Source: Candidatus Levyibacteriota bacterium (lineage in GTDB: Bacteria > Patescibacteriota > Microgenomatia > Levybacterales > UBA12049). Taken from it: DNA of 64,000 nucleotides. The stretch is from contig PLZJ01000002.1 of assembly GCA_003152105.1 (NCBI GenBank), positions 172,257-236,256 on the forward strand. The letters are read 5' to 3'. Positions 1-64,000 of the stretch are shown here, piece after piece. The number at the start of each line of letters is the position of its first letter. Position 1 is the first letter of the stretch. Under the pieces are notes generated by a model. That model was not told the origin of the DNA. It did not search any database and worked only from the letters and a program-made list of their open reading frames with translations. Made by a program: the position numbers and the translations under genes.

Positions 1-1
1 C

Positions 2-778
2 ACAAGCGACGGACTAGATGTTCATCCAACTATTCCAACGGGGACGCAAAATTACGCTAAATTAATTGCTGATACCGTATCTCAAGTTAGTTCCGGTGCT
101 ACAAACTCTACTTCAGCAACAAGCCAAAGCTCTTCATCAACAGTACAAAGCAATGCTGTAGTTTCCTGTGTAGGAAAAGTTTCTGAGCAAGAAAAAAAGG
201 AATGCCAAAACCAAGGCAGCGGCTCATCAAATAATTCACTAGTGGAAGCAGCTCAAGACTTATATAACGAGACGGTGGCATGTTCTTCTGATAGAAGATT
301 TACTTTCGATATTTGTAGTTTCTCCAAAAACTTATCTAATACCCCATTTTCTGCAAATATTGATGCAGCATTACAAAGCATCACTCCTGATGGTGCAGGC
401 TGCACGCAATGTACTAATTTTGTATATACTGCAGTAGCACTAGCTACCGGGCAACAACTAGAACCAAATATAAGCGCAGCAGCGGATGCATTAGACTATA
501 ATCAACTTACTGCGGGTGGTGATACCTTTGTTAAGCAGCCTGCAAATACTATTCCCCAACCAGGAGACATAGGAGTGGCTGCAGCTTGGGCAAGTATTGC
601 AAACGGGGCTGAATATGTTGGCGGAGCAGGACACATATTAATCGTAAAAAAACCAGAAGGAAACGTAAAATTCTATGCTTTAGAAGCAAATTTTCCCGAA
701 CCTTCTAATAGCTGCCAAGTCGCGGATAGTGTATTTGAGCATTTTGATGGTTTATATACGTTTTTTAGAAAAAAATAA
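2..778 (+). CDS. CHAP-domain-like secreted protein, C-terminal part (5' end outside window; ORF track starts it at GTG 242)
   Basis: Frame is open from the window start with no stop before 242. Cys...His spacing (CTNFVYTA ... GHILIV) resembles CHAP amidase/peptidase. Confidence 0.4.
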   Translation, partial: TSDGLDVHPTIPTGTQNYAKLIADTVSQVSSGATNSTSATSQSSSSTVQSNAVVSCVGKVSEQEKKECQNQGSGSSNNSLVEAAQDLYNETVACSSDRRFTFDICSFSKNLSNTPFSANIDAALQSITPDGAGCTQCTNFVYTAVALATGQQLEPNISAAADALDYNQLTAGGDTFVKQPANTIPQPGDIGVAAAWASIANGAEYVGGAGHILIVKKPEGNVKFYALEANFPEPSNSCQVADSVFEHFDGLYTFFRKK

Positions 779-780
779 AT

Positions 781-1506
781 ATGTTTAAACAATATTTTTT
801 TGAATTAATGAGCAAGTGGAAATGGTATTTATCTGCCTTACTTATTCTTATTTCACTAGTGGCTATATATATCATAATATCCTCGTACTTTTTTCCTCGT
901 AATGCAAATCATAATAAAATAAATACTACTTCTCAACCAACAATTTCTCCAATTCCGTTATCTAGCTTCGGTATTGATTCTACAAACCCATTAAGTGGAC
1001 AAAATAATGTGAATGCTGGCGAAATAATAATTTCATTTATATCTGATAGAGAGCTTCCTTCAAGTAAAGCATTTACTATGACTATATCACCAAAACTTCC
1101 CTATTATTGGAAATTTATTAATAGTTATCCTACTAAAATAGTTGAGGCACAGGTATTTGGAGGATTGAGTCCAAACACCACATATACAGTAAGTGTTTTT
1201 GATTATAAAAATAAACCAGTAAATTCTTGGTCATTTACAACCGTGACACAACCAGCTCAATCATCTTCAGCTCTCATTCAAGATAATGAACAGAAAATAA
1301 TTAGTAACTATTTTCCACTATTTCAATGGATTCCGTATTCAAATAATGATTTTGCAATAGACTATACTTCTCCAAGCGATAATACGCTACTTGTGAATAT
1401 TAAAAATAGTAATGTAAGTAGGGTTAAACAAGAAGTAAACGATTGGATTAAAAGTCATGGAGAAGATCCTTCAAAGCAAAAGATTAATTTTGTTAATAGC
1501 TATTAA
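781..1506 (+). CDS. hypothetical membrane-anchored protein
   Basis: N-terminal TM helix, Ser/Thr/Asn-rich extracellular region. Confidence 0.45.
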   Translation: MFKQYFFELMSKWKWYLSALLILISLVAIYIIISSYFFPRNANHNKINTTSQPTISPIPLSSFGIDSTNPLSGQNNVNAGEIIISFISDRELPSSKAFTMTISPKLPYYWKFINSYPTKIVEAQVFGGLSPNTTYTVSVFDYKNKPVNSWSFTTVTQPAQSSSALIQDNEQKIISNYFPLFQWIPYSNNDFAIDYTSPSDNTLLVNIKNSNVSRVKQEVNDWIKSHGEDPSKQKINFVNSY

Positions 1507-2618
1507 CTCTGCACTCTCACAGGCATAATTATGTGCATATAAGAATCGTCGCTTTTAAATTTAAATACGCCGGGATTTAGGGGTCCTTGCATTTCAAAAA
1601 CTAATTCTTCTTCTTCAACATGAGTAAAAAAATCTAATAAATATTTAGCATTAAAGGCAATTTCGTTTTCTTCTCCCTCTAATACCCCCTCTACTTCAAC
1701 CATATTACTTCCTACTGCTGCGGTATTTGCAGATACTACTACCTTATCTTTCAAAAACGAAAATCTAACTATATTATCAGTTTCTCTAGCAAATATTCCA
1801 CTTATCTTAACTGCCTTATGCATCTCCTCTCTATTAAATACAAAGCGAAGTGAGTGTTCACTTGGAAGAATATCATCATATAAAGGAAATTCAGCGTCTA
1901 TTAGTCTTCCTATTATAGTAGTATTTGTGTCTGCAAAGATTATTTGATTGTTTTTAGAGGAAACATGAATTATTACATTACCTTCATCTTTTAATGTTAC
2001 TGCTTCCCTAAGAACTCTTGACTGCACTAGAAGTTTTTCATATTTTCCCGGATCCTGACTATTTACTCCCTCAGTTACAATGTGCTTTAAAGATAATCGA
2101 AAAGCATCAGTTGCAACAAGAAGAAAACCATTCTCTTCGCGTTTAAGTAAAACTCCAGTAAGTGCAGGCCTTGCATTATCTGTACTTGCCGCGAAAATAA
2201 CCTTAGTAAATTCTTTTTGGAGTATATCCTTATCTATAGTAGTAATAGTGTCTCCAAGGGCATCGTAGAGCGTTGGGAACTCTTCTTTTATTAATGTCTG
2301 AAATGTACTCTTACTGTGTAAACTACTAACCTCTAAGCTGTTTTCGTTGCTTTTTAATTCCACCTTATCTGAAGGAAGAGAATTAATAAGCTCAATAAAT
2401 TGTCTTGCAGAAACTAGCGTTGAACCTTCTGTTAGTATTTTTGCTGGAATTGCAACTTGAATTCCAACATCTAGATCTGTTGCTGATAACAATAATCGTC
2501 CTTCTTTACCTTCAAGTAATATGTGTTGTAATATTGGCAGCTGACTCTTAGAAGAAATGACATGTTGTATTAATGAAATCCGCTTTTGCAAGTTTTCACT
2601 TAGTACTTGTATGTGCAT
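1503..2618 (-). CDS. dnaN: DNA polymerase III beta sliding clamp
   Basis: 371 aa, three-domain clamp length and composition, immediately downstream of dnaA on the same strand. Confidence 0.85.
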   Translation of the reverse strand: MHIQVLSENLQKRISLIQHVISSKSQLPILQHILLEGKEGRLLLSATDLDVGIQVAIPAKILTEGSTLVSARQFIELINSLPSDKVELKSNENSLEVSSLHSKSTFQTLIKEEFPTLYDALGDTITTIDKDILQKEFTKVIFAASTDNARPALTGVLLKREENGFLLVATDAFRLSLKHIVTEGVNSQDPGKYEKLLVQSRVLREAVTLKDEGNVIIHVSSKNNQIIFADTNTTIIGRLIDAEFPLYDDILPSEHSLRFVFNREEMHKAVKISGIFARETDNIVRFSFLKDKVVVSANTAAVGSNMVEVEGVLEGEENEIAFNAKYLLDFFTHVEEEELVFEMQGPLNPGVFKFKSDDSYMHIIMPVRVQS

Positions 2619-2854
2619 AATCTTTTTACGTATATATAAATTGTAGTTGTAGTAGTGTATCGGGAAAAGTGGAAAAATGCAACCATATTTGAAAAACGAA
2701 ATTTATTTTTATCTATATTTATTTCAAATAAAGCTGTTTTTGCTTTTATTATTCTTATTAAATTCCCAAAAACACGAAATAAATGCTAATAAAAAATGTG
2801 GATAAGTTGTTGAAAAATTTGGGGAAAACCTGTTCACAACTCAGCATTTACTAG
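2619..2854. promoter_or_regulatory. dnaA-dnaN intergenic region with perfect DnaA box TGTGGATAA (2797-2805), AT-rich; candidate oriC or DnaA autoregulatory region
   Basis: Reverse complement of TTATCCACA at 2797-2805; additional TTATCC-like motifs at 2863-2880; AT-rich tracts. Confidence 0.4.
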
Positions 2855-4228
2855 TTATCCAAATATCCCCTTTGTTATCCCCATTATGTCAACAGATATC
2901 TTGTTTGGTGTTTTCAACATGTTCTCCACTTTTAAAACACCATGCATTACTGTTGTATGATCGCGCCCACCCAGCATATTTCCTATCTCAACATACGTTA
3001 GTTCTAGTTCTTTTTTTAACAAATACATGGTAATTTGTCTTGCTTTAACAATACCCGCATCTCTTTTGGGACCTTTTAGTTGTGTGGGCTTTATATTATA
3101 AAAAAAGCAAACATTTTTAATAATATCCTCAGGGTAAAGCCTCTTTGATTCTTGCTTTTCAATGCCTAATGCATTGTCCACCATTGCTAGAGTTGCTTTT
3201 TGTTCTTTTGTTTTTGATTCAGTTATAATTCGAAGCAAGAGCCCCTCTAGAGATCTTGCATCAGAAGCTTTTTCAGCTAGAGCTTTAGCAATCTCTATTG
3301 GTAAATCAAATTGATATTTATCAGCCTTTTTTAAAAGTATGGCTGTCTTTAGCTCAAAGTCTGGTGACTCAATATCTACGGTTAGTCCTCCTGCAAAGCG
3401 AGAGGAAAGCCTTTTTTCTAGTTTTTTAATTTCTGACGGGGGTCTATCAGATGAAAGAACAATTTGCGACCCATTATCAATTAAAATATTAAATGTGTGG
3501 AACAATTCTTCCTGAACTCTATCTTTGCCTGCAATAAATTGAATATCATCTATAACAAGGAGAGACGCAGATCTAAATCTTTTTTTCATTTTTGATGTTT
3601 CTGTATTGCGAATTGCCTCAACTACTTCATTGGTAAATTCTTCGCTGGTAATATAAATTATTTTTTTCTCAGGAGATTGTTGATAGGTAAAATTTGCTAT
3701 CGCATGCATTAGATGTGTTTTACCAACTCCTACTGGTCCATATATAAAAAGCGGATTATATGAGGTTCCAAGATTTTTTGCTACTGTCTGAGCAGACACA
3801 AAGGCAAGCTGATTACTTGAAGATACAGCAAGCGTATCAAACGTAAATTCACTTCTCACTCTTGGTAAATGTCCAAGTTGGATTAATGGTTTTTCTTGAG
3901 CAAAGGTAAGGAGCGTTTCTTTGTCGTTTTTAGAAACATTCTTTTTCTCGATTGATTTAGTTACTAAGTTTAGTTGATAGTCTCCTTGGTAATAGTCATC
4001 TACAGATTTTTTAATTTCGTTATAGAATCGTTTTTGTAGCATATCAGCAATCATTGGAGAAGTTGTTCCTATAGTCACTATGTTCTCTTCAACGGAAACA
4101 AGATGAGTTTGCCTAAAAAGCGTTAAATAGTTTACTCGAGACACTTTCGTTTCTATAGTAGACAGAATAGTTTTCCAAGCTGTATTTAGATCTTTTTCCA
4201 TAACAATTCGTTTGAGGCAATGTGGCAA
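2855..4228 (-). CDS. dnaA: chromosomal replication initiator DnaA
   Basis: Walker A GPVGVGKTHL, AAA+ box and C-terminal DNA-binding helix (TYVEIGNMLGGRDHTTV). Confidence 0.9.
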   Translation of the reverse strand: MPHCLKRIVMEKDLNTAWKTILSTIETKVSRVNYLTLFRQTHLVSVEENIVTIGTTSPMIADMLQKRFYNEIKKSVDDYYQGDYQLNLVTKSIEKKNVSKNDKETLLTFAQEKPLIQLGHLPRVRSEFTFDTLAVSSSNQLAFVSAQTVAKNLGTSYNPLFIYGPVGVGKTHLMHAIANFTYQQSPEKKIIYITSEEFTNEVVEAIRNTETSKMKKRFRSASLLVIDDIQFIAGKDRVQEELFHTFNILIDNGSQIVLSSDRPPSEIKKLEKRLSSRFAGGLTVDIESPDFELKTAILLKKADKYQFDLPIEIAKALAEKASDARSLEGLLLRIITESKTKEQKATLAMVDNALGIEKQESKRLYPEDIIKNVCFFYNIKPTQLKGPKRDAGIVKARQITMYLLKKELELTYVEIGNMLGGRDHTTVMHGVLKVENMLKTPNKISVDIMGITKGIFG

Positions 4229-4321
4229 ATCGTTTTATCACTGTAATATTGTCAGTACAATTTGTCAAGAGGTTCTAGAAAACTTTAATCTTATGCTTAA
4301 TTCTGCTATAATATATTCTCA

Positions 4322-4456
4322 ATGGAAAAATTAATTAAAATAAAAAAAGTTAAAAGAAAGAGAAAGCACGGATTTTTAAGCAGACAGAGTTCGCATGGTG
4401 GAAAAAAAGTATTAAAGCGCCGACGCAATAAAGGCCGGAAAATACTAACCGTCTAA
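4322..4456 (+). CDS. rpmH: 50S ribosomal protein L34 (missed by ORF track, 44 aa)
   Basis: Translation [50 protein letters not shown] upstream at about 4305. Its stop overlaps the rnpA start. Confidence 0.8.
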
Positions 4457-4788
4457 TGCTTGCTAAAAAATATCGTCTTTTATCGACTACAAAATTTCAA
4501 CATGCTAAATTGTATCAATCATCTTATTTTTCTCTTAGATATGTAAAATCTGAAAATAACCATAGTACTTTCGGATTTATCGTTACAAAGAAGGTTGACA
4601 AGAGAGCGGTTATTAGGAATGAAATAAAGCGTCGTTTTAGAGCCTGCATAGAGGAAAAATTAGAGCAAATTGTAAAGGGATATCATTTCCTTTTTGTAAT
4701 AAAAAAGGAAGCATTATCTGTTAATAAAGAAGAATTATGCAAACATATACAAGAGCAGTTGAAAAAAGAGGAGTTGTTGATAGCATAA
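4456..4788 (+). CDS. rnpA: ribonuclease P protein component
   Basis: Basic 110 aa protein directly after rpmH, in the conserved rpmH-rnpA-yidD-yidC order. Confidence 0.8.
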   Translation: MLAKKYRLLSTTKFQHAKLYQSSYFSLRYVKSENNHSTFGFIVTKKVDKRAVIRNEIKRRFRACIEEKLEQIVKGYHFLFVIKKEALSVNKEELCKHIQEQLKKEELLIA

Positions 4789-5009
4789 ACTTATTGCAAC
4801 CTTGCGTGGTGCTACTTATTGGGGTCTATCAAATACTTATTTCACCTCTACTACACGCGATAACCGGTCAAGATAAAGCATGTAGATATGCTCCTACTTG
4901 TTCTGAGTATGCTAAGGAACAAATTATAAAGTACGGATTAATGAGTGGAGGAAGAAAAGCTTTAATAAGACTTTTGAGTTGTCAGCCTTTTTCTAAAGCA
5001 GCAATATGA
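4737..5009 (+). CDS. yidD: membrane protein insertion efficiency factor YidD (true start probably internal, about 4790-4800)
   Basis: Conserved YidD core ISPLL...CRYAPTCSEYA...GGRKALIRLLSCQPF. Confidence 0.7.
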   Translation: MQTYTRAVEKRGVVDSINLLQPCVVLLIGVYQILISPLLHAITGQDKACRYAPTCSEYAKEQIIKYGLMSGGRKALIRLLSCQPFSKAAI

Positions 5010-5845
5010 ATATAATATCTATTTTTCAAACTTATATAGTTACTCCTTTAATAAACGTTTTATTATTGATATACCATTATTTGGTAATTCTTCATGTACC
5101 CTACCCTCTTGGATTTTCAATTATTTGCTTAACTATTATTATACGCATTATCTTATATCCATTTATTGCTGCGCAGCTTCGGATGTCACAAAAAATGCTT
5201 AAAATTGCTCCTCATGCGTCTAGACTTAAGGAGATTCACAAGAATGATGCAAAACGACTACAACAAGAAACTGCAAAGTTATATAAAGAACATGGTGTAA
5301 ACCCGGCTTTAGGGTGTTTGCCTATGTTAATACAGCTTCCAATTATCTGGGGTTTATATAACATGTTGTTTAATATAGTTTCCCTCAACCCGCACATTGC
5401 TGTCAAAAAGATTAATAGCGTTTTGTATTCACAAAGCCTTCATATTTCTGGAAATTGGAATCCTCAGTTTTTTGGAATTCCTTTGGGTCAAACACCTGAG
5501 CATCTATTTGCCACAATGGGTCCATTAATTCTGCTTGTGCCGGTTATTACCGGAGCGCTGCAATTTGTACAAACCAAAATGATGACTCCACCAAAGAACA
5601 AAGCGGTCTCCACAGAAAAAAAACAAGATGACTTTGCGTCTGCATTCCAAACACAATCACTCTACATATTCCCTATTATGATTGGATTCTTTTCATTCAA
5701 CTTTTCTTTCGGTTTATCTCTATACTGGAATACTTTTACTATTTTTGGTATACTCCAGCAGTATTTAATTAAAAAAGAAGATAAGGAAAAGGGAGTGGTT
5801 GTTGCACCGATTGTATCGCAAAATAATAGGAAAAGGAACAAATGA
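5006..5845 (+). CDS. yidC: membrane protein insertase YidC (short form)
   Basis: Multi-TM 279 aa protein following yidD; YidC/Oxa1-like hydrophobic core. Confidence 0.75.
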   Translation: MNIISIFQTYIVTPLINVLLLIYHYLVILHVPYPLGFSIICLTIIIRIILYPFIAAQLRMSQKMLKIAPHASRLKEIHKNDAKRLQQETAKLYKEHGVNPALGCLPMLIQLPIIWGLYNMLFNIVSLNPHIAVKKINSVLYSQSLHISGNWNPQFFGIPLGQTPEHLFATMGPLILLVPVITGALQFVQTKMMTPPKNKAVSTEKKQDDFASAFQTQSLYIFPIMIGFFSFNFSFGLSLYWNTFTIFGILQQYLIKKEDKEKGVVVAPIVSQNNRKRNK

Positions 5846-6309
5846 AAAAAACAGAAGAAAAAATTATTAAAGAAATAATTGATTCGTTTATTAATGTGCT
5901 TGGCATTTCAGGAACAGCTACTTTTGAAGCAACAACTTCAGATAAAGAAGAATTGATTGAAATCTTGCTTGAAACACAAGATACTAGTCTCGTAATTGGG
6001 CATCATGGTGAAGGGCTTGAAGCCTTACAATTATTGCTAAGTCTGGCGATATCGAAAAAAATTGATAGATTTGTTAGAGTATCTTTAGAAGTTGGAGATT
6101 ATAAGAAAAACCGGATTGAATTTTTAAATCAATTGACGGCAAAAACAAAAGAAAGAGCGCTACTTGAAGGAAGAGATATTGCTATGCCAGAATTAAAATC
6201 ATGGGAAAGAAGACTAGTGCATATGTTGCTTCAGGATGACGAAGAAGTAGAGACTGAGTCAATAGGTGAAGCAAAAGAGAGAGTGTTAGTTATTAAACCA
6301 AAAAAATAA
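5842..6309 (+). CDS. jag: Jag/SpoIIIJ-associated RNA-binding protein (KH + R3H)
   Basis: Position after yidC; R3H-like C-terminus. Confidence 0.6.
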   Translation: MKKTEEKIIKEIIDSFINVLGISGTATFEATTSDKEELIEILLETQDTSLVIGHHGEGLEALQLLLSLAISKKIDRFVRVSLEVGDYKKNRIEFLNQLTAKTKERALLEGRDIAMPELKSWERRLVHMLLQDDEEVETESIGEAKERVLVIKPKK

Positions 6310-7607
6310 TGAACCTTCGTGCTTTTTTTCAAAAAGCAGCAACATTTTTCTTCCAAACCACTATACTTTTACTCCCTACACAGCTTGGAAAACATTTTTG
6401 GCCAGATTTTGCATTGACGCAAGGAATTCGCATAGACTATCTATCCCCTACTCTTTATGTTACTGACATTACAATTTTTTTATCACTCTTTTTTACAATT
6501 CTCTATTTAGGAAATACATTTCTATTACCGTTTCGAATTCTCCTTTTTAAGCACAAGATACTTTTACTGCTAATAAGCTTGGATATTGGTTTAGGAATAA
6601 TCGGTGCTACAAATAAAATGGTATCTTTATACGAGCTGTATAAAGATATTGAATTTTTATTATTTATATATCTGGTAATTCGAAATGTTCCTAAGGTAAA
6701 GATTGCAACTTTACTTGCATTAGGAGTTTGTTTTGAGTCTTTGCTTTCTGTAGCTCAGTTTGTTCATCAGGGTTCATTAGGAGGTCCTTTATATTTATTA
6801 GGAGAACGTGAAATATTTCCAAGTACTCCTGGTGCTGCAAATGTTTCAATTCACGGATTATTATTACTTCGTCCATATGGTACATTTTCTCATCCAAATG
6901 TCTTGGCAGGTTATTTAATCGTCGTGCTTGCATTACTAATTTTTTCAAAGAAAAAGAAGCAAATAAAAAACAATTTGGGTTGGATTATTACGTATATCTT
7001 AGGAAGCTTGGGGGTAGTAATCTCGTTAAGCAGGCCTGCGGTTATGGTTCTTTTTGTCATGATCTGCGTTAGGTTGGCAATGGAAAAGGGTAGGAAAAGA
7101 AAGATTTATGCAACCTCAATTTTTATCTGTTTAGTATTACTAATATTGATTTCATTTTCTGTCCTCCGCTTTAGGCTATTTGATTTTTCATTATCTGATT
7201 CATCTATTACTCAAAGAATATATTTAATGCAGGTTGCTTTAAAAATGATTGGTCAAAGTCCTCTGTTTGGAATTGGTCTGGGAAATTTTATACCAACTCT
7301 TCCAAGAATAATGGGATATGTTGGGTATCAATTATTGCAACCAGTACACAATATTTATTTGCTTGAAATGTCTGAGCTTGGCATGTTTGGGTTTTTACTA
7401 CTTGTCTGGATAATATATATGGTTATTCAAAAGCTTAGACATGTACAATCGAATGGGTATCAATTTACGTTCCGTGGAATTGTGATTGCGCTAAGTAGTA
7501 TTGCATTCCTGGGTTTATTTGATCATTATTTCTTCACATTAGAGCAAGCACAGCTAGTACTCTGTTTGGTTATTGGAATAGTCTATGCTGAAAAATCTCG
7601 TGCGTAG
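6309..7607 (+). CDS. O-antigen ligase / Wzy_C-family polymerase-like membrane protein
   Basis: About 10 TM helices with a central large loop; SLSRPA motif typical of the Wzy_C family. Confidence 0.5.
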   Translation: MNLRAFFQKAATFFFQTTILLLPTQLGKHFWPDFALTQGIRIDYLSPTLYVTDITIFLSLFFTILYLGNTFLLPFRILLFKHKILLLLISLDIGLGIIGATNKMVSLYELYKDIEFLLFIYLVIRNVPKVKIATLLALGVCFESLLSVAQFVHQGSLGGPLYLLGEREIFPSTPGAANVSIHGLLLLRPYGTFSHPNVLAGYLIVVLALLIFSKKKKQIKNNLGWIITYILGSLGVVISLSRPAVMVLFVMICVRLAMEKGRKRKIYATSIFICLVLLILISFSVLRFRLFDFSLSDSSITQRIYLMQVALKMIGQSPLFGIGLGNFIPTLPRIMGYVGYQLLQPVHNIYLLEMSELGMFGFLLLVWIIYMVIQKLRHVQSNGYQFTFRGIVIALSSIAFLGLFDHYFFTLEQAQLVLCLVIGIVYAEKSRA

Positions 7608-7636
7608 AATAAGGCTAAACATGCTACAATACGAAT

Positions 7637-8854
7637 ATGTCTCACGTTGCAATCGCAAAAAACACTCTTTATCAAATCATCTCTAAGATATCGACTGCAT
7701 TCATAGGTTTTTTATTAACACTATTAATTGCGCACTATTATGGAGCTGATGGTTTTGGAGCTTATACAAAAATAACATTCCTCGTAGGCACAAGCCTTCT
7801 GTTAATTGATTTTGGAATTAATGCAATTTATTTGCAGACAGAAAAAAATATCACATTCTCCGATTTGGTATGGTTAAGGCTCATAATGGCTGCAGTATTG
7901 CTAATCGGATTGAACTTGCTACTTCCTGTATTTGGTATTTTTTCTCAAAATGCATTTCCTGTAGGAGTAAGATTAGGAGTATTGTATTATTCTTTAACAT
8001 TATTTCCACAGGCAGTTATTTTATCTACAAGTTCTTTATTTCAAAAGCATTTAAGGTACAACCTGCTTTTTATTGCGCAAGTTCTGGGATCATTAATTTT
8101 AATTCTGTCATCGGTTGTAGTTGTTGCGTTACATTTAAATTTGATTTGGATAATTCTTTCGTTACTTATTGGAAACATAGTGTCTGCTATAGCCGCATTT
8201 ATTCTTACAAAAGAAAAAATATCTTTTGGTTTTCGTCCACGAAATAGTTGGACTTTATTTAAAATGAGTGTGCCACTAGGACTTATGCTTTTTTGCAATT
8301 TAATTTACTTTAGAGCAGATATCTTTTTACTTTCTTTTTTCACAAGTCAAACAGCAGTAGGTATTTATGGTTACGCGTATCGTTATTTCGATTTTTTAAT
8401 TGCGCTGCCATTATTTTTGTCGAATTCTCTTTACCCAATCATGTTATCTGGGAAAAATACGCGAAATGGAAGTCAAATGCGAACTACCTATGGAGTTGTT
8501 TACGTAGTTTCTGGTATTTTCATTTCTTCGATAGCATTCTTATTAGCACCAATTATCGGAATCGTGAAACCAGAATTTTTATTATCAATTTTGCCGTTTA
8601 GAATATTACTGATCTCATTGCCTATATTTTTTCTGACCAGTTATTTGCAATGGATTTTAATTGTACATAAGAGATTACACATAATGCTAGGTATTTATAT
8701 TTTTTCTGCAGTATTAAATATTGTGTTAAATTATATTTTTATTCCCACACTTGGGTATATAGGAGCTGCATGGATTACTGATATTTCTGAACTAATTGTA
8801 TTATTGCTTCTTGCACTTACAATTTTTAAAACAAAGATATGGAACATAAGATAA
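7637..8854 (+). CDS. polysaccharide biosynthesis protein / Wzx-like flippase (MOP superfamily)
   Basis: 405 aa, about 12 TM helices, adjacent to the O-antigen-ligase-like gene. Confidence 0.5.
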   Translation: MSHVAIAKNTLYQIISKISTAFIGFLLTLLIAHYYGADGFGAYTKITFLVGTSLLLIDFGINAIYLQTEKNITFSDLVWLRLIMAAVLLIGLNLLLPVFGIFSQNAFPVGVRLGVLYYSLTLFPQAVILSTSSLFQKHLRYNLLFIAQVLGSLILILSSVVVVALHLNLIWIILSLLIGNIVSAIAAFILTKEKISFGFRPRNSWTLFKMSVPLGLMLFCNLIYFRADIFLLSFFTSQTAVGIYGYAYRYFDFLIALPLFLSNSLYPIMLSGKNTRNGSQMRTTYGVVYVVSGIFISSIAFLLAPIIGIVKPEFLLSILPFRILLISLPIFFLTSYLQWILIVHKRLHIMLGIYIFSAVLNIVLNYIFIPTLGYIGAAWITDISELIVLLLLALTIFKTKIWNIR

Positions 8855-9258
8855 TCGTTTTTACAGACGGGGGAGCAAGAGGAAATCCTGGGCCAGCTGC
8901 ATACGGGGTTTTTATTTGCGATGAGAAAGGCAAAGAATTAGCAGCTATTGGAAAGGCGATTGGGATTTCTACTAATAATATAGCCGAGTATGCAGGCGTT
9001 GAAGGAGCATTTAACTGGCTACTAGACAATCCCAATTATTCATCTAAAATTTATTTTTACCTTGATTCTTTATTGGTTTGTAATCAATTAAAAGGAATTT
9101 ATAAGATAAAAAATCCGACACTAATGAAGATGAGACAGGGAATTGCTATTGCTGAAAGAAAACTTAGAGATAAAAATATTGAAATTACTTATCAACACAT
9201 TCCTAGGGCTCAAAATAAAAAAGCAGACGCATTAGTAAACAAAGCATTAGATGAATAA
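8839..9258 (+). CDS. rnhA: ribonuclease HI
   Basis: N-terminal IVFTDGGARGNPGPAAYG (RNase H catalytic Asp region); C-terminal ADALVNKAL. Confidence 0.7.
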   Translation: MEHKIIVFTDGGARGNPGPAAYGVFICDEKGKELAAIGKAIGISTNNIAEYAGVEGAFNWLLDNPNYSSKIYFYLDSLLVCNQLKGIYKIKNPTLMKMRQGIAIAERKLRDKNIEITYQHIPRAQNKKADALVNKALDE

Positions 9259-9272
9259 CTAAAACAATTTCT

Positions 9273-11939
9273 ATGAATCATTCTGCCCTAATTTCTGAAG
9301 AGAAAGTAAAAACCCCATTATTAATAATTGATCCCCTTGGAGAAATAGGAAAAATATTAACTGACAGAATAAAAAACGATTACCATGTTGTTTTTGTAAG
9401 CAAGCAGGAATTTGAACAGTCAAAAGACGTTGATAATATATTGTTAAAATACCATGAATCGTATATCCCAGATGTAGCTTATTCAGTAATGATTTTTATT
9501 TATCATGGTGATTTGCGAATGCTCGATATGATGCCAGCAATAACTAAGAAAGCATCTGAAAAAAACGCAAAACTGATTATCGTCAATACGACATCTCGAT
9601 TGGCTAATGTTGAAAGTAAAACTGTAAGAGTTTATTTAGGCGATGTTGTAGGAAGCGTGGATGAGATTGTAATTACAAGTGAGATTAATAAATTCTTAAT
9701 TCACGCAGCACTTCGAAAGAAAATAAAACTGCAAGGTAGCGGAATGCATATTCTTCACCCAGTTAACATTGATGATGTTATAGACCAATTATTGCTTCTC
9801 ATAAATAGCCCAAGAACTACAGGTGATTTTATGCTATCTCCTCAAATTGGAACCACTGAATTATCTGTTGCTCATTCAATAACGAAACAAGATCCAGAGG
9901 TTGGTATTGACTTTTATTCAGATAAGCTTATACCGCTTCCAAGGGCACAAAGAGGAGAATTTTTATTACCAAAAACCTATGACGGACAAGAGGCCGTAAA
10001 AAAAGCTTACAAGGATATTAAGAAAGTATTATCCACCCCAAAATTAAAAACATTTTTTTTAAAAAAAGTAAAACAACAATTGCATGAAAAGAAAATGCAA
10101 AAAAAGGTAAGTACTCGAATATATTTAGTGCGACAATTGTTTTTGTTTTTACTATATTTCTTGTTGCTACCACCATTGGTTGCTTTCATGTTAGCGCTTT
10201 TTGGGATTGGAACACTTTTACATGCAAAGGACGAGTTTTCTAAGGGAAATACTAATGTGCAACTTGATTTAAAAATTGCAACAAACTCTTTTGCATATGC
10301 AGAGAAATTTCTGGCCATTACCGAAGATACCTTATCTCTTTTCGGTGAAAATTTGATTGTAACTCCATATAAAAATCAATTAGAAATTGCTCAAGTAATA
10401 GGAAATGCGCTTGAAAAAACTCAATTATTATTCCCATCAAGTCGCAAGATGAGCCAAACTCAATTTACCGATGCATTATTATCGCTATCAAGAGGATTAG
10501 ACACAATAGAAATGTTGGAGGTTGAAGGAATTATTTCTCCTCAAATGATACAACCATTAATACAAAATGCTCCTCTTGTAAACTTATTTAAACTAACTCG
10601 TGATAATATACCTCAGTTAGTTGGTTATTCTGGAGAAAAAGATTATTTAGTTTTATTTCAAAATAATACGGAACTAAGACCAACAGGTGGATTTATAGGT
10701 TCATATGCAATCCTTAGTATGGATAGTGGCAAATTAAAAAATATTGTAGTGCATAATGTGTATGACGCAGATGGTCAGCTACATCAGCATGTTGAACCAC
10801 CGTGGCAGCTACGTAGATATATTCCAATACAGCATTTATTTTTAAGAGATATTAATTTTGATTTAGATTTTCCTACCTCAGCTCAAAAAGCCTCTGTTTT
10901 TTTACAGACTGAGACAGGTCAACATGTCGAGGGCGTGATAGGGGTAGATTTATCATTTGTCAAATCACTGCTTAGCGTAGTAGGCCCCATATATGTTCCT
11001 GAATATAATCAAACAGTAACACAAGACAATATGTTTCTGTTAACTGAAGAGCATGCTGAAAAAGATTCTTTCCCAGGTTCTACGCAAAAACAAGATTTCC
11101 TTAGTTCTTTATTAAATGCGATTCAATTAAAGTTGCAATCGCAAAAAACAATTAACTATCTTGGGCTATTGGAACAAATAAATAACGCATTAGTTGAAAA
11201 ACATTTATTACTAACAGTTTTGGATCCCTCTATTCAGCCCGGTTTGTCAATAAATGGCTATTCTGATTCAATAATTGATACTAGAATGCCAAGTCAAAAT
11301 ACGATATCTGACTTTTTAAGTATTAATGAAGCAAATTTAGGACTTAATAAAGTAAATTACTTTATTAAAAGAAAAGTTAAGCAGCAAGTTATTATCGATG
11401 ATCTAGGAAAGATTCATGAAACAATTACTATTGATTATAAAAATACTAGCGACGGAAGTTGGCCAGGAGGTATATATAAAAATTACCTGCGTCTAGTAAC
11501 TCCACAAGGAGCTACCATAACCAGTGTGGAAATAAATGGCATTAAACAAAACAATATACCCGCAATAACAGATTATCATATTTATGAAGAAAAAAATTTT
11601 AGGCCCCCACTAGGGTTTGAAGATGAACAAACAACTCAATATGGAAAAAACGTAATCGGATTTTTAGTTTCAGTTCCCGTACAAGGATTTACATCAATTA
11701 CTGTCTCTTATGATTTGGCACAGCATCTATCTCAAAATAATTCATCATTTTATTATGACGAAATAGTTTCTAAACAAGCGGGACTTGATAGCGATCCTTA
11801 TAATATAGCACTCACTTTCCCAAAATCTTTTCAATTATTCTCAGGTGACAATGCGGTCTTGTCAGGGGATAGCACATTAACATATGCATACCATTTAAAT
11901 AAAGATATACATTTACATTTCTCGTTTACTAAAAAATAA
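9273..11939 (+). CDS. large membrane-anchored extracellular protein, DUF4012-like
   Basis: 888 aa, single TM at about residue 290, long extracytoplasmic domain. Neighbourhood of envelope polysaccharide genes is typical of DUF4012 proteins. Confidence 0.45.
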   Translation: MNHSALISEEKVKTPLLIIDPLGEIGKILTDRIKNDYHVVFVSKQEFEQSKDVDNILLKYHESYIPDVAYSVMIFIYHGDLRMLDMMPAITKKASEKNAKLIIVNTTSRLANVESKTVRVYLGDVVGSVDEIVITSEINKFLIHAALRKKIKLQGSGMHILHPVNIDDVIDQLLLLINSPRTTGDFMLSPQIGTTELSVAHSITKQDPEVGIDFYSDKLIPLPRAQRGEFLLPKTYDGQEAVKKAYKDIKKVLSTPKLKTFFLKKVKQQLHEKKMQKKVSTRIYLVRQLFLFLLYFLLLPPLVAFMLALFGIGTLLHAKDEFSKGNTNVQLDLKIATNSFAYAEKFLAITEDTLSLFGENLIVTPYKNQLEIAQVIGNALEKTQLLFPSSRKMSQTQFTDALLSLSRGLDTIEMLEVEGIISPQMIQPLIQNAPLVNLFKLTRDNIPQLVGYSGEKDYLVLFQNNTELRPTGGFIGSYAILSMDSGKLKNIVVHNVYDADGQLHQHVEPPWQLRRYIPIQHLFLRDINFDLDFPTSAQKASVFLQTETGQHVEGVIGVDLSFVKSLLSVVGPIYVPEYNQTVTQDNMFLLTEEHAEKDSFPGSTQKQDFLSSLLNAIQLKLQSQKTINYLGLLEQINNALVEKHLLLTVLDPSIQPGLSINGYSDSIIDTRMPSQNTISDFLSINEANLGLNKVNYFIKRKVKQQVIIDDLGKIHETITIDYKNTSDGSWPGGIYKNYLRLVTPQGATITSVEINGIKQNNIPAITDYHIYEEKNFRPPLGFEDEQTTQYGKNVIGFLVSVPVQGFTSITVSYDLAQHLSQNNSSFYYDEIVSKQAGLDSDPYNIALTFPKSFQLFSGDNAVLSGDSTLTYAYHLNKDIHLHFSFTKK

Positions 11940-12074
11940 GTATATTTTAAAAACTCTATAAATACAGTTTTTATTGCTCTGATAAAACCTAGTTTTTAGT
12001 TGCATTTATTATTCCATTTCGCATAAAATTTTCAGCTCGTTGAACCAAACAGTGTCATTTGTTAGAATAGGTTC

Positions 12075-14276
12075 ATGGACAAAGCTTATAATTTTGAAGA
12101 AGTAGAAAATAAACTATATCGTTTTTGGGAAAGTGAAGGGTTTTTTAAACCAGAAATAAATCCAAATGGAAAACCATTTAGTATAGTTTTACCTCCTCCA
12201 AATGTTACCGGTACATTGCATATGGGTCATGCCCTAATGCTTGTAATAGAAGATGTATTGGTTAGATATCATAGAATGAAAGGATATAAAACTCTTTGGT
12301 TACCAGGAACAGATCATGCCGCAATAGCAACTCATGCAAAAGTAGAAGCCGAGTTATGGAATACTCATAAGCAAAATAGATTTGATTTAGGGAGAGAAGT
12401 ATTTGTAAGAATGGTAGAGGAATTTGCGCAAAATAGTCACGACACAATTGCAAATCAAATTCGTCACATGGGAGCTTCAGTAGATTGGACTAGGGAAGCA
12501 TACACGCTCGATGAGGAAAGAAATCATGCAGTTAGAGTAGCATTTAAAAAGATGTTTGACGAAGGATTAATTTATAGAGGGGCCAAGATTGTAAATTGGG
12601 ATCCTAGAATGCAAACCACAGTTTCAGATGACGAAGTGGAATGGAAAGAAAAGGAATCAGAATTCTATTACTTACAATACGGACCGTTTGTAATAGGTAC
12701 TGCAAGACCCGAAACTAAATTTGGAGATAAATATGTAGTCATGCACCCTAAAGATAAAAGATATACAAAATATATTCATGGGGACAAAATTGAACTTGAA
12801 TGGATAAATGGAAAAATCACTGCAACAATTATTAAAGACGATTCTATAGATATGGAATTTGGCACTGGTGTAATGACAATAACTCCTTGGCATGACAGAC
12901 TAGATTTCGACATTGCGGAAAAACATGGATTAGATAAGGAGCAGATAATTGATTTTAACGGCAAGTTGTTGCCGATCGCAGGGGAATTTAAGGGCTTACA
13001 TATAAAAAAAGCACGTCCACTAATTGTCGAAAAACTAAAAGCAAAAAACCTTTTGGTAAAGGTCGACCAAAAATATATTCATAACATAGCTACAAATTCT
13101 CGCGGAGGAGAAATTATTGAACCGCAAGTAAAAGAACAATGGTTTATTTCGGTTACTAAGGAATTTCCAATGGGGCATTCAGAGCTTAAAGGAATTAAGA
13201 AAGGTGAAATGGTAACCCTTAAGCAATTAATGATGCATGTTGTACAAAGTGAACAAATCACTTTCACACCCAATAATTTTATCAAAACATATTATAGATG
13301 GATTGAGAATTTAAGAGATTGGTGTATTTCACGCCAAATTTGGTACGGACACAGAATCCCTGTCTGGTATAAAGGTACCCAAGTGTACTGCGATATCGTT
13401 CCACCTAAAGAAGAAGGCTGGAAACAAGATCCTGACACTTTAGATACATGGTTTTCGTCGGGTATTTGGACATTTTCATCAATGGGTTGGCCAAATGAAA
13501 CAAAGGATCTAAAAGAATTTCATCCAACATCTGTTCTTGAAACTGGCTATGACATTTTATTTTTCTGGGTAGCAAGGATGATTTTAATGACAACATATTT
13601 AAGAGGAGAAATACCATTTAAGAAAGTATTATTAAATGGATTAGTTAGGGATGCACAAAAACAAAAAATGAGTAAAAGCAAAGGAAATATAATTAATCCT
13701 TTAGATTATGCAAAAGTATATGGTACTGATGCACTTCGAATTGCATTAATTTTTTCAACAGCTGCAGGTAATGATATTGCTTTGTCTGAAGATAGAGTTC
13801 GTGGAATGAAGTACTTTTCTAATAAGTTATGGAATATTGCTAGGTTTGTTTCCATGCATGAAGTTGTAGATGAAATAGACGCGAAATCATTAGATGAATT
13901 GATTGATCATATTGGAGGAGAACAAAAACTACAAGCTGCTGATAGGCAAATTATAGATATTCTGAAAAAAACAGCTTCATCTGTGTCAGAAAATATAGAA
14001 AGCTTTAGACTACATGAAGCTACACAAACACTTTATCAGTTTGTATGGCACGATTTTGCAGATAAATATATTGAGCAAATCAAAAAATCATTTGAAGGTG
14101 CTGAAAAGCCTACCGAAAATACGTACCCTCAATATCAAATTGCAAAACTTATTCTCATTGACACATTAAAGCTACTTCATCCCTTCATGCCATATATTAC
14201 AGAGGAAATATATTTAAAAATACCTGGACATGGTCAATCAATAATGATTTCCGCATGGCCAAATGCATATAAATAG
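12075..14276 (+). CDS. valS: valyl-tRNA synthetase (short form)
   Basis: HIGH motif (TLHMGHAL), KMSKS, and ValRS-specific GTARPETKFGDKYVVMHPKDKRY and WCISRQIWYGHRIPVWY. Confidence 0.8.
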   Translation: MDKAYNFEEVENKLYRFWESEGFFKPEINPNGKPFSIVLPPPNVTGTLHMGHALMLVIEDVLVRYHRMKGYKTLWLPGTDHAAIATHAKVEAELWNTHKQNRFDLGREVFVRMVEEFAQNSHDTIANQIRHMGASVDWTREAYTLDEERNHAVRVAFKKMFDEGLIYRGAKIVNWDPRMQTTVSDDEVEWKEKESEFYYLQYGPFVIGTARPETKFGDKYVVMHPKDKRYTKYIHGDKIELEWINGKITATIIKDDSIDMEFGTGVMTITPWHDRLDFDIAEKHGLDKEQIIDFNGKLLPIAGEFKGLHIKKARPLIVEKLKAKNLLVKVDQKYIHNIATNSRGGEIIEPQVKEQWFISVTKEFPMGHSELKGIKKGEMVTLKQLMMHVVQSEQITFTPNNFIKTYYRWIENLRDWCISRQIWYGHRIPVWYKGTQVYCDIVPPKEEGWKQDPDTLDTWFSSGIWTFSSMGWPNETKDLKEFHPTSVLETGYDILFFWVARMILMTTYLRGEIPFKKVLLNGLVRDAQKQKMSKSKGNIINPLDYAKVYGTDALRIALIFSTAAGNDIALSEDRVRGMKYFSNKLWNIARFVSMHEVVDEIDAKSLDELIDHIGGEQKLQAADRQIIDILKKTASSVSENIESFRLHEATQTLYQFVWHDFADKYIEQIKKSFEGAEKPTENTYPQYQIAKLILIDTLKLLHPFMPYITEEIYLKIPGHGQSIMISAWPNAYK

Positions 14277-14287
14277 GAATTATTACA

Positions 14288-14755
14288 ATGGCAAAAAGAT
14301 CCAAAAAACCCAAAGTTATAAAGAAGTTTAAAAATATACCTAAGAAAACTAAAGAAAAGGTGGTATTTCAAAGAAAAAGAGAATTCCCGAGTATTTCCCG
14401 ATTTATTCCCGAATTCACGTTTAGGTTCAAAAGAAACGATTCCTTGCCGGGAAATAGCATAAGACTTATTTTTGCTATCGTAATAGTAGCAATAGTGACA
14501 GAGGGTATTCATTTATTTATTGATTTGCGTAACGTAAAAGTTACCGCAGATGATTCGATTACCTTTGCTAAACAAGCTGCGTATTGGCAAATGACTGAGA
14601 AGAAATACCCAAATTATAGAGATGGTTATTTCCAATTAGCTTTACTTGCTTATAGGGTAGGAGATAACCAAAAAGCAAATGAATATTTACAACAAGTAGA
14701 AACGTTGGATCCAAATTTTGAGGGCGTACAGCTATTAAGATCGTATATAAGATAG
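14288..14755 (+). CDS. hypothetical membrane protein with TPR-like C-terminus
   Basis: Basic N-terminus, one TM helix; preferred over the antisense ORF 14234-14512. Confidence 0.35.
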   Translation: MAKRSKKPKVIKKFKNIPKKTKEKVVFQRKREFPSISRFIPEFTFRFKRNDSLPGNSIRLIFAIVIVAIVTEGIHLFIDLRNVKVTADDSITFAKQAAYWQMTEKKYPNYRDGYFQLALLAYRVGDNQKANEYLQQVETLDPNFEGVQLLRSYIR

Positions 14756-15460
14756 CTATTCTTTTGGTTTTTCTTCCGAATTATTGTCTTCAGTTTTTTG
14801 TTCTTCTTTTTCTTTAGTCACTTCTTGTCCTTCTGATTCAGCTCCTTCTTCCTTAGCTGCTTCAGAAGCTGCTGCTTCTTCGGCTGCTTGCTCTTCAGCT
14901 TCTTTTGAAACCAGTTCTGTGATTTTAACTACTGATTGATTAGGGTCAGTAAGAATTACTACACCGCTCGGTGTTTTTAATTCTTCAACTGGAATATATT
15001 CGTCAACTTCAGCGAGTTCAGTAATGTCGACTTCTATTTTTTCAGGTAGATCTTGAGGAAGTGCTTCAACTTCGACTTCTGAAAGCATTTGTTGAACTAA
15101 CCCAACTCTGTCGGTGACTGCCTGAGCTTCCCCAACTAATAGAATTGGAACAGAGGTTTTAATTTTCTCTTTAAGATTTACTTTAAAGAAGTCAGCATGA
15201 AGTATTTCGTCTCGAAGGTAATCTTTTGCAACATTATGTATTAAAACAGTTAGAGATTTGCCATTTAAATCAAGATCAATTAGTCCCGTTTCTCCTACTT
15301 GTTTATATACGGGAAGAAATTCTTTCTTCTCTACTTGTACTGGTGTCGAATCTATGTCTTTGCCATAAACGTTACCGGGCAAAATTCCTTCTCTTCGTAA
15401 TTGCTTTACTTTTTTACCAAATATTTCTCTTTTTGCTACCTTAAGGGAGGGGTTTTTCAT
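14756..15460 (-). CDS. rplY: 50S ribosomal protein L25 / general stress protein Ctc
   Basis: N-terminal L25 fold (KREIFGKKVKQLRREGILPGNVYG) and acidic C-terminal tail. Confidence 0.75.
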   Translation of the reverse strand: MKNPSLKVAKREIFGKKVKQLRREGILPGNVYGKDIDSTPVQVEKKEFLPVYKQVGETGLIDLDLNGKSLTVLIHNVAKDYLRDEILHADFFKVNLKEKIKTSVPILLVGEAQAVTDRVGLVQQMLSEVEVEALPQDLPEKIEVDITELAEVDEYIPVEELKTPSGVVILTDPNQSVVKITELVSKEAEEQAAEEAAASEAAKEEGAESEGQEVTKEKEEQKTEDNNSEEKPKE

Positions 15461-15515
15461 TTAGTCATTCTACCATAGATTTTGCAGCAAAACAAATGCA
15501 GAGTATAATGCTTAT

Positions 15516-15989
15516 ATGAGAATCATTGGTATTGATCCTGGAATTGCGAGGACGGGTTGGGGAATAGTCGATAAGGAAAAAAATATAATTAAAGCTGTCG
15601 CGTATGGTTGTTTTGAAACCTCGCAAAAAGACAGTCTCGAAGAAAGGTTATTAGCTTTATATGAAGGCATGTTATCTTTAATGGATAAATTCTCGCCAGA
15701 AGTAGTATCTGTAGAAGAATTATTTTTTAATACAAACGCTAAAACTGCCTTAATTGTAGGTCACGCAAGGGGAGTGATAATGCTTGCTGCAGCTAAAAAA
15801 AAATTACCAATTGCAGTTTATACTCCTCTTCAGGTAAAAATTGCAGTAACAGGGTACGGAAGAGCAGAAAAAAAGCAGGTTGGACAAATGATAAAAACAT
15901 TACTTAAATTATCAGAAGTACCAAAACTTGATGATACATCGGATGCTTTGGCAATTGGATTAACGCATGCATTCACAATGAAAATGTAG
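15516..15989 (+). CDS. ruvC: Holliday junction resolvase RuvC
   Basis: MRIIGIDPGIARTGWGIV catalytic N-terminus. Confidence 0.85.
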   Translation: MRIIGIDPGIARTGWGIVDKEKNIIKAVAYGCFETSQKDSLEERLLALYEGMLSLMDKFSPEVVSVEELFFNTNAKTALIVGHARGVIMLAAAKKKLPIAVYTPLQVKIAVTGYGRAEKKQVGQMIKTLLKLSEVPKLDDTSDALAIGLTHAFTMKM

Positions 15990-16018
15990 ATAGTAAAACA
16001 TGCTATAATACGCCTTGC

Positions 16019-16591
16019 ATGATCGGTCTGCTCAGAGGAACAATAATTCATCGTTTTGACCCCAATATTATTATTGATGTTAATGGGGTAGGCTATAAGG
16101 TATTTGCATCGCATGGTGTGCTTTCTCAAAGTACCACGCCCGAACAAATCATTACGATTTATACCTACACGCATGTAAGAGAAGATACATTAGAACTTTT
16201 TGGTTTTTTAACTCACCCAGATTTATTATTATTTGAACAGTTATTGAGTGTTTCAGGAATTGGCCCAAAAACAGCGATTGCGGTATTTTCAATTGGCGAC
16301 CGAGACGCAATACTAAATGCAATTTCAAGTGGAAATATAACATTTTTTACTACCGTACCAAGATTGGGAACTAAAAATGCTCAAAAAATAATTATTGAAT
16401 TAAAAGGAAAAGTTGATTTGACATCTTCTGTAATGAACAATAGTAATTCAGAGCTAATAGTAGCACTTCAATCATTTGGTTTTTCAATGAAGGAAATTCA
16501 ACATGCACTTTCTTCGATTGAACAAAGTGCACAAATGCCGCAAGATATGCCTTCTCAAATTAAACTTGTATTAAAATATTTAGGGAAGTAA
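16019..16591 (+). CDS. ruvA: Holliday junction branch-migration protein RuvA
   Basis: HhH motifs ([12 protein letters not shown]); ruvC-ruvA-ruvB order. Confidence 0.8.
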
Positions 16592-16592
16592 T

Positions 16593-17630
16593 ATGTCGAA
16601 CAAAATAAATGTAACTACGAATCATATTGAAGAAATAATTCCTGAAGAAGAAGCTGTTTTTAACTCTCTTCGTGCTTCAGATTGGGAGGAGTTTTACGGG
16701 CAGGATAAAATAAAAGAAGCTTTACGTATTGCTATTGATGCAGCAAAGAAACGAGAGGAAGCACTGGAGCATATTTTACTTTATGGTCCTCCAGGTCTTG
16801 GTAAAACTACGTTGTCACATCTTATTGCAAAAGAAATGGGTAGCAATATAAGAGTAACTTCTGGTCCAGCAATTGAACGAACAGGGGATTTGGCTTCAAT
16901 TCTTACAAACCTAGAAAAAGGAGATATCTTATTTATTGATGAAATACATAGAATGAATAGGGTAGTGGAGGAAACTCTTTATCCTGCCATGGAAGATTAT
17001 GCGCTAGATATAATAATAGGTAAAGGACCATCAGCTAGAACATTAAGGCTTGATTTGCCACAATTTACAATTATAGGAGCTACAACAAGAGTTGGAATGT
17101 TATCTGCACCACTAAGAGATAGATTTGGAGTAGTACATAGGTTAGATTTTTATAACTCAAAAGACCTAGAAATAGTTGTTCGCAATGCAGCAAAGAAGCT
17201 TAATATAACTATTGATAAAGAAAGTATAACAATGATTGCAAGAAGAGGAAGGGGTACTCCGAGAATAGCATTAAAATTGTTAAAACGAGCACGAGATTTT
17301 GCTCAAGTAAAAGGAAAGGGAGTTATCACAAATCAACTTGCAAATGAAGCATTATCTTTACTAGATATCGATACATTGGGATTAGATGGATCAGATAGAA
17401 GATTTTTATTTTCTATAATCGATAAACATAAAGGAGGGCCGGTTGGCATAGAAACAATCGCATCTACAATCTCTGAAGATATTGAAACTTTAGAAGATGT
17501 GATAGAACCTTATTTATTGCAACTAGGATTTTTAAAACGAACAAGTCGAGGGAGAATAGTTACAGATCTAGCATACCAACATTTAGGCATTAAACAACTA
17601 AGTGGCAAAGACCAGCAATCATTGTTGTAA
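16593..17630 (+). CDS. ruvB: Holliday junction DNA helicase RuvB
   Basis: Walker [11 protein letters not shown], Walker B LFIDEIHR, sensor and winged-helix regions. Confidence 0.9.
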
Positions 17631-19355
17631 GGCAACTGGACACTTGGCTTGCAATTCTCCAACATAATAAGAGCTTAAAGAATCATTTTCTTGTTGAAGT
17701 AAATTTATATATATAGATAATGCCTGACAGTTGTTACTGTCGATATTTAATAGTCTTTTAAGTGCCTCTATTTCTGTATGTTTCCAATCCAATAGTTGAA
17801 AAACATTAATATATTGCGCAAGATCTTGTATAGATAAATCGCTTTGAAAGCGAAAAGAAGATTGAGAAATGGTATGGCCTGTTATTAGATTATGATTTTC
17901 TTGATTATTTTTGACCAATATAATTGAAAAGGAATCAAGATATACAATTTTCCAATCATTATTTACTGAAATATTTTTCAAAAACTGTTGCGCCCAAGGA
18001 GTTTGGTCAGTGTGAGAGAAAAATATACTATTAAAATTATACTTATTGTTTTGACTTGCAAAAAGTAATGGATTTTGAAGCATAGGAATATAAATATTTT
18101 CAAAAAACGATGCTGGAAAAGCTTCGGGGCGACCATCAATAAATACTCGTTGCTTTGGATATAGTCTATATTCTAAGTAACTTCCTATGTCAAAATTATT
18201 TAAAAGTGGCCCCTGTATTTTGTTTTCTTGATAAAAGCTTACTCCTTCGGCAGCTCCTTTAATTGACCCAAAGCCCAGACCATTTTTAGCTAAACTAGTA
18301 TGCATTGTGCTATACGTGAGGATACTGATGAGTAGTACGATAAACGTCAAAAAATATATATTATTTCTATATTTATTGCTAACATTTCCATATAAAATAT
18401 CAAGAGCTCTGCAAAAAGATATAAACGTAGTAAATACGAACAAAGGAAAATTGCGGATAGCCATTGCCGCTCCGATAGAAAATAAAATAAGCAAAAACCA
18501 ATCTATGGCTCTAGTTTTTTTCCAAGTGATAAGTAGTAATGAAATTAGAAAAGCCACACTTAATTTAAAAAACAACACAGTTTGTAGGTGAAAAAGAGAA
18601 TCTAAGAAAAAAATGTTTTGATTTTCTTCTAGAGAATACCCATAATTGTTAAATACATTTAATGGAAATAGTGCTCCAGATATGCCATTTGGATTACAAA
18701 GAGTAACTATAATGCAGCAAGACCCAACAATCAGTAGTCTTTTAATTTTTTTCGACATTATTATTTTTTTAGTTACTATTTCATCAGCGAGAAATAAACA
18801 TACTAAAGCAATGCCAACAGGATAGTATATATGCATGTTTGTCCATAAAAATTCAATTACAGGTAGTAGGTAAATCCAATTCGTCATCTTCTCTCGATTT
18901 TTAAATAGAATAATCATAAAAATCGAAACAAATAAGAAACTAAAAATTTCTGGACGTATATCCGTTCTTTCAAGGAGTATTTGGAGATAAAGAAAAGCAG
19001 TTAATAAACATATGAACGGATTATATTTTTTAATCGAAAAATAAAAAATAATTCCAAATGCAATACAAGCAGTAATTGTGGAAAATAAAAGAAGTCCATT
19101 TAAACCTAAGAATAAGGTAATAAAATAGTAAAATACTTCCGATAGCCAATGAGTATTTATAAACGGGTAGTTAGGATATGTATAAGAAAATAAATTTATT
19201 TTGGGGACACTTCCATTTGAGGATATTATTTTGCCCAGTAATAAATGTCTACCCAAATCTTGATTAAGCGCGTTAATTGGGTGGAAAAATATTACAAATA
19301 GTAATCCAGAAGCAATAATTATTGTGGTAAATCGTAATAAAAATATGTATTTCAT
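17619..19355 (-). CDS. polytopic membrane protein, possibly a GT39/GT83-like glycosyltransferase, with C-terminal soluble domain
   Basis: About 12 TM helices followed by a ~200 aa C-terminal domain. Confidence 0.4.
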
Positions 19356-19485
19356 TTAGAAAAGAACTATTTTATTAATAGGCATTTAATGTTTGGTATG
19401 TATTTGATTATAAATTTTAGTATATTTTTAATCAATCCATGCAAATTGATATTTCATAAGAACCCTGTGCTACAATAGCTCCTAT

Positions 19486-21243
19486 ATGGATCAAGTCGAT
19501 CAAATTAGAGAAAAAACTGATATTGTAGCGCTGCTATCAGAATACTTAGAATTAAAACAAGCAGGTCGAAATTTTAAGACGACTTGTCCATTTCATCACG
19601 AAAAGTCACCTTCATTTGTAGTGTCTCCTGAAAGACAAATATGGCATTGTTTTGGTTGTAATAAGGGGGGAGATGTATTTACTTTTCTTATGGAATATGA
19701 ACAAATGGAATTTCCAGAAGCTCTTCGTTTCTTAGCTAAAAAGGCTGGTATAGAATTAAAATCAAGTGAAAGATCTAATATCGTTACGACTAAAAAAGAA
19801 ATATTATATGGATTAAATTATTTGGCTGCAGAGTTTTATCACTATTTACTAACAAAACATAAAATTGGAAAAGAAGCATTGTCATATTTGACCAATACGC
19901 GTAATTTAAACCCTAAAATTATTGAAACATTTAAGCTGGGATTTGCTCCATCTTCAGGTAACGCTTTGACTCGATTTCTTCTCGGAAAAAAGGGATATAG
20001 CGAAATCGATCTAATTGAAGCTGGACTTGCATATAGAAGAGGTCGAGATGTTTATGATTTCTTTTTTGGTAGATTAATGTTTCCATTAATTGATGCAAGA
20101 GATAATATAGTAGGATTTTCTGCAAGAGGACTAACCAACGAATCCATGCCAAAATATCTTAACACAAGAGATACTCTTATTTATAATAAAAGTAATCAAT
20201 TATTTGGCATTAACATTGCAAAGAAAGAGATAAAAAGTAAAAATCAAGCAATTTTAGTTGAAGGTGAATTTGATGTGTTATCGTTATTTCAACATGGGAT
20301 AGGGAATGTGGTAGGAATTAAAGGTACTGCTTTAACAGAGTCGCAATTAATATTGCTAAAAAGATTTTGTTCAAAGATTACTCTTTCATTAGATAAGGAT
20401 TCAGCAGGACAGCAAGCTATGTTAAGAAGTATACCTCTTATCGAAAAACAAGAGTTATTAGCAAGCGTAGTGGTTTTTGATAATGCAAAAGATCCAGACG
20501 AGGCTGTAAGAACCGATGAATACCAGGTAAAAGATGCCCTAAAACACGACGAAGATATCTATGAATATTTACTCAACCAAGCGATACAAAAATATGATGT
20601 CAAAACCCCTCAGGGCAAATCAGCAATAACTAAGATGGTATTGCCTCTTTTTGCTGGAATAAGAAACGAGATAGTTAAAGAACATTTTGTTAGAAAATTG
20701 GGCGAAGCACTAAATACTTCATATGAAAGTATAAATCGCGAAATGGCAAAATATAAAAAGGAAGAAAAATCAATACCTTCTAATGCAAAGGTTGTTGCTA
20801 AAAGAAAAAGAGAAGAATTACTCGAGGAATACATATTTTCTCTTTTAGTTCAAGGAAATAATCCTAGTCAGTTATTTATAAGACTAGAGCCAATTCTTAT
20901 GGGGTATGAGTTTAGTATTGCATCGCATTCTCGATTTTACTCCTTACTAAATGAATATTTTACTAAAACTAAGTATGTAGACCTAAAGCTATTTGTAAAT
21001 ACTCTACCTGAAGAAATGAAACAATTATTTGATATTTGTTATATTGCACCTCTTCCGACATTCCAAAGCGATATATTATATGAAAATGAATGTCTTAATA
21101 AGGCAATGGAACTAAAAAAATTATTTTTGCGTCAGCAGATTAGTATGAGCAAAGATAGTGATCTTTTAGATAAGTTACAACAAGAATATATTCAAATCGA
21201 TAAGGAGTTAAAAAGTAAATATTCTCGTTTAGCTTCCAATTGA
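19486..21243 (+). CDS. dnaG: DNA primase
   Basis: Zinc-binding [11 protein letters not shown]...[19 protein letters not shown]; followed by rpoD (MMS-operon order). Confidence 0.85.
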
Positions 21244-21268
21244 ACTTCATTTTTGGTATAATACATAC

Positions 21269-22348
21269 ATGTCCAAGCCCACACCAATAATTTCTGATAT
21301 TATACATTCTGCAAAAAAACGTGGATATATAACGCAAGATGAAATTTTAGGTATATTTTCAAAGCCAGAAGAGCATATTCTAGAACTTGATGAGTTATAT
21401 TCAAAGCTTCTTAAATTAGATATCGATGTATTCGAAACTGTTGCACAAGGTCAGGAAGAACAAAAACCCATTGAGCAACTTGAAAAGGAATTAGAAGCTC
21501 TTACTGTTTTAACCGAAGGCACAGTATCAGATCCGGTCAGAATGTACTTAAAAGAAATCGGAAGGATACCCCTGTTAACTTTTGATCAAGAAATCTCCCT
21601 AGCTAAAAGAGTAGAAAAAGGAGATGACGAAGCAAAAAAAATATTAATAAATTCTAACCTTAGATTAGTAGTATCTATTGCTAAAAAATATGTAGGAAGA
21701 GGTTTAACTTTGCTAGATTTAATTCAAGAAGGAAATCAAGGATTAATTCGAGCAGTAGAAAAGTATGATTGGAGAAGAGGATATAAATTTTCAACCTACG
21801 CCACTTGGTGGATTCGTCAAAGTATCACTCGTGCTATTGCAGATCAGGCAAGAACCATACGTATTCCAGTACATATGGTAGAAAATATCAACCGTTTTTT
21901 AAGAGCTTCTAGAAAATTAATGCAAGAACTTGGAAGAGAGCCTACGCCTGAAGAAGTTGCAAAAGTATTAAATATTGATCCCGATAAAGCTCTAGAGATA
22001 ATCAAAATATCCCAAGAACCTGCTAGTTTAGAGTCTCCGGTGGGAGATGAAGAGGACAGTAGATTAGGAGATTTCATTCATGATTCTTCAGCGCCTACAT
22101 TATTTGACTCGGCTTCAAGAGAATTACTTAAGGAACAGGTTGAGCAAGTATTGGAAACCTTGTCGGACAGAGAAAGAAGAGTTTTAGAAGAAAGATTTGG
22201 ATTAAAAGATGGGAGACCAAAGACTCTCGAAGAAGTAGGTAGAATGTTTGCTGTTACTAGAGAGCGCATAAGACAAATTGAGGCTAAAGCACTGCGAAAA
22301 CTTCGACATCCTTCTAGGGGTAATAAGCTCAAGGATTATCTTGGATAA
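21269..22348 (+). CDS. rpoD: RNA polymerase sigma-70 factor
   Basis: Regions 2-4 conserved ([60 protein letters not shown]). Confidence 0.9.
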
Positions 22349-22422
22349 ACTTTTTACAACTTCCTTAATTTTAACTCTAAATGTAGATTTATAGCTAATT
22401 TGATGTTATAATTTTCTCACAT

Positions 22423-22494
22423 TCCGCGATAGCTCAACGGTAGAGCAGGAAACTGTTAATTTCAAGGTTCTAGGTTCGAATCCTAGTCGCGGAG
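22423..22494 (+). tRNA. tRNA-Asn (GTT)
   Basis: 72 nt cloverleaf: acceptor TCCGCGA/TCGCGGA, D-arm GCTC/GAGC, anticodon loop CTGTTAA, T-arm CTAGG-TTCGAAT-CCTAG, discriminator G; no encoded CCA. Confidence 0.8.
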
Positions 22495-24117
22495 CAGATC
22501 AGGACAAACAAGCTGCAAAGTCTCTGTTTGGGTCTTTAAGTCAATAATTCCTCGCTGTTCGAAATTCAAAAGTACTGGTTCCACATCGGCAATTGTTTTA
22601 TCCCTGTTTGATATATCTGCAAGTTTCTTCAGAATGGTAAACACTGGTGTAAATTCGAAATAAAGCTTACCGTCTCTAAAAGTTAAAGATTTAAAGATGT
22701 CATTAAGCATAACTCTTTTTTCTTCAATACCTTTTGTATATAGGTATCGTTCTTTAGCACTTTGTGATAGTTCATAAAAAGTAATCGTCTTCTCAAGATA
22801 TTTAGTATCTGCATTAGCATGTTTACCTAGCTCTTCTAGGATTCCTTCTCTCTCATCAGTATATTTTCTAAACTTTGCGTCATAAAATTCTTGGGAAATT
22901 TTTCCATCAACCTTATCATCATAAAGCCTATCTAGTCGTGTTTTAACAACTTCATGCTGCTTTGTTAGCTCATTTACAGCAGTTGAATAGTAATGTGATT
23001 CATCTTCATGTCCTTCCTTTAAGGCTTTGTGTATCCATGTTTGAATACGCTTATTCTTAACTTCAAGTTCTTCAAGTACCTGTGCAAGCTCTATTTCGAT
23101 ATCAAACTCTTTTGCCCAAGTAGACTGTGAGCATGCCTTAAAGTGGTGACAATGGCCATAAATGATGTTTTTATGTATTTCCCAAGTAATTGTGCCACTA
23201 CACTCCCCACATTTAATAAGTTTGTTAAACAAAAAGAAGTGCTTGCTGTATACTGGTCCTCCTTTACCTTTCAATCTTCTTTGAACTCTTTCAAACAAAT
23301 CTTTATCAATAAGACATTCATGTTCACCTTGAGTAATAATTCCATTCCATCTATTCTTGCCTATATAAAAAGGGTTTTGCAGTAATTCATGGATCCTGCT
23401 CATTACTATTTTATGACCGTGTCTATTGCGAAGTCCTTCTTTTGCCATTTTTGCTGTTAATTGTTTTACTGAGTAATTTCCGCTGGCATAATACTCAAAC
23501 ATTTTTATAGCTAATGGAGCTTTCTCTTCATCAATAACATGAATCTTATGTCCTTTATCTCCAGTTGTAATGTATCCTACAGGTGGGGTTGTAGGTAGCC
23601 ATCCTTGTGCTAATTTTTCTTTCTGCCCCTTTTTGACTTCTTCAGAAAGGTTATCAATATAGTATTGTGCTACTGATACTTTAATATTCCATATAAACTT
23701 TTCATTTGATTTAGAATCCCTACTTAAAACAACATTTTCTTTTACAAAATGAATTTGATGGTTTGGGTTTTCATTTAACCAGTCATTCATGTCCGTTGCA
23801 TCTCTAAGATTTCTTGTTAGTCTATCAACTTTTTCGCACAGTAGAATCTCTATTTTGTGTTCTTTAACGTAAGAAAGCATGTTTAAAAAGAAATTTCTTT
23901 GCTTTTTGCCACTTGCTGATTCTGAGATTGAAAATAACTTAATTTCTTTAGGATTATATCCTTGCTTTAGAGCATACTCATTGAGAAGTTTTTCTTGAGC
24001 GGGGAGTGAATAGCCATCAACTTCCTGTTCGCGAGAACTAACCCTACAGAATATTACAATCTTTATTTTCATATTATTTCCCATTTTTATTTTCTCCTTT
24101 CGTGCTAAAGTCGTCAA
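22483..24117 (-). CDS. large serine recombinase (resolvase N-terminal domain + recombinase domain + zinc ribbon)
   Basis: N-terminal IVIFCRVSSREQ catalytic Ser motif, Cys-rich (CGEC...C...HC) zinc ribbon, about 540 aa. 3' end overlaps tRNA-Asn by 12 nt. Confidence 0.85.
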   Translation of the reverse strand: MTTLARKEKIKMGNNMKIKIVIFCRVSSREQEVDGYSLPAQEKLLNEYALKQGYNPKEIKLFSISESASGKKQRNFFLNMLSYVKEHKIEILLCEKVDRLTRNLRDATDMNDWLNENPNHQIHFVKENVVLSRDSKSNEKFIWNIKVSVAQYYIDNLSEEVKKGQKEKLAQGWLPTTPPVGYITTGDKGHKIHVIDEEKAPLAIKMFEYYASGNYSVKQLTAKMAKEGLRNRHGHKIVMSRIHELLQNPFYIGKNRWNGIITQGEHECLIDKDLFERVQRRLKGKGGPVYSKHFFLFNKLIKCGECSGTITWEIHKNIIYGHCHHFKACSQSTWAKEFDIEIELAQVLEELEVKNKRIQTWIHKALKEGHEDESHYYSTAVNELTKQHEVVKTRLDRLYDDKVDGKISQEFYDAKFRKYTDEREGILEELGKHANADTKYLEKTITFYELSQSAKERYLYTKGIEEKRVMLNDIFKSLTFRDGKLYFEFTPVFTILKKLADISNRDKTIADVEPVLLNFEQRGIIDLKTQTETLQLVCPDLLRD

Positions 24118-24325
24118 TACTAGGGGTAGGAGGAGTTTCGAACTTTAATAAAGTTCCATAGAAGGAAACAAGGAAATATGCAAAGTCTTTTAACTCTTTT
24201 GATTTTAATGAAATACTAAATTCTTCTTTTAGTATTACACCAAGTTCTTCAATTGTTGAATCTTTTAGTTTCATAATTATTTTTTTAGCCACAAACCCTT
24301 TTCTAAAAACGTTTTGAATGCCCAT
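24074..24325 (-). CDS. hypothetical small protein (island)
   Basis: ORF co-oriented with and overlapping the recombinase start. Confidence 0.3.
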   Translation of the reverse strand: MGIQNVFRKGFVAKKIIMKLKDSTIEELGVILKEEFSISLKSKELKDFAYFLVSFYGTLLKFETPPTPSIDDFSTKGENKNGK

Positions 24326-24723
24326 TTCAGATCTTCAGGATTTTTTGTTGTTATCTGATTATCAATGACTTCAGTTTTTCCATTAGGTTTATTAAACTTT
24401 CCGTACACAACTTTGAAAGTAACTAAAACATTAAATCTAGATTTTGATTTGAGGCTAGAATTTATGATTTTCTTGATTTTTCTAAGACTTGGGCGTACTT
24501 GTCTCTTTCCACTTTTTTCGTGATAGGTAATTGAAATTTTCGGAGTTAATAAATTAAAAAACTGATTGTGTGTATTTTTTATCCCTATTGAATAATTACC
24601 TATATAGTTAAGAATATATTTAACAATAACTATATTGTTATTGTTTCTATCTAATAAAAGGTTAGTATTTAAAGTTACTATTAAATGGTTATTAATATAC
24701 TTATTAGAAGGGGAGATTATCAT
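24277..24723 (-). CDS. hypothetical protein (island)
   Basis: ORF in a co-directional block with overlapping starts and stops. Confidence 0.4.
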   Translation of the reverse strand: MIISPSNKYINNHLIVTLNTNLLLDRNNNNIVIVKYILNYIGNYSIGIKNTHNQFFNLLTPKISITYHEKSGKRQVRPSLRKIKKIINSSLKSKSRFNVLVTFKVVYGKFNKPNGKTEVIDNQITTKNPEDLKWAFKTFLEKGLWLKK

Positions 24724-25054
24724 AATCTATTTCCTCCTCTCCAGTTTTAATATCTAGTAATTTTTCTTTTATTTCGTCAGTAATTTTTGAAGTCATTACT
24801 TTATATGAGTCTTTGTTGGGGAAATAAACTGCTTTAATATATTTAAATGAAATTTTATATGCAGGGAGATCAAAGACAAGGACACGGCCATTACCAAAAT
24901 CTTTATATTTTATTACGCAACCTTTTATTATTAAAATACCAAAATCAAGTTTTGCAAACGCTACTATTGGATCTTTATCAGGTACAATAGTTATATAGGC
25001 ATTTATAAGTTTACCTTCATAAAGTAATTCAAGTTTAATTTCTATATTTTTCAT
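24704..25054 (-). CDS. hypothetical protein, weakly SpoVG-like
   Basis: 116 aa; a central IKGCVIKYKDFGNGRVLVFDLP segment faintly recalls SpoVG. Confidence 0.4.
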   Translation of the reverse strand: MKNIEIKLELLYEGKLINAYITIVPDKDPIVAFAKLDFGILIIKGCVIKYKDFGNGRVLVFDLPAYKISFKYIKAVYFPNKDSYKVMTSKITDEIKEKLLDIKTGEEEIDYDNLPF

Positions 25055-25055
25055 A

Positions 25056-25328
25056 TTAATTGTTGTTGTATAGTCGATCTTTTAGGCTTTTTATTGCCTC
25101 TAAGAGTTTTCTTGCATCAACCATTGTTCTTGCGTCTTGATCAGGGGCAAAATTAAATATCTGGGTTAAATCTTCACAGGTTGAGGCATCTGCAAAGATA
25201 AAGGTAGATTTATTACTTGAGTCGCTTTTTTCTATACCCTTCAATGTCACACCTTTTGCATACAAAAATGCCGAAAGGTTAAGAGAAGAGGTTTTATATA
25301 TATTCTTGTTATTTTTATCTGTTTTCAT
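25056..25328 (-). CDS. hypothetical protein (island)
   Basis: ORF tightly packed with its neighbours. Confidence 0.4.
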   Translation of the reverse strand: MKTDKNNKNIYKTSSLNLSAFLYAKGVTLKGIEKSDSSNKSTFIFADASTCEDLTQIFNFAPDQDARTMVDARKLLEAIKSLKDRLYNNN

Positions 25329-25394
25329 ATTTTTTAAATTGTAAGTTAAAAGAGGAAAAAGGGAAAAGACAGTTAATGTGGGCTTTTATGTGTC

Positions 25395-26147
25395 CTAAAG
25401 ATCGACTTCTTGCAGCTCAGATATATCTTGGGGCTTAAGAGTAGCTACAAAATTGGTAAAATTATTAAAAGCGGTAAGTATTTCTTCTTGTAATTTAGTG
25501 TTTTTAGTGAGTTTTTTATTTAAACTTTTCTGATATCTATGAAAATACTTATTGAGATCACTTTCACTATGCGTTTTCCCACTTTCAGTACTAAGATTAT
25601 CAGCTATGTCCTTAAAAGAATCTCCTTGTAGTCTTAAGTTATTAAGTTTTCTTCTAAATCTGATATTCTTAGTTTTAAGTACACGATTTTTAGGAAGAAA
25701 GGTAAAAAAGTATTGCAGCTCAGATTTATAATTATCTAGAATTTTACTTAACTCTTTTAAAGAAACATACTCTGATACTGTGATAATAATTTTCTTTGTT
25801 ATATCGCCTTTTATTCCAGTTTCATTTTTTGTTTCTAGACCAATAGTTACCTTTGGTCCATTAGTTAATGGAGATGGAATTGCAACACCATGTTTTATTA
25901 TATACTTGAAAGTAAAAGCCCAATGGCTGGGTAAGTTATAAATCTTAGTAAGAAAAATCGAAGCACCTTCTACAATTAAGTCTTTTGCCTCAATTGAAGT
26001 AGCTTTAGCTGTGTTTTTTCTTGCAACAACAACAAATTCTTCAAAAAAAGGATCATCTGATAAAATGGTTATAAACTTTTTTACATGTTTCTTGAATTTC
26101 TTTTTCTCTCCATTCTTATCCTTAAGTGAAGAAATTTTTATTTTCAT
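25395..26147 (-). CDS. hypothetical basic protein (island)
   Basis: 250 aa Lys-rich ORF, first gene of the minus-strand block. Confidence 0.45.
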   Translation of the reverse strand: MKIKISSLKDKNGEKKKFKKHVKKFITILSDDPFFEEFVVVARKNTAKATSIEAKDLIVEGASIFLTKIYNLPSHWAFTFKYIIKHGVAIPSPLTNGPKVTIGLETKNETGIKGDITKKIIITVSEYVSLKELSKILDNYKSELQYFFTFLPKNRVLKTKNIRFRRKLNNLRLQGDSFKDIADNLSTESGKTHSESDLNKYFHRYQKSLNKKLTKNTKLQEEILTAFNNFTNFVATLKPQDISELQEVDL

Positions 26148-26352
26148 CTTTATATTGATCTTTTCTACCAGATTATAACATTAAACATAGCTATATTTAT
26201 GAATACCAATACAGATTAAATATAAAACTTATATAACTATTATTGATTTTAGTTACTCTTTAGCGGTACAATTCAAATACAATTTGGTTTGCCTAAACTT
26301 AAGTATTTAAATACTGAGCATGGCATAAGAAGTCTTTCGGAGCAGTAAGCTG

Positions 26353-27105
26353 TTGTCAGATGCTCCGAAAGCTAGTATCCGAAAGGGTGCTATTTGGGGA
26401 AACCCATTGCTGGCAGCAGCTTATTTTGTGAAATATTTAAATTTTAAACAAGCTTCATTCCAGCTCATAGCGGCCAGCGCCCTCGCTGCAATCCTGATTC
26501 TTGCTTACAACAATCAATCAAAGATTCAAGCAGTTCTTGGTATTTCAACTAATAAGACAACTCCAAATGCAGGAATAAACCCAAAAGAATTTGCCTACCC
26601 TACTATTAATCCGTTGCCTTCAACTGTACCAACTTATGAAATTAAGTCAAATGACCCAAACGTACAATGTAATTTATATGCTTGCGGAACAATAAGTATG
26701 TCTTCTAGTCAATGTAAGCTTTCTGGTTGTTGCACAATCGGTAATCAGAATGTTGTCATGACAGATCAAAATAAATGTACTCAAGAGCAGCAAGCATATG
26801 CCTCAACACATCAGCAGCAATCTATTCAACAACCAAATTACCCAGTTAGCAATATGAATCCATATAATAACTGCATGAACCAAGAACAAGAAATTGAAAA
26901 CACTTGTAATAGTAGCTGTTCTTCTGAGGAATCAACCGAAACAAGCTTATGTCAAAACGAATATGGATACCATGCTGTATACCAAAATTCTGATTCTTAC
27001 AGTTCATGCTTAAATGATGCAACTACAAAGAATGAGTCTTGTCTGAACAATTGCACTTCTACTTATCAAAATGGAATACAAAGTTGCTTGCAGCTATCGA
27101 AATAA
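26353..27105 (+). CDS. secreted Cys/Gln/Asn-rich protein
   Basis: N-terminal TM or signal, about 20 Cys in a low-complexity C-terminal region. Confidence 0.45.
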   Translation: MSDAPKASIRKGAIWGNPLLAAAYFVKYLNFKQASFQLIAASALAAILILAYNNQSKIQAVLGISTNKTTPNAGINPKEFAYPTINPLPSTVPTYEIKSNDPNVQCNLYACGTISMSSSQCKLSGCCTIGNQNVVMTDQNKCTQEQQAYASTHQQQSIQQPNYPVSNMNPYNNCMNQEQEIENTCNSSCSSEESTETSLCQNEYGYHAVYQNSDSYSSCLNDATTKNESCLNNCTSTYQNGIQSCLQLSK

Positions 27106-27220
27106 ATCAATTAGTAGAATTAGCTAGAAATAATACTTTAGTTTTTAGGTAACTTTACTTTCTTGTCATAAACAACTGATGGTTACATAATTCAACTGAT
27201 CAGCTTATTTAAAAACAAAT

Positions 27221-27763
27221 ATGTCAGGATTATTTGCTCTCTTGTTTCTTGCCTCAATCGTTGCTTTCCTAATCAGTATGGTAAAGCCCTCATTGTTTTC
27301 TAAAATCTCGATTACAAGACGGAAAAATGCCGCATTATTATTTGGTGGACTTACTTTTCTATTTTTAATTTTAGGAGGTGCAACAGCGCCCCAACCTTCA
27401 ACTACAGCAGTAAAGGGAGCTTCAGTTGCAGAATCACCAACAGTAATTCCAACTGTAAAACCTACAAAAATACCAACTCCAACAATAGTTCCTACTAAAA
27501 TTGTAAAACCAACATTATATATTCAGCCAACTACTCAACAGCAAACAAATGTTGTTACTCCACAAACACAGGGTTCATCAGGATTAAGCAATAACAATTA
27601 CTACACTAATTCAAGCGGCAATCAAGTTCACTCGCCAGCGTACTCAAACAATGGACAAGCACCGGCTGGTGCAACAGCACAATGCGCAGATGGAACCTAT
27701 TCTTTTTCACAACATCATCAGGGCACATGTAGTGGACATGGTGGCGTTGCTAGTTGGTTATAA
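27221..27763 (+). CDS. DUF3761-like secreted protein
   Basis: C-terminal QCADGTYSFSQHHQGTCSGHGGVASWL matches the DUF3761 signature; N-terminal TM or signal. Confidence 0.5.
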   Translation: MSGLFALLFLASIVAFLISMVKPSLFSKISITRRKNAALLFGGLTFLFLILGGATAPQPSTTAVKGASVAESPTVIPTVKPTKIPTPTIVPTKIVKPTLYIQPTTQQQTNVVTPQTQGSSGLSNNNYYTNSSGNQVHSPAYSNNGQAPAGATAQCADGTYSFSQHHQGTCSGHGGVASWL

Positions 27764-27793
27764 TCTTCAAAATCCAAAAATTGATCTCATATA

Positions 27794-28321
27794 TTGTATA
27801 ATATACGTATGTGGGAAGATGATGAATCAGAAGTTGCTTATTACGACGTAGATCAAGTTTGCTTGAATGGACATGTAATTAACGACCGTTACAATGAATC
27901 TCCTCAAAATAATAAAAAACATTGTCCTGAATGCGGAGAGCTAACTATAACTCAATGCATTAATTGTCATGCCGATATTCCTGGGTATTATAACTCAACA
28001 AAAGTCGCAGCGCTTTATACTGAACCAGCTCCTTCATATTGTCATAACTGTGGTAAACCTTATCCCTGGACTGAAAATAAGTTGAAAGCTGCAAAAGAAC
28101 TAATTGAACTTCAAGAACAATGGCAAAAGTTAGGCAAAGAAGAACAAGCAAGTATCGAAAAAAGTCTTGCAGATATTACAAAAGATACACCTCAAGCAAC
28201 AGTAGGAGCAACTCGACTTAATAAATTATTAGTTAAAATCGGCAGTGGCGCAGGAGATGCTTTAAAACAGATATTTGTTGATGTAGCAAGTGAAACAGCA
28301 AAAAAAGTTTTATTGGGATAG
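27794..28321 (+). CDS. zinc-ribbon protein (DUF2321-like)
   Basis: Paired CxxC motifs CPECG...CINCH and CHNCG. Confidence 0.45.
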   Translation: MYNIRMWEDDESEVAYYDVDQVCLNGHVINDRYNESPQNNKKHCPECGELTITQCINCHADIPGYYNSTKVAALYTEPAPSYCHNCGKPYPWTENKLKAAKELIELQEQWQKLGKEEQASIEKSLADITKDTPQATVGATRLNKLLVKIGSGAGDALKQIFVDVASETAKKVLLG

Positions 28322-28326
28322 TAAAG

Positions 28327-29073
28327 ATGAATAAAACATGGAAAGATTTCCTACCACCTCCTGAAATATTAATTGAATTGGAACCTGAATCCATAGCTCC
28401 TAATTTACTACTTTATCTCAATGACTTTGTATCTCATGATAACCAAGGTAATAAACTTCATATTAGCCATCACATAAATGAAGGTAATTCTTTACTTAGA
28501 GATTATGCTGGTACTCATCTCAAGCAGGTATTGTTAGTACTAGCAGAGGCATGGGGTTGGTTAATTCAGCAAAATTTTTTATGTCCATATCCTAATGATT
28601 CAAGTTCAAATGGATGGCTATTTATTTCCAGACGAGGAACAACAATTCAAACTTCTGATGATTTTAAAAAATATGCACATATAAGTCTATTACCACGTAA
28701 TGTGTTGGATACGGAGTTAAATAAAAAAGTATGGCCATCCTTTATTGACGGGGATTTTGATACTGCGATATTTGCAGCATTTAAAGAAGTTGAAGTTAGG
28801 ATGAGAAACGTTGCTGGATTAGATGCAACTCATATTGGTGTTAATTTGGCACGAGAAGTATTCCATCCCGAAAGTGGTCAATTAACTGATAAAATCAGCC
28901 CTGATAAAGGAGAAAAGGTAGCATATATGGAGTTATTTGCAGGTTCGATTGGTGTATTTAAAAATCCAGGCAGTCATCGACCAGTAAACTATGATGATCC
29001 AATAATAGTCGTAAGTTTAATACTTTTTGCCAACACATTGTTGCAAATAATTGAAAAAAGGAAATCTGTCTAG
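28327..29073 (+). CDS. hypothetical protein
   Basis: ORF directly following 27794-28321; possible operon pair. Confidence 0.4.
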   Translation: MNKTWKDFLPPPEILIELEPESIAPNLLLYLNDFVSHDNQGNKLHISHHINEGNSLLRDYAGTHLKQVLLVLAEAWGWLIQQNFLCPYPNDSSSNGWLFISRRGTTIQTSDDFKKYAHISLLPRNVLDTELNKKVWPSFIDGDFDTAIFAAFKEVEVRMRNVAGLDATHIGVNLAREVFHPESGQLTDKISPDKGEKVAYMELFAGSIGVFKNPGSHRPVNYDDPIIVVSLILFANTLLQIIEKRKSV

Positions 29074-29452
29074 TTTAATTTAGTTATTTATATATAACTT
29101 TCTCATTTTCTTGTTCTCAGCGCCCTTGCACAATCTCCCAAAAAAGAAAAAATGGGGGCAAAAATTTATCAATTACACTTCTATATTCAAATCGTAGAAA
29201 TTGGGGTATAGACCACTTCTAACTGTTCGTAGAAGTCGATCTCAAGATAGTGGGGAGTCCTCAAGTATCCAGGTATATAGGGAGGGTATGCAGCAATTAC
29301 ACAAATGTATAAATTCAGAAACTAAAATAAATAATAATTAGTCATGCGGCGAGGACGCTGGCAATTGTGGATTCTAGCATATTTCTATATTGATATTAGT
29401 GAATGAATTGAATTGAATAAGTAATTATTATTGACAATGGTATAATCCAAAC

Positions 29453-30115
29453 ATGCAATTCTTGTCTACAGATATTAAGCCAATAAAATTTGACCAAATA
29501 AAAGAAACATACATTTTTTACCTTAAAGAAAATTTTATTTTAATGAGTCAAATTAAAAGAAGAGGTGATAATAACTTTGCGGCGTTTGATCCTAATAAGT
29601 CTGAAAAACTTTTTAAAGGAAGGGCACTTCACATACAATTAATGTCTTTAATTGGTATCACAGCAGAACATTTAGTTAAATTAATAATTTCTAAAAGAGG
29701 GTATACTCTTAATAAAATTTCATATGTAAAAGATGATGCCAATTCTTCAATGCCTACAATAATCTACTCATCTATGTTAATAGGATTTAAGGAGTCAGTG
29801 AAACTTTTAACTCAATCAAATACAAATAATTATTTTATCAAACTGAAACCTTATCAGTTAAATCCTTTTCCCAAAGCATACGATAGAGATGTATATTTTA
29901 ATCGTAAAAAGATTAATCCAGGAGAATGCTTAAATCTTTTAGTTGAAGTTAGAAATAGTTATCTACATGATCCAACGCCAAAAAATGAACAAAATGGAGT
30001 AATTTGGTATCTTTATGATTTTATTCTATGGCTAGCTAAAAAAGAATTTTCAGGAGAATTCAAAAATCAAAAGTATATTGGAAATGATGAAATTAAAAAA
30101 ATCTATAGCGCATAG
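29453..30115 (+). CDS. hypothetical protein
   Basis: ORF with an upstream extended -10 box (TGGTATAAT at 29436-29444). Confidence 0.4.
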   Translation: MQFLSTDIKPIKFDQIKETYIFYLKENFILMSQIKRRGDNNFAAFDPNKSEKLFKGRALHIQLMSLIGITAEHLVKLIISKRGYTLNKISYVKDDANSSMPTIIYSSMLIGFKESVKLLTQSNTNNYFIKLKPYQLNPFPKAYDRDVYFNRKKINPGECLNLLVEVRNSYLHDPTPKNEQNGVIWYLYDFILWLAKKEFSGEFKNQKYIGNDEIKKIYSA

Positions 30116-30138
30116 TAAGTAGATGGTATAATATAGGT

Positions 30139-30351
30139 ATGCAAATTACCAAAAGAAAAACTACTGTTACTGGTGGGATTTATCATGGAGAAAAATATGG
30201 ATGGCACTATTATTTTGGCCATGCATTAAGTGGTAAATTCTTTTCGAGACATCAAGCAGAAAAAGCATTGAAAGCTCAATTCGATCAAGCAACTGAACAA
30301 TTCGGAAAAAATTGGGAAGTAGCTATTAATAGGAAAGACTTAGACAATTAG
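30139..30351 (+). CDS. hypothetical small protein
   Basis: ORF with TGGTATAAT upstream; its stop is 5 nt before repeat R1. Confidence 0.35.
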   Translation: MQITKRKTTVTGGIYHGEKYGWHYYFGHALSGKFFSRHQAEKALKAQFDQATEQFGKNWEVAINRKDLDN

Positions 30352-30355
30352 TCAT

Positions 30356-30383
30356 GTTTCTAACATCCTCTACTCCTGCGAGC
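30356..30383 (+). repeat. cassette-boundary repeat R1
   Basis: GTTTCTAACATCCTCTACTCCTGCGAGC. Confidence 0.8.
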
Positions 30384-30400
30384 TTTTATTTGGATACTTA

Positions 30401-30781
30401 TTACACAGTCTTTTGTAATATTATCAGAGGTGCTTTACCTAGTCTTTCTTCAGCTATATCGGCGAACCTTCTGCTTCTCTCCAAGACTGAAAGTGAATCA
30501 TTTCCAATATCGGTACTAAGTATATAGCCAGCTTGAGTTAGATTAATAGGTTCTTGATCTTCTCCTACTTCTCGTTCTTCTACAACTTTAGCCTCTATTC
30601 CAACCTCATTACCATAATGTACATAATCTATGGCTACATGATAAGACATCCTTATGGTCCTTGCAGTTTCTTCATCAACTAATTCTTTTGTTCCAGATGT
30701 CAAATCGATTTTATCAATAGGTCCCTCAAAGAAGTCTGGCGAATAGATAGATCTATAATATTGGGTTTCAGCATGACTCAT
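30401..30781 (-). CDS. cassette gene: hypothetical protein
   Basis: ORF between R1 and R2; TATAAT 8 nt upstream of its ATG. Confidence 0.45.
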   Translation of the reverse strand: MSHAETQYYRSIYSPDFFEGPIDKIDLTSGTKELVDEETARTIRMSYHVAIDYVHYGNEVGIEAKVVEEREVGEDQEPINLTQAGYILSTDIGNDSLSVLERSRRFADIAEERLGKAPLIILQKTV

Positions 30782-30808
30782 ATAATTGCAGTATTATACC
30801 ATGAGACA

Positions 30809-30835
30809 AGTTCTAACATCCTCCACTCCTGCGAG
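30809..30835 (+). repeat. cassette-boundary repeat R2
   Basis: GTTCTAACATCCTCCACTCCTGCGAGC. Confidence 0.85.
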
Positions 30836-30876
30836 CAATATTAGTGTTAAATTAGAGGAATTTATTTTTCAAGAAG

Positions 30877-31521
30877 TTATTGATAGCCTTCCCAATGGCC
30901 ATCTGAAAATCCTCTAATCCTAGGATGTGTTGAGAATTTATACCCCTCTTGATAGTAAAAATTTAAATCACACCAAAATACTATTTCGGAATTATGATTA
31001 ATATAGTAATACCCATTTCTTAATGCCTTTACAGTCCATCCTGAACTTGCCATCGTCGAAGTATTTGAATTATTTCCATCACAGACAAGACCAGGATAAT
31101 TATGTTGTCCTGTATAAGGATTTGGCCTATTAGCAAATTTAACCGTAGAGTTTTTATTATTGTAGTTAAACGCAAAATCTATTTGACTATAATTTCCTAC
31201 ATAGTTAAGGTTCAAAAAATATTTTGATGGTGGATTTGGAGTATAAGCTGAAAAATAAGTGTCATAAATATATCCAGTAGTACTTGTTTGAGATTGAGTG
31301 CTTGCACTTATTTTAGAAAAATCCATCGGTTCGCCTAGAGGAGGAAGAGATTCTTTATTGCTATTTATAGATATTGGCATAACTGTTGGTTCAAATCCTG
31401 CTGCATTTTGTTGTGTTTGGTGAGATATATTTACTCCCCACACAGTTAATGGTACCGCTACAACAAGTGCTGCAATTACTAAATAACCAAGAAAACTTGA
31501 ATTCTTCTTACTTTTAGCCAT
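30877..31521 (-). CDS. cassette gene: secreted or membrane-anchored protein
   Basis: N-terminal TM helix; Asn/Tyr-rich. Confidence 0.45.
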   Translation of the reverse strand: MAKSKKNSSFLGYLVIAALVVAVPLTVWGVNISHQTQQNAAGFEPTVMPISINSNKESLPPLGEPMDFSKISASTQSQTSTTGYIYDTYFSAYTPNPPSKYFLNLNYVGNYSQIDFAFNYNNKNSTVKFANRPNPYTGQHNYPGLVCDGNNSNTSTMASSGWTVKALRNGYYYINHNSEIVFWCDLNFYYQEGYKFSTHPRIRGFSDGHWEGYQ

Positions 31522-31578
31522 ACGCTTATACCTCTACAATAATAAATATAGGATTATATGTCAAGAGCTGAGATTAAA

Positions 31579-31606
31579 GGTTCTAACATCCTCCACTCTT
31601 GCGAGC
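31579..31606 (+). repeat. cassette-boundary repeat R3
   Basis: GGTTCTAACATCCTCCACTCTTGCGAGC. Confidence 0.85.
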
Positions 31607-31667
31607 ACCTCTTTAGCCTCAAAATAGTCTTTTTTAGCCTCACATGAGGAGAATAGGATTCGTACCC
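31607..31667 (+). repeat. long junction extension (L-type) after R3
   Basis: ACCTCTTTAGCCTCAAAATAGTCTTTTTTAGCCTCACATGAGGAGAATAGGATTCGTACC. Shares AGCCTCAAAATAGTC...TTTTAGCCTC...GAGGAGA.TAGGATT.GAAC with 6 other junctions. Confidence 0.7.
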
Positions 31668-31678
31668 TGTTTTGATAC

Positions 31679-32323
31679 TTGAATGGACTTAGTTTAAAAT
31701 TTCATATTGCATTTAAATCAAAATATACATATAATCCTAACGCTATTATGAGTGTAGAAATTACAAGACCAATTGACCCAAGATACCAAGCAAAGCTAGG
31801 TGAAGCATCTGTTCCAGGCTGGATTGGCCTAGGTGAGAGACTTCAATTGGGGAACTTAGAGCCATATAGAGTGGCAAATCAAAGGCCAAAAGAAGGAGAA
31901 GGTAAAGTAGGCTTTGTAGTTCCGTTTGAAGTGGAGGAATTAGGTAAAGGAGAGATAAGACTTGTAGAAATAGAAAGCTCACAGGAGCAAATTGATGGTA
32001 TTCCAGTAGAGCTTATAGGTGATTATGGAACAGAGTATGGAGTTTTTATAACTTTAAATGAAGTGGGTTTTCCTCAAGTTCCAGAAGTTTGGCTATATCA
32101 TCCTCATAGACCAAGATTTATTGCAGAAGTTCGGACTGATAAAACTGACGACCCACTTGTAAAAACAGCTAATGTTGACAATATTTGGAAAGATATAGAT
32201 GATATAAGTCGTAAACTTGCAATTAGAGAATCTGATCTTCCACTTATAATGTTTGGAATACAACAAGAATGGTCAACCGACACAACAACTCCTGGTAAAA
32301 AACCTCAAATGTGGCAAGACTAA
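31679..32323 (+). CDS. cassette gene: hypothetical protein
   Basis: ORF between R3 and R4. Confidence 0.45.
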   Translation: MNGLSLKFHIAFKSKYTYNPNAIMSVEITRPIDPRYQAKLGEASVPGWIGLGERLQLGNLEPYRVANQRPKEGEGKVGFVVPFEVEELGKGEIRLVEIESSQEQIDGIPVELIGDYGTEYGVFITLNEVGFPQVPEVWLYHPHRPRFIAEVRTDKTDDPLVKTANVDNIWKDIDDISRKLAIRESDLPLIMFGIQQEWSTDTTTPGKKPQMWQD

Positions 32324-32335
32324 GTGAATAACCAT

Positions 32336-32362
32336 GTTCTAACTTCCTCCACTCCTGCGAGC
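32336..32362 (+). repeat. cassette-boundary repeat R4
   Basis: GTTCTAACTTCCTCCACTCCTGCGAGC. Confidence 0.85.
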
Positions 32363-32438
32363 TTTTTCATACAAAACTTATAAATTAATTAACTATCTTG
32401 ATGTTAACATTGTTTCTGCTATACTTATTTATCAAATT

Positions 32439-32774
32439 ATGAATCCAGAATTTGAGTTCAATAGACAGGTAGCCATAAATAAGGAAGCATTAAAGCAAGG
32501 AATTACTCTTGAAGATAAATTAAAACAAGTTATAAAAGTTGGGGAAGGTGAGCAAAACCCAAACATGCGCTTAGATGATCCATATATAGTTATAGGTGCG
32601 TTAGGCGTACGCAATGGAAGTATGTGTATATTTGGAACATTTCAAACTGTAGAAGAAGCTTTAGACTTTAGGACAATACTACGTGTTAGAGAAGATCAAT
32701 TAGTTACCGATGGACAAACCGAAAGAATGGCAGTATTTGCCTGTAATAGAAAAGGATTCTTACTTATTGATTAA
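32439..32774 (+). CDS. cassette gene: hypothetical protein
   Basis: ORF between R4 and R5. Confidence 0.45.
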   Translation: MNPEFEFNRQVAINKEALKQGITLEDKLKQVIKVGEGEQNPNMRLDDPYIVIGALGVRNGSMCIFGTFQTVEEALDFRTILRVREDQLVTDGQTERMAVFACNRKGFLLID

Positions 32775-32777
32775 AAT

Positions 32778-32805
32778 AGGGTTCTAATTTCGTAAGTTCC
32801 AGAAC
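32778..32805 (+). repeat. degenerate repeat remnant
   Basis: GGGTTCTAATTTCGTAAGTTCCAGAAC; only the 5' GGTTCTAA part is conserved. Confidence 0.35.
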
Positions 32806-32837
32806 TAAATTTACCACTTTAGAGGCAAAAAGATATA

Positions 32838-32863
32838 TTCTAACAACCTCCACTCCTTTGAGC
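32838..32863 (+). repeat. cassette-boundary repeat R5
   Basis: TTCTAACAACCTCCACTCCTTTGAGC. Confidence 0.75.
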
Positions 32864-32869
32864 AGCAAA

Positions 32870-33775
32870 TCAATTATATTTTATTTCATCTAATACTTCT
32901 GCTACTTTCATAGGACTATGCCATGCAGTATCTCCATGATCTTCAATGCGATAAATAATTGATAACATAGTTTGTACAAAACTCCATTGTAAAATTCTAT
33001 TTCTTTCAAAGTTTAATTCATCAGCAAGTATTTCTATACGTTTAATTAATATTTCTTTAAGGTTTGTTTTTTTTGCCAGAGTAGGATACGGATTTCGCAT
33101 CATAGCTCCTGTTTCAAAACATGGATCTCCAACAATTCCATTTGGATCAATTGCGAGCCACCCTTCACGATCAGATGATAAGATATTACCCTGGTGTAAA
33201 TCACCATGCATAACAACTATATTTGACGTAGAGCTAATTAAACCATTTAGCATAAATTCAGTCTTATCTAGTAAATATAGAGAGAGTGGGTTATTAGATC
33301 CAGAAAATCTTTTTTTATATTTAGGTATATGACTAGAAAGCTCTGATACAAGTTTAAAATCATGTTTTTCTGGAACTTTTCTACTAATTCTTTTTATTAT
33401 CGAAGCTAGGATTTTGGTTTGTGTTTCATCCTCACTAAGTTTATTTAATCTTTTGCCAGGTACAGCTTGTTCAAGTAGCATTGTCATATTTTCATCATTG
33501 CTACTTATCAAATTTATGCTACCTTCACCATTAAAAAGTTTTAATGCTGCAACTTCTGATAAATAGCCCTCGTTACCTGGGAAATCTATTTTTATTACTA
33601 ACTTATCTCCAGTATTTCTAGTTGCTGGAGCTACATAGTTGTATGACAAATCATAGGGTTTTCCTATTTTTAAATTCCAATCTTTTTCAAAATATGTTAA
33701 CAGATTTGGTATATTATCTAACCATTCTTGTCCTCCAGTACGATTTTTTATGTCGTGTAAAAAATTCTGGTTCAT
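32870..33775 (-). CDS. cassette gene: aminoglycoside/small-molecule phosphotransferase (APH) family kinase
   Basis: Catalytic loop HGDLHQGNIL and IDPNG...GDPCFE, typical of the APH/choline kinase fold. Confidence 0.6.
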   Translation of the reverse strand: MNQNFLHDIKNRTGGQEWLDNIPNLLTYFEKDWNLKIGKPYDLSYNYVAPATRNTGDKLVIKIDFPGNEGYLSEVAALKLFNGEGSINLISSNDENMTMLLEQAVPGKRLNKLSEDETQTKILASIIKRISRKVPEKHDFKLVSELSSHIPKYKKRFSGSNNPLSLYLLDKTEFMLNGLISSTSNIVVMHGDLHQGNILSSDREGWLAIDPNGIVGDPCFETGAMMRNPYPTLAKKTNLKEILIKRIEILADELNFERNRILQWSFVQTMLSIIYRIEDHGDTAWHSPMKVAEVLDEIKYN

Positions 33776-33804
33776 AGCTACAAGTATATCATTCCCAGAA
33801 TCTG

Positions 33805-33832
33805 GGTTCTTACGTCCTCAACGCCTGCGAGC
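33805..33832 (+). repeat. cassette-boundary repeat R6
   Basis: GGTTCTTACGTCCTCAACGCCTGCGAGC. Confidence 0.75.
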
Positions 33833-33875
33833 TTAAATATTTGTAAAAGTTAATAACATATGATAATATCCACGC

Positions 33876-34235
33876 ATGACTGAATTTGAACCTATACCCG
33901 GCAATGAGCCTCAAGTTGAACCAACCCTTGAGGATTTATTAATATCAAGAAAAGCTATATCTTGTCAAATACCTCAATCTGAGCTTATTGATTATACCCA
34001 GGCAGGAGAAAAAACAGGTACTACTGTAACAATTATTGCACAGCAAGGAGAAATGTTTAAACACTATAACAGCGGTAAAAGATGGAATTTGGAACCTATT
34101 TGGGGAGAACATCTCATACATGAGCAAGAAGGAATAGAAGATGTAAGGGTATCTGAAGGAAATATTGCGATTGCTATTCAAAGATCCCAGGACAATAATG
34201 ATCTTGGAGCTTTTTGGAGAAAATTAAAAGCATAA
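33876..34235 (+). CDS. cassette gene: hypothetical protein
   Basis: ORF between R6 and R7. Confidence 0.45.
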   Translation: MTEFEPIPGNEPQVEPTLEDLLISRKAISCQIPQSELIDYTQAGEKTGTTVTIIAQQGEMFKHYNSGKRWNLEPIWGEHLIHEQEGIEDVRVSEGNIAIAIQRSQDNNDLGAFWRKLKA

Positions 34236-34238
34236 AAC

Positions 34239-34265
34239 GTTCTAACATCCTCCACTCCAGCAAGC
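34239..34265 (+). repeat. cassette-boundary repeat R7
   Basis: GTTCTAACATCCTCCACTCCAGCAAGC. Confidence 0.8.
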
Positions 34266-34325
34266 AACTATCCAGCCTCAAATTAGTCTTTTTTAGCATT
34301 GCTTGAGAAAAGTAGAATAAGAACC
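34266..34325 (+). repeat. long junction extension (L-type) after R7
   Basis: AACTATCCAGCCTCAAATTAGTCTTTTTTAGCATTGCTTGAGAAAAGTAGAATAAGAACC. Confidence 0.65.
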
Positions 34326-34346
34326 TTAGTTTGATATACTAGTCTT

Positions 34347-34772
34347 ATGAAAAACACAATTTTTCTTGCCTCAAGCATGGATTTCTACAAAGAACTAGTT
34401 GAAATTGAAAAGCAATTGGAGTTAAAAGGATTTAAAGTAGATATTCCATATTCTGCTCAAACAATGAAGAAAAATAATGATTTTGAGGTTGCACACTTTA
34501 AAGGAGTTTTTACACATAAACAAAAAGGAGGATTTATTCATAGTAATTTTGATAAGATTGCTAAATCTGATTCACTTTTAGTTATTAATAATGATAAAAA
34601 GGGAATTAAGGGATATATTGGTACAAATGTACTGATGGAAATAGCAATTGCATTTTACTTTAAGAAAAATATTTATATTTTGAACCCAATTGAAGATAAC
34701 GCATCATTTACAGAAGAATTATTCGCTTTTGGAGTCAAGTTTATTAATGGAGACTTAGATAATGTTAGTTAA
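34347..34772 (+). CDS. cassette gene: hypothetical protein
   Basis: ORF between R7 and R8; GATATACT promoter-like box upstream. Confidence 0.45.
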   Translation: MKNTIFLASSMDFYKELVEIEKQLELKGFKVDIPYSAQTMKKNNDFEVAHFKGVFTHKQKGGFIHSNFDKIAKSDSLLVINNDKKGIKGYIGTNVLMEIAIAFYFKKNIYILNPIEDNASFTEELFAFGVKFINGDLDNVS

Positions 34773-34779
34773 GTAATAT

Positions 34780-34806
34780 GTTCTAATTTCCTCCACTCCT
34801 GCGAGC
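34780..34806 (+). repeat. cassette-boundary repeat R8
   Basis: GTTCTAATTTCCTCCACTCCTGCGAGC. Confidence 0.85.
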
Positions 34807-34818
34807 AAATTTATCTAG

Positions 34819-35448
34819 TTGACAACCTTTCAATTGTTATTCATATTATTAATAATGCCAAAGTTTAAATCAAAAAGTACAAATAAAAAAGGCTCTTATG
34901 ATCTATTTAATAAACACAAAAATCTTAAATGGTTAATCCCTATTTTAATTTTAGCTTTTCTTTTTCTGCTTTTTGTTCATCATGCCAGAGAAGAACTGGG
35001 AGTTAATATGGATACTTCAGTATATATATCTCACAATAAACAATTAAACGTAGCAAACTGGCAAACATATACAGATTTAACTAATGGTTTTAGTTTTAAA
35101 TATCCAGATAATTGGATTAAAGTTGATGATCCTACAACTGAAAATGGACCACAGGTTAGTTTTTTTCTTAAAACTGACCCTCAAATAGTTACTACAGAAA
35201 CTATTAATGGTACTGAACAGCTTATGTTAAATGTTGTGCCTGATTCTGATACCATACAAAGTTTACTACAAGAATTCCCTCACTATATAAATATTAATGG
35301 CAAGGAAGCAGCATGTGACGTATCTCCTACTAAAATATACTGTAATGTAAAACTTAATAAATCAACGCTATTAATATTACAAAGTCCTCGTTCCGATGGA
35401 GTTAAAAATTTTGCACTTATAACAACTTCGTTTATTTTTAGTCACTAA
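34819..35448 (+). CDS. cassette gene: membrane-anchored extracytoplasmic protein
   Basis: N-terminal TM helix (LIPILILAFLFLLFV). Confidence 0.45.
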   Translation: MTTFQLLFILLIMPKFKSKSTNKKGSYDLFNKHKNLKWLIPILILAFLFLLFVHHAREELGVNMDTSVYISHNKQLNVANWQTYTDLTNGFSFKYPDNWIKVDDPTTENGPQVSFFLKTDPQIVTTETINGTEQLMLNVVPDSDTIQSLLQEFPHYININGKEAACDVSPTKIYCNVKLNKSTLLILQSPRSDGVKNFALITTSFIFSH

Positions 35449-35455
35449 TTTGACA

Positions 35456-35483
35456 GATTCTAACGTACTCCACTCCTGCGAGC
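35456..35483 (+). repeat. cassette-boundary repeat R9
   Basis: GATTCTAACGTACTCCACTCCTGCGAGC. Confidence 0.85.
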
Positions 35484-35487
35484 TTCA

Positions 35488-35847
35488 TTATTGGGCTAAT
35501 TTACTTTTAAAATAAGCTTTTAGTGAATCTTGATCTTCTCCAGGAGCAATAGGAGGGGGAGCACCATTTGGGGGAACTTCTAAATCTCTATGAAAAGATT
35601 TAGGTAATATATCACTTGGTAAAGTCATTATGTCATCAATGTTAGGTAATATTGTATCAAGTTCTCCAACTTGTCTTGCAGGTAATGTTACTTCTTGTCC
35701 TCGTACTAATATTGTTGCAGTTCCCTTAAATACGCTTGTTCTTGCTAGTTGTCCTATTTCTCCTTTATTTGTATGAATGCTACCATTAGTTCCCTTCATT
35801 GTTAAAGCATCAAATCTATTTGCTATTGCTTCAACTATTCTGCTCAT
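35488..35847 (-). CDS. cassette gene: hypothetical protein
   Basis: ORF between R9 and R10. Confidence 0.45.
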   Translation of the reverse strand: MSRIVEAIANRFDALTMKGTNGSIHTNKGEIGQLARTSVFKGTATILVRGQEVTLPARQVGELDTILPNIDDIMTLPSDILPKSFHRDLEVPPNGAPPPIAPGEDQDSLKAYFKSKLAQ

Positions 35848-35888
35848 AAACTCTATTATATAACTTCTTATTAAACAATCAAGTAATA

Positions 35889-35916
35889 GGTTCTAACGTC
35901 CTCCTTTCCTGCGAGC
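35889..35916 (+). repeat. cassette-boundary repeat R10
   Basis: GGTTCTAACGTCCTCCTTTCCTGCGAGC. Confidence 0.85.
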
Positions 35917-35976
35917 AACTACTCAGCCTCAAAATAGTCTTTTTTAGCATCTCTGGAGGAGACTAGGATTAGAAAC
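35917..35976 (+). repeat. long junction extension (L-type) after R10
   Basis: AACTACTCAGCCTCAAAATAGTCTTTTTTAGCATCTCTGGAGGAGACTAGGATTAGAAAC. Its right arm is an inverted imperfect copy of GTTCTAACGTCCTCC. Confidence 0.7.
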
Positions 35977-35995
35977 TTCTGATATAATACACCTC

Positions 35996-36415
35996 ATGGA
36001 TTCAGAAAGAGAGCAAGTTAAACCTACTCGAAAACCTTATGATCCTGCTGAGTTAAGTTATGAAGCTAAGTTTGATTTTGACCAGATGACTCGAGAGGAT
36101 TTAGTAAAAGCTAGGTATAACGGGCCCAATAGTAAATCAATAACTGATGCTGATCATAATCCTATTGAAATGTTAGATTTAAGATTTGGGTGGCATGTGC
36201 TTAGTTTAAGATCACCTGAATTTGATGGAAAACCTGATGCTTCTGCAGAATCATATATAGATATTACAGACCAATTTAGAGGTTTTAAGCTAAAAGGATT
36301 ACCAGAGCTTATAGATGATGGTCATAAAGCTAGATTCCAGCTTATTGGGTCAGAAGGAGAAGTTTTACAAATAGATACCCCTTCTTATGGTTATGTTAGA
36401 GGATATGACATGTAG
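35996..36415 (+). CDS. cassette gene: hypothetical protein
   Basis: ORF with GATATAAT 8 nt upstream. Confidence 0.45.
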   Translation: MDSEREQVKPTRKPYDPAELSYEAKFDFDQMTREDLVKARYNGPNSKSITDADHNPIEMLDLRFGWHVLSLRSPEFDGKPDASAESYIDITDQFRGFKLKGLPELIDDGHKARFQLIGSEGEVLQIDTPSYGYVRGYDM

Positions 36416-36417
36416 CG

Positions 36418-36445
36418 GGTTCTAACGTCCTCCACTCCTGCAAAC
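36418..36445 (+). repeat. cassette-boundary repeat R11 (3' end diverged)
   Basis: GGTTCTAACGTCCTCCACTCCTGCAAAC. Confidence 0.8.
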
Positions 36446-36454
36446 TCAACAAAT

Positions 36455-36490
36455 CAAAAAAAACTCACTTACATAGTTAACCAAGGGGAG
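36455..36490 (+). repeat. motif B copy 1
   Basis: AAAACTCACTTACATAGTTAACCAAGGGGAGCTTAG; second copy at 47305-47337. Confidence 0.5.
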
Positions 36491-36497
36491 CTTAGTA

Positions 36498-37046
36498 TTA
36501 TCTAAACTTACCAATCTTAGCTATTTCAACTAATTTAGCCCAAGGTACATGAAAAGTAGTCGAAACATTAGTTAATTCAGGGAAACCCATTGCTCTAAAT
36601 CTACTAATCCATACATCGTAACTAGTGTTGAGTTCTGAGGTTTTTAATCTTGGCAATTTATTCTGCATTAAAACTTCTCTGGCTTCATCCAAACTTACGG
36701 CTGAACTTGTGTTTACCATTAAAGAATCATAGGCAAGTATACCAGCTGCAATATCTTCTATCTTTTTCCTGGTTTCTCCTAGTTTTGCATCTTCATTTTC
36801 TCCACCCATAATATGTAGTCTTGCAAGCTGAGGCTTACTTAACATATCATGCCAATCTAGCCATAAAATATCTTCCTGAGTTTGGCCATGATCTACAGAA
36901 GCCAAATGAGTAGTTATGCCATAATCTATGGCAAGAGGTGATAATCCCATATGCCATTGTCTGTCACCGCTTTCAAACGAATGATTTAAATGTTGGACTA
37001 TTTCAATGGGACCTTGTGAGTCAAATTCCATGCCTGAATCAGTCAT
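36498..37046 (-). CDS. cassette gene: hypothetical protein
   Basis: ORF between R11 and R12. Confidence 0.45.
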   Translation of the reverse strand: MTDSGMEFDSQGPIEIVQHLNHSFESGDRQWHMGLSPLAIDYGITTHLASVDHGQTQEDILWLDWHDMLSKPQLARLHIMGGENEDAKLGETRKKIEDIAAGILAYDSLMVNTSSAVSLDEAREVLMQNKLPRLKTSELNTSYDVWISRFRAMGFPELTNVSTTFHVPWAKLVEIAKIGKFR

Positions 37047-37070
37047 AAAAGTATTGTAGCATAATATGTA

Positions 37071-37094
37071 TTAACACCCTCCACTCCTGCGAGC
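37071..37094 (+). repeat. cassette-boundary repeat R12 (5' end degenerate)
   Basis: TTAACACCCTCCACTCCTGCGAGC. Confidence 0.75.
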
Positions 37095-37154
37095 AACTAT
37101 CTAGCCTCAAAACAGTCATTTTTAGCCTCGTTGGAGGAGACTAGATTAGAACCT
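37095..37154 (+). repeat. long junction extension (L-type) after R12
   Basis: AACTATCTAGCCTCAAAACAGTCATTTTTAGCCTCGTTGGAGGAGACTAGATTAGAACC. Confidence 0.7.
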
Positions 37155-37174
37155 TCTGGTATAATAGCAACCAA

Positions 37175-37684
37175 ATGTCAAAAGAAATACCAACCCAAAA
37201 CCCGTTAGATCAAGCGTACGAAGAAAAACCAAAAAGATGGTATGAAAATCAAGTATTTGGAAATGGTTTACTCTTCAATAGCGCTCTTGTTTCAAGTAAT
37301 ATAGCTTATATTGCATTTATACACAATTATTCATCATTAACACGACTTGCAGGTGCATCTGTTTATATATTAAGTACTATCGCCGATAGATTAAGTACCT
37401 ATAGGGCTTTAAACAGTATTAAAGAGGCAAAAGATAGCGGAATTGAAGTAATTCATAAGGAACAAAATCCTTTATTAGTTAGTAAAGAGAACCCGCTTAA
37501 GTTGGAAAAACCAACAAAAATCCATGTTGGAAATTTGATAGGCTTAGGTTTGTCAACCCTTACGCTAGGTTCTGCAATGCCAATTTCAGCATACCAATTA
37601 GTTTATGCTGCAAACAATGAGAGAATTAATAGACGATACAGAAGAGCTATATGTATTTTTAGTGCTAGTCAAAATCGGGAATAG
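37175..37684 (+). CDS. cassette gene: hypothetical protein
   Basis: ORF with GGTATAAT upstream. Confidence 0.45.
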   Translation: MSKEIPTQNPLDQAYEEKPKRWYENQVFGNGLLFNSALVSSNIAYIAFIHNYSSLTRLAGASVYILSTIADRLSTYRALNSIKEAKDSGIEVIHKEQNPLLVSKENPLKLEKPTKIHVGNLIGLGLSTLTLGSAMPISAYQLVYAANNERINRRYRRAICIFSASQNRE

Positions 37685-37722
37685 AATCATTAGGTATATA
37701 ATTAGCCTACATTAACGGAATT

Positions 37723-37749
37723 GTTCTAACATCCCCAACTCCTGCGAGC
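37723..37749 (+). repeat. cassette-boundary repeat R13
   Basis: GTTCTAACATCCCCAACTCCTGCGAGC. Confidence 0.8.
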
Positions 37750-37780
37750 AGCTTAGCCTCATATGATATAATGCTCAATT

Positions 37781-38122
37781 ATGGGAAAAGAACAGCATCC
37801 ACTTGATGACCCTAATGTAGAGGCAGTTATACAAGGTAAGCAAAGTCCTAGTTGGCACAAATACCAAGATTCCGAAGATTTTATCGAGAAAGGCTTTCCA
37901 TTTAATGAAGGCTTTCCTAAAACAAGCCCCTTAAGTCTAGAACCATTTAATCTTATACTCAGAAATGGTGTTAGAGTAGTAGGTTATGTAGATTTCTCTA
38001 CTCAGTATAGGTCGGAAGGACTGTCATGGATGGATGAGCAGGGTCACTATCTTTCAAGTTATACAGTTGTTGGTTGGCAAAAGCAAGGAGATCCAATTGG
38101 CTTCGGTACTCAACAAAAGTAA
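37781..38122 (+). CDS. cassette gene: hypothetical protein
   Basis: ORF with GATATAAT upstream; its stop TAA is immediately followed by R14. Confidence 0.45.
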   Translation: MGKEQHPLDDPNVEAVIQGKQSPSWHKYQDSEDFIEKGFPFNEGFPKTSPLSLEPFNLILRNGVRVVGYVDFSTQYRSEGLSWMDEQGHYLSSYTVVGWQKQGDPIGFGTQQK

Positions 38123-38150
38123 GTTCTAACATTTCTCCACTCCTGTGAGC
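38123..38150 (+). repeat. cassette-boundary repeat R14
   Basis: GTTCTAACATTTCTCCACTCCTGTGAGC. Confidence 0.8.
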
Positions 38151-38151
38151 C

Positions 38152-38856
38152 TCATTTAATGAATCTAAATGTATTAGCCATTTGATAAAGAGTTTGTTCG
38201 TAGTTAGGAATATCACTAGAATTTGCAGTTAAGTTTTCGTAACCTATAATTACAGCAGATGCATTCCCATCAGAAGAGTATGTTGTTGGTTTAACTACAT
38301 AGTAAATAAATTTTTGACCGTTTTGACTACTTCCATCTCCTGCAACAAATCCTGTTAATTTTCTCATTTGGTATCCATTAAGGTTAATAGTTGAAGAATT
38401 TACTATATTATCGCATTCGGCTTTACATTGTTCAGGATCCCATTCTATGGTTGTAAAAAAATAAGGACTTTTATAATAATTATCAGAATTTGCCAGTTTG
38501 ATTGTAAAAAACATGGTGCCAGGAAAATCTCTTTTTATTACATAAAGGTTTGGAGAATATTCGATTTGATATTTAAACTCATCATTTGCAGCATAGATAT
38601 TCCAACCCGTGCTTTCATCAATTGTAATTAGTGGTGTTGGTGTGATACTTGCTGTTTTGTTAATAGGATTTGATTTTATATTGGTTATATTACTTAATGT
38701 TGTAGGATTTAAGGTATTAAGCTGTTGATATTTCATGCCGATTAAAAATCCTACTAATGGAAAAACAATAAACAAGATTATGGCTAAAGTTTTAGATAGA
38801 GGAGTAATAGTTGTTAGATTTTTAGGTAGAGTCATATTTAAACTATAGTTTAGCAA
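38152..38856 (-). CDS. cassette gene: membrane-anchored extracytoplasmic protein
   Basis: N-terminal TM helix (LAIILFIVFPLVGFLIGM). Confidence 0.45.
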   Translation of the reverse strand: MLNYSLNMTLPKNLTTITPLSKTLAIILFIVFPLVGFLIGMKYQQLNTLNPTTLSNITNIKSNPINKTASITPTPLITIDESTGWNIYAANDEFKYQIEYSPNLYVIKRDFPGTMFFTIKLANSDNYYKSPYFFTTIEWDPEQCKAECDNIVNSSTINLNGYQMRKLTGFVAGDGSSQNGQKFIYYVVKPTTYSSDGNASAVIIGYENLTANSSDIPNYEQTLYQMANTFRFIK

Positions 38857-38873
38857 CTAGATATGGTCAAGTA

Positions 38874-38901
38874 GGTTCCAACATCCTCCACTCCTGCGAG
38901 C
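38874..38901 (+). repeat. cassette-boundary repeat R15
   Basis: GGTTCCAACATCCTCCACTCCTGCGAGC. Confidence 0.85.
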
Positions 38902-38942
38902 TCCATCTTGATTAAAATAACCAATTGTGAAATAGTATTGGT

Positions 38943-39569
38943 ATGGATCCAAATACTGCTCAACCTTCTCAGTCAGTAAATCAAAAAACACCACCAATTA
39001 ATGAGCCACAATTTCTTTCAAAACATTTTTCATTTACTCGAATCTTACTAATATTATTGATTACTCTTATTTCAGCGTTTCTATTTGGAACAATAGGGTA
39101 TTTCATAGGGAAATATTCAAGTTCTCAGTCCTCAGACATACAGTATACTTTTACAAAATCTCAACCAATTAAACCTTCTCCAACTTTTATATCAATAACA
39201 CCTAGCGTTTCACCATCGCAAACCCCTGCTGAAACCTCAGGTTTATCTGGCATAGATAGCTCAACTCCTCAAGATTTTGCAACTTATATTACAGCTTTCT
39301 ATAAACAAAAACAAGCTAGTTGCGATATTGAAGAAATATCCGTAGATAATTCTAAAATAATTAGAGATAGTTTTGCTGAGACACAGGAAGGTTGTGGAAC
39401 TGGATGGATAGGATTCTACGCAAAGGTAAATGGATCTTGGGTTGAAGCATTTACTGCTCAGGGAACACCAACTTGTGCTACGGTAAATAAATATTTTTAT
39501 ACTAAAGAACTAATTCCTGATTGTACGGTTAATCCACAAATTTCTCCAATTCCAAATACTAACCCCTAA
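38943..39569 (+). CDS. cassette gene: membrane-anchored protein; N-terminus paralogous to 47386-48207
   Basis: EPQFLSKHFSFTRILLILLITLISAFLFGTIGYFIGKYSSSQSS versus EPKFISKHFNFKRVLLVLLVVLITASIFSAIGYLLGISQSSSS in 47386-48207. Confidence 0.5.
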   Translation: MDPNTAQPSQSVNQKTPPINEPQFLSKHFSFTRILLILLITLISAFLFGTIGYFIGKYSSSQSSDIQYTFTKSQPIKPSPTFISITPSVSPSQTPAETSGLSGIDSSTPQDFATYITAFYKQKQASCDIEEISVDNSKIIRDSFAETQEGCGTGWIGFYAKVNGSWVEAFTAQGTPTCATVNKYFYTKELIPDCTVNPQISPIPNTNP

Positions 39570-39600
39570 TTACCATATTCAAATTCTAAAATAAAGATAA

Positions 39601-39627
39601 GTTCTAAAGTACTCCACTCCTGCGAGC
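39601..39627 (+). repeat. cassette-boundary repeat R16
   Basis: GTTCTAAAGTACTCCACTCCTGCGAGC. Confidence 0.85.
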
Positions 39628-39677
39628 TCGTCTTAATCTCATTAACTTTGCTTCTGGTATACTAAATCCATATCATT

Positions 39678-40475
39678 ATGCTTGATATATTCTTGGTAAA
39701 ACTACTGTTAACCTTTATAGTTGCAAGTATTTTTATAACTGCTAATACAATACTTGCCGAAAAAGTAAGTCCTAAAATAGTCGGATTCATAGGAGGAATA
39801 CCAAATACAGTTTTAATCTCACTACTTTTTATTGGAATTACCCAATCTCCTTTAATTTCTTCTCAATCAACTACTGTAATTCCAATTATTATGGGAATTG
39901 ATGCATTATTTATTGTTATTTATGTCTATTTATCAAAATATAGTTTCCTTGTAGGATTTTTATCTGCCTTACTAGTGTGGTTTGTCTTAGTTAGTATTCT
40001 TGTGTTTATTAAGTTTAACAACTTTAGTCTATCATTAGCAGCCTTATTAATACTTATGGTTCTTAGTTACTTCTTAGTTGAACATGTTATTAAGACAAAA
40101 ACTATCTATAACAAAAAGTATAAGTTTTCACTAGCAAACATTATATTTAGAGGTGTCTTTAGTGGAACAATAGTTACTTTAGTAGTTATATTTGCAAAAA
40201 TAGGAGGGCCACTTTTTGGTGGCATAGGTGCTTCTTTCCCAGCAGCAATGATCTCAACTATGATAATCACAAATAGAGCTCAAGGAATTGAGTTTTCTAG
40301 ATCAGTAATGAAAATATTAATGATTTCAGGCCCTGTAAATGTAGCTGTATATGCAACAGCAGTTAGATTTCTTTATCCTGAATACGGCTTACTTTTAGGA
40401 ACAATATATTCACTACTTATTGCATTAATATCCACCTATTTGACCTACAAGTTCGTTGTAAAAAGAGTTGCCTGA
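39678..40475 (+). CDS. cassette gene: polytopic membrane protein
   Basis: About 8 TM helices. Confidence 0.45.
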   Translation: MLDIFLVKLLLTFIVASIFITANTILAEKVSPKIVGFIGGIPNTVLISLLFIGITQSPLISSQSTTVIPIIMGIDALFIVIYVYLSKYSFLVGFLSALLVWFVLVSILVFIKFNNFSLSLAALLILMVLSYFLVEHVIKTKTIYNKKYKFSLANIIFRGVFSGTIVTLVVIFAKIGGPLFGGIGASFPAAMISTMIITNRAQGIEFSRSVMKILMISGPVNVAVYATAVRFLYPEYGLLLGTIYSLLIALISTYLTYKFVVKRVA

Positions 40476-40494
40476 AGTTTTATAATGCCAAGTA

Positions 40495-40522
40495 GGTTCT
40501 AACGTCCTCCACTCCTGCGAGC
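40495..40522 (+). repeat. cassette-boundary repeat R17
   Basis: GGTTCTAACGTCCTCCACTCCTGCGAGC (exact consensus). Confidence 0.9.
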
Positions 40523-40551
40523 TTCAAAATACCTCATGATATAATTAATTC

Positions 40552-41025
40552 ATGGTAGAGCAATCTAGTGCAAATGAAAGAATATCTCCAGCTATTCGTC
40601 CTATGACCCTGGATGATGTTAATGAAGTCTATATTATTGGCTCATCAACTCCAGAGTTTTCAGCAGGAGATGCAGCAACATTTTGGGAAAGAGATGAACT
40701 TGAAAGATGGGTTACTCTGGGAGTAGATGATGTCTTACTGATAGCTGAAGTGAATGGACAAATAGGAGGATTTTTACTAGCAAAATACCATGTGCCAACA
40801 AAATTAGGTGCAATTCATGACGTATTTACTAAACCAGAATTTAGACGAAATGGGGTAGCAGAAGCACTTGAGGAAGAAGCTATACTTCAATTAACTCAAA
40901 AAGGGGCAACTTATATCTATTCCGTTACTCAACATGATAATCAAGCATCTATGAACCTTCAAGAAAAAGTAGGCTTTAAAAAAGGAAAACTTATGCAATG
41001 GTTTGAATTAGAACCCGAGAGATAA
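40552..41025 (+). CDS. cassette gene: GNAT family N-acetyltransferase
   Basis: 157 aa; acetyl-CoA-binding-like FRRNGVAEALEEEAI; GATATAAT upstream. Confidence 0.55.
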   Translation: MVEQSSANERISPAIRPMTLDDVNEVYIIGSSTPEFSAGDAATFWERDELERWVTLGVDDVLLIAEVNGQIGGFLLAKYHVPTKLGAIHDVFTKPEFRRNGVAEALEEEAILQLTQKGATYIYSVTQHDNQASMNLQEKVGFKKGKLMQWFELEPER

Positions 41026-41083
41026 ATGTTTTAACTTAGTGGGTTCTCAAACGAATCGCACCAATATGCAAACAATAAAGTTT

Positions 41084-41195
41084 TAACTTGCATCTTCTTT
41101 ATCTCCTCCCACCTCTGTCTAAGTTCTCCAAAGTAGCGTAAATCCTGGAACACAAGGATAATTGAGGTCAAATCTACGGTTATAATAAGATAAGG
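41084..41195 (+). repeat. element C copy 1 (about 110 nt conserved non-coding module)
   Basis: AACTTGCATCTTCTTTATCTCCTCCCACCTCTGTCTAAGTTCTCCAAAGTAGCGTAAATCCTGGAACAC...GGTTATAATAAGAT; second copy at 49855-49960 with about 75 percent identity. Confidence 0.5.
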
Positions 41196-41269
41196 CTCGG
41201 GGAGCTGGGTAGGATGATTAGTTTAGCTTCGTTTAACAACCCAAATTATTGATTTGATATAATCTTTTA

Positions 41270-41914
41270 ATGATTCTTTTTATTGGTGGACCACCTAGAG
41301 TAGGCAAAGGAGTTTTAACAAGAAATTTAAGTAAAAAACTTGGAATTCCATATATTTCTACTGACGCACTCCGTCAAGCAGCTAGAGAACTTCCTGCAAT
41401 ACCCAAAACCGACAATTTATTTAAATCAGAACCCCTAGGTGAAGGAGATAACCAAGAAGAATTTTTCAATAATACAAAGGTAGAAGATATTATTGATTTT
41501 CAAAATAAGGAATCTGAAGAAGTAGCAAGACTTGTTAAGGGTATAGTAGGATATTTCAGTTGGAGTAAAGAGCATTACATCATAGAAGGGGTAGCACTTT
41601 TACCTCGATATTATACCTCAGAATTTATCAAGGAAAATAATATTATCTTTATAGCTGTTGGAAATACTAATTTTGACACATTTTTTAAATTTTCATGGGA
41701 CCATAGAGTTAATGGCGATTGGTTAGGAAAGACAAGTAAGGAAGCATTTGAAAAAGTAATTAAATTTAGTGCTGAATTCAGTAAAATCTTCCAAAATGAA
41801 GCCAATAAGTTTGGCTATCCATATTATGAAGTTAATTCAAAAGATTTTAATAACCATATGACAACTATAACTGAGGAAATTGTAAAGAAGATTAGAAATA
41901 TAGATAGGTTCTAA
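41270..41914 (+). CDS. cassette gene: P-loop NTPase / kinase
   Basis: Walker A GGPPRVGKGV; the stop TAA lies inside R18. Confidence 0.5.
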   Translation: MILFIGGPPRVGKGVLTRNLSKKLGIPYISTDALRQAARELPAIPKTDNLFKSEPLGEGDNQEEFFNNTKVEDIIDFQNKESEEVARLVKGIVGYFSWSKEHYIIEGVALLPRYYTSEFIKENNIIFIAVGNTNFDTFFKFSWDHRVNGDWLGKTSKEAFEKVIKFSAEFSKIFQNEANKFGYPYYEVNSKDFNNHMTTITEEIVKKIRNIDRF

Positions 41915-41933
41915 CATCCTCCACTCCTGCGGC
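41907..41933 (+). repeat. cassette-boundary repeat R18
   Basis: GGTTCTAACATCCTCCACTCCTGCGGC. Confidence 0.85.
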
Positions 41934-42039
41934 ACGATAATGTAACATCAAGATAAGCCCTTTGTATTAATCTAAATGAAATATTTGAACCTTCTAGAAA
42001 CTTCTTAAAGTTTAGTTTAGTATGTTATACTAACAGATA

Positions 42040-42780
42040 ATGCTCAAACAACTTTACTTAGTTACATTTACTTTACTCATCTTTTTCGTTTCACTTTTTG
42101 TCTATATAAAAATTGCTGGTCCGCTTCCGTTTTCAGTTAATTCAGTGACTACATCTAAATCAACAACTTTTGATGTAAGCGGAGAGGGAAAAGTAACTAT
42201 ACAACCAGATGGGGCAAATATTTCTGCAGGAGTCATGGCAAATGGAGCAAGCGTACAACAAGTACAAACTCAGATGAACACGATTATAAACAAAGTCTCC
42301 TCCTCCGAAAAATCATTGGGAATTGACCCAAAAGATATACAAACTGCACAATATAGTGTTACTCCTATATATGATTATTCACTAGGCAGCCAAAATATAA
42401 ACGGATACAGTGCCACGACAACGCTTACCATCAAAGTCCGTGATATTACCAAAATAAACAGCAGTATTGATGCCGCAACAGCAGCTGGAGCAACAAATGT
42501 AGATAATCTTGGTTTTACAAATAGTGATACAACGGTTGCGGAAAACCAAGCAAGAAAGATTGCAGTTGCACAGGCGAAGAAAAAAGCAGAGGATGCCGCA
42601 AGTATAGCGGGATTTTCCTTAGGTAATATTGTTAATTATAGTGAAAATTTTGGAGGTACTCCTCGTATTATGCCACTTAACGCAGAAAATGCTAATATAG
42701 GGAGCGCTCCTGTTACTAAACTTGAACCGGGATCAAATGAAGTACAAGTTGATGTGACTCTAAGTTATGAAATCAGATAA
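42040..42780 (+). CDS. cassette gene: SIMPL-domain (DUF541) secreted protein
   Basis: N-terminal TM helix, then TFDVSGEGKVTIQPDGANISAGV...VQQVQTQMN, typical of SIMPL/26 kDa periplasmic immunogenic protein. Confidence 0.5.
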   Translation: MLKQLYLVTFTLLIFFVSLFVYIKIAGPLPFSVNSVTTSKSTTFDVSGEGKVTIQPDGANISAGVMANGASVQQVQTQMNTIINKVSSSEKSLGIDPKDIQTAQYSVTPIYDYSLGSQNINGYSATTTLTIKVRDITKINSSIDAATAAGATNVDNLGFTNSDTTVAENQARKIAVAQAKKKAEDAASIAGFSLGNIVNYSENFGGTPRIMPLNAENANIGSAPVTKLEPGSNEVQVDVTLSYEIR

Positions 42781-42794
42781 CAACTTAGTTCTCA

Positions 42795-42872
42795 GGTTCT
42801 AAATTGAATCACACCATTTAAAAGTTAATAACTACTTAATTTTCCAAGCTCTATAATCCTCCACACTGCGAG
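42795..42872 (+). repeat. split or degenerate repeat (GGTTCTAA ... about 55 nt ... ATCCTCCACACTGCGAG)
   Basis: Both halves of the consensus present but separated. Confidence 0.4.
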
Positions 42873-42919
42873 TTTGATAGGATTGTAAATTTAGCCTCAT
42901 TTTACAATCTATTTATTGA

Positions 42920-43639
42920 TTAAATAGTTTCTGCTTCTTTCCACCATTCTTCAAATAATTGAGAAAGTATTGCAGCAAATGGGGGATAGGTAATCTTTAT
43001 ACCCATATCTTTTTCGGATTCAGAATGCTTATATGACATAAAATATATGGCTTCAGAGTCATAAATCATAAGTCTTATATGTTTCAAGGCTGATTTTTTA
43101 ACTAAAATTCCATTTTGCTTCCAGTTAGCAACCTGATCAGCATTTTCGCCTGAGTAATCCTGTATTAGCATTCTAGTAATAATGCCTCTCTTTTTCGCCT
43201 CAATAATAGACAACATTGTTTCAGGAGGAATTTCATGTCCAGAACGAAGTAAATCTATTGATTTTACTGTTTTATCTGCTTCTATTGCTGAGATTTTCAT
43301 TAACTCATCACGGCTTTGAATAAAATTAAAGGACAATGGATCAATCTTAGATATCTCATTATTAGGAACTGTACCTAAATTTTCTCTAAATTCCTTTGAA
43401 AACCATTTATTTTGATGTAAGAGAAAAAGCGATAATCCGTCATTAATCGGCTTAGCCATAAATTGAGAAGGATAGCTAGAAGACTTGGCAATTAAACCTA
43501 AATTTAAGAGTTCCTCAGTCAGCCTATATACCACGGTAGGTATCAGCTTAAGCTGTATTGCTAGCTCTCTTGCGTAAAGCGGCCTAGATGTTTTGAGTAG
43601 CACCTTATATATTTCTTGAGCTTGCGGACTCATAGCCAT
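42920..43639 (-). CDS. cassette gene: TrmB-like HTH transcriptional regulator
   Basis: N-terminal winged helix (YARELAIQLKLIPTVVYRLTEELLNLGLI), about 240 aa. Confidence 0.45.
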   Translation of the reverse strand: MAMSPQAQEIYKVLLKTSRPLYARELAIQLKLIPTVVYRLTEELLNLGLIAKSSSYPSQFMAKPINDGLSLFLLHQNKWFSKEFRENLGTVPNNEISKIDPLSFNFIQSRDELMKISAIEADKTVKSIDLLRSGHEIPPETMLSIIEAKKRGIITRMLIQDYSGENADQVANWKQNGILVKKSALKHIRLMIYDSEAIYFMSYKHSESEKDMGIKITYPPFAAILSQLFEEWWKEAETI

Positions 43640-43697
43640 AAGAAGGGTAGTTTAGCATTTTTTTGCTAAAGTATCAAATTTATAGATAATTCTATTT

Positions 43698-44849
43698 ATG
43701 ATAGAAGGTCAACCTTTAGAAGGTATTTTTCTTAATCAAAAAAGAGATAGTCTGTTTCAGCAGGCTGAGCGTGAACTTAGACATGAAGTTAGCATTTATC
43801 GTTTAAAAGATAGATTTGAAGGTTTGCCTAATAATCTAGGAAATATAACTATGCTTGATGCCTCCAATATCCCAGGTTGTCACTATGGTGTTAGAAATGT
43901 GTTTGTGCCTATTATTCATCACTTAGAAGAAGTAGGATTTTCAGTTAAAGATAAGTATGTTGATATCAATCCTGACACAACGATTCTAGTTGAGCCTAGC
44001 ACAGGTAATAGTTGGGTAGCTTTTAGCGATGCGGCTGAGATGTTAGGATATGAGCATATTGTAGTTATGCCTGAAGGTTTGCCTGAGAGTAGGTATAGGC
44101 ATCCAAACGGAAGACCAGTTAAAATTCTAAGAACTCCAAAAGAAGAATACGCTGAAGGCATGCCTAAACAGCTTCAATCTTTAATCATGCAAAACCGAAG
44201 AAGGATAGCTTTGGGTCAAAAAATATATATCACACCTAATCATCCAATTAGCTCTGCAGATATAACTGTAAAAGCAATGGCTGATTTGGGTCGTCAGTTG
44301 GCAGCAAAATTACAAGGCAAGGCTTTTACATTCGTAGGCTCTATGGGTAATGGTGCGAGTATTTGTTCTATAGGTGAATATTTAAAGGAAAACACTGATG
44401 ATGCAAGAGTAATAGCCACAGAATCGTTTAATTATGGTGGAGGATATGATTGGTATGCGAATACGCATAGGAAACCAAGCTATAAAAAATTATATGGAAT
44501 TGATCCAGGAAATCCAATACTTATGAAGCAGTTTGATGCTTTTGGGACTAACGCACCAATAGGTATAGAGCTTCCTCTTCAGAAAAGAGCTATAGAAGGA
44601 GGCTTACTAGATGATTATTCATTATTTACTACACAAGCTACTTTTGATGTTTATAAGTCAATTCCAGGTTTAAGTCAAGAACAGATTAATAATGCATCAA
44701 GTCTTCCTAATCGCAATAAACTACCTCAGTCTTTATATGAAGCATATGGAAACTCCACCTTAGCTAATATAGAAGTTGCATCACAATACACTAATGAAGA
44801 AAGAGAAATAGTTGCAATAGCTTATGATTCGCGAAAGGCGTATTCGTAA
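43698..44849 (+). CDS. cassette gene: PLP-dependent enzyme, cysteine synthase/tryptophan synthase-beta fold
   Basis: GFSVKDKYV (PLP-Lys region like SVKDR), then EPSTGNSWVAFSDAAEMLGYEHIVVMPE matching the fold-type II pattern. Confidence 0.5.
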   Translation: MIEGQPLEGIFLNQKRDSLFQQAERELRHEVSIYRLKDRFEGLPNNLGNITMLDASNIPGCHYGVRNVFVPIIHHLEEVGFSVKDKYVDINPDTTILVEPSTGNSWVAFSDAAEMLGYEHIVVMPEGLPESRYRHPNGRPVKILRTPKEEYAEGMPKQLQSLIMQNRRRIALGQKIYITPNHPISSADITVKAMADLGRQLAAKLQGKAFTFVGSMGNGASICSIGEYLKENTDDARVIATESFNYGGGYDWYANTHRKPSYKKLYGIDPGNPILMKQFDAFGTNAPIGIELPLQKRAIEGGLLDDYSLFTTQATFDVYKSIPGLSQEQINNASSLPNRNKLPQSLYEAYGNSTLANIEVASQYTNEEREIVAIAYDSRKAYS

Positions 44850-44854
44850 AAATA

Positions 44855-44882
44855 GCTTCTAATGTCTGCCACTCCTGCGAGC
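44855..44882 (+). repeat. cassette-boundary repeat R20
   Basis: GCTTCTAATGTCTGCCACTCCTGCGAGC. Confidence 0.75.
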
Positions 44883-44947
44883 TTGGTAGGAATAGCCAAT
44901 TTATCTTCATTTTACAATCTAAATTTCAGGTCTGGTATAATTGTAGC

Positions 44948-45460
44948 ATGGAAGATAGCGCTGAATCTCCACAACAACCAATAATACATAATAGAGAAAA
45001 TACTGCATCAAGCACTTTTAATTTTAAAACATTTTACTCTGATTCAGAAGGTAGAATAGATTTAGGTTCTTACACTAGGGACGTTGCTAAATTAAACATG
45101 CTTATTTATGAAGGTCTTGACGACAAAGATGAACTTCAAGAATTAAAGGATATAATTGAAGAACCTGATACTGCTGTTATTGTGGTAACAAATCACTCTG
45201 ATGAAGTAGTAGGCTTTGGTTCGGTAAGCGGCCTGCATTCAAGTACGGCAAATTTTGATGTGTCGGCAGTTAAGGAAGGAAATAGAGGAAAAGGTATATA
45301 TAGAGAACTTGTCAGAAGGAGAGTAGAGCTAGCTATGCAAAATGGAGTTAAAAAAGTGATGACTTTTCCTAACTCACAAAATATCTATCAAATAAAAGCA
45401 CTTGCTGATGAGGGTTTTAATAACAATGGAGGCTCTTTTTATATTTTAGATATTAAGTAG
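44948..45460 (+). CDS. cassette gene: probable GNAT-like acetyltransferase
   Basis: NRGKGIYRELVRRRVELA (R/Q-x-x-G-x-G/A-like); TGGTATAAT upstream. Confidence 0.4.
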   Translation: MEDSAESPQQPIIHNRENTASSTFNFKTFYSDSEGRIDLGSYTRDVAKLNMLIYEGLDDKDELQELKDIIEEPDTAVIVVTNHSDEVVGFGSVSGLHSSTANFDVSAVKEGNRGKGIYRELVRRRVELAMQNGVKKVMTFPNSQNIYQIKALADEGFNNNGGSFYILDIK

Positions 45461-45466
45461 ATGCCA

Positions 45467-45494
45467 GGTTCTAACTTCCTCCACTGCTGCGAGC
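45467..45494 (+). repeat. cassette-boundary repeat R21
   Basis: GGTTCTAACTTCCTCCACTGCTGCGAGC. Confidence 0.85.
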
Positions 45495-45551
45495 TTTTAT
45501 TGATGTTAATATCTTGACTTTTAAGTCGGAAGGGGTTAATATAGCTAATCC

Positions 45552-46136
45552 ATGGCTGTACAATTAGAAACAACTAGAAGATTTGAATCATTTCAACCTG
45601 AGCAAAGAGATGAATTCTTAGGTAAATTAAAAGCAGAGCAAGCACAATTAGCCGAAACAACAAGGGAATTTGTACGATCACAAACTCCACTCTGGCAGTT
45701 GTTACCAAGCTTAGCTTCAGAAGCTGAAGGTATTAGATTAGGCTCAGTGGGCTCCAATATAGTAAAAGAAAAACTTTTACCTATTTCAGCTGGTCATAAT
45801 GTATATGCAGTTGCTTACATTGGTCTTTCTTCTGGAGAAATATTAGACGCTTATGACCGATTTAATGACAATAATCCTGCAAGAAGTTTATCAATGTTAA
45901 GTCGTGCAAGCGATGAAGCAATTTTAGATATTTTAGCAAATAGTCCAAGTAGCTTTGATGCTGCAAGTGTCATCAAAGTATATTTAAAAGGAATTGAAAT
46001 TAGACGCTCTCTAAGTCGAACGCAGGGAAATGAAGAAGTAAAAGAGCAAATAAAAATAAGAAGAGAAAAATACGGACTAAGAGAATTAGATTTGGAACAA
46101 GTAAAACAGTTAGTTGAAAAGTATGTATCTGAATAG
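45552..46136 (+). CDS. cassette gene: hypothetical protein
   Basis: ORF between R21 and R22. Confidence 0.45.
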   Translation: MAVQLETTRRFESFQPEQRDEFLGKLKAEQAQLAETTREFVRSQTPLWQLLPSLASEAEGIRLGSVGSNIVKEKLLPISAGHNVYAVAYIGLSSGEILDAYDRFNDNNPARSLSMLSRASDEAILDILANSPSSFDAASVIKVYLKGIEIRRSLSRTQGNEEVKEQIKIRREKYGLRELDLEQVKQLVEKYVSE

Positions 46137-46140
46137 TTAA

Positions 46141-46167
46141 GTTTTAACTCCCTCCACCCCTGCGAGC
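46141..46167 (+). repeat. cassette-boundary repeat R22
   Basis: GTTTTAACTCCCTCCACCCCTGCGAGC. Confidence 0.75.
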
Positions 46168-46274
46168 TGAACTATTGACAAGTCAATCAAAGATATGCAA
46201 TCATAAACATGCTGAAAGCAATGGAATGGGTCTTCTAAATACTGGGAATAATTCTACTTGCATCTTTTGTTGGA

Positions 46275-46400
46275 ATGATTTATTCATATTTTCAAAATAC
46301 CCATAGTCAGGGACTTTTATTCACATCTGTAGTATTTCTTATCGCAGGACTTTATTCAATAAACTACTACTTTAAATTAAATAAGAAAAATAGACAATAG
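46275..46400 (+). CDS. possible small membrane protein (41 aa, not in ORF track)
   Basis: MIYSYFQNTHSQGLLFTSVVFLIAGLYSINYYFKLNKKNRQ; one TM helix; preceded by an element-C-like TACTTGCATCTTTTGTTGG. Confidence 0.25.
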   Translation: MIYSYFQNTHSQGLLFTSVVFLIAGLYSINYYFKLNKKNRQ

Positions 46401-46402
46401 AT

Positions 46403-46588
46403 ATGAATTGCACAAATGATCAATCCCCTATGGAAAAAGGCTCTTTAGTTGAACAAGGTACTCATTGGAATAAACTCTCTGAATTAGGAAAATTTGCAAC
46501 TGGAATAGCATTGGGATCTGCAAAAAGAGTTTTTGCCTATCATTGTCCTACCTGTGGAAATATATCTCTCTCAACCCAAGATAAATAA
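46403..46588 (+). CDS. cassette gene: small CxxC protein
   Basis: 61 aa with CPTCGN; the stop TAA abuts R23. Confidence 0.4.
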   Translation: MNCTNDQSPMEKGSLVEQGTHWNKLSELGKFATGIALGSAKRVFAYHCPTCGNISLSTQDK

Positions 46589-46616
46589 GGTTCTAACGTC
46601 CTCCACTCCTGCGAGC
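46589..46616 (+). repeat. cassette-boundary repeat R23
   Basis: GGTTCTAACGTCCTCCACTCCTGCGAGC (exact consensus). Confidence 0.9.
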
Positions 46617-46677
46617 AACTACCTAGCCTCAAAATAGTCATTTTTAGCCTTGTTAGAGGAGATTAGGATTCGAACCT
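46617..46677 (+). repeat. long junction extension (L-type) after R23
   Basis: AACTACCTAGCCTCAAAATAGTCATTTTTAGCCTTGTTAGAGGAGATTAGGATTCGAACCT; its reverse complement CTTAGGTTCGAATCCTAATCTCCTC resembles the tRNA T-arm/acceptor 3' end. Confidence 0.7.
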
Positions 46678-46697
46678 AAGTTTGGTATACTACAAAA

Positions 46698-47261
46698 GTG
46701 ATAATACAGCCACAGATAATTGACAAACTAAAAGCCTTAAATAGTCCAGCAATTATTGCAATATCAGGATTTGGAGGAGCTGGTAAGTCTTCAGCTGCTA
46801 ATCAAATAGGTAAACTTCTTGATGCCCCAGTCGTGTGCATAGATTCATTTATCAGAAAAGACAAGCCAAAAGAATATTCTAACTGGGAAGTAATGGATTT
46901 TAATAGACTAATATCGGATGTGATTAAACCATTTAAGGAAGGTAAAAATCCAGTTACCTTTATACCAAGTAGGTGGGAAGATGGAGTAATTCTTTCAGAA
47001 GTAGCGTTAAATCATAATGGAGTCCTTGTGATTGAAGGAGTAGGGCTGCTTCAGCCAACGTTAATGCCATATTATAGCTATTCAATTTGGATTGATACAG
47101 AAGCTGAAGAAGCATTCAGACGTGGTAAAAAAAGAGACAGAGAAGAATATAATAATCCTCATGATGAACTTTGGGATGGACTATGGAAAGAAAATGACAT
47201 TCAGTTTTATGAAAAGAATAATCCACATAAGTTAGCGGACGTAGTTTTAGACAATAAATAA
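46698..47261 (+). CDS. cassette gene: P-loop kinase (uridine kinase/PRK-like)
   Basis: Walker A ISGFGGAGKSS; stop TAA then R24. Confidence 0.5.
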   Translation: MIIQPQIIDKLKALNSPAIIAISGFGGAGKSSAANQIGKLLDAPVVCIDSFIRKDKPKEYSNWEVMDFNRLISDVIKPFKEGKNPVTFIPSRWEDGVILSEVALNHNGVLVIEGVGLLQPTLMPYYSYSIWIDTEAEEAFRRGKKRDREEYNNPHDELWDGLWKENDIQFYEKNNPHKLADVVLDNK

Positions 47262-47262
47262 C

Positions 47263-47289
47263 GTTCTAACTTCCTCCACTCCTGCGAGC
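47263..47289 (+). repeat. cassette-boundary repeat R24
   Basis: GTTCTAACTTCCTCCACTCCTGCGAGC. Confidence 0.85.
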
Positions 47290-47304
47290 TTCAATTAGCC
47301 AAAT

Positions 47305-47337
47305 AAAACTCACTGATATAGTTAACCAGAGGGAGCT
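47305..47337 (+). repeat. motif B copy 2
   Basis: AAAACTCACTGATATAGTTAACCAGAGGGAGCT. Confidence 0.5.
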
Positions 47338-47385
47338 CTATAGGTAAATATTGACATGGTTATTTATGTATGTGATAGTTAGTAT

Positions 47386-48207
47386 ATGGAGTCAGATGTT
47401 AAAAAAGATAAAGTTGTCGAACCTAAGTTTATTTCAAAACATTTTAATTTTAAAAGAGTTTTGTTAGTTTTACTGGTAGTCCTTATAACTGCTTCAATTT
47501 TTAGTGCAATTGGATATCTTTTAGGAATAAGTCAGTCTTCATCAAGCATATCTATAAAGCCAGTACACGCATCTATTACTCCTGCTTTTAAAAGGCAAGG
47601 ATACAATGTAACTGAATCAATACTTCCAACACCTACTCCAGTACTTAATTTCGTACCGAATGTGCCAACAGTTACAAAACAAATCATTTCCAGTGTTGAT
47701 ACAAATGGATGGAAGACATTTTCATGTTCATTCCAGGGATCGTATAAATTTTCGGTCAAATATCCATCTCAATGGTATGTAGTTGATAATGGTGATACGT
47801 GTGGTGAAAAAGATGATCACGAAGAATTTGTGCTGAGTAATTATCCACATTCCCCTGGAGTAAATGGTTACCCAAATTATTATGCAATTGACATAGAATT
47901 TAATGCAAATGGGGGATATTTGGGTGGAGAACCTATATCTGCACAATCAACTGTAATTGATGCATTAAGTGGAAATGATTTACATATTAAAGATAATCCA
48001 GGTAAACTTCTTGAAATTGATACTACTACAATAGGTGGAAAAACTGCATACTCTTTACTAGTAGATACTAGAGTAGATGGTAAATCTAATGATCCTTGGA
48101 CTGTACTTATCCCAAATGGTTTAGTTCAATTTGACGATTTATCAGAAGTTACAGGGAATGCAGAAACTCAATTGTTTAATGCAATATTAAATTCAGTTAA
48201 ACTTTAG
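47386..48207 (+). CDS. cassette gene: membrane-anchored extracytoplasmic protein (N-terminal paralog of 38943-39569)
   Basis: Shared KHFxFxRxLLxLLxxLIxA N-terminal module. Confidence 0.5.
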   Translation: MESDVKKDKVVEPKFISKHFNFKRVLLVLLVVLITASIFSAIGYLLGISQSSSSISIKPVHASITPAFKRQGYNVTESILPTPTPVLNFVPNVPTVTKQIISSVDTNGWKTFSCSFQGSYKFSVKYPSQWYVVDNGDTCGEKDDHEEFVLSNYPHSPGVNGYPNYYAIDIEFNANGGYLGGEPISAQSTVIDALSGNDLHIKDNPGKLLEIDTTTIGGKTAYSLLVDTRVDGKSNDPWTVLIPNGLVQFDDLSEVTGNAETQLFNAILNSVKL

Positions 48208-48218
48208 TTATATAGCCA

Positions 48219-48245
48219 GGTTAAAACATTCTCCACTCTGCGATC
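48219..48245 (+). repeat. cassette-boundary repeat R25 (degenerate)
   Basis: GGTTAAAACATTCTCCACTCTGCGATC. Confidence 0.6.
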
Positions 48246-48296
48246 TCAAAAGCATATTGTAATATATGTATTTAAATAAATACGCTTTATTTAGTT

Positions 48297-49082
48297 TTAC
48301 TTATTAATTACTACTTCATCTGCTAACATAATTAATTCATTTCTAATCTGAAGGGAAAATTCATATTTGCTCATGCCCATAAAACCGAATGTATCAGGAA
48401 TACTTTCTTTTTCAGATTGTGTAGTTGAACGCGTAGTAAATGAAGGGTCAAAATTATACTTATCATCGTTTCCAACTTCATCTTCAACAATTCCAGGATC
48501 GCCTTGCCAAGGTAGAAACGCATAATGACTTTTTCCATTTGGAAACATCAGTAATTTATCTTCAGGAGAGTCAATAAATATAAAAAAGGGATAGGAATTA
48601 ACCGGATCTACTACATCAAGAATTTTTTTAGTTAGTTTTTGTGTGCCACCCGAGAAAACTAAATCATCCACCACTAGTCTTTTTGTTGGTGTCCGTGAAA
48701 TATTAAGTATCTTAATTAATTGATCTATGTTATCCGTACCAAAATGCTTATCCAAATCAGTTCTTGTTTGTATGGATTGAATTAAAGAGTTAGTATCAAT
48801 TTTCGTTTTACTATCAGTTTGAAATATTCTGGTTTTCTCATGCCCAATATTTAAAAATCTTATCTTTGGCAGAGGTTTAGTTGGATTTATAACTGTGAAT
48901 AACTTTCTGTAAAAATAAGCAAGCGGTCTAGCGCTTTTATCAAGGAAAAAAATAGTATTAACATCTTCAGAAGCCTGAACTAACTCCAACCCTCTTCTTT
49001 TAAACAGTTCTCTTTTCTCAACTATGGGAATAATTTTATACTCGCTTTGTATTGCTTCTTCGGGAATTGGTTGCTCTTCCAT
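48297..49082 (-). CDS. cassette gene: phosphoribosyltransferase (PRTase)-domain protein
   Basis: PRPP-binding signature RLVVDDLVFSGGTQ. Confidence 0.45.
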   Translation of the reverse strand: MEEQPIPEEAIQSEYKIIPIVEKRELFKRRGLELVQASEDVNTIFFLDKSARPLAYFYRKLFTVINPTKPLPKIRFLNIGHEKTRIFQTDSKTKIDTNSLIQSIQTRTDLDKHFGTDNIDQLIKILNISRTPTKRLVVDDLVFSGGTQKLTKKILDVVDPVNSYPFFIFIDSPEDKLLMFPNGKSHYAFLPWQGDPGIVEDEVGNDDKYNFDPSFTTRSTTQSEKESIPDTFGFMGMSKYEFSLQIRNELIMLADEVVINK

Positions 49083-49125
49083 AGTTCAATCCTAGTTTAT
49101 AATATATTAAAAAGTCAAACAATTT

Positions 49126-49152
49126 GTTCTAACGTCCTCCACTCCTGCGAGC
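49126..49152 (+). repeat. cassette-boundary repeat R26
   Basis: GTTCTAACGTCCTCCACTCCTGCGAGC. Confidence 0.9.
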
Positions 49153-49259
49153 AAGGTTAGATTAATGACCTAACAGACCCCATAAGCTCTGGTTATTATA
49201 ACTTCCACTTCTTACAAATAAGTTTTATAATTAGGTAAACTGGTAACAAAAGATAACTT

Positions 49260-49436
49260 ATGGACAATAAGCAAAAATCAATCATCCTAACTATTTTAGC
49301 TTGCGTCTCAGCAGCTTCCACTGCGCCCATTGCTGCAACGCCTTCAATAAAAGCAATTTTTATAGTTTTACCACTAATCCTAATGGGTATACTCCTGTTT
49401 TTTGCTGGATATTATGCTGGATTAAGTAAGAAGTGA
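49260..49436 (+). CDS. possible small membrane protein (58 aa, not in ORF track)
   Basis: MDNKQKSIILTILACVSAASTAPIAATPSIKAIFIVLPLILMGILLFFAGYYAGLSKK; two hydrophobic segments; directly upstream of 49450-49821. Confidence 0.35.
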   Translation: MDNKQKSIILTILACVSAASTAPIAATPSIKAIFIVLPLILMGILLFFAGYYAGLSKK

Positions 49437-49449
49437 AATAAATAGAAAA

Positions 49450-49821
49450 ATGAAAAGGCCAACATTTTTAACAATATGGCTCAATGTAATGCTTCTATTC
49501 TCTATTGCACTCACGGTTGATTCTCTCACATACCTTCCTATGATACGTCTTACTAAAAACTATGTTAGTCTTATTGGGATTGTGGCTGGTTTTGTGCAAA
49601 TATGGGCAGTAGTCCAGCTACTCAGATGGAGAAAGATAGGAGTTTGGCTTTTACTGTCCTCAGCAATTGTAATAATGTTTGTAACAGCTATCAATGAATT
49701 TTATCTTATATCTAATGTAGGCCAAATACTTGTCAGTATGTTAATGGTTTTAGTGGTCAATATTGTTATGTTTGGGATTTTATATTTAGCGATAAGACCG
49801 GTTTGGAAAAACTTCAAATAG
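49450..49821 (+). CDS. cassette gene: small polytopic membrane protein
   Basis: 4 TM helices. Confidence 0.45.
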   Translation: MKRPTFLTIWLNVMLLFSIALTVDSLTYLPMIRLTKNYVSLIGIVAGFVQIWAVVQLLRWRKIGVWLLLSSAIVIMFVTAINEFYLISNVGQILVSMLMVLVVNIVMFGILYLAIRPVWKNFK

Positions 49822-49854
49822 AAAACTCTAAATTGCGAAGGATTTGGATGATTG

Positions 49855-49960
49855 TAACTTCTTTATTTCCTCCCTCCTTTGTCTAAACTCCCCAAAGACG
49901 CATAAATTCTGGAAAACGCTAATAATTTGTGCGTAATTTATCGGTATAATAAGATTAGGT
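49855..49960 (+). repeat. element C copy 2
   Basis: AACTTCTTTATTTCCTCCCTCCTTTGTCTAAACTCCCCAAAGACGCATAAATTCTGGAAAACGC...GGTATAATAAGAT. Confidence 0.5.
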
Positions 49961-49968
49961 TTTGGGAA

Positions 49969-50029
49969 GCAACTACCCAGCCTCTAAATAGTCCTTTTTA
50001 GCCTCGTTGGAGGAGACTAGGAATCGAAC
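49969..50029 (+). repeat. orphan L-type extension (no preceding 27-nt repeat)
   Basis: GCAACTACCCAGCCTCTAAATAGTCCTTTTTAGCCTCGTTGGAGGAGACTAGGAATCGAAC. Confidence 0.6.
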
Positions 50030-50046
50030 TTTCTAATAAAAGTGTC

Positions 50047-50301
50047 TTAATACGGATATGGAATAAAGGGAATTGGACCTGAAAAATTATTGCTTCCTGT
50101 CACTAAATAATGAAACATCTGCATTGCTAGTAAGGCTGCTACGCAAAATGTAAGTAATGCAATCCACGGTTTAAAAGTTTGTTTGATAAAACGTATTTTT
50201 TTCTGTTTTTTATTTCGTAAAAAATAAATACCTAAAAACAATAGACTAACAATTACTACTAAAGCGATATCTGACAATATTGTTATGATTACATATGTCA
50301 T
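50047..50301 (-). CDS. cassette gene: small membrane protein
   Basis: 84 aa, 2 TM helices. Confidence 0.4.
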   Translation of the reverse strand: MTYVIITILSDIALVVIVSLLFLGIYFLRNKKQKKIRFIKQTFKPWIALLTFCVAALLAMQMFHYLVTGSNNFSGPIPFIPYPY

Positions 50302-50351
50302 TTATTTATAGTCTCAGAATTTCCGTATATATGTCAAATAATTAAATAGTA

Positions 50352-50379
50352 GGTTCTGCCACCTTCCACTCCTGCGAGC
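50352..50379 (+). repeat. cassette-boundary repeat R27
   Basis: GGTTCTGCCACCTTCCACTCCTGCGAGC. Confidence 0.75.
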
Positions 50380-50432
50380 TTATTGATAATAGCAGTTGAC
50401 ATAGTATTATTTATCTGTAACTATAGAATAGA

Positions 50433-50807
50433 ATGTTATTTCAATATTTTTTTATACTATATTTTATATTTCTATTCATTTTTTTTACTTTACAATATCC
50501 ATTAGACTATCTTTTAATGAGTGCTTTGCAAAAGGATTATCCTGAGTTATTGTCCGAATACAATATTGGTGATTTATGGTTTTTAAACAGAATGACAACG
50601 TGGAGGACATTGAAACTTACTTTTGATGACGAATTAGCTCAAAATGCAAGCGCAAAGTTAATATTGCTTATAAACATATATCGCTATAGCACACTATTAA
50701 GTTATGTAGCAATTTTTATTTTTATCTTTATAGCAATTTTAGATTCAAAAGATAGTGTCCAAGCTATTATAATTATGTTCAATTTTATCGGTATTCATAT
50801 TAAATAA
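50433..50807 (+). CDS. cassette gene: membrane protein
   Basis: 124 aa, hydrophobic N- and C-terminal segments. Confidence 0.4.
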   Translation: MLFQYFFILYFIFLFIFFTLQYPLDYLLMSALQKDYPELLSEYNIGDLWFLNRMTTWRTLKLTFDDELAQNASAKLILLINIYRYSTLLSYVAIFIFIFIAILDSKDSVQAIIIMFNFIGIHIK

Positions 50808-50810
50808 TAT

Positions 50811-50837
50811 GTTCTAACGTCCTCCACTCCTACGAGC
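50811..50837 (+). repeat. cassette-boundary repeat R28
   Basis: GTTCTAACGTCCTCCACTCCTACGAGC. Confidence 0.85.
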
Positions 50838-50846
50838 TTCAATAAT

Positions 50847-51554
50847 TTATTTAACACTATATTTAGAGTCTGTATGATTTTCCCAAAATTCCAGAAAAGA
50901 TTTACGATATTTTGGAAGTCTATGCCTACCTTTTCTCCATTCGGATTTATGGGTTAAATGTTTAATTTCTATCGAAGGAGCAAAATACGCAAGTGCATTT
51001 TCTGATGATAGAACAAAAGGAGGATAGTTTCCCTGCATATTGACCCAACTTGCAATTAAGGCGCCTGTTCTATGATTGCCATCTGATTTAAAGAGTTGTG
51101 GTTGTCCAAGTATGGCTATATATACCTCGGCTGTTATTTTTCTAAAGTCATCACCACGTTTTTTATGTCGTTTATACCAATCGGATACATATTCAACTTG
51201 ATCATAAAAATGAGCAGAAGTCTCCTTTAATGCCTGAGCGTTTTCCATTCTTAATCTATGATCATTACCATAAAGAACAATAGTGTTTAATGCAAGCATA
51301 TGATGAAGGCTTGAATCAACACAGGGTTCTACGTCTTGCAAAATAAGTTTATCTAAATACTCATAACCTATCATCATTCTTTGTCTCACTTCTGAATTAA
51401 AAGGAGGGTTTTTAGCTCCAATTTTATGTTTAGCTAATAATTCGTTAATCTCACTCCAATTATCCTGTACTGATTGGAGAGATTGATCTACTAATGCTAG
51501 GTTTAAATGCTCAGGCGTGGGTTTTAAATACTCTGACATAGGTGGATTATACAA
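50847..51554 (-). CDS. cassette gene: hypothetical protein
   Basis: ORF between R28 and R29. Confidence 0.45.
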   Translation of the reverse strand: MYNPPMSEYLKPTPEHLNLALVDQSLQSVQDNWSEINELLAKHKIGAKNPPFNSEVRQRMMIGYEYLDKLILQDVEPCVDSSLHHMLALNTIVLYGNDHRLRMENAQALKETSAHFYDQVEYVSDWYKRHKKRGDDFRKITAEVYIAILGQPQLFKSDGNHRTGALIASWVNMQGNYPPFVLSSENALAYFAPSIEIKHLTHKSEWRKGRHRLPKYRKSFLEFWENHTDSKYSVK

Positions 51555-51561
51555 CTATATA

Positions 51562-51589
51562 GGCTCTAACGTACTCCACTCCTGCGAGC
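51562..51589 (+). repeat. cassette-boundary repeat R29
   Basis: GGCTCTAACGTACTCCACTCCTGCGAGC. Confidence 0.85.
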
Positions 51590-51666
51590 TTCAGTTTGTT
51601 ACAAAACAATTGTGAGTAGCATGGTGAGGTAGAACTTATTATCTTAATGGTGTATACTGCCTTTGT

Positions 51667-51942
51667 ATGGAAAAGAATATATTAAATTATAGAATTATTA
51701 TTGAAAGGGAGAAATATGATGATAGATCTCCAGTTTATGTTGCCTATTGTCCAACACTAGGTATTTCTGACTATGGTGATACAGTTGAGGAAGTATTAGC
51801 TAGTATAAAAGATGGCATTGAACTTGCAGTAGAGTCTTTAGCAAAAGAGGGTAAAGAAGTACCTATTGATCAGGTTGAAGACCAAATAATTACTTCTACA
51901 AAAATTAATATTCCTTCAGGTTTAAAAATCTCTTATTCCTAA
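51667..51942 (+). CDS. hicB: HicB-family antitoxin (UPF0150-like)
   Basis: 91 aa; YRIIIEREKYDDRSPVYVAYCPTLGISDYGDTVEEVLASIKDGIELAVE; immediately upstream of hicA with a 1-nt gap. Confidence 0.55.
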   Translation: MEKNILNYRIIIEREKYDDRSPVYVAYCPTLGISDYGDTVEEVLASIKDGIELAVESLAKEGKEVPIDQVEDQIITSTKINIPSGLKISYS

Positions 51943-51943
51943 A

Positions 51944-52168
51944 ATGAGTAAATTACCTCGTAATGTAAAAGGGAAACAATTAATCACAGCTTTAGAGAAA
52001 CTAGGATTTAAAGTAGTAGGTAAACGAGGTAGTCATCATCGTCTTTCTCATCCTGATGGAAGATGGACTCAAGTTGCAGTACATCCTAAACCAATTCCTC
52101 AAGGAACTCTAAGAGCAATTATTCGTCAAGCAGAAATATCAGTTGAGGATTTAATCAAAATTATTTAA
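51944..52168 (+). CDS. hicA: HicA-family mRNA interferase toxin
   Basis: 74 aa; KGKQLITALEKLGFKVVGKRGSHHRLSHPDGRWTQVAVHPKPIPQGTLRAIIRQAEI matches the HicA/YcfA fold. Confidence 0.6.
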   Translation: MSKLPRNVKGKQLITALEKLGFKVVGKRGSHHRLSHPDGRWTQVAVHPKPIPQGTLRAIIRQAEISVEDLIKII

Positions 52169-52182
52169 AAACTTATCCAGAA

Positions 52183-52210
52183 GATTCTAGCATCCTCCAC
52201 TCCTGCGAGC
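52183..52210 (+). repeat. cassette-boundary repeat R30 (last)
   Basis: GATTCTAGCATCCTCCACTCCTGCGAGC. Confidence 0.85.
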
Positions 52211-52258
52211 AACTATCTAGCCTCAAAATAGTCAATTTTAGCCTCGTTGGAGGAGATG
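52211..52258 (+). repeat. truncated L-type extension (right arm lost after GGAGGAGA)
   Basis: AACTATCTAGCCTCAAAATAGTCAATTTTAGCCTCGTTGGAGGAGATG then unrelated sequence leading into a transposase gene. Confidence 0.6.
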
Positions 52259-52306
52259 AATAAGTCGCGATACATTTCGGAAAATTGAATCTAAATTTAA
52301 TGTTCT

Positions 52307-52990
52307 ATGCCAACTGATTTTAAAAGAGTAAGATATCACCGACCAAATATATCTAAATTGAGCTATCATATCGAGATGAAAGCTCTGCAAGATTCCATGG
52401 CAACTCAGATATCTGATGTAGCTGCGTTTAGAATTCATGTAATCACTCATTACTACAAATATGGACTGCGTGCTACACTTGATGCTTTTAACCTAAAACA
52501 AAGCACATTCTATGATTGGAAGTGGGCATATGAGAGAAACTACAGAAGAGTAATTGCTCTTGTTCCTAAGAAAACTATTCCTAAAGCTGTTAGGAGAATG
52601 GAAACAGACTGGAGGATAATAGACTTTATCAAACAAATGAGAATTGAGCATGGAAACATAGGAAAAGAAATGCTTAAACCATTTGTTGATGCATATGCAA
52701 AAGAGCTTGGAATCAAAACCATAGGTACTACTACAATTCAAAAGATAATTAAAAGAAGACACTTTACCTTTGAAAAAAAAGTTTACCCACAAAAACAGAA
52801 AAACAAATTTACCAAGCTAAGAACAAGAAAATCACCTAAGGTACAAAGACCAGGATTTGTACAAATGGATTCAATAGTTGTGTATGTGAACTATGAGAAG
52901 TATTTATTTATGTGCTGTATTGATATCTTTACTAAGTTTGCTCACGTGGTGTGCGTAGATACACTTTCTGACAGGTATACGCTAAAGTAG
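52307..52990 (+). pseudogene. transposase, C-terminally truncated (DDE domain cut by the IS3-family insertion)
   Basis: N-terminal HTH-like region, then the start of the catalytic core (GFVQMDSIVVYV...) ending abruptly at the IS boundary. Confidence 0.4.
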
Positions 52991-53035
52991 ACACTGAGTC
53001 TTAGTATCAATATATACTAGAGAAGAGGTGTTTTT

Positions 53036-53155
53036 ATGTTTGCCCCAATTAATCCAGAAGTTAAAGCAGAAATAATTGAAAAGATTAAAAAAGGAGGAAA
53101 AGTTTTAGATCTTTCCAAGCAATATGGAGTTCACGAGAAAACAATCTATGGCTGA
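53036..53155 (+). pseudogene. IS3-family OrfA (HTH) fragment with premature stop; downstream leucine-zipper part in another frame
   Basis: MFAPINPEVKAEIIEKIKKGGKVLDLSKQYGVHEKTIYG then stop; continues as LRKKAIGTISLLEYNRLRNENTQLKQ in a shifted frame. Confidence 0.45.
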
Positions 53156-53289
53156 CTTAGGAAAAAAGCAATTGGAACAATTTCCCTTCTTGAGTACAAC
53201 AGATTAAGAAATGAAAATACGCAACTAAAGCAAATCATAGGTGTTTTAACTTACGAGATAGAAAAATCAAAAAAAAAGAAGTGAGATCA

Positions 53290-54125
53290 AAGATCTTTTA
53301 GAAGTTTCCATAAAGGGCATAAACAAAAAACTGCTTTCCCAACTACTAAATCTTGCCAGAGCAACTATCTACAAACCTAAGGTTGATCATGCAAGTGAGG
53401 ATGAACTTCTTAAGGATCAAATACTTAAGGCACTTGAACTTCACCCTTCCTATGGACACAGAAGAATTGCTTTGTTCCTTAACCTTGGCCAAAGGAAAGT
53501 CAGAAGAGTAATGAAACAGTATGGTTTAAAACCATACAAACGTAAAGCCAGGTGGAGAAAAAGAAGAGATGAAAGACGTGAGGAACAACCATACTTAAAT
53601 TTAATCAAAGGTAGTTGTCCAATTAAACCAGGAACGGTCCTGGTTGGAGATTTTACCCACATAATATACCAATCTAAAGTTTTGTATCTGGCAACATATA
53701 TGGATGTATATACAAGAGAAGTAGTTGGTTGGCATATTTCAAACAAACATACCAAAGAACTGGTTCTTGAAGCTATGCTTGATGCAATTAAAACCTTAGG
53801 TCAAAAACCAAAGGTTGTGCATACAGATCAGGGATCAGAATATTGTTCAAAAGAAAATCTTTCATTTCTAGAAAGTCTTGGTATTCAAATCTCCATGAGC
53901 AAGAAGGCATCGCCTTGGGAGAATGGTTACCAGGAAAGTTTTTACAACAACTTTAAAACAGATCTGGGACTTGAGTTTGATAGATTTGAAACACTTGGAC
54001 ACTTAGTTGCTGCAATTTATGAAACTATCAACTATTACAACCAGGAAAGAATTCACACAAAACTAAAGATGGCGCCTGTAAAATTTAAAGAGAAATTCTT
54101 GAGAAATTCAGCCGATAGAGGTTAA
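53290..54125 (+). CDS. IS3-family transposase OrfB (rve integrase core); ORF track gives 53472-54125
   Basis: HTDQGSEY, SKKASPWENGYQESFYNNFK, YYNQERIHTKLKMAPVKF; the same frame stays open upstream to about 53290. Confidence 0.6.
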
Positions 54126-54233
54126 GAATGAGTGTCTACTAAAACGTGTACTTGACACTATTTATTTTTCTCAACTTTTTTATTTATAATTTGGATTCTT
54201 TTATTTCTTCTCAGAAAAAATCTAAGAAGAGAG

Positions 54234-54839
54234 ATGCTTTTTGGGAGCGTATTGTTAACACCAATGGCACTTACAGAACCATTTTTTGTACCGACATATT
54301 GGAGACCAGATTCTATTTTAAATCATCCCAAATTGTCAGTAGAAGATTTTATTTTTTGCTTCGCTATTGGAGGAATAATTGCAATCTGTTACGAATTTGT
54401 TATGGGGAGCGCACTTGACCACTATAGGCTGCATCGTACAATTAGATATGTATTTTTTCAGTTATTGTTTTTACTATCTGGAGGAATTATTTTATTCGTG
54501 TTTTATCTCATATTAAGACTAGAGTTTATATATGCTACATACCTTTTTGCAATCACAGAGATTAGTATATTTACCGTTTTAAGAAGAGATCTGTTACGAA
54601 AAATAATATATTCTGGGATTATATTCGGTACATTTTATTCAACTGTTTATATTGTATTTTCGATATTATTTCCAATCAGATTCGTGCATATGTGGAATAT
54701 TCGAGATTTGTCAGGTATATTTGTACTAGGCATGCCGCTTGAAGAGATTGTTTGGGCATTTCTTATTGGAGCTGTAGCTGCACCATTTTATGAACTTATT
54801 TTTAGTCTAGAGCTAAAAAAGCATTCAGTAGATTCCTAA
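54234..54839 (+). CDS. lycopene cyclase-domain membrane protein
   Basis: About 6 TM helices with conserved PxEE motif (GMPLEEIVWAF). Confidence 0.4.
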   Translation: MLFGSVLLTPMALTEPFFVPTYWRPDSILNHPKLSVEDFIFCFAIGGIIAICYEFVMGSALDHYRLHRTIRYVFFQLLFLLSGGIILFVFYLILRLEFIYATYLFAITEISIFTVLRRDLLRKIIYSGIIFGTFYSTVYIVFSILFPIRFVHMWNIRDLSGIFVLGMPLEEIVWAFLIGAVAAPFYELIFSLELKKHSVDS

Positions 54840-54860
54840 CTTCATTACTCTTGCAATTTC

Positions 54861-55349
54861 TTATTTGGCTTGCAATAGTTCGTTTATGATAATTTTTTTC
54901 ATCTTAAGCATCGCCTGCATAGCTTTTTCACCATTTATTAATTCAGCAATATTTTCAGGAGCTACTTGCCATGAAAGTCCAAATTTATCTTTTAACCATC
55001 CACATTGTTCTGCTTCTGGGACAGCTGAAAGTTTTTCCCAAAAATAATCAATTTCCTCTTGGTCTTTACATTGAATTACAAAGGAGATAGATTCGTTGAA
55101 CTTAAAGTTTGGTCCACCATTTAATCCTAAAAATTGTCGCCCATTTAATTCAAAATCTATGACCAAAACAGAACCTTTAGATCCCGATGGCGTATCAGCT
55201 GAGGCATGAGTGACATTTAGAACTTTTGAGTTTGGGAAAACAGAAACATAAAAATTTGCAGCTTCCTCAGCATTTTTATCAAACCATAAACAAGGATAAA
55301 TATATTTCATAGCTAAGACAATTTTACTAAGTTTATATAATAAAATCAA
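54861..55349 (-). CDS. VOC-family protein (PhnB-like)
   Basis: N-terminal KYIYPCLWFDKNAEEAANFYVSVF typical of PhnB/3-demethylubiquinone-9 methyltransferase-like VOC proteins. Confidence 0.55.
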   Translation of the reverse strand: MILLYKLSKIVLAMKYIYPCLWFDKNAEEAANFYVSVFPNSKVLNVTHASADTPSGSKGSVLVIDFELNGRQFLGLNGGPNFKFNESISFVIQCKDQEEIDYFWEKLSAVPEAEQCGWLKDKFGLSWQVAPENIAELINGEKAMQAMLKMKKIIINELLQAK

Positions 55350-55494
55350 TATAAATCCACAAGAATTAAGTATGAGATTATTAACAATATGCCAATATTA
55401 TGACTAAAATTTACTTAAATAAAAGGTTCTGACAGCTTCAATTTATGTAGCTCAAATTTTTGACAACGCTGATATTTAAGCATATCATGTATCC

Positions 55495-55665
55495 ATGCAT
55501 GTATTTAAACCATTAATTATACTAGGGTTGGTCTTGATGATTGTCATAATCGTTACTGTAGATTTATTGTTCTTCAAAAACCGGTTTTGGGAACGACTAA
55601 TTGTGAATATAGGAATCGTCTTAGTATTTGCAGCTTTATACTTGATATATTTTAGACATCAGTAA
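55495..55665 (+). CDS. possible small membrane protein (56 aa, not in ORF track)
   Basis: MHVFKPLIILGLVLMIVIIVTVDLLFFKNRFWERLIVNIGIVLVFAALYLIYFRHQ; two TM helices. Confidence 0.25.
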   Translation: MHVFKPLIILGLVLMIVIIVTVDLLFFKNRFWERLIVNIGIVLVFAALYLIYFRHQ

Positions 55666-55746
55666 TGAAGTAAATTCATCAACAATAGATAGATAACTTA
55701 AATAATATTACTAAAAAATGTTAACAAGTTCTAATTATATGAGTAA

Positions 55747-56439
55747 TTAGAAAATCCCCGGGATCAATCTCCAGCGTACTTTATTTTGATATTCTTTGTA
55801 GCCTTTTAATTCACTTCTAAGTAGTTTCTCTTCTTCAGTTGCCCTAATAGCAAAGAAAAGGAAAAAAACAGGAGTAATAAGCATGACCCACAAAGAACCA
55901 AGCGCCAAGGGTGCACCTAGAATATAAATAAGAGCTCCCGCATACATTGGGTGTCTGATGATTCCATAGGTGCCAGTTTGGATAAGCTCCTGATCTTTTT
56001 CAACTCTTACATTCGATGAGGCGAAACTATTCTCCTTCGTAACAATGTAATAAATATATAAGCCAATGAATACTAAAAAGTCTCCTAATATACTTAGATA
56101 CCATGGAACAGGGGACCATCCAAATCTGTGATCAAGCGGAGGTAATACTAAGAAAGCTAAGATTAAAGGCGTCCCAAGTAGAACTAAAATTTTTTGAGTT
56201 TTTTCTTTTTCACGACCCATTTGCATGCGTCTCTTAAAAAGTTTTGGATTATGGATCGCAATATTAACTGTTATTACAGTCAGCTCAATTCCAACTACCA
56301 AACAGTAAAACCAGCCTTGCCAATAGTTAATAGTTCCTGCAGAAGCAAAAGTCAAAATGAAGAAAAATAAGACACCTAACATGCTTAAAAACAGTGATTG
56401 AAAGATAGGTTTATGCATATTGTTTAATAAAACAATCAA
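55747..56439 (-). CDS. isoprenylcysteine carboxyl methyltransferase (ICMT)-family membrane methyltransferase
   Basis: C-terminal GIIRHPMYAGALIYILG...E motif of the ICMT/PEMT family. Confidence 0.55.
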   Translation of the reverse strand: MIVLLNNMHKPIFQSLFLSMLGVLFFFILTFASAGTINYWQGWFYCLVVGIELTVITVNIAIHNPKLFKRRMQMGREKEKTQKILVLLGTPLILAFLVLPPLDHRFGWSPVPWYLSILGDFLVFIGLYIYYIVTKENSFASSNVRVEKDQELIQTGTYGIIRHPMYAGALIYILGAPLALGSLWVMLITPVFFLFFAIRATEEEKLLRSELKGYKEYQNKVRWRLIPGIF

Positions 56440-56575
56440 TTGATATCAATAGGATACTCTTAAGTAAGAGTGCAATCAAGTATTCTTAGTTCTAATACTC
56501 TACCGATAGCAGTTTTTCTTACTAACTTCTTACTTTACTTTTGAAGGTTAATTATTTACAATTATTCTGTAATCT

Positions 56576-56935
56576 ATGTTAAATCTTAATTCAATGATGA
56601 TCGGGTCGTTTCAGCAAAAGGTTTTGGCTGAGTTTTACCAAAAAGTATTTGAAAAAGAACCTGATATGGCTGATGGTGGTTATTCAGGTTGGCTAGTTGG
56701 AAAAACATTCTTTGCGGTCGGAGAGCACTCAGACATCAAAAACAAGTCTAAAGAACCTGCAAGATTTATATTCAATTTTGAAACAATAGATGTAAAAAAA
56801 GAGTTTAATCGAATTAAGAATATCGGTGCAGAAGTCATAAAAGAGCCTTACGAAATGGGTGGTGCATGGATCGCTACGCTGGCAGATCCAGATGGTAACT
56901 ATTTTCAATTAATGACTCCTTGGGAATCCAAATAG
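56576..56935 (+). CDS. VOC/glyoxalase-family protein
   Basis: 119 aa; glyoxalase-like beta-alpha-beta-beta-beta pattern (ADPDGNYFQL). Confidence 0.5.
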   Translation: MLNLNSMMIGSFQQKVLAEFYQKVFEKEPDMADGGYSGWLVGKTFFAVGEHSDIKNKSKEPARFIFNFETIDVKKEFNRIKNIGAEVIKEPYEMGGAWIATLADPDGNYFQLMTPWESK

Positions 56936-56995
56936 ACTCTAATATTTTTCTTACAATTGTCTTACTTATGTAGCTTCAGGTGATATAATACCATT

Positions 56996-57541
56996 ATGGG
57001 GCAAAGTAAGAGCAATAAAATACAATTTGAAGCAAAACTTATTACAATCAAAACGTGGACAATTCTTAAATTACCAAAAGAGGCAAGTATTAAGCTTCCA
57101 TCTCGTGCTTTAACAATGGTTAAGGGAATTATTAATGGTATTCCTTTCCAGGAAGCACTTGAGCCAGATGGTAAGGGAAGTCATTGGTTTAAAATCGACG
57201 ATTCGCTACAGAAGGCAACTAAAATTAAAGCAGGAGATAATGTAAAAGTTGAAATAGAAGCATCTAAAGAATGGGTAGAGCCTGAAATACCAGAGGATTT
57301 GAAGAAGGCTCTTTTAACCTCAAAAAAAGCAGCAGATTTGTGGAAGGATATCACTCCCAATGCAAGGTGGGATTGGGTTCGCTGGATACGCGCAGTTAAA
57401 ACTACAGAAACTCGTCAAAAGCATATTCAGGTTGCGCTTTCGAAACTAAATAAAGGTATGAGAAGACCATGTTGTTTTAATCGCAATCTTTGTAGTGAGC
57501 CTTTTGTGTCACACAACTGGGTGCTTTTGGATCAAGTCTAA
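56996..57541 (+). CDS. DUF1905 / YdeI-OmpD-associated family protein
   Basis: N-terminal FEAKLITIKTWTILKLPKEASIKLPSRALTMVKGIINGIPFQ typical of DUF1905. Confidence 0.45.
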   Translation: MGQSKSNKIQFEAKLITIKTWTILKLPKEASIKLPSRALTMVKGIINGIPFQEALEPDGKGSHWFKIDDSLQKATKIKAGDNVKVEIEASKEWVEPEIPEDLKKALLTSKKAADLWKDITPNARWDWVRWIRAVKTTETRQKHIQVALSKLNKGMRRPCCFNRNLCSEPFVSHNWVLLDQV

Positions 57542-57657
57542 ACTGCAAACGGTTTCTTTGTATTTTTATTCTCTTTATATTAATTGATCCTTAGAAATAT
57601 GATTCATAGTAGCGTAGCCAGCTTTATTAACTTAGATTCAGATGCAGATGATATAAT

Positions 57658-58065
57658 GTGGGTATGGATGATTGCATATTTTGTAAAATAATAAAAAAAG
57701 AAGCTCCTGCTCTGATTATTGATGAGAATGAGGATTTAATAGTCATTTTATCCTTAGAAAATCATCCATTAATAATAACAAAGAAGCATTTTGATAATAT
57801 CTACCATTTAGACGATAAAGTTGCTAGTGCAATTATGATTGAGGCAGTAAAAATTGCTAAAGCAGTTAAGAATGGATTAGATGCTGAAGGCGTGAATCTT
57901 GTTCAATCAAATGAAAAGGCAGCAAAACAGGATGTATTCCATTTCCATTTACATGTTAAGCCTAGATGGCATAAAGATTCAGTAGTACTTAATTGGAATG
58001 GTAAAACAGTAGAGACTGATAAAAGGATATTTACGCAAGAAAAAATAAAAAAACAACTTAAATAA
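57658..58065 (+). CDS. HIT-family hydrolase
   Basis: Histidine triad FHFHLHV. Confidence 0.7.
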   Translation: MGMDDCIFCKIIKKEAPALIIDENEDLIVILSLENHPLIITKKHFDNIYHLDDKVASAIMIEAVKIAKAVKNGLDAEGVNLVQSNEKAAKQDVFHFHLHVKPRWHKDSVVLNWNGKTVETDKRIFTQEKIKKQLK

Positions 58066-58101
58066 CTACATTTCTGCGTAGATTTTTGCAACATTTCAAA
58101 T

Positions 58102-58536
58102 ATGAAAAAAATAGTTCTAATAGTATTTGTTTTATTAATAATTGGATATATAGCTTATCAGAACAGCACTTTGTTGTTACTTCGAATAATGACTTTGTTT
58201 ACTGGTTCATCTTCAAGTACTATTACGAGTTCAGGATCGTTGAGTCCTAAGCCTCCTTTTAAAGACGGAACATACATAGGAAATCCAGAGGACGCGTTTT
58301 ATGGTAATATTCAAGTTCAAACTGTTATATCTGCAGGAAAGATCGTCGATGTGCAATTTCTGCAATATCCAGGTGACAGAACGCGATCATTAGCTATAAA
58401 CACTTTGGCTATGCCTAACTTAAAACAAGAGGCGATACAAGCTCAAAGTGCAAACGTTGATATTATTTCTGGAGCAACTGATTCAAGCAATGCGTTTGTA
58501 CAATCTCTTTCATCCGCGCTTGCCAAATCAAAGTAG
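58102..58536 (+). CDS. secreted FMN-binding-domain protein
   Basis: N-terminal TM helix; DGTYIGNPEDAFYGNIQVQTVISAGKIVDVQF resembles the FMN_bind domain. Confidence 0.45.
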   Translation: MKKIVLIVFVLLIIGYIAYQNSTLLLLRIMTLFTGSSSSTITSSGSLSPKPPFKDGTYIGNPEDAFYGNIQVQTVISAGKIVDVQFLQYPGDRTRSLAINTLAMPNLKQEAIQAQSANVDIISGATDSSNAFVQSLSSALAKSK

Positions 58537-58583
58537 TTAATTAATATTCATTTCCAAGTTCAACAATTTGCTATAATCATAAT

Positions 58584-59312
58584 ATGAGTGAGCAACACAA
58601 TCCTGAGCATGTTTTTAACGAAAAAAAACGAATAGGAAAATTATCTCAAATTCGAGAATTAGTGTTTGGAGCACAAGATGGATTGCTTGTTCCACTTGGG
58701 GTGGTAACTTCTGTTGCAGGAGCATTTAATAATAATCATTTTGTTATTGTAGCAGGGATTTCAGAAGCGTTAGCTGGAGCATTTTCTATGGCAACTGGTG
58801 CGTATTTGTCATCTCAAGCAGAAAAACAGGTACATAATGCTGAAATCGCGAAAGAAACCAGCGCTATTTTAAAATATCCAAATGAAGAACATGAAGAAAT
58901 GGTTTTATTGTTTGAAAAAGAAGGAGTTTCAAATGATGACGCAAAAAAACTGACTGCAATTCTTTCAAAGCATAACGGCTCATTTACAACAACAATGATT
59001 CAAAAGGAGTTGGGACTCGATCCAGAACCTCCCGGTACTGCTATGGGTGATGCATTATATGTAGGATTATCATATCTTATAGCTGCTATCATACCTCTGG
59101 CTCCCTATTTTTTTACTTCAGGATTTAAAGCCATTGTTATTTCTATGCTGGCAACATTTGCAGCATTATTTATTATAGGATTTTTGAAAGGAAAACTTGC
59201 GTCTCTGCCCTATATTAGAAGTGGGCTTGAAGTATTGTTGGTAGGTGCAGGTGCAGGTATTGGTGGATACTTTTTAGGAACATTTCTTCCGAAGCTATTA
59301 CATCTAGAGTAG
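58584..59312 (+). CDS. VIT1/CCC1-family Fe/Mn transporter
   Basis: LVFGAQDGLLVPLGVVTSVAGA and C-terminal TM bundle. Confidence 0.6.
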   Translation: MSEQHNPEHVFNEKKRIGKLSQIRELVFGAQDGLLVPLGVVTSVAGAFNNNHFVIVAGISEALAGAFSMATGAYLSSQAEKQVHNAEIAKETSAILKYPNEEHEEMVLLFEKEGVSNDDAKKLTAILSKHNGSFTTTMIQKELGLDPEPPGTAMGDALYVGLSYLIAAIIPLAPYFFTSGFKAIVISMLATFAALFIIGFLKGKLASLPYIRSGLEVLLVGAGAGIGGYFLGTFLPKLLHLE

Positions 59313-59406
59313 AAATATCTACCCTGATAATTATATCCCATAGTATATAATCTCTTATATACATCAATTTTGTTACTTTTTGTTAACTTGAACTCAAACG
59401 ATCACT

Positions 59407-61188
59407 TTGGTACTATTGATCCATAAGTTTCAAACAATACTTCAAAGTATGATTCCATATATATTAATCGTTTTCGCTTTTTTAGCAGGATTAGTAACTA
59501 TATTAGCTCCATGTATTTGGCCAGTTTTACCAATTGTACTTTCTTCATCAATTGCAGGAGGAAAAGGTCATAAACGTCCCTTAGCGATTACTTTAGGAGT
59601 AATGTTGAGTTTTACTATATTTACATTGTCAATTTCTTATCTAGTTCGAATATTTCATTTTGATCCCAATATATTACGTTTTATTGCAGTTGTGGTGATA
59701 GCCTTTTTAGGATTAACTATGATTATTCCAGTCCTAGCAGTAAAATTTGAGATTTTGGTTTCTAAGCTCTCAAATATTTTTGGACAAAATACAAGCAAAA
59801 AAGGTTCAGGATTCTTGCCAGGTTTTATAACTGGACTTTCGCTTGGTATAGTATGGTCTCCTTGTGCGGGTCCTATCTTAGCAACTATAGCTACGCTTGC
59901 CGCAACAGGGCAAGTTACGTTTTCCGTAATTCTTATTACGCTTGCTTATGTAATAGGAGCAGGTATTCCTTTGTTTGCTTTTGCATATGGTGGTCAACAT
60001 TTTATCAAACGAGCAAGAGGTGTAAATAAGTATACTGGGATTATCCAGAAAATATTTGGGGTAGTAATGATTCTTGCTGCAATAGCGATATATACAAATT
60101 ATGATCAGATACTCCAATTAGAATTAATAAATGAATTTCCTATATTAGGTAGCGTAGTTAATGGGTTTGAAAGTAGCCAAGTAGTTACAGACCAATTAAA
60201 TAAGCTAAAGGGTATACAGACAACCTCTTCTAATACTACTGGATTATTTAATGCTAATACTCCAGCACCAGAATTTATAGGTATTGATAAATGGCTTAAT
60301 ACTAATAAGCCTATTACTACGGCAAGATTAAGAGGCAAAGTAGTACTTGTAGATTTTTGGACATATACTTGTATAAATTGCATTAGAACATTACCTCACG
60401 TGACTTCTTGGTATGACAAATATAAAAATCAGGGATTTGAGGTAATAGGAATTCATACACCAGAATTTCAATTTGAACATAATACGCAAAACGTACAGCA
60501 AGCAATTAAAATGTATAATATTCATTATCCGGTAGGTCAAGATAATGAATACGCAACTTGGAATAATTTTAGTAATGAATATTGGCCTGCAGAGTATCTT
60601 ATTGACGCAAAAGGTATTATTAGAAGAACCGAGTTTGGCGAGGGCGAATATGATCAAACAGAACTTGCAATACAAGCACTTTTAAAAGAGAATGGAGAGA
60701 AAATTACTTCAAAACTATCAAAAATGCCAGATGAAACTCCTTCTAATTCAATCTCACCTGAAACTTATCTTGGTTCTTCTCGCATGCAATATTATTATCC
60801 GGCCGGCAATTTAGGAAATGGGAGTAATAACTTCACTTTATCTAATAATTTGTCGCAAAATAGTTTTAGCATCGGAGGTTTATGGACTATAGAAAATGAG
60901 TTTGCTGTAGCAAATAATCATGCTTCCTTAAATTACAATTTTACGGCTGATAAGGTATACATTATTTTAAATCCAGGAGCAATTAAGCCTGGAATTGTAA
61001 GAATATTGTTTGATGGAAAACCAATCTCATCCAATGAGGCCGGGGCAGATGTTAATAATAGTCAGGTTAAAGTTGATTCTGATAGGCTATATTCAATCGT
61101 TGATTTACACGGCAAGTATGAGAACCATATTGTTACCTTAGAATTTCTTTCACAGGGTATTCAAGTTTTTACATTCACTTTCGGATAA
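59407..61188 (+). CDS. fused cytochrome c biogenesis CcdA/DsbD-like transmembrane domain + TlpA-like thioredoxin domain
   Basis: TM Cys pair (APCIWPV, SPCAGPI) and thioredoxin WTYTCINC motif. Confidence 0.65.
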   Translation: MVLLIHKFQTILQSMIPYILIVFAFLAGLVTILAPCIWPVLPIVLSSSIAGGKGHKRPLAITLGVMLSFTIFTLSISYLVRIFHFDPNILRFIAVVVIAFLGLTMIIPVLAVKFEILVSKLSNIFGQNTSKKGSGFLPGFITGLSLGIVWSPCAGPILATIATLAATGQVTFSVILITLAYVIGAGIPLFAFAYGGQHFIKRARGVNKYTGIIQKIFGVVMILAAIAIYTNYDQILQLELINEFPILGSVVNGFESSQVVTDQLNKLKGIQTTSSNTTGLFNANTPAPEFIGIDKWLNTNKPITTARLRGKVVLVDFWTYTCINCIRTLPHVTSWYDKYKNQGFEVIGIHTPEFQFEHNTQNVQQAIKMYNIHYPVGQDNEYATWNNFSNEYWPAEYLIDAKGIIRRTEFGEGEYDQTELAIQALLKENGEKITSKLSKMPDETPSNSISPETYLGSSRMQYYYPAGNLGNGSNNFTLSNNLSQNSFSIGGLWTIENEFAVANNHASLNYNFTADKVYIILNPGAIKPGIVRILFDGKPISSNEAGADVNNSQVKVDSDRLYSIVDLHGKYENHIVTLEFLSQGIQVFTFTFG

Positions 61189-61194
61189 TTAGAT

Positions 61195-61677
61195 ATGAAT
61201 ATACCTAAATTTATCCTTAAAACCCTGAAGAAGGCAGATGATTCAAAGCGCTTGTCTCAATTGCTAATATTGACTAGTTTTTTAATTACGTTTTCAATAA
61301 TTAGATTAGTAACACATCTGCAAAAAGCACATCTAATTCCTAATCAAAATGGCCCATTTCATATTCATCATATGGTTCCTGGCATTATTTCACTTCTAAT
61401 AAGCGGATATATAGGTTTATCTTTTTGGAAACATAAAAAAGTGCGATTCTATATGCCAATACTTTTTGGTATAGGCGCAGCGTTGACTATAGATGAATTT
61501 GCTCTTTGGTTATTCTTAAAAGATGTATATTGGGAAAAACAAGGCAGAGACAGTGTTGACGCAGTAATAATTGTAACGGTAATCCTTTCGCTAATTTATA
61601 TTGTAAGCGCAGTACATGATCATAATTTATTTAAAAATACGAAAAAAAGAGTAAATAAATCAATATTACACCATTAG
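61195..61677 (+). CDS. membrane protein
   Basis: 4 TM helices. Confidence 0.4.
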   Translation: MNIPKFILKTLKKADDSKRLSQLLILTSFLITFSIIRLVTHLQKAHLIPNQNGPFHIHHMVPGIISLLISGYIGLSFWKHKKVRFYMPILFGIGAALTIDEFALWLFLKDVYWEKQGRDSVDAVIIVTVILSLIYIVSAVHDHNLFKNTKKRVNKSILHH

Positions 61678-61694
61678 TGATGTATAATTAGTGA

Positions 61695-62330
61695 ATGCAA
61701 GATGAGTATATTTTAAAAACAATACGAGCATATAATAATAGCCCTCAAAAATACATACAAGCTACTAAAGATATGCTGCCCATTGTAGATTTAAATAAGT
61801 TTCTTCAATCCTTGGCTCCCAATTCGCTCATTTTAGATGCTGGTTGTGGATATGGAAGAGACACGAATTATATACTTCATCGTGGATTTAATGCAGCTGG
61901 TATAGATTTGTCAGAAAAACTCTTAGAAGAGGCAAATAAATTATATCCTGGAATATTATTTCAAAAAATGGATATTAGACAACTTCATTATCCGGAAAAT
62001 CATTTTGACGGAATTTGGTGTCATGCTGCATTACACCATTTAAACTTACCAGACATTAAAAAATCTTTACTTGAATTTCGCCGAGTGTTAAAAACAGGTG
62101 GCGTACTGTTTGTATCATTTAAAGAAGGAAATAATACTACGCAGGAAGTTGACGATAGCTTAACATGTTCTGATCCTAGATTCTATACGTTTCTCACCAG
62201 CGATATGTTGAGGAATATATTAATAGAAGTGGGTTTTAATGTTAAGGAAGTTGAAAAAGTTAATGAAAGATTGAGGTTTGGAAATGGCAAGCGGAATATA
62301 AATTGGATTCATGTATTAGCTAGTAAATAA
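61695..62330 (+). CDS. class I SAM-dependent methyltransferase
   Basis: Motif I LDAGCGYGRD; motif post-I DLSEKLL. Confidence 0.65.
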   Translation: MQDEYILKTIRAYNNSPQKYIQATKDMLPIVDLNKFLQSLAPNSLILDAGCGYGRDTNYILHRGFNAAGIDLSEKLLEEANKLYPGILFQKMDIRQLHYPENHFDGIWCHAALHHLNLPDIKKSLLEFRRVLKTGGVLFVSFKEGNNTTQEVDDSLTCSDPRFYTFLTSDMLRNILIEVGFNVKEVEKVNERLRFGNGKRNINWIHVLASK

Positions 62331-62399
62331 GTTAAAACTCTTACATAATTATAACAATTTTATTGCAGAACTATTAAATGTTGATAGTACAGTGAGGCT

Positions 62400-62738
62400 A
62401 TGTACACAGCAAGAGCTTTGCTTTTCTTAATAGACTTAATTTTTGGAATAATTGAGTTTGTGATAGGACTTCGAATACTATTTGAATTATTTAGCGCAAA
62501 TGCTTCTTCTCCAATAGTATCTTGGCTATATGCGGTCAGTCGGACGCTTCTTTACCCTTTTCAAGGAATCTTTCCTTCACCTGTGTTATCGGGAGGTTTT
62601 ATTCTCGATATGTCTGCAATAGTTGCGCTTTTAGCATATGCGCTACTAGCTTATTTTATAAGTGAATTGGTAAGATTTATAAATTATCATTCAATTCGCT
62701 ATAATAACACCGTGACTACAGTCGAAAAGAATACATAA
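62400..62738 (+). CDS. YggT-family membrane protein
   Basis: 112 aa, two TM helices, YggT-like N-terminus. Confidence 0.45.
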   Translation: MYTARALLFLIDLIFGIIEFVIGLRILFELFSANASSPIVSWLYAVSRTLLYPFQGIFPSPVLSGGFILDMSAIVALLAYALLAYFISELVRFINYHSIRYNNTVTTVEKNT

Positions 62739-62751
62739 TACAACACCAAAA

Positions 62752-63276
62752 TCATTTTCGTTTTTTGCCCAGCTTTTTATTATTTTGAACCTTTTTACTA
62801 AAATGCTTTAAGCTAACACCGATATCTGTTCCTATATAAACAAAGAGTACTATTACAAGACTCGTGCCTATAAACTGCCCAATTTTTCCAATTAGATTGA
62901 CTTGAGAATGGCAATATACAGCACTCGATATAAATGAAGTGTTAGTAGAAGTAAGAGTAAATAATAGCCCAAGAACAAATGAAATTAAAAGTAAAAGTTG
63001 GTTATATTTTTTTGATCTTTGCCAGAAATATTTTCGTATATGGATTCCATAAAATACAGAGAGCGGCATTGTGAAAACAACCAAAAAGGATATTAGTTGT
63101 AAACAGGGAGAAGTGATTGAATATAAAAAAGAATTTATCGAAATATAGGTTGTGTTTCCTATAAAGTATGTGCCAATGACGCCAAAAAATAAAAGCAAAA
63201 TTCTAATAATACTTAAATATAGTTCTAAGAAAATTGCCATACTTAAAGTATAGATATACTTAGGTATATGTGTCAA
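62752..63276 (-). CDS. membrane protein
   Basis: 5 TM helices, basic C-terminus. Confidence 0.4.
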   Translation of the reverse strand: MTHIPKYIYTLSMAIFLELYLSIIRILLLFFGVIGTYFIGNTTYISINSFLYSITSPCLQLISFLVVFTMPLSVFYGIHIRKYFWQRSKKYNQLLLLISFVLGLLFTLTSTNTSFISSAVYCHSQVNLIGKIGQFIGTSLVIVLFVYIGTDIGVSLKHFSKKVQNNKKLGKKRK

Positions 63277-63326
63277 ATAAGGATCTGGTTAGCGTAAAAA
63301 TAAGCTTTAGTATATAATGTTCATGG

Positions 63327-63920
63327 GTGCCATTCATGGAAGAAGAAGTTAGGCAACTTGAATCGAGAAAATTAATTTATAATAAATCGTCAGATGAAAT
63401 AATAGTTTCTCATGTGACAGTAAGGTTGAGCATCTCATTTTTATTATTAAAATTAGTTGTTTTAGATATCTTAACAACAATATGCTTCATTTTATATTAT
63501 TCGATCTTCTTAATTCCTAGTAAAGTAAGTGAAAATTTTGCCTTCGCACAATTGATCCCATTTATTATTCTCCTTATGCTAATTAAGATTAGTTTAACAA
63601 TCTTTGTAATAATGCAGTGGTTATTTGAATATTATGAAATTACCCCCAAAATGGTTATTTATAAAAAAGGAATAATTATCAAGAAAACTGAAAAATACAA
63701 AGTTGAACATCTTGGATTGGTTAAAATTGAGCAAAGTTTTCTTGGAAAACTACTTAACTACGGTACAATTAATCTTCACAATTGGATGCAGGGAAAAGAT
63801 CAAACAATGTTTCTAATTCATAACCCAATGAAATATATGCATATATTAGAAACTTTACTTCCTACTACTGATCAAGAACGAAAAATAATCAGAGAGCATA
63901 TTATCGATTACGAAGAATAG
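63327..63920 (+). CDS. bacterial PH-domain (YdbS/YdbT-like) membrane protein
   Basis: Two TM helices, then IYKKGIIIKKTEKYKVEHLGLVKIEQSFLGKLLNYGTINL typical of bPH_2. Confidence 0.5.
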   Translation: MPFMEEEVRQLESRKLIYNKSSDEIIVSHVTVRLSISFLLLKLVVLDILTTICFILYYSIFLIPSKVSENFAFAQLIPFIILLMLIKISLTIFVIMQWLFEYYEITPKMVIYKKGIIIKKTEKYKVEHLGLVKIEQSFLGKLLNYGTINLHNWMQGKDQTMFLIHNPMKYMHILETLLPTTDQERKIIREHIIDYEE

Positions 63921-64000
63921 ATGAAGCACACAAGCAAGCTTAAACTACAACCTTTTAACGGACCTTCATACAATGAATTTTTACACTATACATTGACTGA

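What the first reader, a model, noticed from the sequence alone, without database searches (positions are those of the whole stretch)
22423..24117. Large serine recombinase whose stop codon lies inside the 3' end of tRNA-Asn: integrated element boundary next to the cassette array
The minus-strand recombinase ORF ends DLLRD-stop. Its last four codons and stop (22483-22497) overlap the T-stem and acceptor 3' strand of tRNA-Asn(GTT), the classic signature of an element that integrated into a tRNA gene and restored its 3' end. The recombinase heads a block of five co-directional hypothetical genes, followed by divergent Cys-rich/DUF3761/zinc-ribbon genes, and then the cassette array begins. Serine rather than tyrosine integrases at tRNA sites are unusual. 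Whether this recombinase, rather than an IntI, services the cassette repeats is an open and testable possibility.
Basis: partly seen in the sequence, partly recalled or inferred. Interest (0 to 1): 0.7.

Follow-up and report, generated by a model that had tools for sequence, protein, structure and literature searches.

The report
Serine integrase ending inside tRNA-Asn

Summary
tRNA-Asn(GTT) lies at 22423-22495 (+). A 533-aa large serine recombinase (LSR, 22483-24084, -) puts its stop codon in the T-stem 3' strand, a 13-nt overlap.

This is a family trait, not chance. In 34 of 84 informative homologous loci the LSR stop lies inside a whole convergent tRNA, mostly Asn. Another 21 have a tRNA 3' part at the LSR end. 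165 of 248 homologues end in a peptide that is the antisense translation of a tRNA 3' end, against 4-28 in controls.

One relative (L016) shows the full anatomy. The last 19 nt of the tRNA (17 nt at the search setting of at most 2 mismatches) occur three times in direct orientation. They bound a 7-kb LSR element and a 2.5-kb LSR-less segment.

In the window no second copy of this core exists within 41.5 kb, so the far end is undefined and the element may be locked in. Conserved neighbours (o83, DUF5659) and the orphan Rfam LOOT RNA recur beside the LSR in relatives.

No test links the LSR to the 28-repeat cassette array. The repeat occurs in no other fetched locus, and it does not match the tRNA core in direct orientation. 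No IntI is present either.

Verdict: a new variant of a known kind, of moderate to good interest.

The parts
22423..22495 (+). tRNA-Asn(GTT). It follows rpoD by 74 nt and has its own promoter-like TTGATG..TATAAT. No CCA is encoded. The 5' part is presumably of host origin.
   Evidence: ARAGORN; Rfam tRNA 67.8 bits; sequence.
22473..22496 (.). Inferred attL core: the segment of the tRNA from the end of the T-stem 5' strand, through the T-loop, to the discriminator. It is probably supplied by the element and contains the crossover. It also contains the LSR stop codon (22483-22485).
   Evidence: By analogy. In L016 the 19-nt stretch GAATCCTCGCGGGGGAGCA is repeated at the element's distal ends. 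In L002 (74% identical LSR) and L030, tRNA likeness next to the LSR begins at the GG before TTCGA. This was not shown in the window itself.
22483..24084 (-). Large serine recombinase (533 aa from ATG 24084; the ORF is open up to TTG 24117). It has the catalytic Ser motif RVSS, the DRLTR motif, a recombinase domain, and the zinc-ribbon residues C292, C295, C312 and C318.
   Evidence: Pfam PF00239 and PF07508; PHROG 95 integrase, 1e-69; invariant residues; PDB matches to the TP901-1 integrase catalytic domain.
24074..24325 (-). 83-aa ORF overlapping the LSR start. It is the most widely conserved companion of the LSR, but its function is unknown. A recombination directionality or DNA-binding role is only a guess.
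   Evidence: tblastn and blastp homologues sit upstream of the LSR in L002, L027-L030 and L012, and through L012 it links to a small-protein family in L005, L009, L018, L020 and L022.
24277..25054 (-). Two small ORFs (148 aa and 116 aa), co-directional with the LSR. Neither has a family match.
   Evidence: The 148-aa ORF has a weak homologue in L005.
25056..25328 (-). DUF5659 protein (90 aa), a recurrent gene of these elements.
   Evidence: Pfam PF18903, 8e-10; homologues sit upstream of the LSR in L012, L018, L020 and L056.
25395..26147 (-). 250-aa ORF, the last gene of the block co-directional with the LSR. It has no family match.
26286..26412 (+). LOOT RNA (Rfam RF03000), transcribed divergently from the LSR block. 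It is preceded by a promoter-like TTGATT-18-TACAAT and overlaps the 5' end of the Cys-rich ORF. It recurs in these LSR elements.
   Evidence: Rfam 64.2 bits. Rfam also finds LOOT upstream of the LSR in L018, L020, L022, L026 and L038. My own covariance model adds L034, L035, L039 and L041 and finds none elsewhere in 1.02 Mb. Promoter-like site at 26243-26272.
26353..29073 (+). Divergent block: Cys-rich 250-aa protein, DUF3761, DUF2321 zinc-ribbon protein and Hypoth_Ymh protein. It is possible cargo of the element, but membership is unproven because the distal boundary was not found.
   Evidence: Pfam. It resembles the L016 element, which has a divergent block with a Cys-rich secretory (CAP) protein and DUF4145. 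It is contiguous with the LSR block in independent Logan assemblies.

Best explanation
The LSR is the integrase of a small integrative element, at least about 4 kb (22.47-26.4 kb) and possibly about 7-8 kb (up to roughly 29-30 kb). The element inserted into the 3' end of the chromosomal tRNA-Asn gene of a Candidatus Levybacteria genome.

Proposed mechanism:
- In the free circular form, attP overlaps the 3' end of the LSR gene. The last codons of the LSR are the antisense of a copy of the tRNA's 3' end.
- LSR dimers bound to attP and to attB synapse. attB is the T-arm and acceptor 3' region of tRNA-Asn.
- Strands are exchanged at a 2-nt crossover in or next to the T-loop.
- The result is a whole tRNA made of a host 5' part and an element-supplied 3' part, running straight into the LSR gene. 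That is the arrangement seen here.

Shown:
- the overlap itself
- LSR domain content and catalytic residues
- the family-wide tRNA association
- a three-fold direct repeat of the tRNA's last 19 nt bounding an LSR element in L016
- recurrent companion genes and the LOOT RNA

Inferred:
- the crossover position
- that the window's 3' tRNA segment came from the element
- the extent of the element

No attR copy of the core is found within 41.5 kb. The window's copy has therefore probably lost its distal site and can no longer excise precisely. The cassette array next door is a separate feature.
For: - Observation.
- Protein family: Resolvase plus Recombinase domains, conserved RVSS and DRLTR motifs and zinc-ribbon cysteines.
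- Family pattern: in 34 of 84 informative loci the LSR stop lies inside a whole convergent tRNA (19 Asn, 5 Asp, 5 Gln, 2 Ser, and one each of Val, Trp, His). The overlap is 12-64 nt. Another 21 loci have a tRNA 3' part at the LSR end. At least 5 of those are tRNA-Asn genes split by a group I intron.
- C-terminal peptides such as WLRGQDSNLQP are antisense translations of CCA, acceptor and T-arm. They occur in 165 of 248 full-length homologues, against 4-28 of 248 in internal-window and shuffled controls.
- L016: the core GAATCCTCGCGGGGGAGCA occurs at the tRNA/LSR junction and again 7.0 kb and 9.5 kb into the element side. The two distal copies share at least 58 nt of identical flank, the P arm.
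- L002 (74% identical LSR) and L030 carry only the last 23-25 nt of a tRNA fused to the same LSR tail DNA.
- o83 and DUF5659 homologues and the LOOT RNA recur upstream of the LSR in relatives. Other relatives carry Prim-Pol, OLD nuclease or restriction cargo. Relatives also occur on IMG/VR viral contigs.
- rpoD, dnaG and ruvCAB to the left are core genes.
Against: - The window has no second copy of the tRNA core with up to 3 mismatches, and no P-arm homologue. The element's distal boundary is therefore undefined, and integration is inferred only from one junction.
- Only 1 of 24 relatives with at least 5 kb of upstream flank shows the distal repeat. Most elements are therefore either longer than 10 kb or lack a recognisable attR.
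- No empty site or circular junction was found. All assemblies with these exact proteins have the same arrangement.
- The crossover position is inconsistent between subgroups. Distant LSRs carry a whole 3' half starting at the anticodon loop.
- No composition difference marks the region, except slightly lower GC at 24-26 kb.
Confidence: 0.8

Rival explanations
1. The LSR, rather than an integron integrase, services the neighbouring 28-repeat cassette array. It would insert and excise cassettes at the repeats, making the array a serine-recombinase analogue of an integron.
For: - No tyrosine recombinase is encoded anywhere in the 64-kb window. The LSR and an IS3-type rve transposase are the only recombinases.
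- The array starts near where an element of the L016 size would end.
- The family can leave LSR-less segments bounded by att cores: a 2.5-kb segment in L016 and a 1.85-kb DUF6922/AbiEii module between two tRNA-like repeats in L002.
- Seven long repeat units carry a T-arm-like stretch. The best copy matches the window's tRNA-Asn T-arm at 17 of 18 positions. Five of the seven best local matches to the tRNA 3' region in the whole window are these units, and 1 of 150 simulations reaches that score.
Against: - The array repeat is found in no other fetched locus. It occurs only in L001, the same genome, among the 87 loci held at the time. Blastn-short against the then 104 other loci found nothing. 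No LSR locus has any comparable repeat array.
- The conserved 27-mer does not resemble the tRNA core in direct orientation.
- The T-arm-like stretch is on the opposite strand, occurs in only 7 of 28 units, and is degenerate in most of them.
- The 27-mer has no dyad symmetry of the kind LSR sites have.
- The family's demonstrated target is the tRNA 3' end.
Confidence: 0.05
2. The LSR is a domesticated or stranded recombinase and no longer part of any mobile element. It would be the relic of an old insertion whose other end is gone, kept by chance or for a host function such as controlled inversion or excision.
For: - No attR or P arm is present in the window.
- All available assemblies of this population have the same arrangement.
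- 23 of 24 relatives with a long flank also lack a detectable distal repeat.
Against: - The gene is full length with all catalytic residues.
- It keeps its element-type companions: o83, DUF5659 and LOOT.
- The closest homologue (74%) sits in a different context, which indicates recent mobility of the lineage.
- No host function is suggested by any data.
- This reading overlaps with the best explanation. It differs only on whether the copy is still mobile.
Confidence: 0.12
3. The overlap is incidental. The element lies downstream of an untouched host tRNA gene, and the ORF simply runs on to the first stop codon, which happens to fall inside the tRNA.
For: - The overlap length varies from 12 to 64 nt and depends on where the first in-frame stop occurs in the antisense tRNA.
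- In L030 a whole tRNA-Asn lies 63 nt away from the LSR's own tRNA-like fragment.
Against: - The junction is fixed to the nucleotide across the family. The conserved P-x-[WL]-L-[RP] end is always in register with CCA, discriminator and acceptor.
- L016 repeats the tRNA's last 19 nt at the element's far ends.
- L002 and L030 carry the tRNA 3' fragment with the LSR even without a tRNA.
Confidence: 0.03

Closest known systems
Phage and ICE/IME large serine recombinases (serine integrases such as Bxb1, phiC31, A118, TP901-1, phi105; CcrAB of SCCmec)
   Same: It has the same domain order: resolvase catalytic domain with nucleophilic Ser, recombinase domain, and a Cys-rich zinc ribbon. The size is similar (about 530 aa). 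The gene sits at the edge of the element next to the attachment site. Like SCC elements at the 3' end of rlmH, relatives can pile up in tandem at the same site (L016).
   Different: Sequence similarity is low: 25-30% to phi105 and Geobacillus E2 integrases, and NCBIfam CcrB, CcrC and XisF scores are far below cut-off. Known serine integrases usually insert inside protein-coding genes and share only 2-8 nt between attP and attB (PMC5704250 and general knowledge of Bxb1 and phiC31 sites). Here the target is a tRNA gene, the element carries a 17-25-nt replacement of the tRNA 3' end, and the integrase ORF terminates inside the tRNA.
Tyrosine-integrase genomic islands and prophages at tRNA 3' ends (P4-like, pSAM2-type, mv4 and others)
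   Same: The logic is the same. Insertion is in the 3' part of a tRNA gene, the element restores the gene, the integrase gene lies next to the tRNA, a direct repeat of the tRNA end marks the far boundary (seen in L016), and the cargo is variable.
   Different: The enzyme family and chemistry are unrelated. The enzyme is a serine recombinase (concerted double-strand breaks and subunit rotation), not a tyrosine recombinase. The integrase here converges on the tRNA and overlaps it.
Phage vB_PamS_Pami6 of Paracoccus (serine recombinase, predicted integration in tRNA-Met; PMC6536676)
   Same: It is a serine recombinase with a predicted tRNA integration site.
   Different: It is a single reported case in an alphaproteobacterial siphovirus. 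No family-level pattern or ORF-tRNA overlap is described. Its relatedness to this clade was not tested.
Integrons (IntI tyrosine recombinase plus attC cassette arrays) and CALINs
   Same: The neighbouring array has 28 same-strand repeats spaced 0.4-2.9 kb apart, mostly one ORF per unit. Cassettes include an APH(6)-like kinase.
   Different: There is no IntI. Only 7 units have the two-armed hairpin form. The core GTTCTAAC departs from the RYYYAAC/GTTRRRY consensus (consensus from my own knowledge). Many units carry their own extended -10 promoter. The LSR is not an integron integrase.

Membership tests
Large serine recombinase (serine integrase) | N-terminal resolvase-type catalytic domain with the nucleophilic serine and conserved Arg/Asp residues | tested here: met
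   PF00239, 9.5e-23. R14, S16, S17, D87, R88 and R91 are invariant in 16 homologues. A profile of the family matches the TP901-1 integrase catalytic domain, 3bvp.
Large serine recombinase (serine integrase) | Recombinase domain (RD) following the catalytic domain | tested here: met
   PF07508, 7.8e-15, residues 197-284.
Large serine recombinase (serine integrase) | Zinc-ribbon domain with an embedded coiled coil | tested here: inconclusive
   C292, C295, C312 and C318 are invariant, and PF13408 is precomputed for many homologues. However, Pfam did not report PF13408 for the window protein at E<=0.01. The coiled coil was not examined, and no structure was predicted.
Large serine recombinase (serine integrase) | Recombines attP x attB sites of about 40-50 bp at a central dinucleotide | not testable with these tools
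   Only the region of the crossover (T-loop to discriminator) can be inferred, from L016, L002 and L030.
tRNA-integrated mobile element (genomic island or prophage at a tRNA 3' end) | Integrase gene directly adjacent to the 3' end of an intact tRNA gene | tested here: met
   The feature is family-wide.
tRNA-integrated mobile element (genomic island or prophage at a tRNA 3' end) | Direct repeat of the tRNA 3' end at the distal boundary (attR) | tested here: not met
   No copy of the 17-22-nt core with up to 3 mismatches occurs elsewhere in the window. The feature is met in relative L016, which has 3 copies.
tRNA-integrated mobile element (genomic island or prophage at a tRNA 3' end) | Presence/absence polymorphism between related genomes, or excised circular form | tested here: inconclusive
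   Only one population is available, and it shows the same arrangement throughout. Related Levybacteria L085-L087 lack an LSR at tRNA-Asn but are too divergent for flank comparison.
Integron (for the claim that the LSR services the cassette array) | IntI-type tyrosine recombinase next to attI at the head of the array | tested here: not met
   None of the ORFs scanned against Pfam, about 40 in all (every ORF of 250 aa or more except three in the housekeeping left flank), has a tyrosine recombinase domain.
Integron (for the claim that the LSR services the cassette array) | attC sites: imperfect inverted repeats folding as single-strand hairpins, with RYYYAAC...GTTRRRY cores | tested here: inconclusive
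   7 of 28 units are two-armed. The best unit folds on the bottom strand with z = -3.2. Short units do not fold.

The most novel reading that the evidence does not exclude
This LSR clade does more than integrate whole elements. It may also accumulate LSR-less modules in tandem at tRNA-derived sites, as seen in L016 and L002. On this reading, the 28-unit array beside it is a cassette platform built or serviced by a serine recombinase, and the T-arm-like arms of its long repeats are the trace of that origin. That would be a serine-recombinase counterpart of the integron.
Probability: 0.06. Interest if true: 0.9.

Novelty: new variant of a known kind. Interest (0 to 1): 0.6.

Why it matters
Textbook practice assigns tRNA attachment sites to tyrosine integrases and gene-disrupting sites to serine integrases. 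The largest LSR attachment-site survey looked only at protein-coding targets.

A large clade of serine integrases aims at the T-arm/acceptor end of tRNA genes and repairs it with an element-borne copy. It comprises 1,314 clusters at 50% identity at E<=1e-30, and about two thirds of the sampled members show the tRNA signature. This has several consequences:
- It changes how integrated elements should be searched for in candidate-phyla-radiation genomes.
- It gives a simple sequence signature for finding them: a C-terminal W-L-R/P...D-S-N peptide.
- It offers unidirectional integrases with highly conserved natural landing sites, which could serve genetics in uncultivated lineages.
- It places the orphan LOOT RNA inside a defined mobile element.

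Tried and rejected
- Direct repeats of the tRNA 3' end in the window. I tried a 22-mer, 17-mer and 13-mer with mismatches, sliding 20-38-nt probes, an nhmmer profile of tRNA-Asn 3' halves, and 9-mers. Only chance-level hits appeared. 57589-57618 is not tRNA-like. The 9-mer at 49088 is within chance expectation.\n- P-arm search with the L002 sequences found nothing.\n- Empty-site comparison with Levybacteria that share 88-90% identical RpoD. There is no synteny beyond dnaG-rpoD, so it is unusable.\n- Exact-protein look-ups for alternative junctions found only the same arrangement.\n- I first read the isolated tRNA 3' halves next to several LSRs as attP sites with a crossover in the anticodon loop. 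I rejected this for L016, L019, L026, L027, L029 and L038. They are 3' exons of tRNA-Asn genes split by group I introns.\n- I considered the G27-A43 mismatch in the window's tRNA as a scar of chimeric origin.
Full report
**1. The observation**

ARAGORN finds one tRNA in the window, tRNA-Asn(GTT) at 22423-22495 on the + strand. Rfam confirms it at 67.8 bits. The minus-strand ORF 22483..24117 ends DLLRD-stop. Read against the sequence, the stop codon is 22483-22485, inside the T-stem 3' strand (22482-22486). The last codons cover the acceptor 3' strand (22487-22493) and the discriminator (22494). The overlap with the tRNA is 13 nt.

The protein has Resolvase and Recombinase domains. It matches the PHROG integrase family 95 at 1e-69. 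It keeps the catalytic RVSS and DRLTR motifs and four invariant zinc-ribbon cysteines. The likely start is ATG 24084, which gives 533 aa and the exact sequence of database protein P0001, carried on a 1.14-Mb metagenome scaffold.

To the left are ruvCAB, dnaG and rpoD, and dnaA-dnaN lie at 1.5-4.2 kb. RpoD relatives name the organism as Candidatus Levybacteria, a candidate phyla radiation lineage.

**2. The overlap is a property of the whole family**

An alignment of 16 homologues (51-74% identical) shows a conserved end, P-x-[WL]-L-[RP]. It is often followed by strings such as GQDSNLQP or RLDSNQQPSGY. These are antisense translations of a tRNA 3' end. W is the antisense of CCA. L-R or L-P is the discriminator plus acceptor stem. 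D-S-N is GGTTCGAATCC read backwards.

I fetched 80 metagenomic loci with an alignment-based scan and 18 viral contigs. I then located the LSR stop and the tRNAs in each.
- Of 84 informative loci, 34 have the stop inside a whole convergent tRNA: 19 Asn, 5 Asp, 5 Gln, 2 Ser, and one each of Val, Trp and His. The overlap is 12-64 nt, median 40.
- Another 21 loci have a tRNA 3' part at the LSR end.

The peptide signature occurs in 165 of 248 full-length homologues, against 4-28 of 248 in internal-window and shuffled controls. An exhaustive phmmer search finds 1,314 clusters at 50% identity with E<=1e-30. About two thirds of the 130 best full-length representatives carry the signature. The nearest integrases of cultured phages (phi105, Geobacillus E2) are only 25-30% identical.

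**3. Where the element joins the tRNA**

Several LSRs sit next to what looked like an isolated tRNA-Asn 3' half. For L029 and L038, Rfam finds a group I intron between that half and a 5' exon. L016, L019 and L026 show the same intron 3' hallmark before the contig ends, and L027 breaks off 13 nt upstream of its 3' exon, too soon to judge. These are therefore intron-split tRNAs, not attP sites.

The informative case is L016 (LSR 50% identical).
- The 19-nt stretch GAATCCTCGCGGGGGAGCA runs from the T-loop to one base past the discriminator.
- It occurs at the tRNA/LSR junction and twice more, 7.0 kb and 9.5 kb away on the element side, all in the same orientation.
- The two distal copies share at least 58 nt of identical left flank.

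This is the pattern expected for attL, then a 7-kb LSR element, then a P-arm-plus-core site, then a 2.5-kb LSR-less segment with the same end, then attR.

In L002 (74% identical, the closest relative) and L030, the tRNA likeness fused to the same LSR tail DNA begins at the GG before TTCGA. It spans 23-25 nt, and no tRNA 5' part adjoins it. I therefore place the crossover in or next to the T-loop. By this reading the element supplies about 17-25 nt of replacement tRNA 3' end, which includes the LSR's own stop codon. This step is inferred, not shown in the window.

A more distant subgroup (L052, L057, L060, L062, L064) carries a whole 3' half starting at the anticodon loop, with no 5' half nearby. 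That remains unexplained.

**4. What belongs to the element in the window**

Homologues of the 83-aa ORF and of the DUF5659 protein recur upstream of the LSR in other loci. Rfam finds a LOOT RNA (RF03000) at 26290-26408, divergent from the LSR block.

LOOT also lies 1.5-7.8 kb upstream of the LSR in L018, L020, L022, L026 and L038. My own covariance model adds L034, L035, L039 and L041. It finds no LOOT elsewhere in 1.02 Mb of fetched sequence. The genes that follow LOOT differ from locus to locus.

Relatives carry Prim-Pol, OLD-type nuclease or restriction genes as cargo. The complete L016 element has a divergent block with a Cys-rich secretory protein and DUF4145. That layout resembles the window's divergent Cys-rich, DUF3761, DUF2321 and Ymh block.

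The element is therefore at least 22.47-26.4 kb and may extend to about 29-30 kb. The distal end could not be found:
- No second copy of the core occurs with up to 3 mismatches.
- The profile search gave no hit.
- No P-arm homologue exists.

Among 24 relatives with at least 5 kb of upstream flank, only L016 shows the distal repeat.

**5. Polymorphism**

Exact-protein look-ups for RpoD, the Cys-rich protein and the 220-aa protein return only the same arrangement. They hit three large assemblies and short Logan contigs from three further runs.

One of those contigs is identical to window 20917-22459 and stops exactly after the anticodon loop of the tRNA. This could be a branch in the assembly graph or plain loss of coverage. 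Related Levybacteria have tRNA-Asn near rpoD without an LSR, but they share no further synteny.

**6. The cassette array**

There are 28 copies of (A)GGTTCTAACRTCCTCCACTCCTGCGAGC between 30343 and 52210, all on the + strand.

Evidence against a link to the LSR:
- No tyrosine recombinase is found among the ORFs scanned in the window.
- The repeat occurs in no other fetched locus.
- No LSR relative has a comparable array.
- The 27-mer does not match the tRNA core in direct orientation.

One oddity remains. Seven long units carry a T-arm-like stretch on the opposite strand. The best copy, at 46661-46680, is 17/18 identical to the window's tRNA-Asn T-arm. Five of the seven best local matches to the tRNA 3' region in the whole window are these units. 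One of 150 simulations reaches that score. The long unit folds best on the bottom strand (z = -3.2), and the short units do not fold.

I rate the idea that the LSR services the array at about 5%.

**7. Comparison with what is known**

The IME review PMC5704250 states that tyrosine integrases use tRNA 3' ends without disrupting them. It states that site-specific serine recombinases insert within genes, with very short repeats. The LSR attachment-site survey PMC10083194 groups targets by protein-coding gene and contains no occurrence of 'tRNA'. PMC6536676 predicts a tRNA-Met site for one serine-recombinase phage. Searches combining serine recombinase or integrase, tRNA, and Patescibacteria or candidate phyla radiation found nothing relevant.

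The protein is a bona fide LSR, and the element works like a tRNA-targeting island. The combination, and its scale, appear to be undescribed in the library I could search.

**8. Verdict**

The interpretation as an integrated-element boundary is supported by family evidence, but the element's far end is missing in the window. The proposed link to the array is not supported. I classify the finding as a new variant of a known kind, with interest 0.6.

Noticed in passing
window 26286-26412 (+); L018 6028-6157, L020 7238-7359, L022 8154-8271, L026 2109-2244, L034 296-423, L035 8326-8451, L038 4302-4429, L039 1594-1731, L041 7141-7269: The orphan Rfam family LOOT RNA (RF03000) is a recurrent part of these LSR elements. 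It always lies on the LSR-upstream side, 1.5-7.8 kb away, mostly antiparallel to the LSR, and is followed by a different gene in each locus.
   Followed up: partly
window 30343-52210 (+): There is an array of 28 same-strand repeats, (A)GGTTCTAACRTCCTCCACTCCTGCGAGC, spaced 0.4-2.9 kb apart with mostly one ORF per unit. Many units are followed by an extended -10 promoter (TGnTATAAT) and a nearby ATG. No integron integrase is present in the window. The repeat is absent from all other fetched loci.
   Followed up: partly
window 46661-46680, 49981-50040, 35941-35980, 31621-31680, 37101-37160 (minus strand): The seven long array repeat units contain a stretch like the T-arm of the window's own tRNA-Asn. 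The best copy is 17/18 identical, and 1 of 150 simulations reaches its score. The stretch is inverted relative to the tRNA. This is unexplained.
   Followed up: partly
window 32870-33775 (-): One cassette in the array encodes an APH(6)-type aminoglycoside/hydroxyurea kinase (PF04655, 2e-31), a resistance-type gene in a candidate-phyla-radiation genome.
   Followed up: no
window 53472-54125 (+): An rve-family (IS3-like) transposase ORF lies just past the last array repeat.
   Followed up: no
L029 3555-3835, L038 11693-11933; also L016, L019, L026 (L027 too truncated to judge): tRNA-Asn genes of several candidate-phyla-radiation bacteria are split by a group I intron in the anticodon loop. ARAGORN misses them, and many contigs break inside the intron.
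   Followed up: partly
L066 2446-2468, L070 11692-11715, L012 about 11931, L003 about 11726, L063: A partial copy of the tRNA 5' part, interrupted by a GC-rich palindrome, lies 30-300 nt upstream of the whole tRNA that abuts the LSR. In L012 a GIY-YIG-like small ORF lies in between. Simple integration does not predict this.
   Followed up: partly
L002 4101-4145 and 5983-6030: In the closest relative (74% identical LSR), two degenerate tRNA-3'-like repeats with similar left flanks bracket a 1.85-kb DUF6922/AbiEii toxin-antitoxin module next to the LSR. It looks like an LSR-less module in tandem.
   Followed up: partly
L107 (Logan SRR7151530), equal to window 20917-22459: An independent short-read contig, 100% identical to the window, ends exactly after the anticodon loop of tRNA-Asn. 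This may be an assembly-graph branch at the tRNA or just coverage loss.
   Followed up: partly
window 1503-4228 (-): dnaN and dnaA lie about 18 kb from the tRNA-Asn/LSR junction, so the island and the array sit close to the replication origin region.
   Followed up: no
window 29074-29452: A 380-nt intergenic gap lies between the Ymh gene and the 220-aa ORF. It contains a small inverted repeat, ACTTCTA-ACTGTTCG-TAGAAGT, with a TTCTAAC motif like the array repeat core. It is a possible boundary between the element and the array.
   Followed up: no

Follow-up and report, generated by a model that had tools for sequence, protein, structure and literature searches.

The window analyzed here, a 64-kb stretch of a 1.15-Mb CPR genome, contains an array of short repeats (S-type sites) and small genes, together with a tRNA-Asn gene, a large serine recombinase (LSR) gene and an insertion sequence (IS) pair at the distal end (Table 1). 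The array lies near oriC, not near the terminus, with dnaA at 2855–4228.

Repeat sites and cassettes

Relaxed matching and an nhmmer profile search of the 64-kb window identified 28 significant S-type sites, all on the + strand between 30356 and 52211, and neither method found such a site in the remaining 42 kb. The consensus given in a first-pass annotation, with up to three mismatches allowed, yielded 22 matches, again all on the + strand, compared to none expected from 100 shuffles. Sites are 27–28 nt long with the consensus GGTTCTAAC-N-TCCTCCACTCCTGCGAGC, the conservation of which is sharply limited to positions 2–28 and far above that of any surrounding sequence. Each site occupies one intergenic gap, and successive sites are 401–2948 bp apart (median 673 bp). 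Mismatch counts per site showed no gradient along the array of the kind that ordered growth would give. At six sites (L-type) the 28-mer plus its extension forms an 88-nt imperfect palindrome with RYYYAAC/GTTRRRY-like ends, and two more sites have TTTGAACC at the same offset. Folding of the L-type junctions had been proposed as a check; hairpin stability did not exceed that of shuffles in five of the six cases and compensatory changes were absent. The hairpin partner was absent at 20 of the 28 sites, several of which have only 13–50 nt to the next start codon and hence no room for one. Among the variant junctions, the ~110-nt core of 41042–41205 is homologous to 49826–49970.

Table 1. Features of the locus, with window coordinates.
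Feature	Position	Strand	Basis or remarks
tRNA-Asn(GTT) gene	22423..22495	+	ARAGORN, Rfam; last 30 nt = GGTTCTAGGTTCGAATCCTAGTCGCGGAGC
LSR gene, 533 aa in public records	22483..24084	-	longest ORF extends to 24117; Resolvase + Recombinase domains (Pfam)
Recombinase-bearing integrative element, body	22496..29369	.	Pfam, conserved gene order; right end putative
Candidate degenerate S-type site GATTCTAGCATATTTCTATATTGATATT	29370..29397	+	sequence reading; non-significant in profile search; tentative
First small unit, ORFs of 220 and 70 aa	29453..30351	+	each with TGGTATAAT 6 nt ahead of start codon
Whole array	30356..52211	+	28 S-type sites bounding ~27 units; 34 ORFs (36 counting both ORFs of 29453-30351)
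S site 1	30356..30383	+	consensus match, nhmmer
S site 2	30809..30836	+	consensus match, nhmmer
S site 3, L-type	31579..31606	+	extension 31607-31666
S site 4	32335..32362	+	consensus match, nhmmer
S site 5, 6 mismatches	32836..32863	+	relaxed matching, nhmmer
S site 6	33805..33832	+	TTTGAACC at +53
S site 7, L-type	34238..34265	+	extension 34266-34325
S site 8	34779..34806	+	consensus match, nhmmer
S site 9	35456..35483	+	consensus match, nhmmer
S site 10, L-type	35889..35916	+	extension 35917-35976
S site 11	36418..36445	+	consensus match, nhmmer
S site 12, L-type	37067..37094	+	extension 37095-37153; relaxed matching, nhmmer
S site 13	37722..37749	+	consensus match, nhmmer
S site 14, indel variant	38123..38150	+	relaxed matching, nhmmer
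S site 15	38874..38901	+	consensus match, nhmmer
S site 16	39600..39627	+	consensus match, nhmmer
S site 17, perfect consensus	40495..40522	+	consensus match, nhmmer
Long variant junction	41042..41205	+	starts tRNA-like GGTTCTCAAACGAATCGCACC, ends GGCTCGGGGAGC
S site 18, diverged 3' end	41907..41934	+	TTTGAACC at +50
Split/variant junction	42795..42873	+	GGTTCTAAATTGAATCACACC, ~40 nt, then ATCCTCCACACTGCGAGT
S site 19	44855..44882	+	relaxed matching, nhmmer
S site 20	45467..45494	+	consensus match, nhmmer
S site 21	46140..46167	+	relaxed matching, nhmmer
S site 22, perfect consensus, L-type	46589..46616	+	extension 46617-46676
S site 23	47262..47289	+	consensus match, nhmmer
Degenerate S remnant GGTTAAAACATTCTCCACTCTGCGATC	48219..48245	+	between both ORFs of two-gene unit; nhmmer E = 0.76
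S site 24	49125..49152	+	consensus match, nhmmer
Long variant junction, then orphan L-type extension 49971-50029	49826..50029	+	extension without preceding 28-mer
S site 25	50352..50379	+	relaxed matching, nhmmer
S site 26	50810..50837	+	consensus match, nhmmer
S site 27	51562..51589	+	consensus match, nhmmer
HicB-like/HicA toxin-antitoxin cassette	51667..52168	+	Pfam; HicB-like match weak
S site 28, L-type	52183..52210	+	extension 52211-52257, interrupted by IS
Distal IS pair	52258..54125	+	rve transposase and IS3-family element

The ~30 units between sites are mostly single-gene and mutually unrelated; multi-gene units are also present. Site orientation is constant along the array, including beside the 10 of 36 cassette ORFs that lie on the - strand. 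In most units the stop codon of a + strand ORF lies no more than ~15 nt from the S site, the extremes being an overlap of 8 nt and a gap of 61 nt. An extended -10 box (TGNTAYAMT) was found 6–14 nt ahead of the start codon of 16 of the 36 ORFs, compared to 1.7% of random 70-nt windows, and several cassettes have promoter modules in common, e.g. TTTAGCCTC...TGNTATAAT. Pfam scans identified an APH(6)-like kinase, two GNATs, P-loop kinases and HicA, whereas many ORFs belonged to no family; recombinase and DUF5659 domains were not found within the array. For the cassette proteins that were looked up in a 15-billion-protein collection, no relative of at least 90% identity was found outside their own genome, which gives no indication that they circulated recently. 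We saw no excision products, no circular junctions and no variants in cassette order, which was the same across contigs of six sibling samples. A 342-aa-type rve transposase gene (52307–52990) at the distal end is truncated at residue 227 and interrupted by an IS3-family element (~53037–54125). This IS pair lies outside the cassette mechanism.

These results bear out most of what the first-pass annotation had described, i.e. a + strand repeat that occurs once per intergenic gap across 22 kb, degenerate or variant junctions (four in Table 1 and possibly 29370–29397), genes in both orientations, the types of cargo, cassettes with their own promoters and a distal IS. The exception was a 'PRTase-like protein', for which Pfam scans of the cassette ORFs gave no match. 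It had also correctly reported a large serine recombinase upstream and no tyrosine IntI: none of the ORFs in the window, which covers 64 kb of the genome with 30 kb on one side of the array and 12 kb on the other, was found to have a tyrosine recombinase domain.

The tRNA-Asn gene and the recombinase element

The LSR gene lies 6.2 kb upstream of the array, and its 3' end overlaps that of the tRNA-Asn gene by 13 nt. The catalytic domain of the LSR matches TP901-1 integrase, with a distant match to the Listeria A118/U153 integrases, and R14-V15-S16 is invariant. The element carrying this gene has two divergent modules, a - strand module with DUF5659 and small ORFs and a + strand module with a 250-aa ORF, DUF3761, DUF2321 and a Hypoth_Ymh protein, with a LOOT RNA between them.

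The first-pass annotation had missed the likeness of the 28-mer to the 3' end of the tRNA-Asn gene, which is apparent on alignment. Over its whole length, the 28-mer aligns with the final 30 nt of the tRNA (GGTTCTA...GCG(G)AGC), and an equal score was reached in 1 of 5000 shuffles; tRNA-like variants are also present inside the window's own array. The tRNA-Asn gene at 22423–22495 is the left anchor of the island. As read from its sequence, the segment at 29370–29397 is a tentative candidate for the right boundary of the recombinase element. A search of the opposite end of the element for the recombinase-side arm in inverted form gave no match.

Related loci

The 3' end of the LSR gene overlaps a full tRNA-Asn gene in the window and in loci L066 (54% identity), L067 (65%), L068/L070 (56%) and L071/L072 (57%). 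The contigs of L069, grouped with L068/L070, and of L073, grouped with L071/L072, end inside the tRNA. In L045 (74% identity) the LSR gene instead abuts a 23-nt tRNA-Asn fragment that ends a four-junction mini-array, and in L046 (70% identity) it abuts an S-type 28-mer, an identical copy of which lies at a distance of one cassette. The junction between LSR gene and tRNA or site is in register across all of these loci, site and LSR gene are on opposite strands in every case, and the sites of the relatives end in ...CGGAGC, as does the tRNA. Thus, the LSR family is associated with this site across independent loci, and the LSR is not merely the 'nearest' recombinase, as had been noted earlier: its family inserts at tRNA-Asn 3' ends and a 70%-identical relative abuts a 28-mer of this type. 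Gene order of the element is conserved with L046 as far as DUF2321. The core of DUF5659 plus recombinase is also found in L066, L068 and L071, and the element of L068 carries another LSR gene at its opposite end. The distant family members (54–57% identity) are situated at tRNA-Asn without any array, indicating that an array is not an automatic product of this LSR family.

The same repeat occurs on two unrelated metagenome contigs. L024 contains eight copies of the site, with stop codons placed as tightly against them as in the window, and shares no cassette with it. In L025, a 3' fragment of tRNA-Asn precedes a single ORF, after which come a 28-mer and a further ORF. This layout places the array beside tRNA-Asn; in the window, the recombinase element lies between them. 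True tRNA-Asn 3' fragments are thus found at junction positions in L045 and L025. Comparison of cassette proteins across five loci gave only one weak paralogue pair; cassette content has turned over completely between arrays.

Origin of the array

With moderate confidence, we interpret the locus as a tRNA-Asn-anchored accretion array in a CPR genome, with junctions that would be attachment sites of an LSR-bearing integrative element. The 28-bp repeat, with its likeness to the tRNA-Asn end, would be one arm of an attachment site. The LSR is a member of a CPR-wide family of integrative elements, in which the LSR gene lands with its 3' end against that of tRNA-Asn; among close relatives, a fragment of tRNA-Asn or a 28-mer of this type can take its place. 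If each inserted unit brings its own tRNA-like arm, the junction would still be target-like after insertion and more units could insert, resulting in a head-to-tail array with sites in a single orientation regardless of gene direction within. The 7-kb recombinase element, which is most plausibly the first unit of this array and the one closest to the tRNA gene, would be the sole autonomous unit, and the ~30 small units (promoter, one gene and site), which have no recombinase, would depend on the LSR in trans. We infer that the LSR at 22483–24084 acts on the 28-mers and that single units are, or formerly were, mobile as circles. Crossover would probably occur at or just after ...GAGC. Serine-integrase sites normally consist of two related half-sites around a 2-bp crossover, whereas here conservation is confined to one side, and the 28-mer shows no dyad symmetry (3 of 14 positions of the consensus match its own reverse complement).

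It is also conceivable, albeit unlikely, that the small units were never independently mobile and are the decayed remnants of whole 7–10 kb recombinase elements that inserted repeatedly at tRNA-Asn and later lost their core genes through deletions, with only cargo genes and att arms left behind. Growth of tycheposon-type islands is a precedent: islands seeded at tRNA genes have been described in which partial tRNA copies are dispersed and elements have degenerated (10.1101/2020.12.28.424599). The second LSR gene in L068 suggests tandem whole elements, the window has multi-gene units and degenerate junctions, and mobility of single units was not observed in the six sibling samples. However, ~30 units are trimmed to a promoter and one ORF that mostly stops just short of an intact 28-mer, and such tidy trimming is not a likely product of random deletion. 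The lack of recombinase and DUF5659 domains in Pfam scans of the array and the far better conservation of the 28-mers than of their surroundings also argue against decay. Less probable again is that another recombinase elsewhere in the genome, either a tRNA-Asn-specific tyrosine integrase or a very divergent IntI (a 'CALIN'-type orphan array), built the array and that the LSR element merely lands on tRNA-like 28-mers. Partial tRNA duplications of ~40 nt are typical of tyrosine integrases, and L025 contains one; the L-type palindromes, the two further sites with TTTGAACC, and cassette size, diversity and toxin-antitoxin cargo like those of sedentary integrons are consistent with this possibility, as is the fraction of the genome covered by the window. 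Nevertheless, a tyrosine recombinase was absent over the distances given above, most sites have neither a partner arm nor room for one, five of the six hairpins were no more stable than shuffles, and all three loci with close LSR relatives have this site family beside the recombinase.

A role of the 28-mer outside recombination, as a regulatory or RNA-level element (insulator, operator or processing signal) marking gene boundaries in a hypervariable region, would fit the CCTCC (anti-Shine-Dalgarno-like) within the site directly after + strand stop codons, as well as the shared promoter modules. We consider it very improbable, as site orientation follows the array and not the gene, the 28-mer has no Rfam match or stable fold, and it is conserved across arrays of unrelated genes; moreover, a recombinase element has inserted at this site in L046, and the site and tRNA-Asn fragments replace one another. 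Least probable of all is that the repeats are dif-like sites recombined by a host XerC/D-type enzyme, as in Acinetobacter pdif modules or IMEX. Their length equals that of dif sites (28 bp) and the modules are likewise bounded by short sites without a recombinase of their own, but the 11-6-11 dyad symmetry is missing, and the site, which lies away from the terminus, looks like a tRNA end and not like dif. Furthermore, pdif modules alternate in orientation, whereas all S sites are direct.

The first-pass annotation had considered the array integron-like but non-canonical, and its architecture and the caveats attached to it stand: directional boundary sites, one unrelated gene per unit, mixed orientation, and toxin-antitoxin and resistance-type cargo are integron-like in form. 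The array is not a canonical integron, and a highly divergent one is not supported: neither IntI nor any other tyrosine recombinase was found in the 64 kb, only 6–8 of the 28 sites have an inverted partner, covariation gives no support for a hairpin, and cassettes have their own promoters. The annotation's alternative reading, a previously undescribed cassette-capture system, may apply and is the more interesting one. The accretion logic is SCC- or tycheposon-like; the closest known parallel is accretion in tandem at the site of a tRNA or housekeeping gene, not an integron.

A directional array of 28-nt sites confined to one locus

The first-pass annotation had described a directional repeat array with one unrelated gene per unit, and our searches confirmed this layout. 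Its repeat consensus, with up to three mismatches allowed, gave 22 matches in the window, all on the + strand, compared to none in 100 shuffles. The conserved 16-nt core of the repeat (28-mer) gave 28 matches, relaxed matching recovered 27 copies plus one with an indel, and a profile built from the sites identified 28 significant copies, all on the + strand and all within the array (see table). The edges of conservation were sharp, with positions 2-28 near-invariant and the flanks variable. Every copy is intergenic, the spacing from copy to copy ranges from 401 to 2948 bp with a median of 673 bp, and there is usually one ORF per interval. Although 10 of the 36 ORFs are on the − strand, each of the small, unrelated cassettes carries one site in the same orientation, and in most units the stop codon of a + strand ORF lies within about 15 nt of the 28-mer. 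Weak or variant junctions were found within multi-gene units. A core of about 110 nt (CTTCTTTAT.TCCTCCC.CCT.TGTCTAA...GGTATAATAAGAT.AGG...GGGA) with an internal TATAAT is common to two of these, both long variant junctions; this core looks like an insertion within a tRNA-like site.

The array is confined to this one locus of the 64-kb window. The profile gave no significant copy in the other 42 kb and none on the − strand, and the 28-mer is non-palindromic. On the basis of the 64 kb covered, we therefore rejected a dispersed REP- or MITE-like repeat, the genome-wide element that the first-pass annotation had set against its own reading. A CRISPR array was rejected because each of the long intervals contains an expressed-looking gene, whereas CRISPR repeats of 23-50 nt are separated by short spacers of similar length. 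Xer/dif modules were also rejected, as the 28-mer consensus does not contain two inverted 11-bp arms around a 6-bp center.

The repeat as an array was absent from 185,579 representative genomes, in which an 18-mer search gave only 20 single chance matches. A 22-mer search of metagenomes identified two true relatives, the contigs L024 and L025. L024 comes from an unrelated metagenome and covers 7.7 kb of an array; it contains the same site eight times in an equally tight layout, and it has no cassettes in common with the window. Plasmid and phage records contained no close relative of the array, only distant integrase matches, and nothing convincing was found when viral contigs were searched for the 28-mer. 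One IMG/VR contig (L075, 52% G+C) has a 28-mer-like sequence, GGTTCTAACATCGTCCAGTTCCCGGAGC, that is identical at 22 of 28 positions to the site of L045, a locus of an LSR relative. The contig ends 97 nt beyond this sequence and contains no homologue of the large serine recombinase (LSR), and the sequence may be a chance match or a prophage boundary.

Comparison with related strains, which the first-pass annotation had proposed as a check, gave a divided answer. Cassettes in the arrays of L024, L025, L045 and L046 (the last also a locus of an LSR relative) are entirely different from those of the window, i.e. cassette content turns over completely between arrays. However, cassette order did not vary in the sampled population; contigs from six sibling runs were collinear, with no sign of ongoing rearrangement. 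Two loci related through rpoD (L028 and L029, about 73% nucleotide identity in that gene) contained no array. In the mini-array of L045, one unit encodes a pair of toxin-antitoxin type (DUF6922/AbiEii), which parallels the HicAB cassette of the window.

Cassette cargo, promoters and chromosomal setting

The majority of cassette proteins have no Pfam family; assigned proteins are listed in the table. Except for one weak paralogue pair the cassette proteins are mutually unrelated, and those looked up in a collection of 15 billion proteins were singleton clusters at 90% identity. One cassette of this CPR genome encodes a protein of the APH(6)/hydroxyurea-kinase family (E = 2e-31).

A generic scan for sigma-70 promoters and terminators was uninformative in this AT-rich DNA (76 found versus 85 expected), and a targeted test for an extended −10 box was used in its place. 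In 16 of the 36 ORFs the box (TGNTAYAMT) was present 6-14 nt ahead of the start codon, with the gene on either strand, compared to 1.7% of random 70-nt windows. The cassettes thus have their own promoters, as the first-pass annotation had stated, which argues against expression from a common Pc. The units are therefore self-contained, and from the proximity of the box to the starts the cassettes are probably transcribed as leaderless or near-leaderless mRNAs. Many + strand cassettes also have in common an upstream module, TTTAGCCTC(A/G)TT...(TTTACA).

The positions of dnaN, dnaA, rnpA and yidC, together with the upward turn of the cumulative GC skew at about 4 kb, indicate that the replication origin is at the start of the window. 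Only 26-48 kb separate the array from the origin, and all of its sites are co-oriented with replication. Housekeeping genes follow the origin region up to dnaG, rpoD and tRNA-Asn(GTT), and the G+C content is flat at about 33% over the array and its flanks. Exact protein matches put the window on a metagenome scaffold of 1.14-1.15 Mb, and its RpoD has the closest named relatives in Candidatus Saccharimonadales, a lineage of the CPR/Patescibacteria. At the distal end, an rve transposase gene inserted in the extension of the last site is itself interrupted at codon 227 by an IS3-family element whose orfA and orfB are frameshifted. We considered this rve gene as the integrase of the array and rejected it, as it is the truncated form of a 342-aa IS transposase that is very common and occurs mostly on contigs of 1.1-1.5 kb. 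Just beyond the IS pair is a run of small stand-alone genes without 28-mers, which could be older island material that has lost its sites or ordinary chromosome.

Relationship of the site and the recombinase to tRNA-Asn

The 28-mer resembles the end of the neighboring tRNA-Asn. Over its full length the site aligns with the 3′-terminal 30 nt of the tRNA gene (GGTTCTAGGTTCGAATCCTAGTCGCGGAGC versus GGTTCTAACGTCCTCCACTCCTGCGAGC), and only 1 of 5000 shuffles scored as well. In the six sites with a conserved extension of about 60 nt (L-type sites), the − strand of the extension matches the tRNA T arm at 15 of 16 positions, and the end of the extension is an inverted tRNA-like copy of the start of the site, resulting in an 88-nt imperfect palindrome. 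Two further sites carry TTTGAACC at the same offset as the L-type partner arm.

Related loci contain intermediates between the site and the tRNA. In L025, a 39-42 nt copy of the 3′ half of tRNA-Asn is followed by one ORF, a perfect 28-mer and another ORF. An ORF for an HNH-type zinc-finger protein lies directly upstream of this fragment. The 5′ half of the tRNA is absent, so the fragment would be either a junction within an island or an interrupted tRNA. L045 contains a mini-array of four junctions, in the order tRNA-like fragment, two 28-mers (GGTTCTAAC...CTCGGAGC) and another tRNA-Asn fragment. The sites of L045 and L046 end in ...CGGAGC as does tRNA-Asn, and are intermediate between the tRNA and the ...GCGAGC of the window. 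These three loci settle the resemblance of the site to the tRNA-Asn end. The island is anchored by tRNA-Asn, and in L025 and L045 some of the junctions consist of true tRNA fragments. ARAGORN and Rfam, with gathering and E-value thresholds, detected only the real tRNA-Asn and a LOOT RNA, and no RNA gene in the array.

LSR contains Resolvase (PF00239) and Recombinase (PF07508) domains, and residues R14-V15-S16 are invariant in 25 homologues. Among solved structures the best match was TP901-1 integrase (E = 3.7e-05), although all such matches were to N-terminal catalytic domains only. Its homologues number more than 1600 and come largely from CPR sources where these are named. For the family comparison seven lineages were fetched, with DNA for six. 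The junction between recombinase gene and site is in register in the window and in six further lineages, and the site is always on the strand opposite the recombinase gene. As the 3′ ends of the genes abut tRNA-Asn, a fragment of it or a 28-mer, the recombinase family is linked to this site; we infer that the family is specific for tRNA-Asn and that a 28-mer can replace the tRNA end. The more distant family members (L066 and L068-L073, 54-57% identity) have no array.

The gene order of the element carrying LSR is the same as in L046 up to DUF2321, which suggests that the element extends from 22.5 kb to a possible degenerate site at about 29.4 kb. We sought an inverted copy of the recombinase-side arm to locate the other end of the element, and none was found. 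The element is small and non-phage-like, without capsid or terminase genes, and a PHROGs search of its ORFs gave nothing useful. It would best be interpreted as a unit of the same array, the one closest to the tRNA. At the junctions only the 28-mer side is conserved and there is no dyad symmetry, whereas the sites of serine integrases normally consist of two related half-sites around a 2-bp crossover. The LOOT RNA (Rfam RF03000, 64 bits, full length) is located in the divergent intergenic region of the element and overlaps the start of a 250-aa ORF. L068 carries a second, different large serine recombinase of 619 aa at the far end of its tRNA-Asn-inserted element, which suggests that elements with serine recombinases are arranged in tandem at this tRNA in a Levybacteria-like genome.

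Features of the window and of related loci (identities are to LSR)
Feature	Position (strand)	Description
dnaN, dnaA, rnpA, yidC	1503-5845	origin region
tRNA-Asn(GTT)	22423-22495 (+)	
LSR	22483-24084 (-)	last codons overlap tRNA-Asn 3′ end
LOOT RNA	26290-26408 (+)	overlapped ORF starts at 26353
Array	30356-52211	28 sites, all on the + strand
Cassette, APH(6)/hydroxyurea-kinase family	32870-33775 (-)	
Cassette cargo (Pfam)		APH(6)-type kinase, two GNAT acetyltransferases, two P-loop kinase-like proteins
Cassette cargo (Pfam)		SIMPL, PLP enzyme, DUF3147, HicA with HicB-like partner
Long variant junction	41026-41269	
Weak/variant junction	41042-41205 (inside 41026-41269)	within multi-gene unit
Weak/variant junction	42795-42873	within multi-gene unit
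Weak/variant junction	48219-48245	within multi-gene unit
Long variant junction	49822-50046	
Weak/variant junction	49826-50029 (inside 49822-50046)	within multi-gene unit
Nested IS elements	52258-54125	342-aa-type rve transposase gene in extension of last site
Distal rve gene	52307-52990	truncated
Genes beyond the IS pair	54234-57541	lycopene-cyclase-domain protein, PhnB-like protein, PEMT/ICMT, glyoxalase, YdeI-like protein
L025, HNH-type ORF	937-1290 (- strand of locus)	
L045		74% identity; 23-nt tRNA-Asn fragment at mini-array end
L045, toxin-antitoxin-type unit	4191-5092	
L046		70% identity; S-type 28-mer at gene 3′ end, identical 28-mer one cassette away
L066		54% identity; gene 3′ end abuts complete tRNA-Asn
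L067		65% identity; gene 3′ end abuts complete tRNA-Asn
L068-L070		56% identity; complete tRNA-Asn in L068, L070; L069 cut inside tRNA
L068, second recombinase	1-1576	
L071-L073		57% identity; complete tRNA-Asn in L071, L072; L073 cut inside tRNA
L075, 28-mer-like sequence	14696-14723 (-)	

Proposed mechanism, significance and relationship to known systems

The integron interpretation of the first-pass annotation held for the architecture of the array and failed for family membership: the window encodes no IntI, the sites have no general attC fold, and the units carry promoters of their own. Its statement that the window encodes no tyrosine IntI was upheld by a Pfam search of about 97 chosen ORFs, which contained no Phage_integrase domain, and tblastn with IntI1 and XerD sequences gave no match to the window. 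The repeat is also far shorter than attC, as had been pointed out (28 bp versus 57-141 nt). When the L-type junctions were folded on both strands and as consensus folds, a check that the same annotation had proposed, only one of the six folded better than shuffles, and compensatory changes were found in 0-1 pairs. A partner arm at +50-53 is present in six sites and, in weaker form, in two more; the other 20 of the 28 have none, and in several of these the next start codon is only 13-50 nt away. Given the weak folds, the lack of covariation and the missing partner arm at most sites, we rejected a canonical attC hairpin as the general structure of the site.

The explanation that we favor, and regard as somewhat probable, is a tRNA-Asn-anchored accretion array tied to the large serine recombinase. 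A serine recombinase would insert an element or cassette with a tRNA-like arm at the 3′ end of tRNA-Asn. As this arm is similar to the target, one of the junctions formed would still be target-like and reusable, and repeated insertion would line up the units head to tail, with every site facing the same way. Under this mechanism LSR would act on the 28-mers and single units may move as circles. Recombinase-side homology begins at ...GAGC in all loci, and many cassettes carry TTCA, as in the recombinase arm A-W-TTCAGG; these features place the putative crossover at or just after ...GAGC. Even as an accretion island, the locus would document about 30 site-specific acquisitions, one after another, in an unusually clean form.

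A more far-reaching reading, which we consider possible but doubtful, is that LSR runs a gene-cassette capture platform analogous to an integron, in which promoter-bearing single-gene cassettes with a 28-bp imitation of the tRNA-Asn end would be inserted and excised singly at tRNA-Asn in Saccharimonadales. If so, ultra-small CPR genomes would have a dedicated, expandable store of accessory genes, and a second, independently evolved route to cassette arrays would show that such arrays have arisen by convergence and are not unique to integrons. The genomes of CPR/Patescibacteria are about 1 Mb in size and contain few recognized mobile elements, and the reading would also bear on how these bacteria gain and keep accessory functions, here aminoglycoside-kinase-like proteins, acetyltransferases, toxin-antitoxin pairs and many orphan proteins that are secreted or in the membrane. 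Genome engineers would in addition be interested in a serine integrase that combines a short, defined 28-bp site with natural stacking of multiple cassettes.

Our literature search gave no relevant work on integrons, or on cassette arrays of serine recombinases, in Saccharibacteria/Patescibacteria. So far, no system other than the integron is known to store single genes as cassettes that can move individually, and integrons depend for this on one specialized tyrosine recombinase and folded attC sites. Like sedentary chromosomal integrons and CALINs, the window contains a long array of small, mostly single-gene, unrelated units in mixed orientation, with one directional site directly after each ORF; toxin-antitoxin, acetyltransferase and aminoglycoside-kinase-type cargo and many ORFs without a known family are also common to both. 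However, the array has no IntI, attI or Pc region, and its site is of a double-strand, tRNA-end-like type, mostly without an inverted partner, rather than a folded attC. Promoters within the units, LSR as the associated recombinase and a CPR host are further differences. In the SCC composite islands of staphylococci, Ccr large serine recombinases insert at the 3′ end of rlmH. In both systems one unit carries a large serine recombinase, a conserved gene is targeted at its 3′ end, and the units lie in tandem between direct repeats of the insertion-site sequence, with no recombinase in some of them. They differ in that the target in the window is tRNA-Asn rather than rlmH, the roughly 30 single-gene units are 0.4-3 kb versus 3-60 kb for SCC elements, and LSR has no Ccr orthology, its structure matches being catalytic domains of other serine recombinases.

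In tycheposon islands, older elements are displaced outward by successive insertions at a tRNA, with partial tRNAs left behind, and large serine recombinases are used by a minority of tycheposons (10.1101/2020.12.28.424599). As in these islands and in CIMEs (cis-mobilizable elements that accrete next to ICEs), a tRNA gene seeds the island, repeated insertion at one site would move older material outward, and partial tRNA copies separate the units. In contrast, their units are multi-gene elements or irregular remnants, whereas those of the window are regular, single-gene and promoter-bearing, with a dedicated 28-bp tRNA-end-like site at the junctions instead of literal tRNA copies, and the lineage is CPR. 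LSR resembles the phage large serine integrases A118, U153 and TP901-1 in its domain architecture, its R-V-S motif and the position of its gene adjoining the attachment site; it differs in that identity to the nearest phage integrases (Listeria A118/U153) is only about 24-29%, the element has no phage genes, and one junction arm rather than two half-sites is conserved. From these comparisons we conclude that the array is integron-like in form, and that its logic is closest to tandem accretion at the end of a conserved gene.

Follow-up and report, generated by a model that had tools for sequence, protein, structure and literature searches.

Comparison with described systems

Extended -10 promoters of the sigma-70 class (TGnTATAAT) are common in Gram-positive bacteria and function without a -35 element. 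The candidate promoters described here, from a 64,000-nucleotide stretch of bacterial DNA (the window), resemble them in having a TG one base before a near-consensus -10 hexamer and no conserved -35 region, and are unlike them in being fused to the start codon at a fixed distance of 6 nt. A comparator with a similar placement of the box is the GeneMarkS-2 "group C" of leaderless genomes, in which a Pribnow box lies 6-8 nt before the start of operon-first genes (PMC6028130). That paper places the Actinobacteria and Deinococcus-Thermus in this group and cites dRNA-seq studies of M. tuberculosis and D. deserti. The genes of the window share with group C units the -10 box 6-8 nt before first genes, the lack of a Shine-Dalgarno (SD) sequence and the absence of the motif at operon-internal genes, but the host is a low-GC member of the CPR/Patescibacteria (Microgenomates), the box is near full consensus and usually carries the TGn extension, and it is found at about half of the genes in the window. 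Searching the literature, we found neither leaderless expression nor integrons described for CPR bacteria, and we regard the novelty as moderate: a known expression architecture in a lineage for which no prior description was found, combined with a cassette array of uncertain type.

Vibrio superintegrons carry TA cassettes. Promoters borne by cassettes have already been documented in one large chromosomal integron, that of Vibrio sp. DAT722 (PMC2945992). Arrays of the DAT722 type (PMC2945992) and the array in the window are alike in being long series of small, mostly unknown ORFs with a conserved repeat in one orientation, some inverted cassettes and internal promoters, and in the presence of TA, GNAT and aminoglycoside-kinase cassettes. 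They are unlike in that only a subset of the Vibrio cassettes has promoters, with expression in blocs and SD-led translation, whereas in the window array an apparent promoter sits right against the ATG of nearly every unit, a search for IntI in the window and 10 kb to either side was negative, and the repeats have neither the attC hairpin nor its consensus. CALINs, which are attC clusters without an integron integrase (Cury et al. 2016, as cited in PMC5737381), are similar in being cassette-like arrays with no integrase nearby, but they are defined by their attC sites, and the 27-nt repeats of the window failed every attC test run.

The window, its host and its cassette array

By an exact protein match, the window belongs to a metagenomic scaffold of 1.139 Mb (ENA ERZ28653421, WOOD18-1_SAMN07125042 scaffold_5). 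It has a GC content of ~33% and, together with its flanking sequence, contains dnaA, rpmH-rnpA-yidD-yidC-jag, valS, ruvCAB, dnaG and rpoD. The nearest named homologues of its ValS are from Candidatus Levybacteria (67%), Microgenomates, Parcubacteria and the "Patescibacteria group", and this, together with synteny with contig L206 (Ca. Levybacteria) and a second contig, L207, whose ValS proteins are only 65-70% identical to that of the window, indicates that the host is an uncultured CPR/Patescibacteria bacterium near Levybacteria (Microgenomates). The housekeeping sigma-70 factor is encoded by rpoD at 21269-22348 (NF006666, E = 1e-154). Two features of the surroundings are recorded here as observations in their own right. 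Genes like those of type IV secretion or conjugation (PrgI-like, TraC-like and a TraG/VirB4 P-loop) adjoin dnaN/dnaA at L210 1966-5998, which is ~4-8 kb left of window position 1. A LOOT RNA (Rfam RF03000, 64 bits, above the gathering score) at 26290-26408 precedes a Cys-rich ORF ending at 27105, and is a structured leader or sRNA within an otherwise leaderless-looking genome.

The array extends over 30357..52210 (~22 kb) and is marked by 27 copies of a 27-nt direct repeat, GTTCTAAC-N-TCCTCCACTCCTGCGAGC, all on the plus strand, which bound units of 1-3 ORFs (24 ORFs plus, 10 minus); some of the multi-ORF units seem to hold decayed junctions. The ORFs are small and mostly unannotated, with no Pfam match for 20/32, and the remaining cassettes include APH(6), two GNATs, HicB/HicA, SIMPL and small kinases. 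The APH(6)-family aminoglycoside/hydroxyurea kinase gene at 32870-33775 (-) (Pfam E = 2e-31) is a seemingly self-promoted cassette in a CPR bacterium. When metagenome contigs were scanned with the repeat core CCTCCACTCCTGCGAGC, six genuine related low-GC arrays were found among chance matches (on contigs L087, L093, L094, L104, L137 and L158), while genome contigs gave single chance matches only and viral contigs gave nothing. Across 55 repeat copies compared, conservation begins and ends abruptly at the edges of the 27-mer.

A -10 box at a fixed distance before the start codon

A box was scored when A2 and T6 of the hexamer were kept with at most one mismatch, or with two mismatches plus a TGn, using curated starts. 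By this rule a box lies 5-9 nt before the start of 21/34 array ORFs and 20/48 genes outside the array, compared with 4.7% of other ATGs (n=2089; binomial p ~8e-20 for the array and ~2e-14 outside it), so that for both gene sets together 41/82 genes have a box in this class against the 4.7% background. A box at 10-14 nt is found for a further 4/34 array ORFs and 3/48 genes outside, the frequency at other ATGs being 5.1% (n=2089); spacers of this length imply short leaders and not strictly leaderless mRNAs. The spacer has its mode at exactly 6 nt (24/48 boxes), where the A of the ATG falls at the expected +1, which is leaderless geometry. The earlier note had claimed that every cassette has its own TATAAT box 7-15 nt upstream of the ATG. 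The seven examples that it quoted are all present in the sequence, and its distance corresponds to 5-14 nt when counted from the 3' end of the hexamer; "every" was slightly too strong, as the 21 array ORFs with a box at 5-9 nt and the 4 more at 10-14 nt leave exceptions, and 7/32 first-in-unit array ORFs failed the strict rule.

Seven "longest ORF" starts at TTG or GTG had been shifted to a nearby ATG, which carries a risk of circularity that was avoided by independent gene calls and by a test centred on the hexamer, which needs no choice of start codon. In that test, 14/108 TATAAT hexamers are followed by exactly 6 nt and an ATG opening an ORF of >=50 aa, compared with 0-1 for each of the 19 other permutations of A3T3. 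This result bears on the possibility that the boxes are by-products of AT-rich intergenic sequence and that a few strong promoters upstream drive read-through of the whole array. The low GC content is in keeping with that explanation, since TATAAT-like hexamers are common in such a genome and TATAAT is not over-represented overall (108 found vs 132 expected), as is the fact that the cassettes are not separated by terminators. Nevertheless, we consider it extremely improbable, because the enrichment is position-specific and at least 10-fold with a sharp 6-nt mode, because 10/34 ORFs are on the minus strand, with boxes of their own there, and lie beyond the reach of a single read-through transcript, and because the boxes are conserved across orthologues and arrays.

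When the 48 boxes are aligned, 77% have T at -3 and 60% have G at -2, which is the TGn extension (complete in 29/48), and the -35 region has no informative position. A generic scan of the array for -35/-10 pairs likewise gave no enrichment (76 found vs 84.9 expected), nor were intrinsic terminators enriched there (11 found vs 9.3 expected), with none separating cassettes; neither intrinsic terminators nor long untranslated gaps point to another arrangement. Classical two-hexamer promoters and insulation by terminators were dropped on these grounds, and the signal is present only as position-specific extended -10 boxes. The earlier note had proposed a search for -35 elements: there is no conserved -35 overall, but at four ORFs (45552, 48297(-), 50047(-) and 50433) a consensus-like -35, TTGACA or TTGACT at 17-18 nt, accompanies a weak -10.

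Genes that overlap the upstream gene or start <=5 nt from it have a box in 0/10 cases, and the motif thus stays with genes that open a transcription unit, which favors a promoter over a ribosome-binding signal acting in the mRNA. The point matters because a UAUAAU-like element could instead be a non-SD translation-initiation signal in the mRNA (compare GeneMarkS-2 group B), in which case transcripts would be leadered or polycistronic. Such an element would answer the need for another initiation signal where SD sequences are missing, and the motif lies at a distance like that of an RBS, an ambiguity noted in PMC6028130. The 10 overlapping or tightly coupled internal genes would need an RBS too, yet all are without the motif; the TGn extension and the invariant A2 and T6 are typical of sigma-70 contacts; and what precedes the motif is often a divergent gene or a non-coding junction, a setting that calls for a promoter in any case. 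We therefore judge an mRNA signal to be very unlikely and treat the boxes as putative promoters. Three good -10 boxes (61184-61189, 61683-61688 and 21257-21262) stand 5-6 nt before genes 61195, 61695 and rpoD, which themselves start only 6-25 nt past the preceding gene, and would imply internal leaderless promoters inside apparent operons.

GGAG or GAGG at -20 to -4 is found in 3/82 genes, compared with 5.7% of random windows, and in 0/48 of the box-bearing genes. An SD sequence is near-absent even at operon-internal genes, whose upstream regions are A-rich; these genes are evidently translated somehow, which counts against the view that cassettes must carry promoters. In a survey of CPR ribosomes, loss of the anti-SD is mentioned only for some Parcubacteria (PMC9297842). 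Two of the only three genes in the window with an SD motif are a large serine recombinase gene at 22483-24117 (-), which overlaps the 3' end of tRNA-Asn (22423-22495), and its neighbour at 24277-24723, which suggests a recently acquired mobile element.

Boxes of the array

Nearly all array ORFs, whichever their strand, have a box on their own strand. The boxes are given here from left to right with the coordinates of the hexamer, or of the whole element where a -35 is included, followed by the spacer; the start codon is ATG except where stated. The box that the earlier note had flagged is TGG-TATAAT at 30793..30798 (-), 11 nt from ATG 30781 of ORF 30401-30781(-). To its right are TATAAT at 31730..31735 (+; 12 nt, ORF 31748-32323), TGC-TATACT at 32420..32425 (+; 13 nt, ORF 32439-32774), TGA-TATACT at 33783..33788 (-; 7 nt, the APH(6) ORF 32870-33775(-)), GATAAT at 33862..33867 (+; 8 nt, ORF 33876-34235) and TGA-TATACT at 34335..34340 (+; 6 nt, ORF 34347-34772). 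The ORF from ATG 34855 to 35448 has TATTAT at 34844..34849 (+; 5 nt), with TTGACA 19 nt upstream of the box, and the next three ORFs have TATAAT at 35855..35860 (-; 7 nt, ORF 35488-35847(-)), TGA-TATAAT at 35983..35988 (+; 7 nt, ORF 35996-36415) and TGC-TACAAT at 37053..37058 (-; 6 nt, ORF 36498-37046(-)). These are followed by TGG-TATAAT at 37160..37165 (+; 9 nt, ORF 37175-37684), TGA-TATAAT at 37767..37772 (+; 8 nt, ORF 37781-38122), TATAGT at 38842..38847 (-; 6 nt before ATG 38835, ORF 38152-38835(-)), a weak TGA-AATAGT at 38931..38936 (+; 6 nt, ORF 38943-39569) and TGG-TATACT at 39658..39663 (+), which at 14 nt from ORF 39678-40475 would give a short leader.

In the middle of the array, TGA-TATAAT is found both at 40540..40545 (+; 6 nt, the GNAT ORF 40552-41025) and at 41258..41263 (+; 6 nt, ORF 41270-41914), and the SIMPL ORF 42040-42780 has TGT-TATACT at 42026..42031 (+; 8 nt). 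ORF 42920-43639(-) has TGC-TAAACT at 43649..43654 (-; 9 nt), ORF 43698-44849 has GATAAT at 43685..43690 (+; 7 nt), and the second GNAT ORF, 44948-45460, has TGG-TATAAT at 44936..44941 (+; 6 nt). Before ORF 45552-46136, TTGACT, 17 nt and a weak -10, TAATAT, occupy 45514..45542 (+; 9 nt). Further right are TGG-TATACT at 46686..46691 (+; 6 nt), which precedes the GTG of ORF 46698-47261 and is kept in the homologous L137 cassette; TTGACA, 17 nt and (TGT)GATAGT at 47351..47379 (+; 6 nt, ORF 47386-48207); TTGACT, 18 nt and TAGGAT at 49089..49118 (-; 6 nt, ORF 48297-49082(-)); TTGACA with a weak -10 (ACTATA/GACTAT) at 50302..50337 (-), directly before the ATG of ORF 50047-50301(-); and TTGACA, 17 nt and (TGT)AACTAT at 50396..50424 (+; 8 nt, ORF 50433-50807). 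The last two are TATAAT at 51546..51551 (-; 6 nt before ATG 51539, ORF 50847-51539(-)) and TATACT at 51653..51658 (+; 8 nt), which precedes the hicB-like ORF 51667-51942, the hicA at 51944-52168 that comes next being without a box of its own. Three ORFs are exceptions: ORF 30877-31521(-) has TATAAT at 31553..31558 (-), 31 nt before ATG 31521 with AGAGG between, and is a leadered, SD-like cassette; ORF 49260-49436 has TATAAT at 49226..49231 (+), 28 nt before ATG 49260; and ORF 46403-46588 has a weak box only.

The same box in core genes and in related genomes

The box is not peculiar to the cassettes, as the core genes of the window and their orthologues in relatives show the same box at the same distance. 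The gene that the earlier note had put forward for comparison, rpmH, itself has TGC-TATAAT at 4307..4312 (+), 9 nt before ATG 4322. Further boxes before the ATG of core genes are TGT-TAGAAT at 12063..12068 (+; 6 nt, valS), TGG-TAGAAT at 15467..15472 (-; 6 nt, ORF 14756-15460(-), an orthologue of ribosomal protein L25), TATAAT at 15504..15509 (+; 6 nt, ruvC), TGC-TATAAT at 16004..16009 (+; 9 nt, ruvA), TGC-TACAAT at 19471..19476 (+; 9 nt, dnaG) and TGG-TATAAT at 21257..21262 (+; 6 nt, rpoD). Beyond the array, TGA-TATAAT at 56984..56989 (+) is 6 nt before ATG 56996, with a like arrangement at 57652, 58572 and 61683.

Boxes are positionally conserved in the orthologous valS, L25, ruvC and ruvA of L206 and L207. 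When starts were taken from independent gene calls at six Patescibacteria loci, a box in the 5-9 nt class preceded 15-42% of the genes, compared with a background of 2-7%, and in five independent related arrays the figure is 23-26/37 ORFs. Because the same grammar is seen in core genes, related contigs and related arrays, we take the box to be a general mode of expression of the host, across the window and the sampled relatives, and not a cassette speciality. The box is more frequent in the array than outside it (25/34 vs 23/48 at 5-14 nt, Fisher p = 0.024), an excess that is expected for single-gene units.

The cassette at 46686-47291 recurs in L137 with 76% identity and with a different upstream neighbor and upstream junction; the homology starts at a TTAGAAC-like box and the -10 box and runs through the next 27-mer, the two copies having TTTG[G/A]TATACTACAA in common. 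As this homology includes the box in two array contexts, the putative promoter and the ORF are seen here as one unit. The earlier note had read the cassettes as autonomous promoter-plus-ORF modules with a very short or absent 5' UTR, and much of this holds, in that the distance is leaderless, the TGn extension is present, overlapping internal genes have no box and the box travels with the ORF where a cassette recurs in another array; what has to be given up is the restriction to cassettes, as the trait is host-wide.

Proposed mode of expression

From the motif, its fixed distance and enrichment, its conservation across orthologues and homologous cassettes, the lack of SD sequences and the presence of rpoD, all of which are read directly from the DNA, we infer promoter activity, the position of transcription start and a selective argument. 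In our judgment it is highly probable that the boxes function as promoters of the leaderless type and that they are a trait of the host as a whole. They would be extended -10 promoters (TGnTATAAT) of sigma-70 (RpoD) that need no -35, with the RpoD holoenzyme initiating 6-7 nt past the box, on the first base of the start codon (A or G) or 1-3 nt before it. The resulting mRNAs would be leaderless or near-leaderless, with ribosomes starting on the 5'-terminal AUG, and efficient translation would require an AUG that either stands at the 5' end of the mRNA or is coupled to an ORF upstream. A promoterless single-gene cassette behind an upstream promoter would then be transcribed but poorly translated, and only cassettes with an abutting promoter would be useful. 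In a host without SD-led initiation, a cassette would thus be expressed only with its own abutting promoter, which would explain why almost every unit has one, and with a promoter for each cassette neither its place in the array nor its direction would matter for expression, so that either orientation would be tolerated.

If confirmed, this would provide a concrete picture of gene expression in one uncultured CPR lineage, with extended -10 elements fused to start codons and almost no use of SD sequences. It would have consequences for where gene starts are annotated, for how expression cassettes are built for those few CPR bacteria that are genetically tractable, and for thinking about their reduced ribosomes. 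It would also describe a cassette-array architecture adapted to its host, in which a promoter at each first codon replaces one Pc feeding promoterless cassettes, and which removes the effects of position and orientation; in Proteobacteria, integron biology is governed by these two.

The junctions and the question of an integron

The earlier note had contrasted the boxes with the promoterless, Pc-dependent cassettes of integrons, a contrast that assumes an integron; no integrase was found in the window or the 10 kb to either side, and the repeats at the junctions failed the attC tests. The layout is nevertheless integron-like, with units of an ORF plus a site and 27 sites in one orientation, and the array might be a chromosomal integron whose cassettes specifically evolved individual promoters, which would make these a property of the integron and not of the host. 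Besides the 27 same-strand repeats, this explanation can draw on the small and mostly unannotated ORFs, on the APH(6), GNAT and HicAB cassettes, on the somewhat greater frequency of boxes in the array, and on ~10 junctions with an R'-like TTAGAAC, at which the homology of the one shared cassette begins. The first difficulty for it is that core genes and relatives use the same grammar, the array excess being expected for single-gene units. The second lies in the recombinase: no integron or tyrosine integrase was found by Pfam/NCBIfam among flanking ORFs, among ORFs beside related arrays, or in the 10 kb beyond either end of the window. The ORF just before the window array is unrelated to the one just before the L158 array, and homologues in other Patescibacteria of a uridine-kinase-like cassette protein lie outside any array and gave no route to an integrase.

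The third difficulty is in the sites themselves. Folding of the junctions as single-stranded DNA (long, medium and short forms, both strands) was no better than that of shuffled sequences (z ~0), and the alifold consensus of seven long junction forms reached only -8 kcal/mol with little covariation. No pairs of R'' and R' sites of the form RYYYAAC...GTTRRRY are present at any junction, no partner complementary to the 27-mer was found at the junctions above background, and Rfam gave no match there to any known RNA or DNA motif, DUF1874 (an attC-like motif) included. A right half (TGGAGGA, 8-10 nt, (A/G)TTAGAAC) is present at ~10/27 junctions, the other 17 consisting of the 27-mer alone. A search for attI or Pc found nothing recognizable beyond either end of the array (30357 and 52210), and IS elements disrupt the right end. 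We conclude that the array is integron-like in layout but is not a demonstrated integron, and that promoters evolved as an integron property are unlikely.

A sharply bounded, one-strand 27-nt repeat without attC structure or a nearby integrase may instead mark a Microgenomates cassette array with non-attC recombination. A fuller version of this reading, which we put forward tentatively and with more doubt than confidence, is that the array is a previously undescribed CPR/Microgenomates cassette platform, with a 27-bp site (possibly tRNA-derived and probably acting as dsDNA) in place of a folded attC, served by some recombinase or by homologous exchange, and with cassettes that, in a host lacking SD-dependent initiation, would be bound to express themselves as leaderless modules.

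Several further features of the junctions were observed. After some of the 27-mers there is a conserved extension of ~60 nt (31607-31665, 34266-34325, 35917-35975, 37095-37152, 46617-46680 and 52211-52256), which is also seen in a remnant at 49968-50041 and at L104 332-395. Read on the minus strand, its end resembles the T-arm and acceptor strand of a tRNA, and CTAGGTTCTAATCCTAG of L104 matches the T-arm of the window's tRNA-Asn, CTAGGTTCGAATCCTAG, at 16/17 positions; this likeness may hint at a tRNA-derived attachment site. The suggestion that the right half of the junction is itself a tRNA gene was rejected, as ARAGORN finds only the tRNA-Asn at 22423-22495. Two more families of conserved non-coding modules of ~50 nt lie beside the 27-mer or replace it, just upstream of promoters, the first at 36446-36492 and 47290-47337 and the second at 41202-41265, 42866-42911 and 44875-44921, with further copies in L158, L087 and L093. 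Right after the last repeat is a transposase-like ORF, 52307-52990, which has no family match and is IS481-like by eye; it is apparently interrupted by an IS3-like element (rve domain, 53472-54125), the whole spanning 52307-54125, and these insertions may have destroyed what was originally the right end of the array.

Follow-up and report, generated by a model that had tools for sequence, protein, structure and literature searches.

A gene cassette island at the 3′ end of tRNA-Asn in a Candidatus Levybacteria genome, with a 27-nt repeat that resembles a large serine recombinase attachment arm

The window, by which the whole analysed stretch of 64,000 nt is meant, was AT-rich with a G+C content of ~33% and encoded an RpoD that was ~90% identical to Candidatus Levybacteria / Patescibacteria MAG proteins. 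The main features of the locus were as follows.

1.5-4.2 kb: dnaA and dnaN
19.5-22.5 kb: dnaG, rpoD and tRNA-Asn
22423..22495, plus strand: tRNA-Asn (GTT), the anchor of the island (ARAGORN; Rfam 67.8 bits; junction alignment)
22483..24084, minus strand: large serine recombinase (LSR) of 533 aa (Pfam Resolvase 9.5e-23, Recombinase 7.8e-15)
LSR to ~30.3 kb: small genes
30357..52210, plus strand: array of ~30 copies of the 27-mer GTTCTAACnTCCTCCACTCCTGCGAGC, which separates single-gene cassettes

The LSR had an N-terminal RVSS motif and an identical protein was already present in the database. Its ORF crossed the junction with the tRNA gene, with the tRNA-Asn 3′ end encoding the final LSR codons, and the last 23 nt of tRNA-Asn (GGTTCGAATCCTAGTCGCGGAGC) formed the left arm of the recombinase junction. 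The genes PEMT, OmdA and VIT1, which neighbour tRNA-Asn in related Levybacteria, reappeared in the window at 54-64 kb. Because these genes lie beyond ~54 kb, the ~31 kb between ~22.5 and 54 kb is an island inserted at the tRNA-Asn 3′ end of a Candidatus Levybacteria (CPR/Patescibacteria) genome. No arrays were found at rpoD/tRNA-Asn in the Levybacteria relatives L032-L037.

Between tRNA-Asn and the array, an LSR-led integrative element was delimited at 22483-30383, with an approximate right end somewhere in 29.1-30.4 kb. Its genes included DUF5659, DUF3761, DUF2321 and Hypoth_Ymh; DUF5659 was also found in the LSR elements of the related contigs L026 and L040, to which L026 adds Prim-Pol and L040 a sigma-70 region 2-like gene. 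A match to the LOOT RNA (RF03000) was located inside the element at 26290-26408 on the plus strand (64.2 bits against a gathering score of 46.4) and overlapped the start of ORF 26353-27105. At the other end of the island, nested insertion sequences occupied 52257-54200, where an IS481-like transposase fragment (ORF 52307-52990) was interrupted by an IS3-type element with a frameshifted orfA near 53037 and an rve orfB at 53472-54125.

The cassettes were mostly single genes in both orientations, spaced 433-4360 nt from start to start. The cargo included two GNAT acetyltransferases, an APH(6)-like kinase, HicAB and kinase-like proteins, while the majority of ORFs had no Pfam match. The cassette proteins had almost no paralogues within or between arrays, so that cassette boundaries could not be mapped via shared cassettes. 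A contig from a second, independently assembled sample (L060 1-2336, JGI 3300037222) was 100% identical to window 45855-48190 and had the same cassette order; it was considered as an independent long form of the junctions described below and was rejected, as this identity indicates the same population.

Boxes of the type TGnTATAAT or TGnTATACT (TGnTATAMT) were found 5-9 nt before cassette start codons, at four long-form junctions and at many short ones. In window 29438-46691, extended -10 matches numbered 19 versus ~8 in shuffles and most of them were located right at gene starts. Examples were as follows.

35980, 37157, 40537 and 44933, plus strand: extended -10 boxes
30801, 33791 and 37061, minus strand: extended -10 boxes

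The distance from the extended -10 box to the start codon left no room for a ribosome-binding site, which suggests that near-leaderless transcripts would arise from each such cassette's own promoter. A generic sigma-70 and terminator scan was non-discriminating in this AT-rich DNA (79 sites versus 84 expected).

The 27-mer was present in 27 clear and at least 3 degenerate copies, all on the plus strand. Its edges were sharp, a single position varied and a weak TAG stood immediately 5′. Pairwise identity was 0.85 over the 27 copies. The repeat starts with (TA)GGTTCTAA and finishes with GCGAGC, and its tRNA-Asn counterpart reads (TA)GGTTCGAA..GCGGAGC. A Xer/dif-type site was rejected on direct sequence reading, since the 27-mer is without dyad symmetry. 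The sole minus-strand match in the window (GTTCGAAACTCCTCCTACCCCTAG, 24129-24143) was located ~45 nt upstream of the LSR start codon and could be due to chance (0.27 expected).

A metagenome scan with the 27-mer identified two further arrays, L028 and L029. At least seven diverged 27-mers were located within 7.8 kb of L028, while L029 showed, in order, a 39-nt tRNA-Asn 3′ fragment, a cassette, a 27-mer and the next cassette, and the L029 array starts directly at the tRNA-Asn end. An 18-mer scan of genome contigs produced just 20 single chance matches, and two 27-mer scans of viral contigs produced chance matches only. Overall, the repeat family was present in five independent contigs and was the only element common to the window and the arrays of other metagenomes (L028, L029, L025 and L038). 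The earlier note on this DNA had suggested that the junctions with the 27-mer only may be decayed half-sites; the identity of 0.85 over 27 copies and the occurrence in other arrays indicate instead that the 27-mer is the conserved unit.

At several junctions the 27-mer was followed by an extension of ~60 nt. Seven such extensions had been described from the sequence, and a search for their core AGCCTCAAAATAGTCnTTTTTAGC recovered exactly seven copies with at most one mismatch, all on the plus strand (31615, 34274, 35925, 37103, 46625, 49979 and 52219), where none were expected from shuffles. Six of the seven were directly 3′ of a 27-mer (27-mers at 31580, 34239, 35890, 37068, 46590 and 52184). 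The copies were as follows.

31607..31666, plus strand: extension after the 27-mer at 31580-31606
34266..34325, plus strand: extension after the 27-mer at 34239-34265, with the most degenerate distal arm
35917..35976, plus strand: extension after the 27-mer at 35890-35916 (GTTCTAACGTCCTCCTTTCCTGCGAGC)
37095..37153, plus strand: extension after the 27-mer at 37068-37094, with a 1-nt deletion in the distal arm and then TGGTATAAT at 37157
46617..46676, plus strand: extension after the 27-mer at 46590-46616
49971..50030, plus strand: 'orphan' extension after a shortened arm (..TTAGGTTTTGGGAAGC) ending GGGAAGC
52211..52256, plus strand: truncated extension of the last array junction, cut after GGAGGAGA by a transposase-bearing insertion

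The orphan copy had a decayed 27-mer ~110 nt upstream, and the truncated copy was cut at 52256 by an insertion sequence. The extension at 35917-35976 was followed by TGATATAAT at 35980 and a start codon at 35996; generally, the module extends as far as the -10 box of the promoter that belongs to the next cassette. Only in the copy at 46617-46676 was a T-arm hairpin still complete; it lies on the minus strand (TTAGG TTCGAAT CCTAA). Within the extension, pairwise identity was 0.85 for the core but fell to 0.75 for the distal arm (minimum 0.58), and as all seven extensions come from one genome, selection and recent common descent are inseparable in these values.

The extension begins exactly at the junction breakpoint (..GCGAGC/AACTA.., the slash marking the breakpoint). 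Its core contains two TAGC/CTC boxes flanking AAAATAGTCATTTTT, and these boxes repeat the junction core GAGC/YTCA, which also opens the recombinase-proximal arm. The box (AGCCTCAAAAT; TAGCCTCAAAAT) was found at the same junction position in L038, in the context GAGC/TAGGGT TAGCCTCAAAATTGACTTTTTA, and in L025, in the contexts GAGC/CCGATTT TAGCCTCAAAAATA, GAGC/TGTG TAGCCTCGTTTT and GAGC/TGCG TAATCTCAAAATTGAC. The motif AGC[CT]TC[AG]WWW was enriched at the window junctions, short ones included (GCGAGC/TTCAAAAT). Because this motif resembles the start of the recombinase-side arm, (A/T)TCAGGAC, the extension appears to carry two added copies of the junction core and then an inverted recognition arm. 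Among the arrays examined, the full long form with the inverted arm was found in this genome only.

Other modules were also found in the right flanks of the junctions. The one designated type B was the following.

41202..41265, plus strand: type-B right-flank module, with only TTTAGCYTCRTT in common with the extension

Homologues of type B were located at 42874-42910 in the window and at 2595-2665 in L028. A 116-nt repeat (41088-41203 and 49852-49967, 73% identity) combined the remnant of a 27-mer with a promoter-like CGGT(T)ATAAT site and an arm that is cut short and terminates in GGG(A/G)AGC; its first copy precedes the type-B module and its second precedes the orphan extension. A third right-flank module was found at 36446-36492 and 47291-47337 with 81% identity over 47 nt (..AAAACTCACT.ATATAGTTAACCA.GGGAGCT), immediately 3′ of the 27-mers at 36419 and 47263.

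Hundreds of LSR relatives were found in Patescibacteria, and the neighbourhoods of five were compared: L025 (74% identity to the window LSR), L026 (54%), L038 (70%), L039 (65%) and L040 (59%). In L026, L039 and L040, the LSR gene ended at a complete tRNA-Asn, as in the window. The LSR of L025 abutted a tRNA-Asn-like 3′ fragment beside a three-junction mini-array of three cassettes with the separators GGTTCTAACATCGTCTATTTCTCGGAGC and GGTTCTAACGTTGTCTATTCCTCGGAGC. In L038, the LSR-side arm (ATTTCAGGACAAAC...; ATTTCAGGACAAACAGGTTGCAAAA) was joined to the 27-mer-like GGTTCTAACTTCCTCTATCAGGCGGAGC in place of the tRNA, and an identical copy of GGTTCTAACTTCCTCTATCAGGCGGAGC was located one cassette to the left, followed by TAGGGTTAGCCTCAAAATTGAC. 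Alignment of the six junctions (window, L025, L026, L038, L039 and L040) showed a common breakpoint immediately after GAGC. Because the six junctions share this breakpoint, the 27-mer and the tRNA-Asn 3′ end appear to be alternative partners of the LSR arm. As judged from these alignments, the 27-mer is a predicted LSR attachment arm that mimics the tRNA-Asn 3′ end, and this is the strongest result of the analysis. The suggestion that tRNA-Asn was the ancestral attachment target was also borne out, with LSR-side sequence joined to a tRNA-Asn end, a tRNA-Asn-like fragment or a 27-mer-like repeat in six contigs.

L026 carries the LSR family without any array, and a search there for an attR-type duplicate of the tRNA end or for the 28-nt arm found none. 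The sequence GGTTCTAAC beside distant LSR genes (L046, L047 and L049; viral contigs) was tried as a phage attP arm and was rejected, as it lies within an ORF and occurs at chance frequency.

The arms also differed in length, in a way that may correspond to a shift known from serine integrases. The distance from GGTTC to GAGC was 28 nt in three arm variants (window, L025 and L038) versus 23 nt in the tRNA end, a 5-nt shift that requires GGTTCTAA to be aligned to the T-loop, whereas MAFFT prefers the variable-loop GGTTCTA with only a 2-nt gap. When the 27-mer was used in a fuzzy search, the tRNA-Asn end matched with 5 deletions exactly. At the sites of large serine integrases, attB has its zinc-ribbon-domain motif 5 bp nearer the crossover than attP does (PMC3783163). 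Given this shift and the 28 versus 23 nt, the 27-mer looks like an attP-type arm and the tRNA-Asn end like an attB-type arm, an assignment that is held loosely. A large serine recombinase normally needs two arms, in a quasi-symmetric site of 40-50 bp with a central dinucleotide. At the array junctions the left arm was conserved and the right flanks were variable apart from a loose YTCA start; in the long form an inverted arm was present, but ~31 nt from the junction.

The distal arm of the extension connects the array to the tRNA gene a second time. The reverse complement of its consensus was identical at 16 of 16 bases to tRNA-Asn 22473-22488 (T-arm), a score reached by none of 2000 shuffles, and single copies had 1-2 mismatches; the proposed likeness to the 3′ part of tRNA-Asn was therefore confirmed. 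The proposal that the distal arm is an imperfect inverted copy of the 27-mer proved real but modest, with a local score of 19 versus 11.1 +/- 2.2 in shuffles and 10 of 2000 shuffles reaching 19. Most likely, the distal arm would be what is left of an earlier two-armed site, or else an accessory arm that is bound weakly.

The same inverted arrangement had led the earlier note to read the composite unit as an attC-like bulged palindrome with a conserved hairpin on folding. DNA folding of the 93-nt composite in the five complete copies gave top-strand z-scores of +0.83 to -0.24, no better than shuffles, and one of the five bottom strands stood out (copy at 46590, z = -2.67); nine of the ten strands had z-scores of +0.83 to -1.1, which gives no support to the expected hairpin. 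In the two helices that had been proposed, 78.6% of cells were paired versus 78.0% in shuffles, with no excess of compensatory change. RNAalifold produced an imperfect hairpin of 29 pairs, but its covariation term (+3.04) was unfavourable, and the minus strand was no better; substitutions in the palindrome break pairs and do not compensate. The arms were the least conserved part (0.75) while the centre AGCCTCAAAATAGTCnTTTTTAGC was nearly invariant (0.85), which is the opposite of the conservation pattern in attC sites. In attC sites the structure is kept and the sequence is variable; in the extension the sequence was kept and the pairing was being lost. Pfam scans of ~80 window ORFs and the gene tables for 12-34 kb showed no tyrosine integrase (Phage_integrase), and the other recombination enzymes in the window were the LSR and DDE transposases only. 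An inverted partner was found at 6-7 of ~30 junctions, and the ends were GTTCTAAC and ATTMGAAC, not RYYYAAC and GTTRRRY. The palindrome would be a by-product of inverted recombinase arms and not a functional hairpin. The earlier interpretation therefore stood in its link to tRNA-Asn and fell in its attC/integron mechanism.

The reading that we favour, at a probability of roughly 0.55, is that the island lies at tRNA-Asn, that the 27-mers would be arms of the LSR and that the extension would be a left-end module of one cassette subfamily, without a folded hairpin site. A cassette would enter as a circle carrying one 27-mer and recombine at the tRNA-Asn end or at an existing arm. The inserted cassette would then have its own 27-mer on the right, with its left end abutting the arm of the neighbouring cassette, and the LSR, supplied in trans, would move the cassettes, as the anatomy of the locus suggests. 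Each 27-mer would belong to the cassette on its left. Since the extension starts at the breakpoint, it would be the left end of the cassette to its right, a module common to 6-7 of ~30 cassettes, and its distal arm would be a decaying inverted copy of the LSR recognition arm (tRNA-Asn T-arm). More broadly, Levybacteria and perhaps other CPR may carry an LSR-run, integron-like gene-capture platform with own-promoter single-gene cassettes at tRNA-Asn and with the long forms as surviving two-armed sites, a tentative proposal that we rate at less than even odds.

As for the enzyme, L038 could equally represent the insertion of an LSR element into a 27-mer that served as a pseudo-attB, in which case the array might be built by another enzyme. 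For the long form, an unlikely alternative is that it is a complete two-armed site of the serine-integrase type, with the 27-mer on the left and CTCGTTGGAGGAGACTAGGATTCGAACC inverted on the right, and that the junctions with the 27-mer only are one-armed. Sites of this class are quasi-palindromic and double-stranded (PMC3783163), and the long form has arms that are inverted copies (p ~0.005; 29 consensus pairs), each with its GGTTC.AA motif at a similar distance from the AGC/ core. However, ~31 nt separate the arms, whereas serine-integrase sites have both arms directly at a 2-nt crossover; the right arm is losing its sequence more quickly than the centre (0.75 versus 0.85), is present at 7 of ~30 junctions only and is shown by no related array.

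Similarly improbable as the chief explanation is that the extension is an expression module (A/T-rich element, -35-like box and possible operator) with an incidental likeness to a recombination arm, although this is compatible with the favoured reading of a cassette left end. Five of the seven extensions precede a plus-strand cassette ORF, four copies have TGnTATAMT right after them with the start codon 6-9 nt later, the L038 box supplies TTGACT 17 nt before TATTAT, and the orphan copy is located just downstream of the CGGTATAAT promoter-like site. On the other hand, in the window the box is TAGTCA and lacks a suitably spaced -10, the working -10 being ~55 nt further on, and -10 boxes of the same quality precede short-form cassettes, which do not have the module. 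An expression role also leaves the exact 16-nt match to the tRNA-Asn T-arm unaccounted for.

That the arm is an inverted tRNA pseudogene fragment, a MITE or an insertion-sequence end spread among the junctions is very unlikely, despite the 16-nt identity to the tRNA-Asn T-arm and the terminal inverted similarity of the unit. ARAGORN found only the tRNA-Asn at 22423, and an Rfam scan of 29-53 kb with E up to 10 found no tRNA or other family in the array. The flanks showed no target-site duplications, the module always begins at the same breakpoint, and the left 'end' is common to >20 junctions that lack the rest. The possibility of an IS end or MITE had been raised beforehand and was not borne out, with no similarity to the two ISs at 52.26-54.2 kb. 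Finally, an integron-like attC site, recombined as a single-stranded bulged hairpin by a tyrosine integrase, would fit the imperfect palindrome in the consensus and an array like an integron in cassette size and cargo (GNAT, APH(6)-like kinase, HicAB and many ORFans), but it is largely refuted and scarcely credible given the shuffle-like fold energies without covariation, the non-attC ends, the lack of an inverted partner at most junctions and of a tyrosine recombinase in the window, and cassettes that face both ways, many with their own promoters.

Comparison with described systems showed partial likenesses. As in integrons, the array is long and in the same orientation, has mostly single-gene cassettes with diverse and mostly unknown cargo, and has one short repeat per boundary with an anchor at one fixed site. 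It differs from integrons in that attC is a structured, sequence-variable palindrome while the repeat here is a conserved 27-mer without dyad symmetry; no IntI was found here, the cassettes face both ways, many carry an extended -10 next to their start codon, the end of a tRNA gene serves as anchor and a serine recombinase is the associated enzyme. With the A118/LI, Bxb1 and phiC31 integrase systems, the locus shares an enzyme with Resolvase and Recombinase domains beside the site (PMC3783163). The alternative left arms here have a distal motif and a proximal GAGC in common and, if GGTTCTAA is aligned to the T-loop, would differ in length by 5 nt, as attP and attB half-sites do. Unlike serine integrase systems, the locus has one-armed sites repeated in tandem by the tens, right arms that vary and units that carry cargo but no recombinase of their own, and we know of no canonical phage serine-integrase system for which the construction of such arrays has been described.

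Among described behaviours, the closest is the accretion of elements in tandem at a single attachment site. SCC composite islands of staphylococci accrete in tandem at a gene 3′ end with short direct repeats. In the tycheposon islands of Prochlorococcus, successive integrations at one tRNA 3′ end push older elements inward, separated by partial tRNAs (bioRxiv 10.1101/2020.12.28.424599). In both, as here, att repeats separate the elements and some units are without a recombinase; these depend on one supplied in trans, as is proposed for the cassettes. They differ in having few multi-gene elements with decaying partial tRNAs or short repeats, while here ~30 single-gene units are separated by a conserved non-tRNA 27-mer. 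A literature search found no description of an LSR-linked cassette array in Patescibacteria, an absence of evidence only as coverage was incomplete.

To our knowledge, no well-described system other than the integron accumulates single genes as mobile cassettes, and integrons rely on a tyrosine integrase whose sites are single-stranded and folded. If true, a cassette array on serine-recombinase arms would mean that gene stockpiling was invented independently, and its short defined sites and enzyme family would be testable as genome-engineering tools. The ~22 kb of cassette cargo is a sizeable investment for a ~1.1-Mb CPR genome. For the attC claim the result is corrective, and the underlying system is more interesting than the palindrome.

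Two further observations were made on the related contigs. The 15-mer GTGAGTAGCATGGTG was shared by window 51597-51640 and L025 5975-5950 (minus strand), where it is located in non-coding DNA at the left end of a HicAB cassette (window) and of a cassette unrelated to it (L025). In L040, at 7400-7600 in the minus-strand view, a partial copy of the tRNA-Asn 5′ half was found upstream of the complete tRNA-Asn and was followed by a G+C-rich palindromic repeat (CCCGCCGAAGGCGGG twice).
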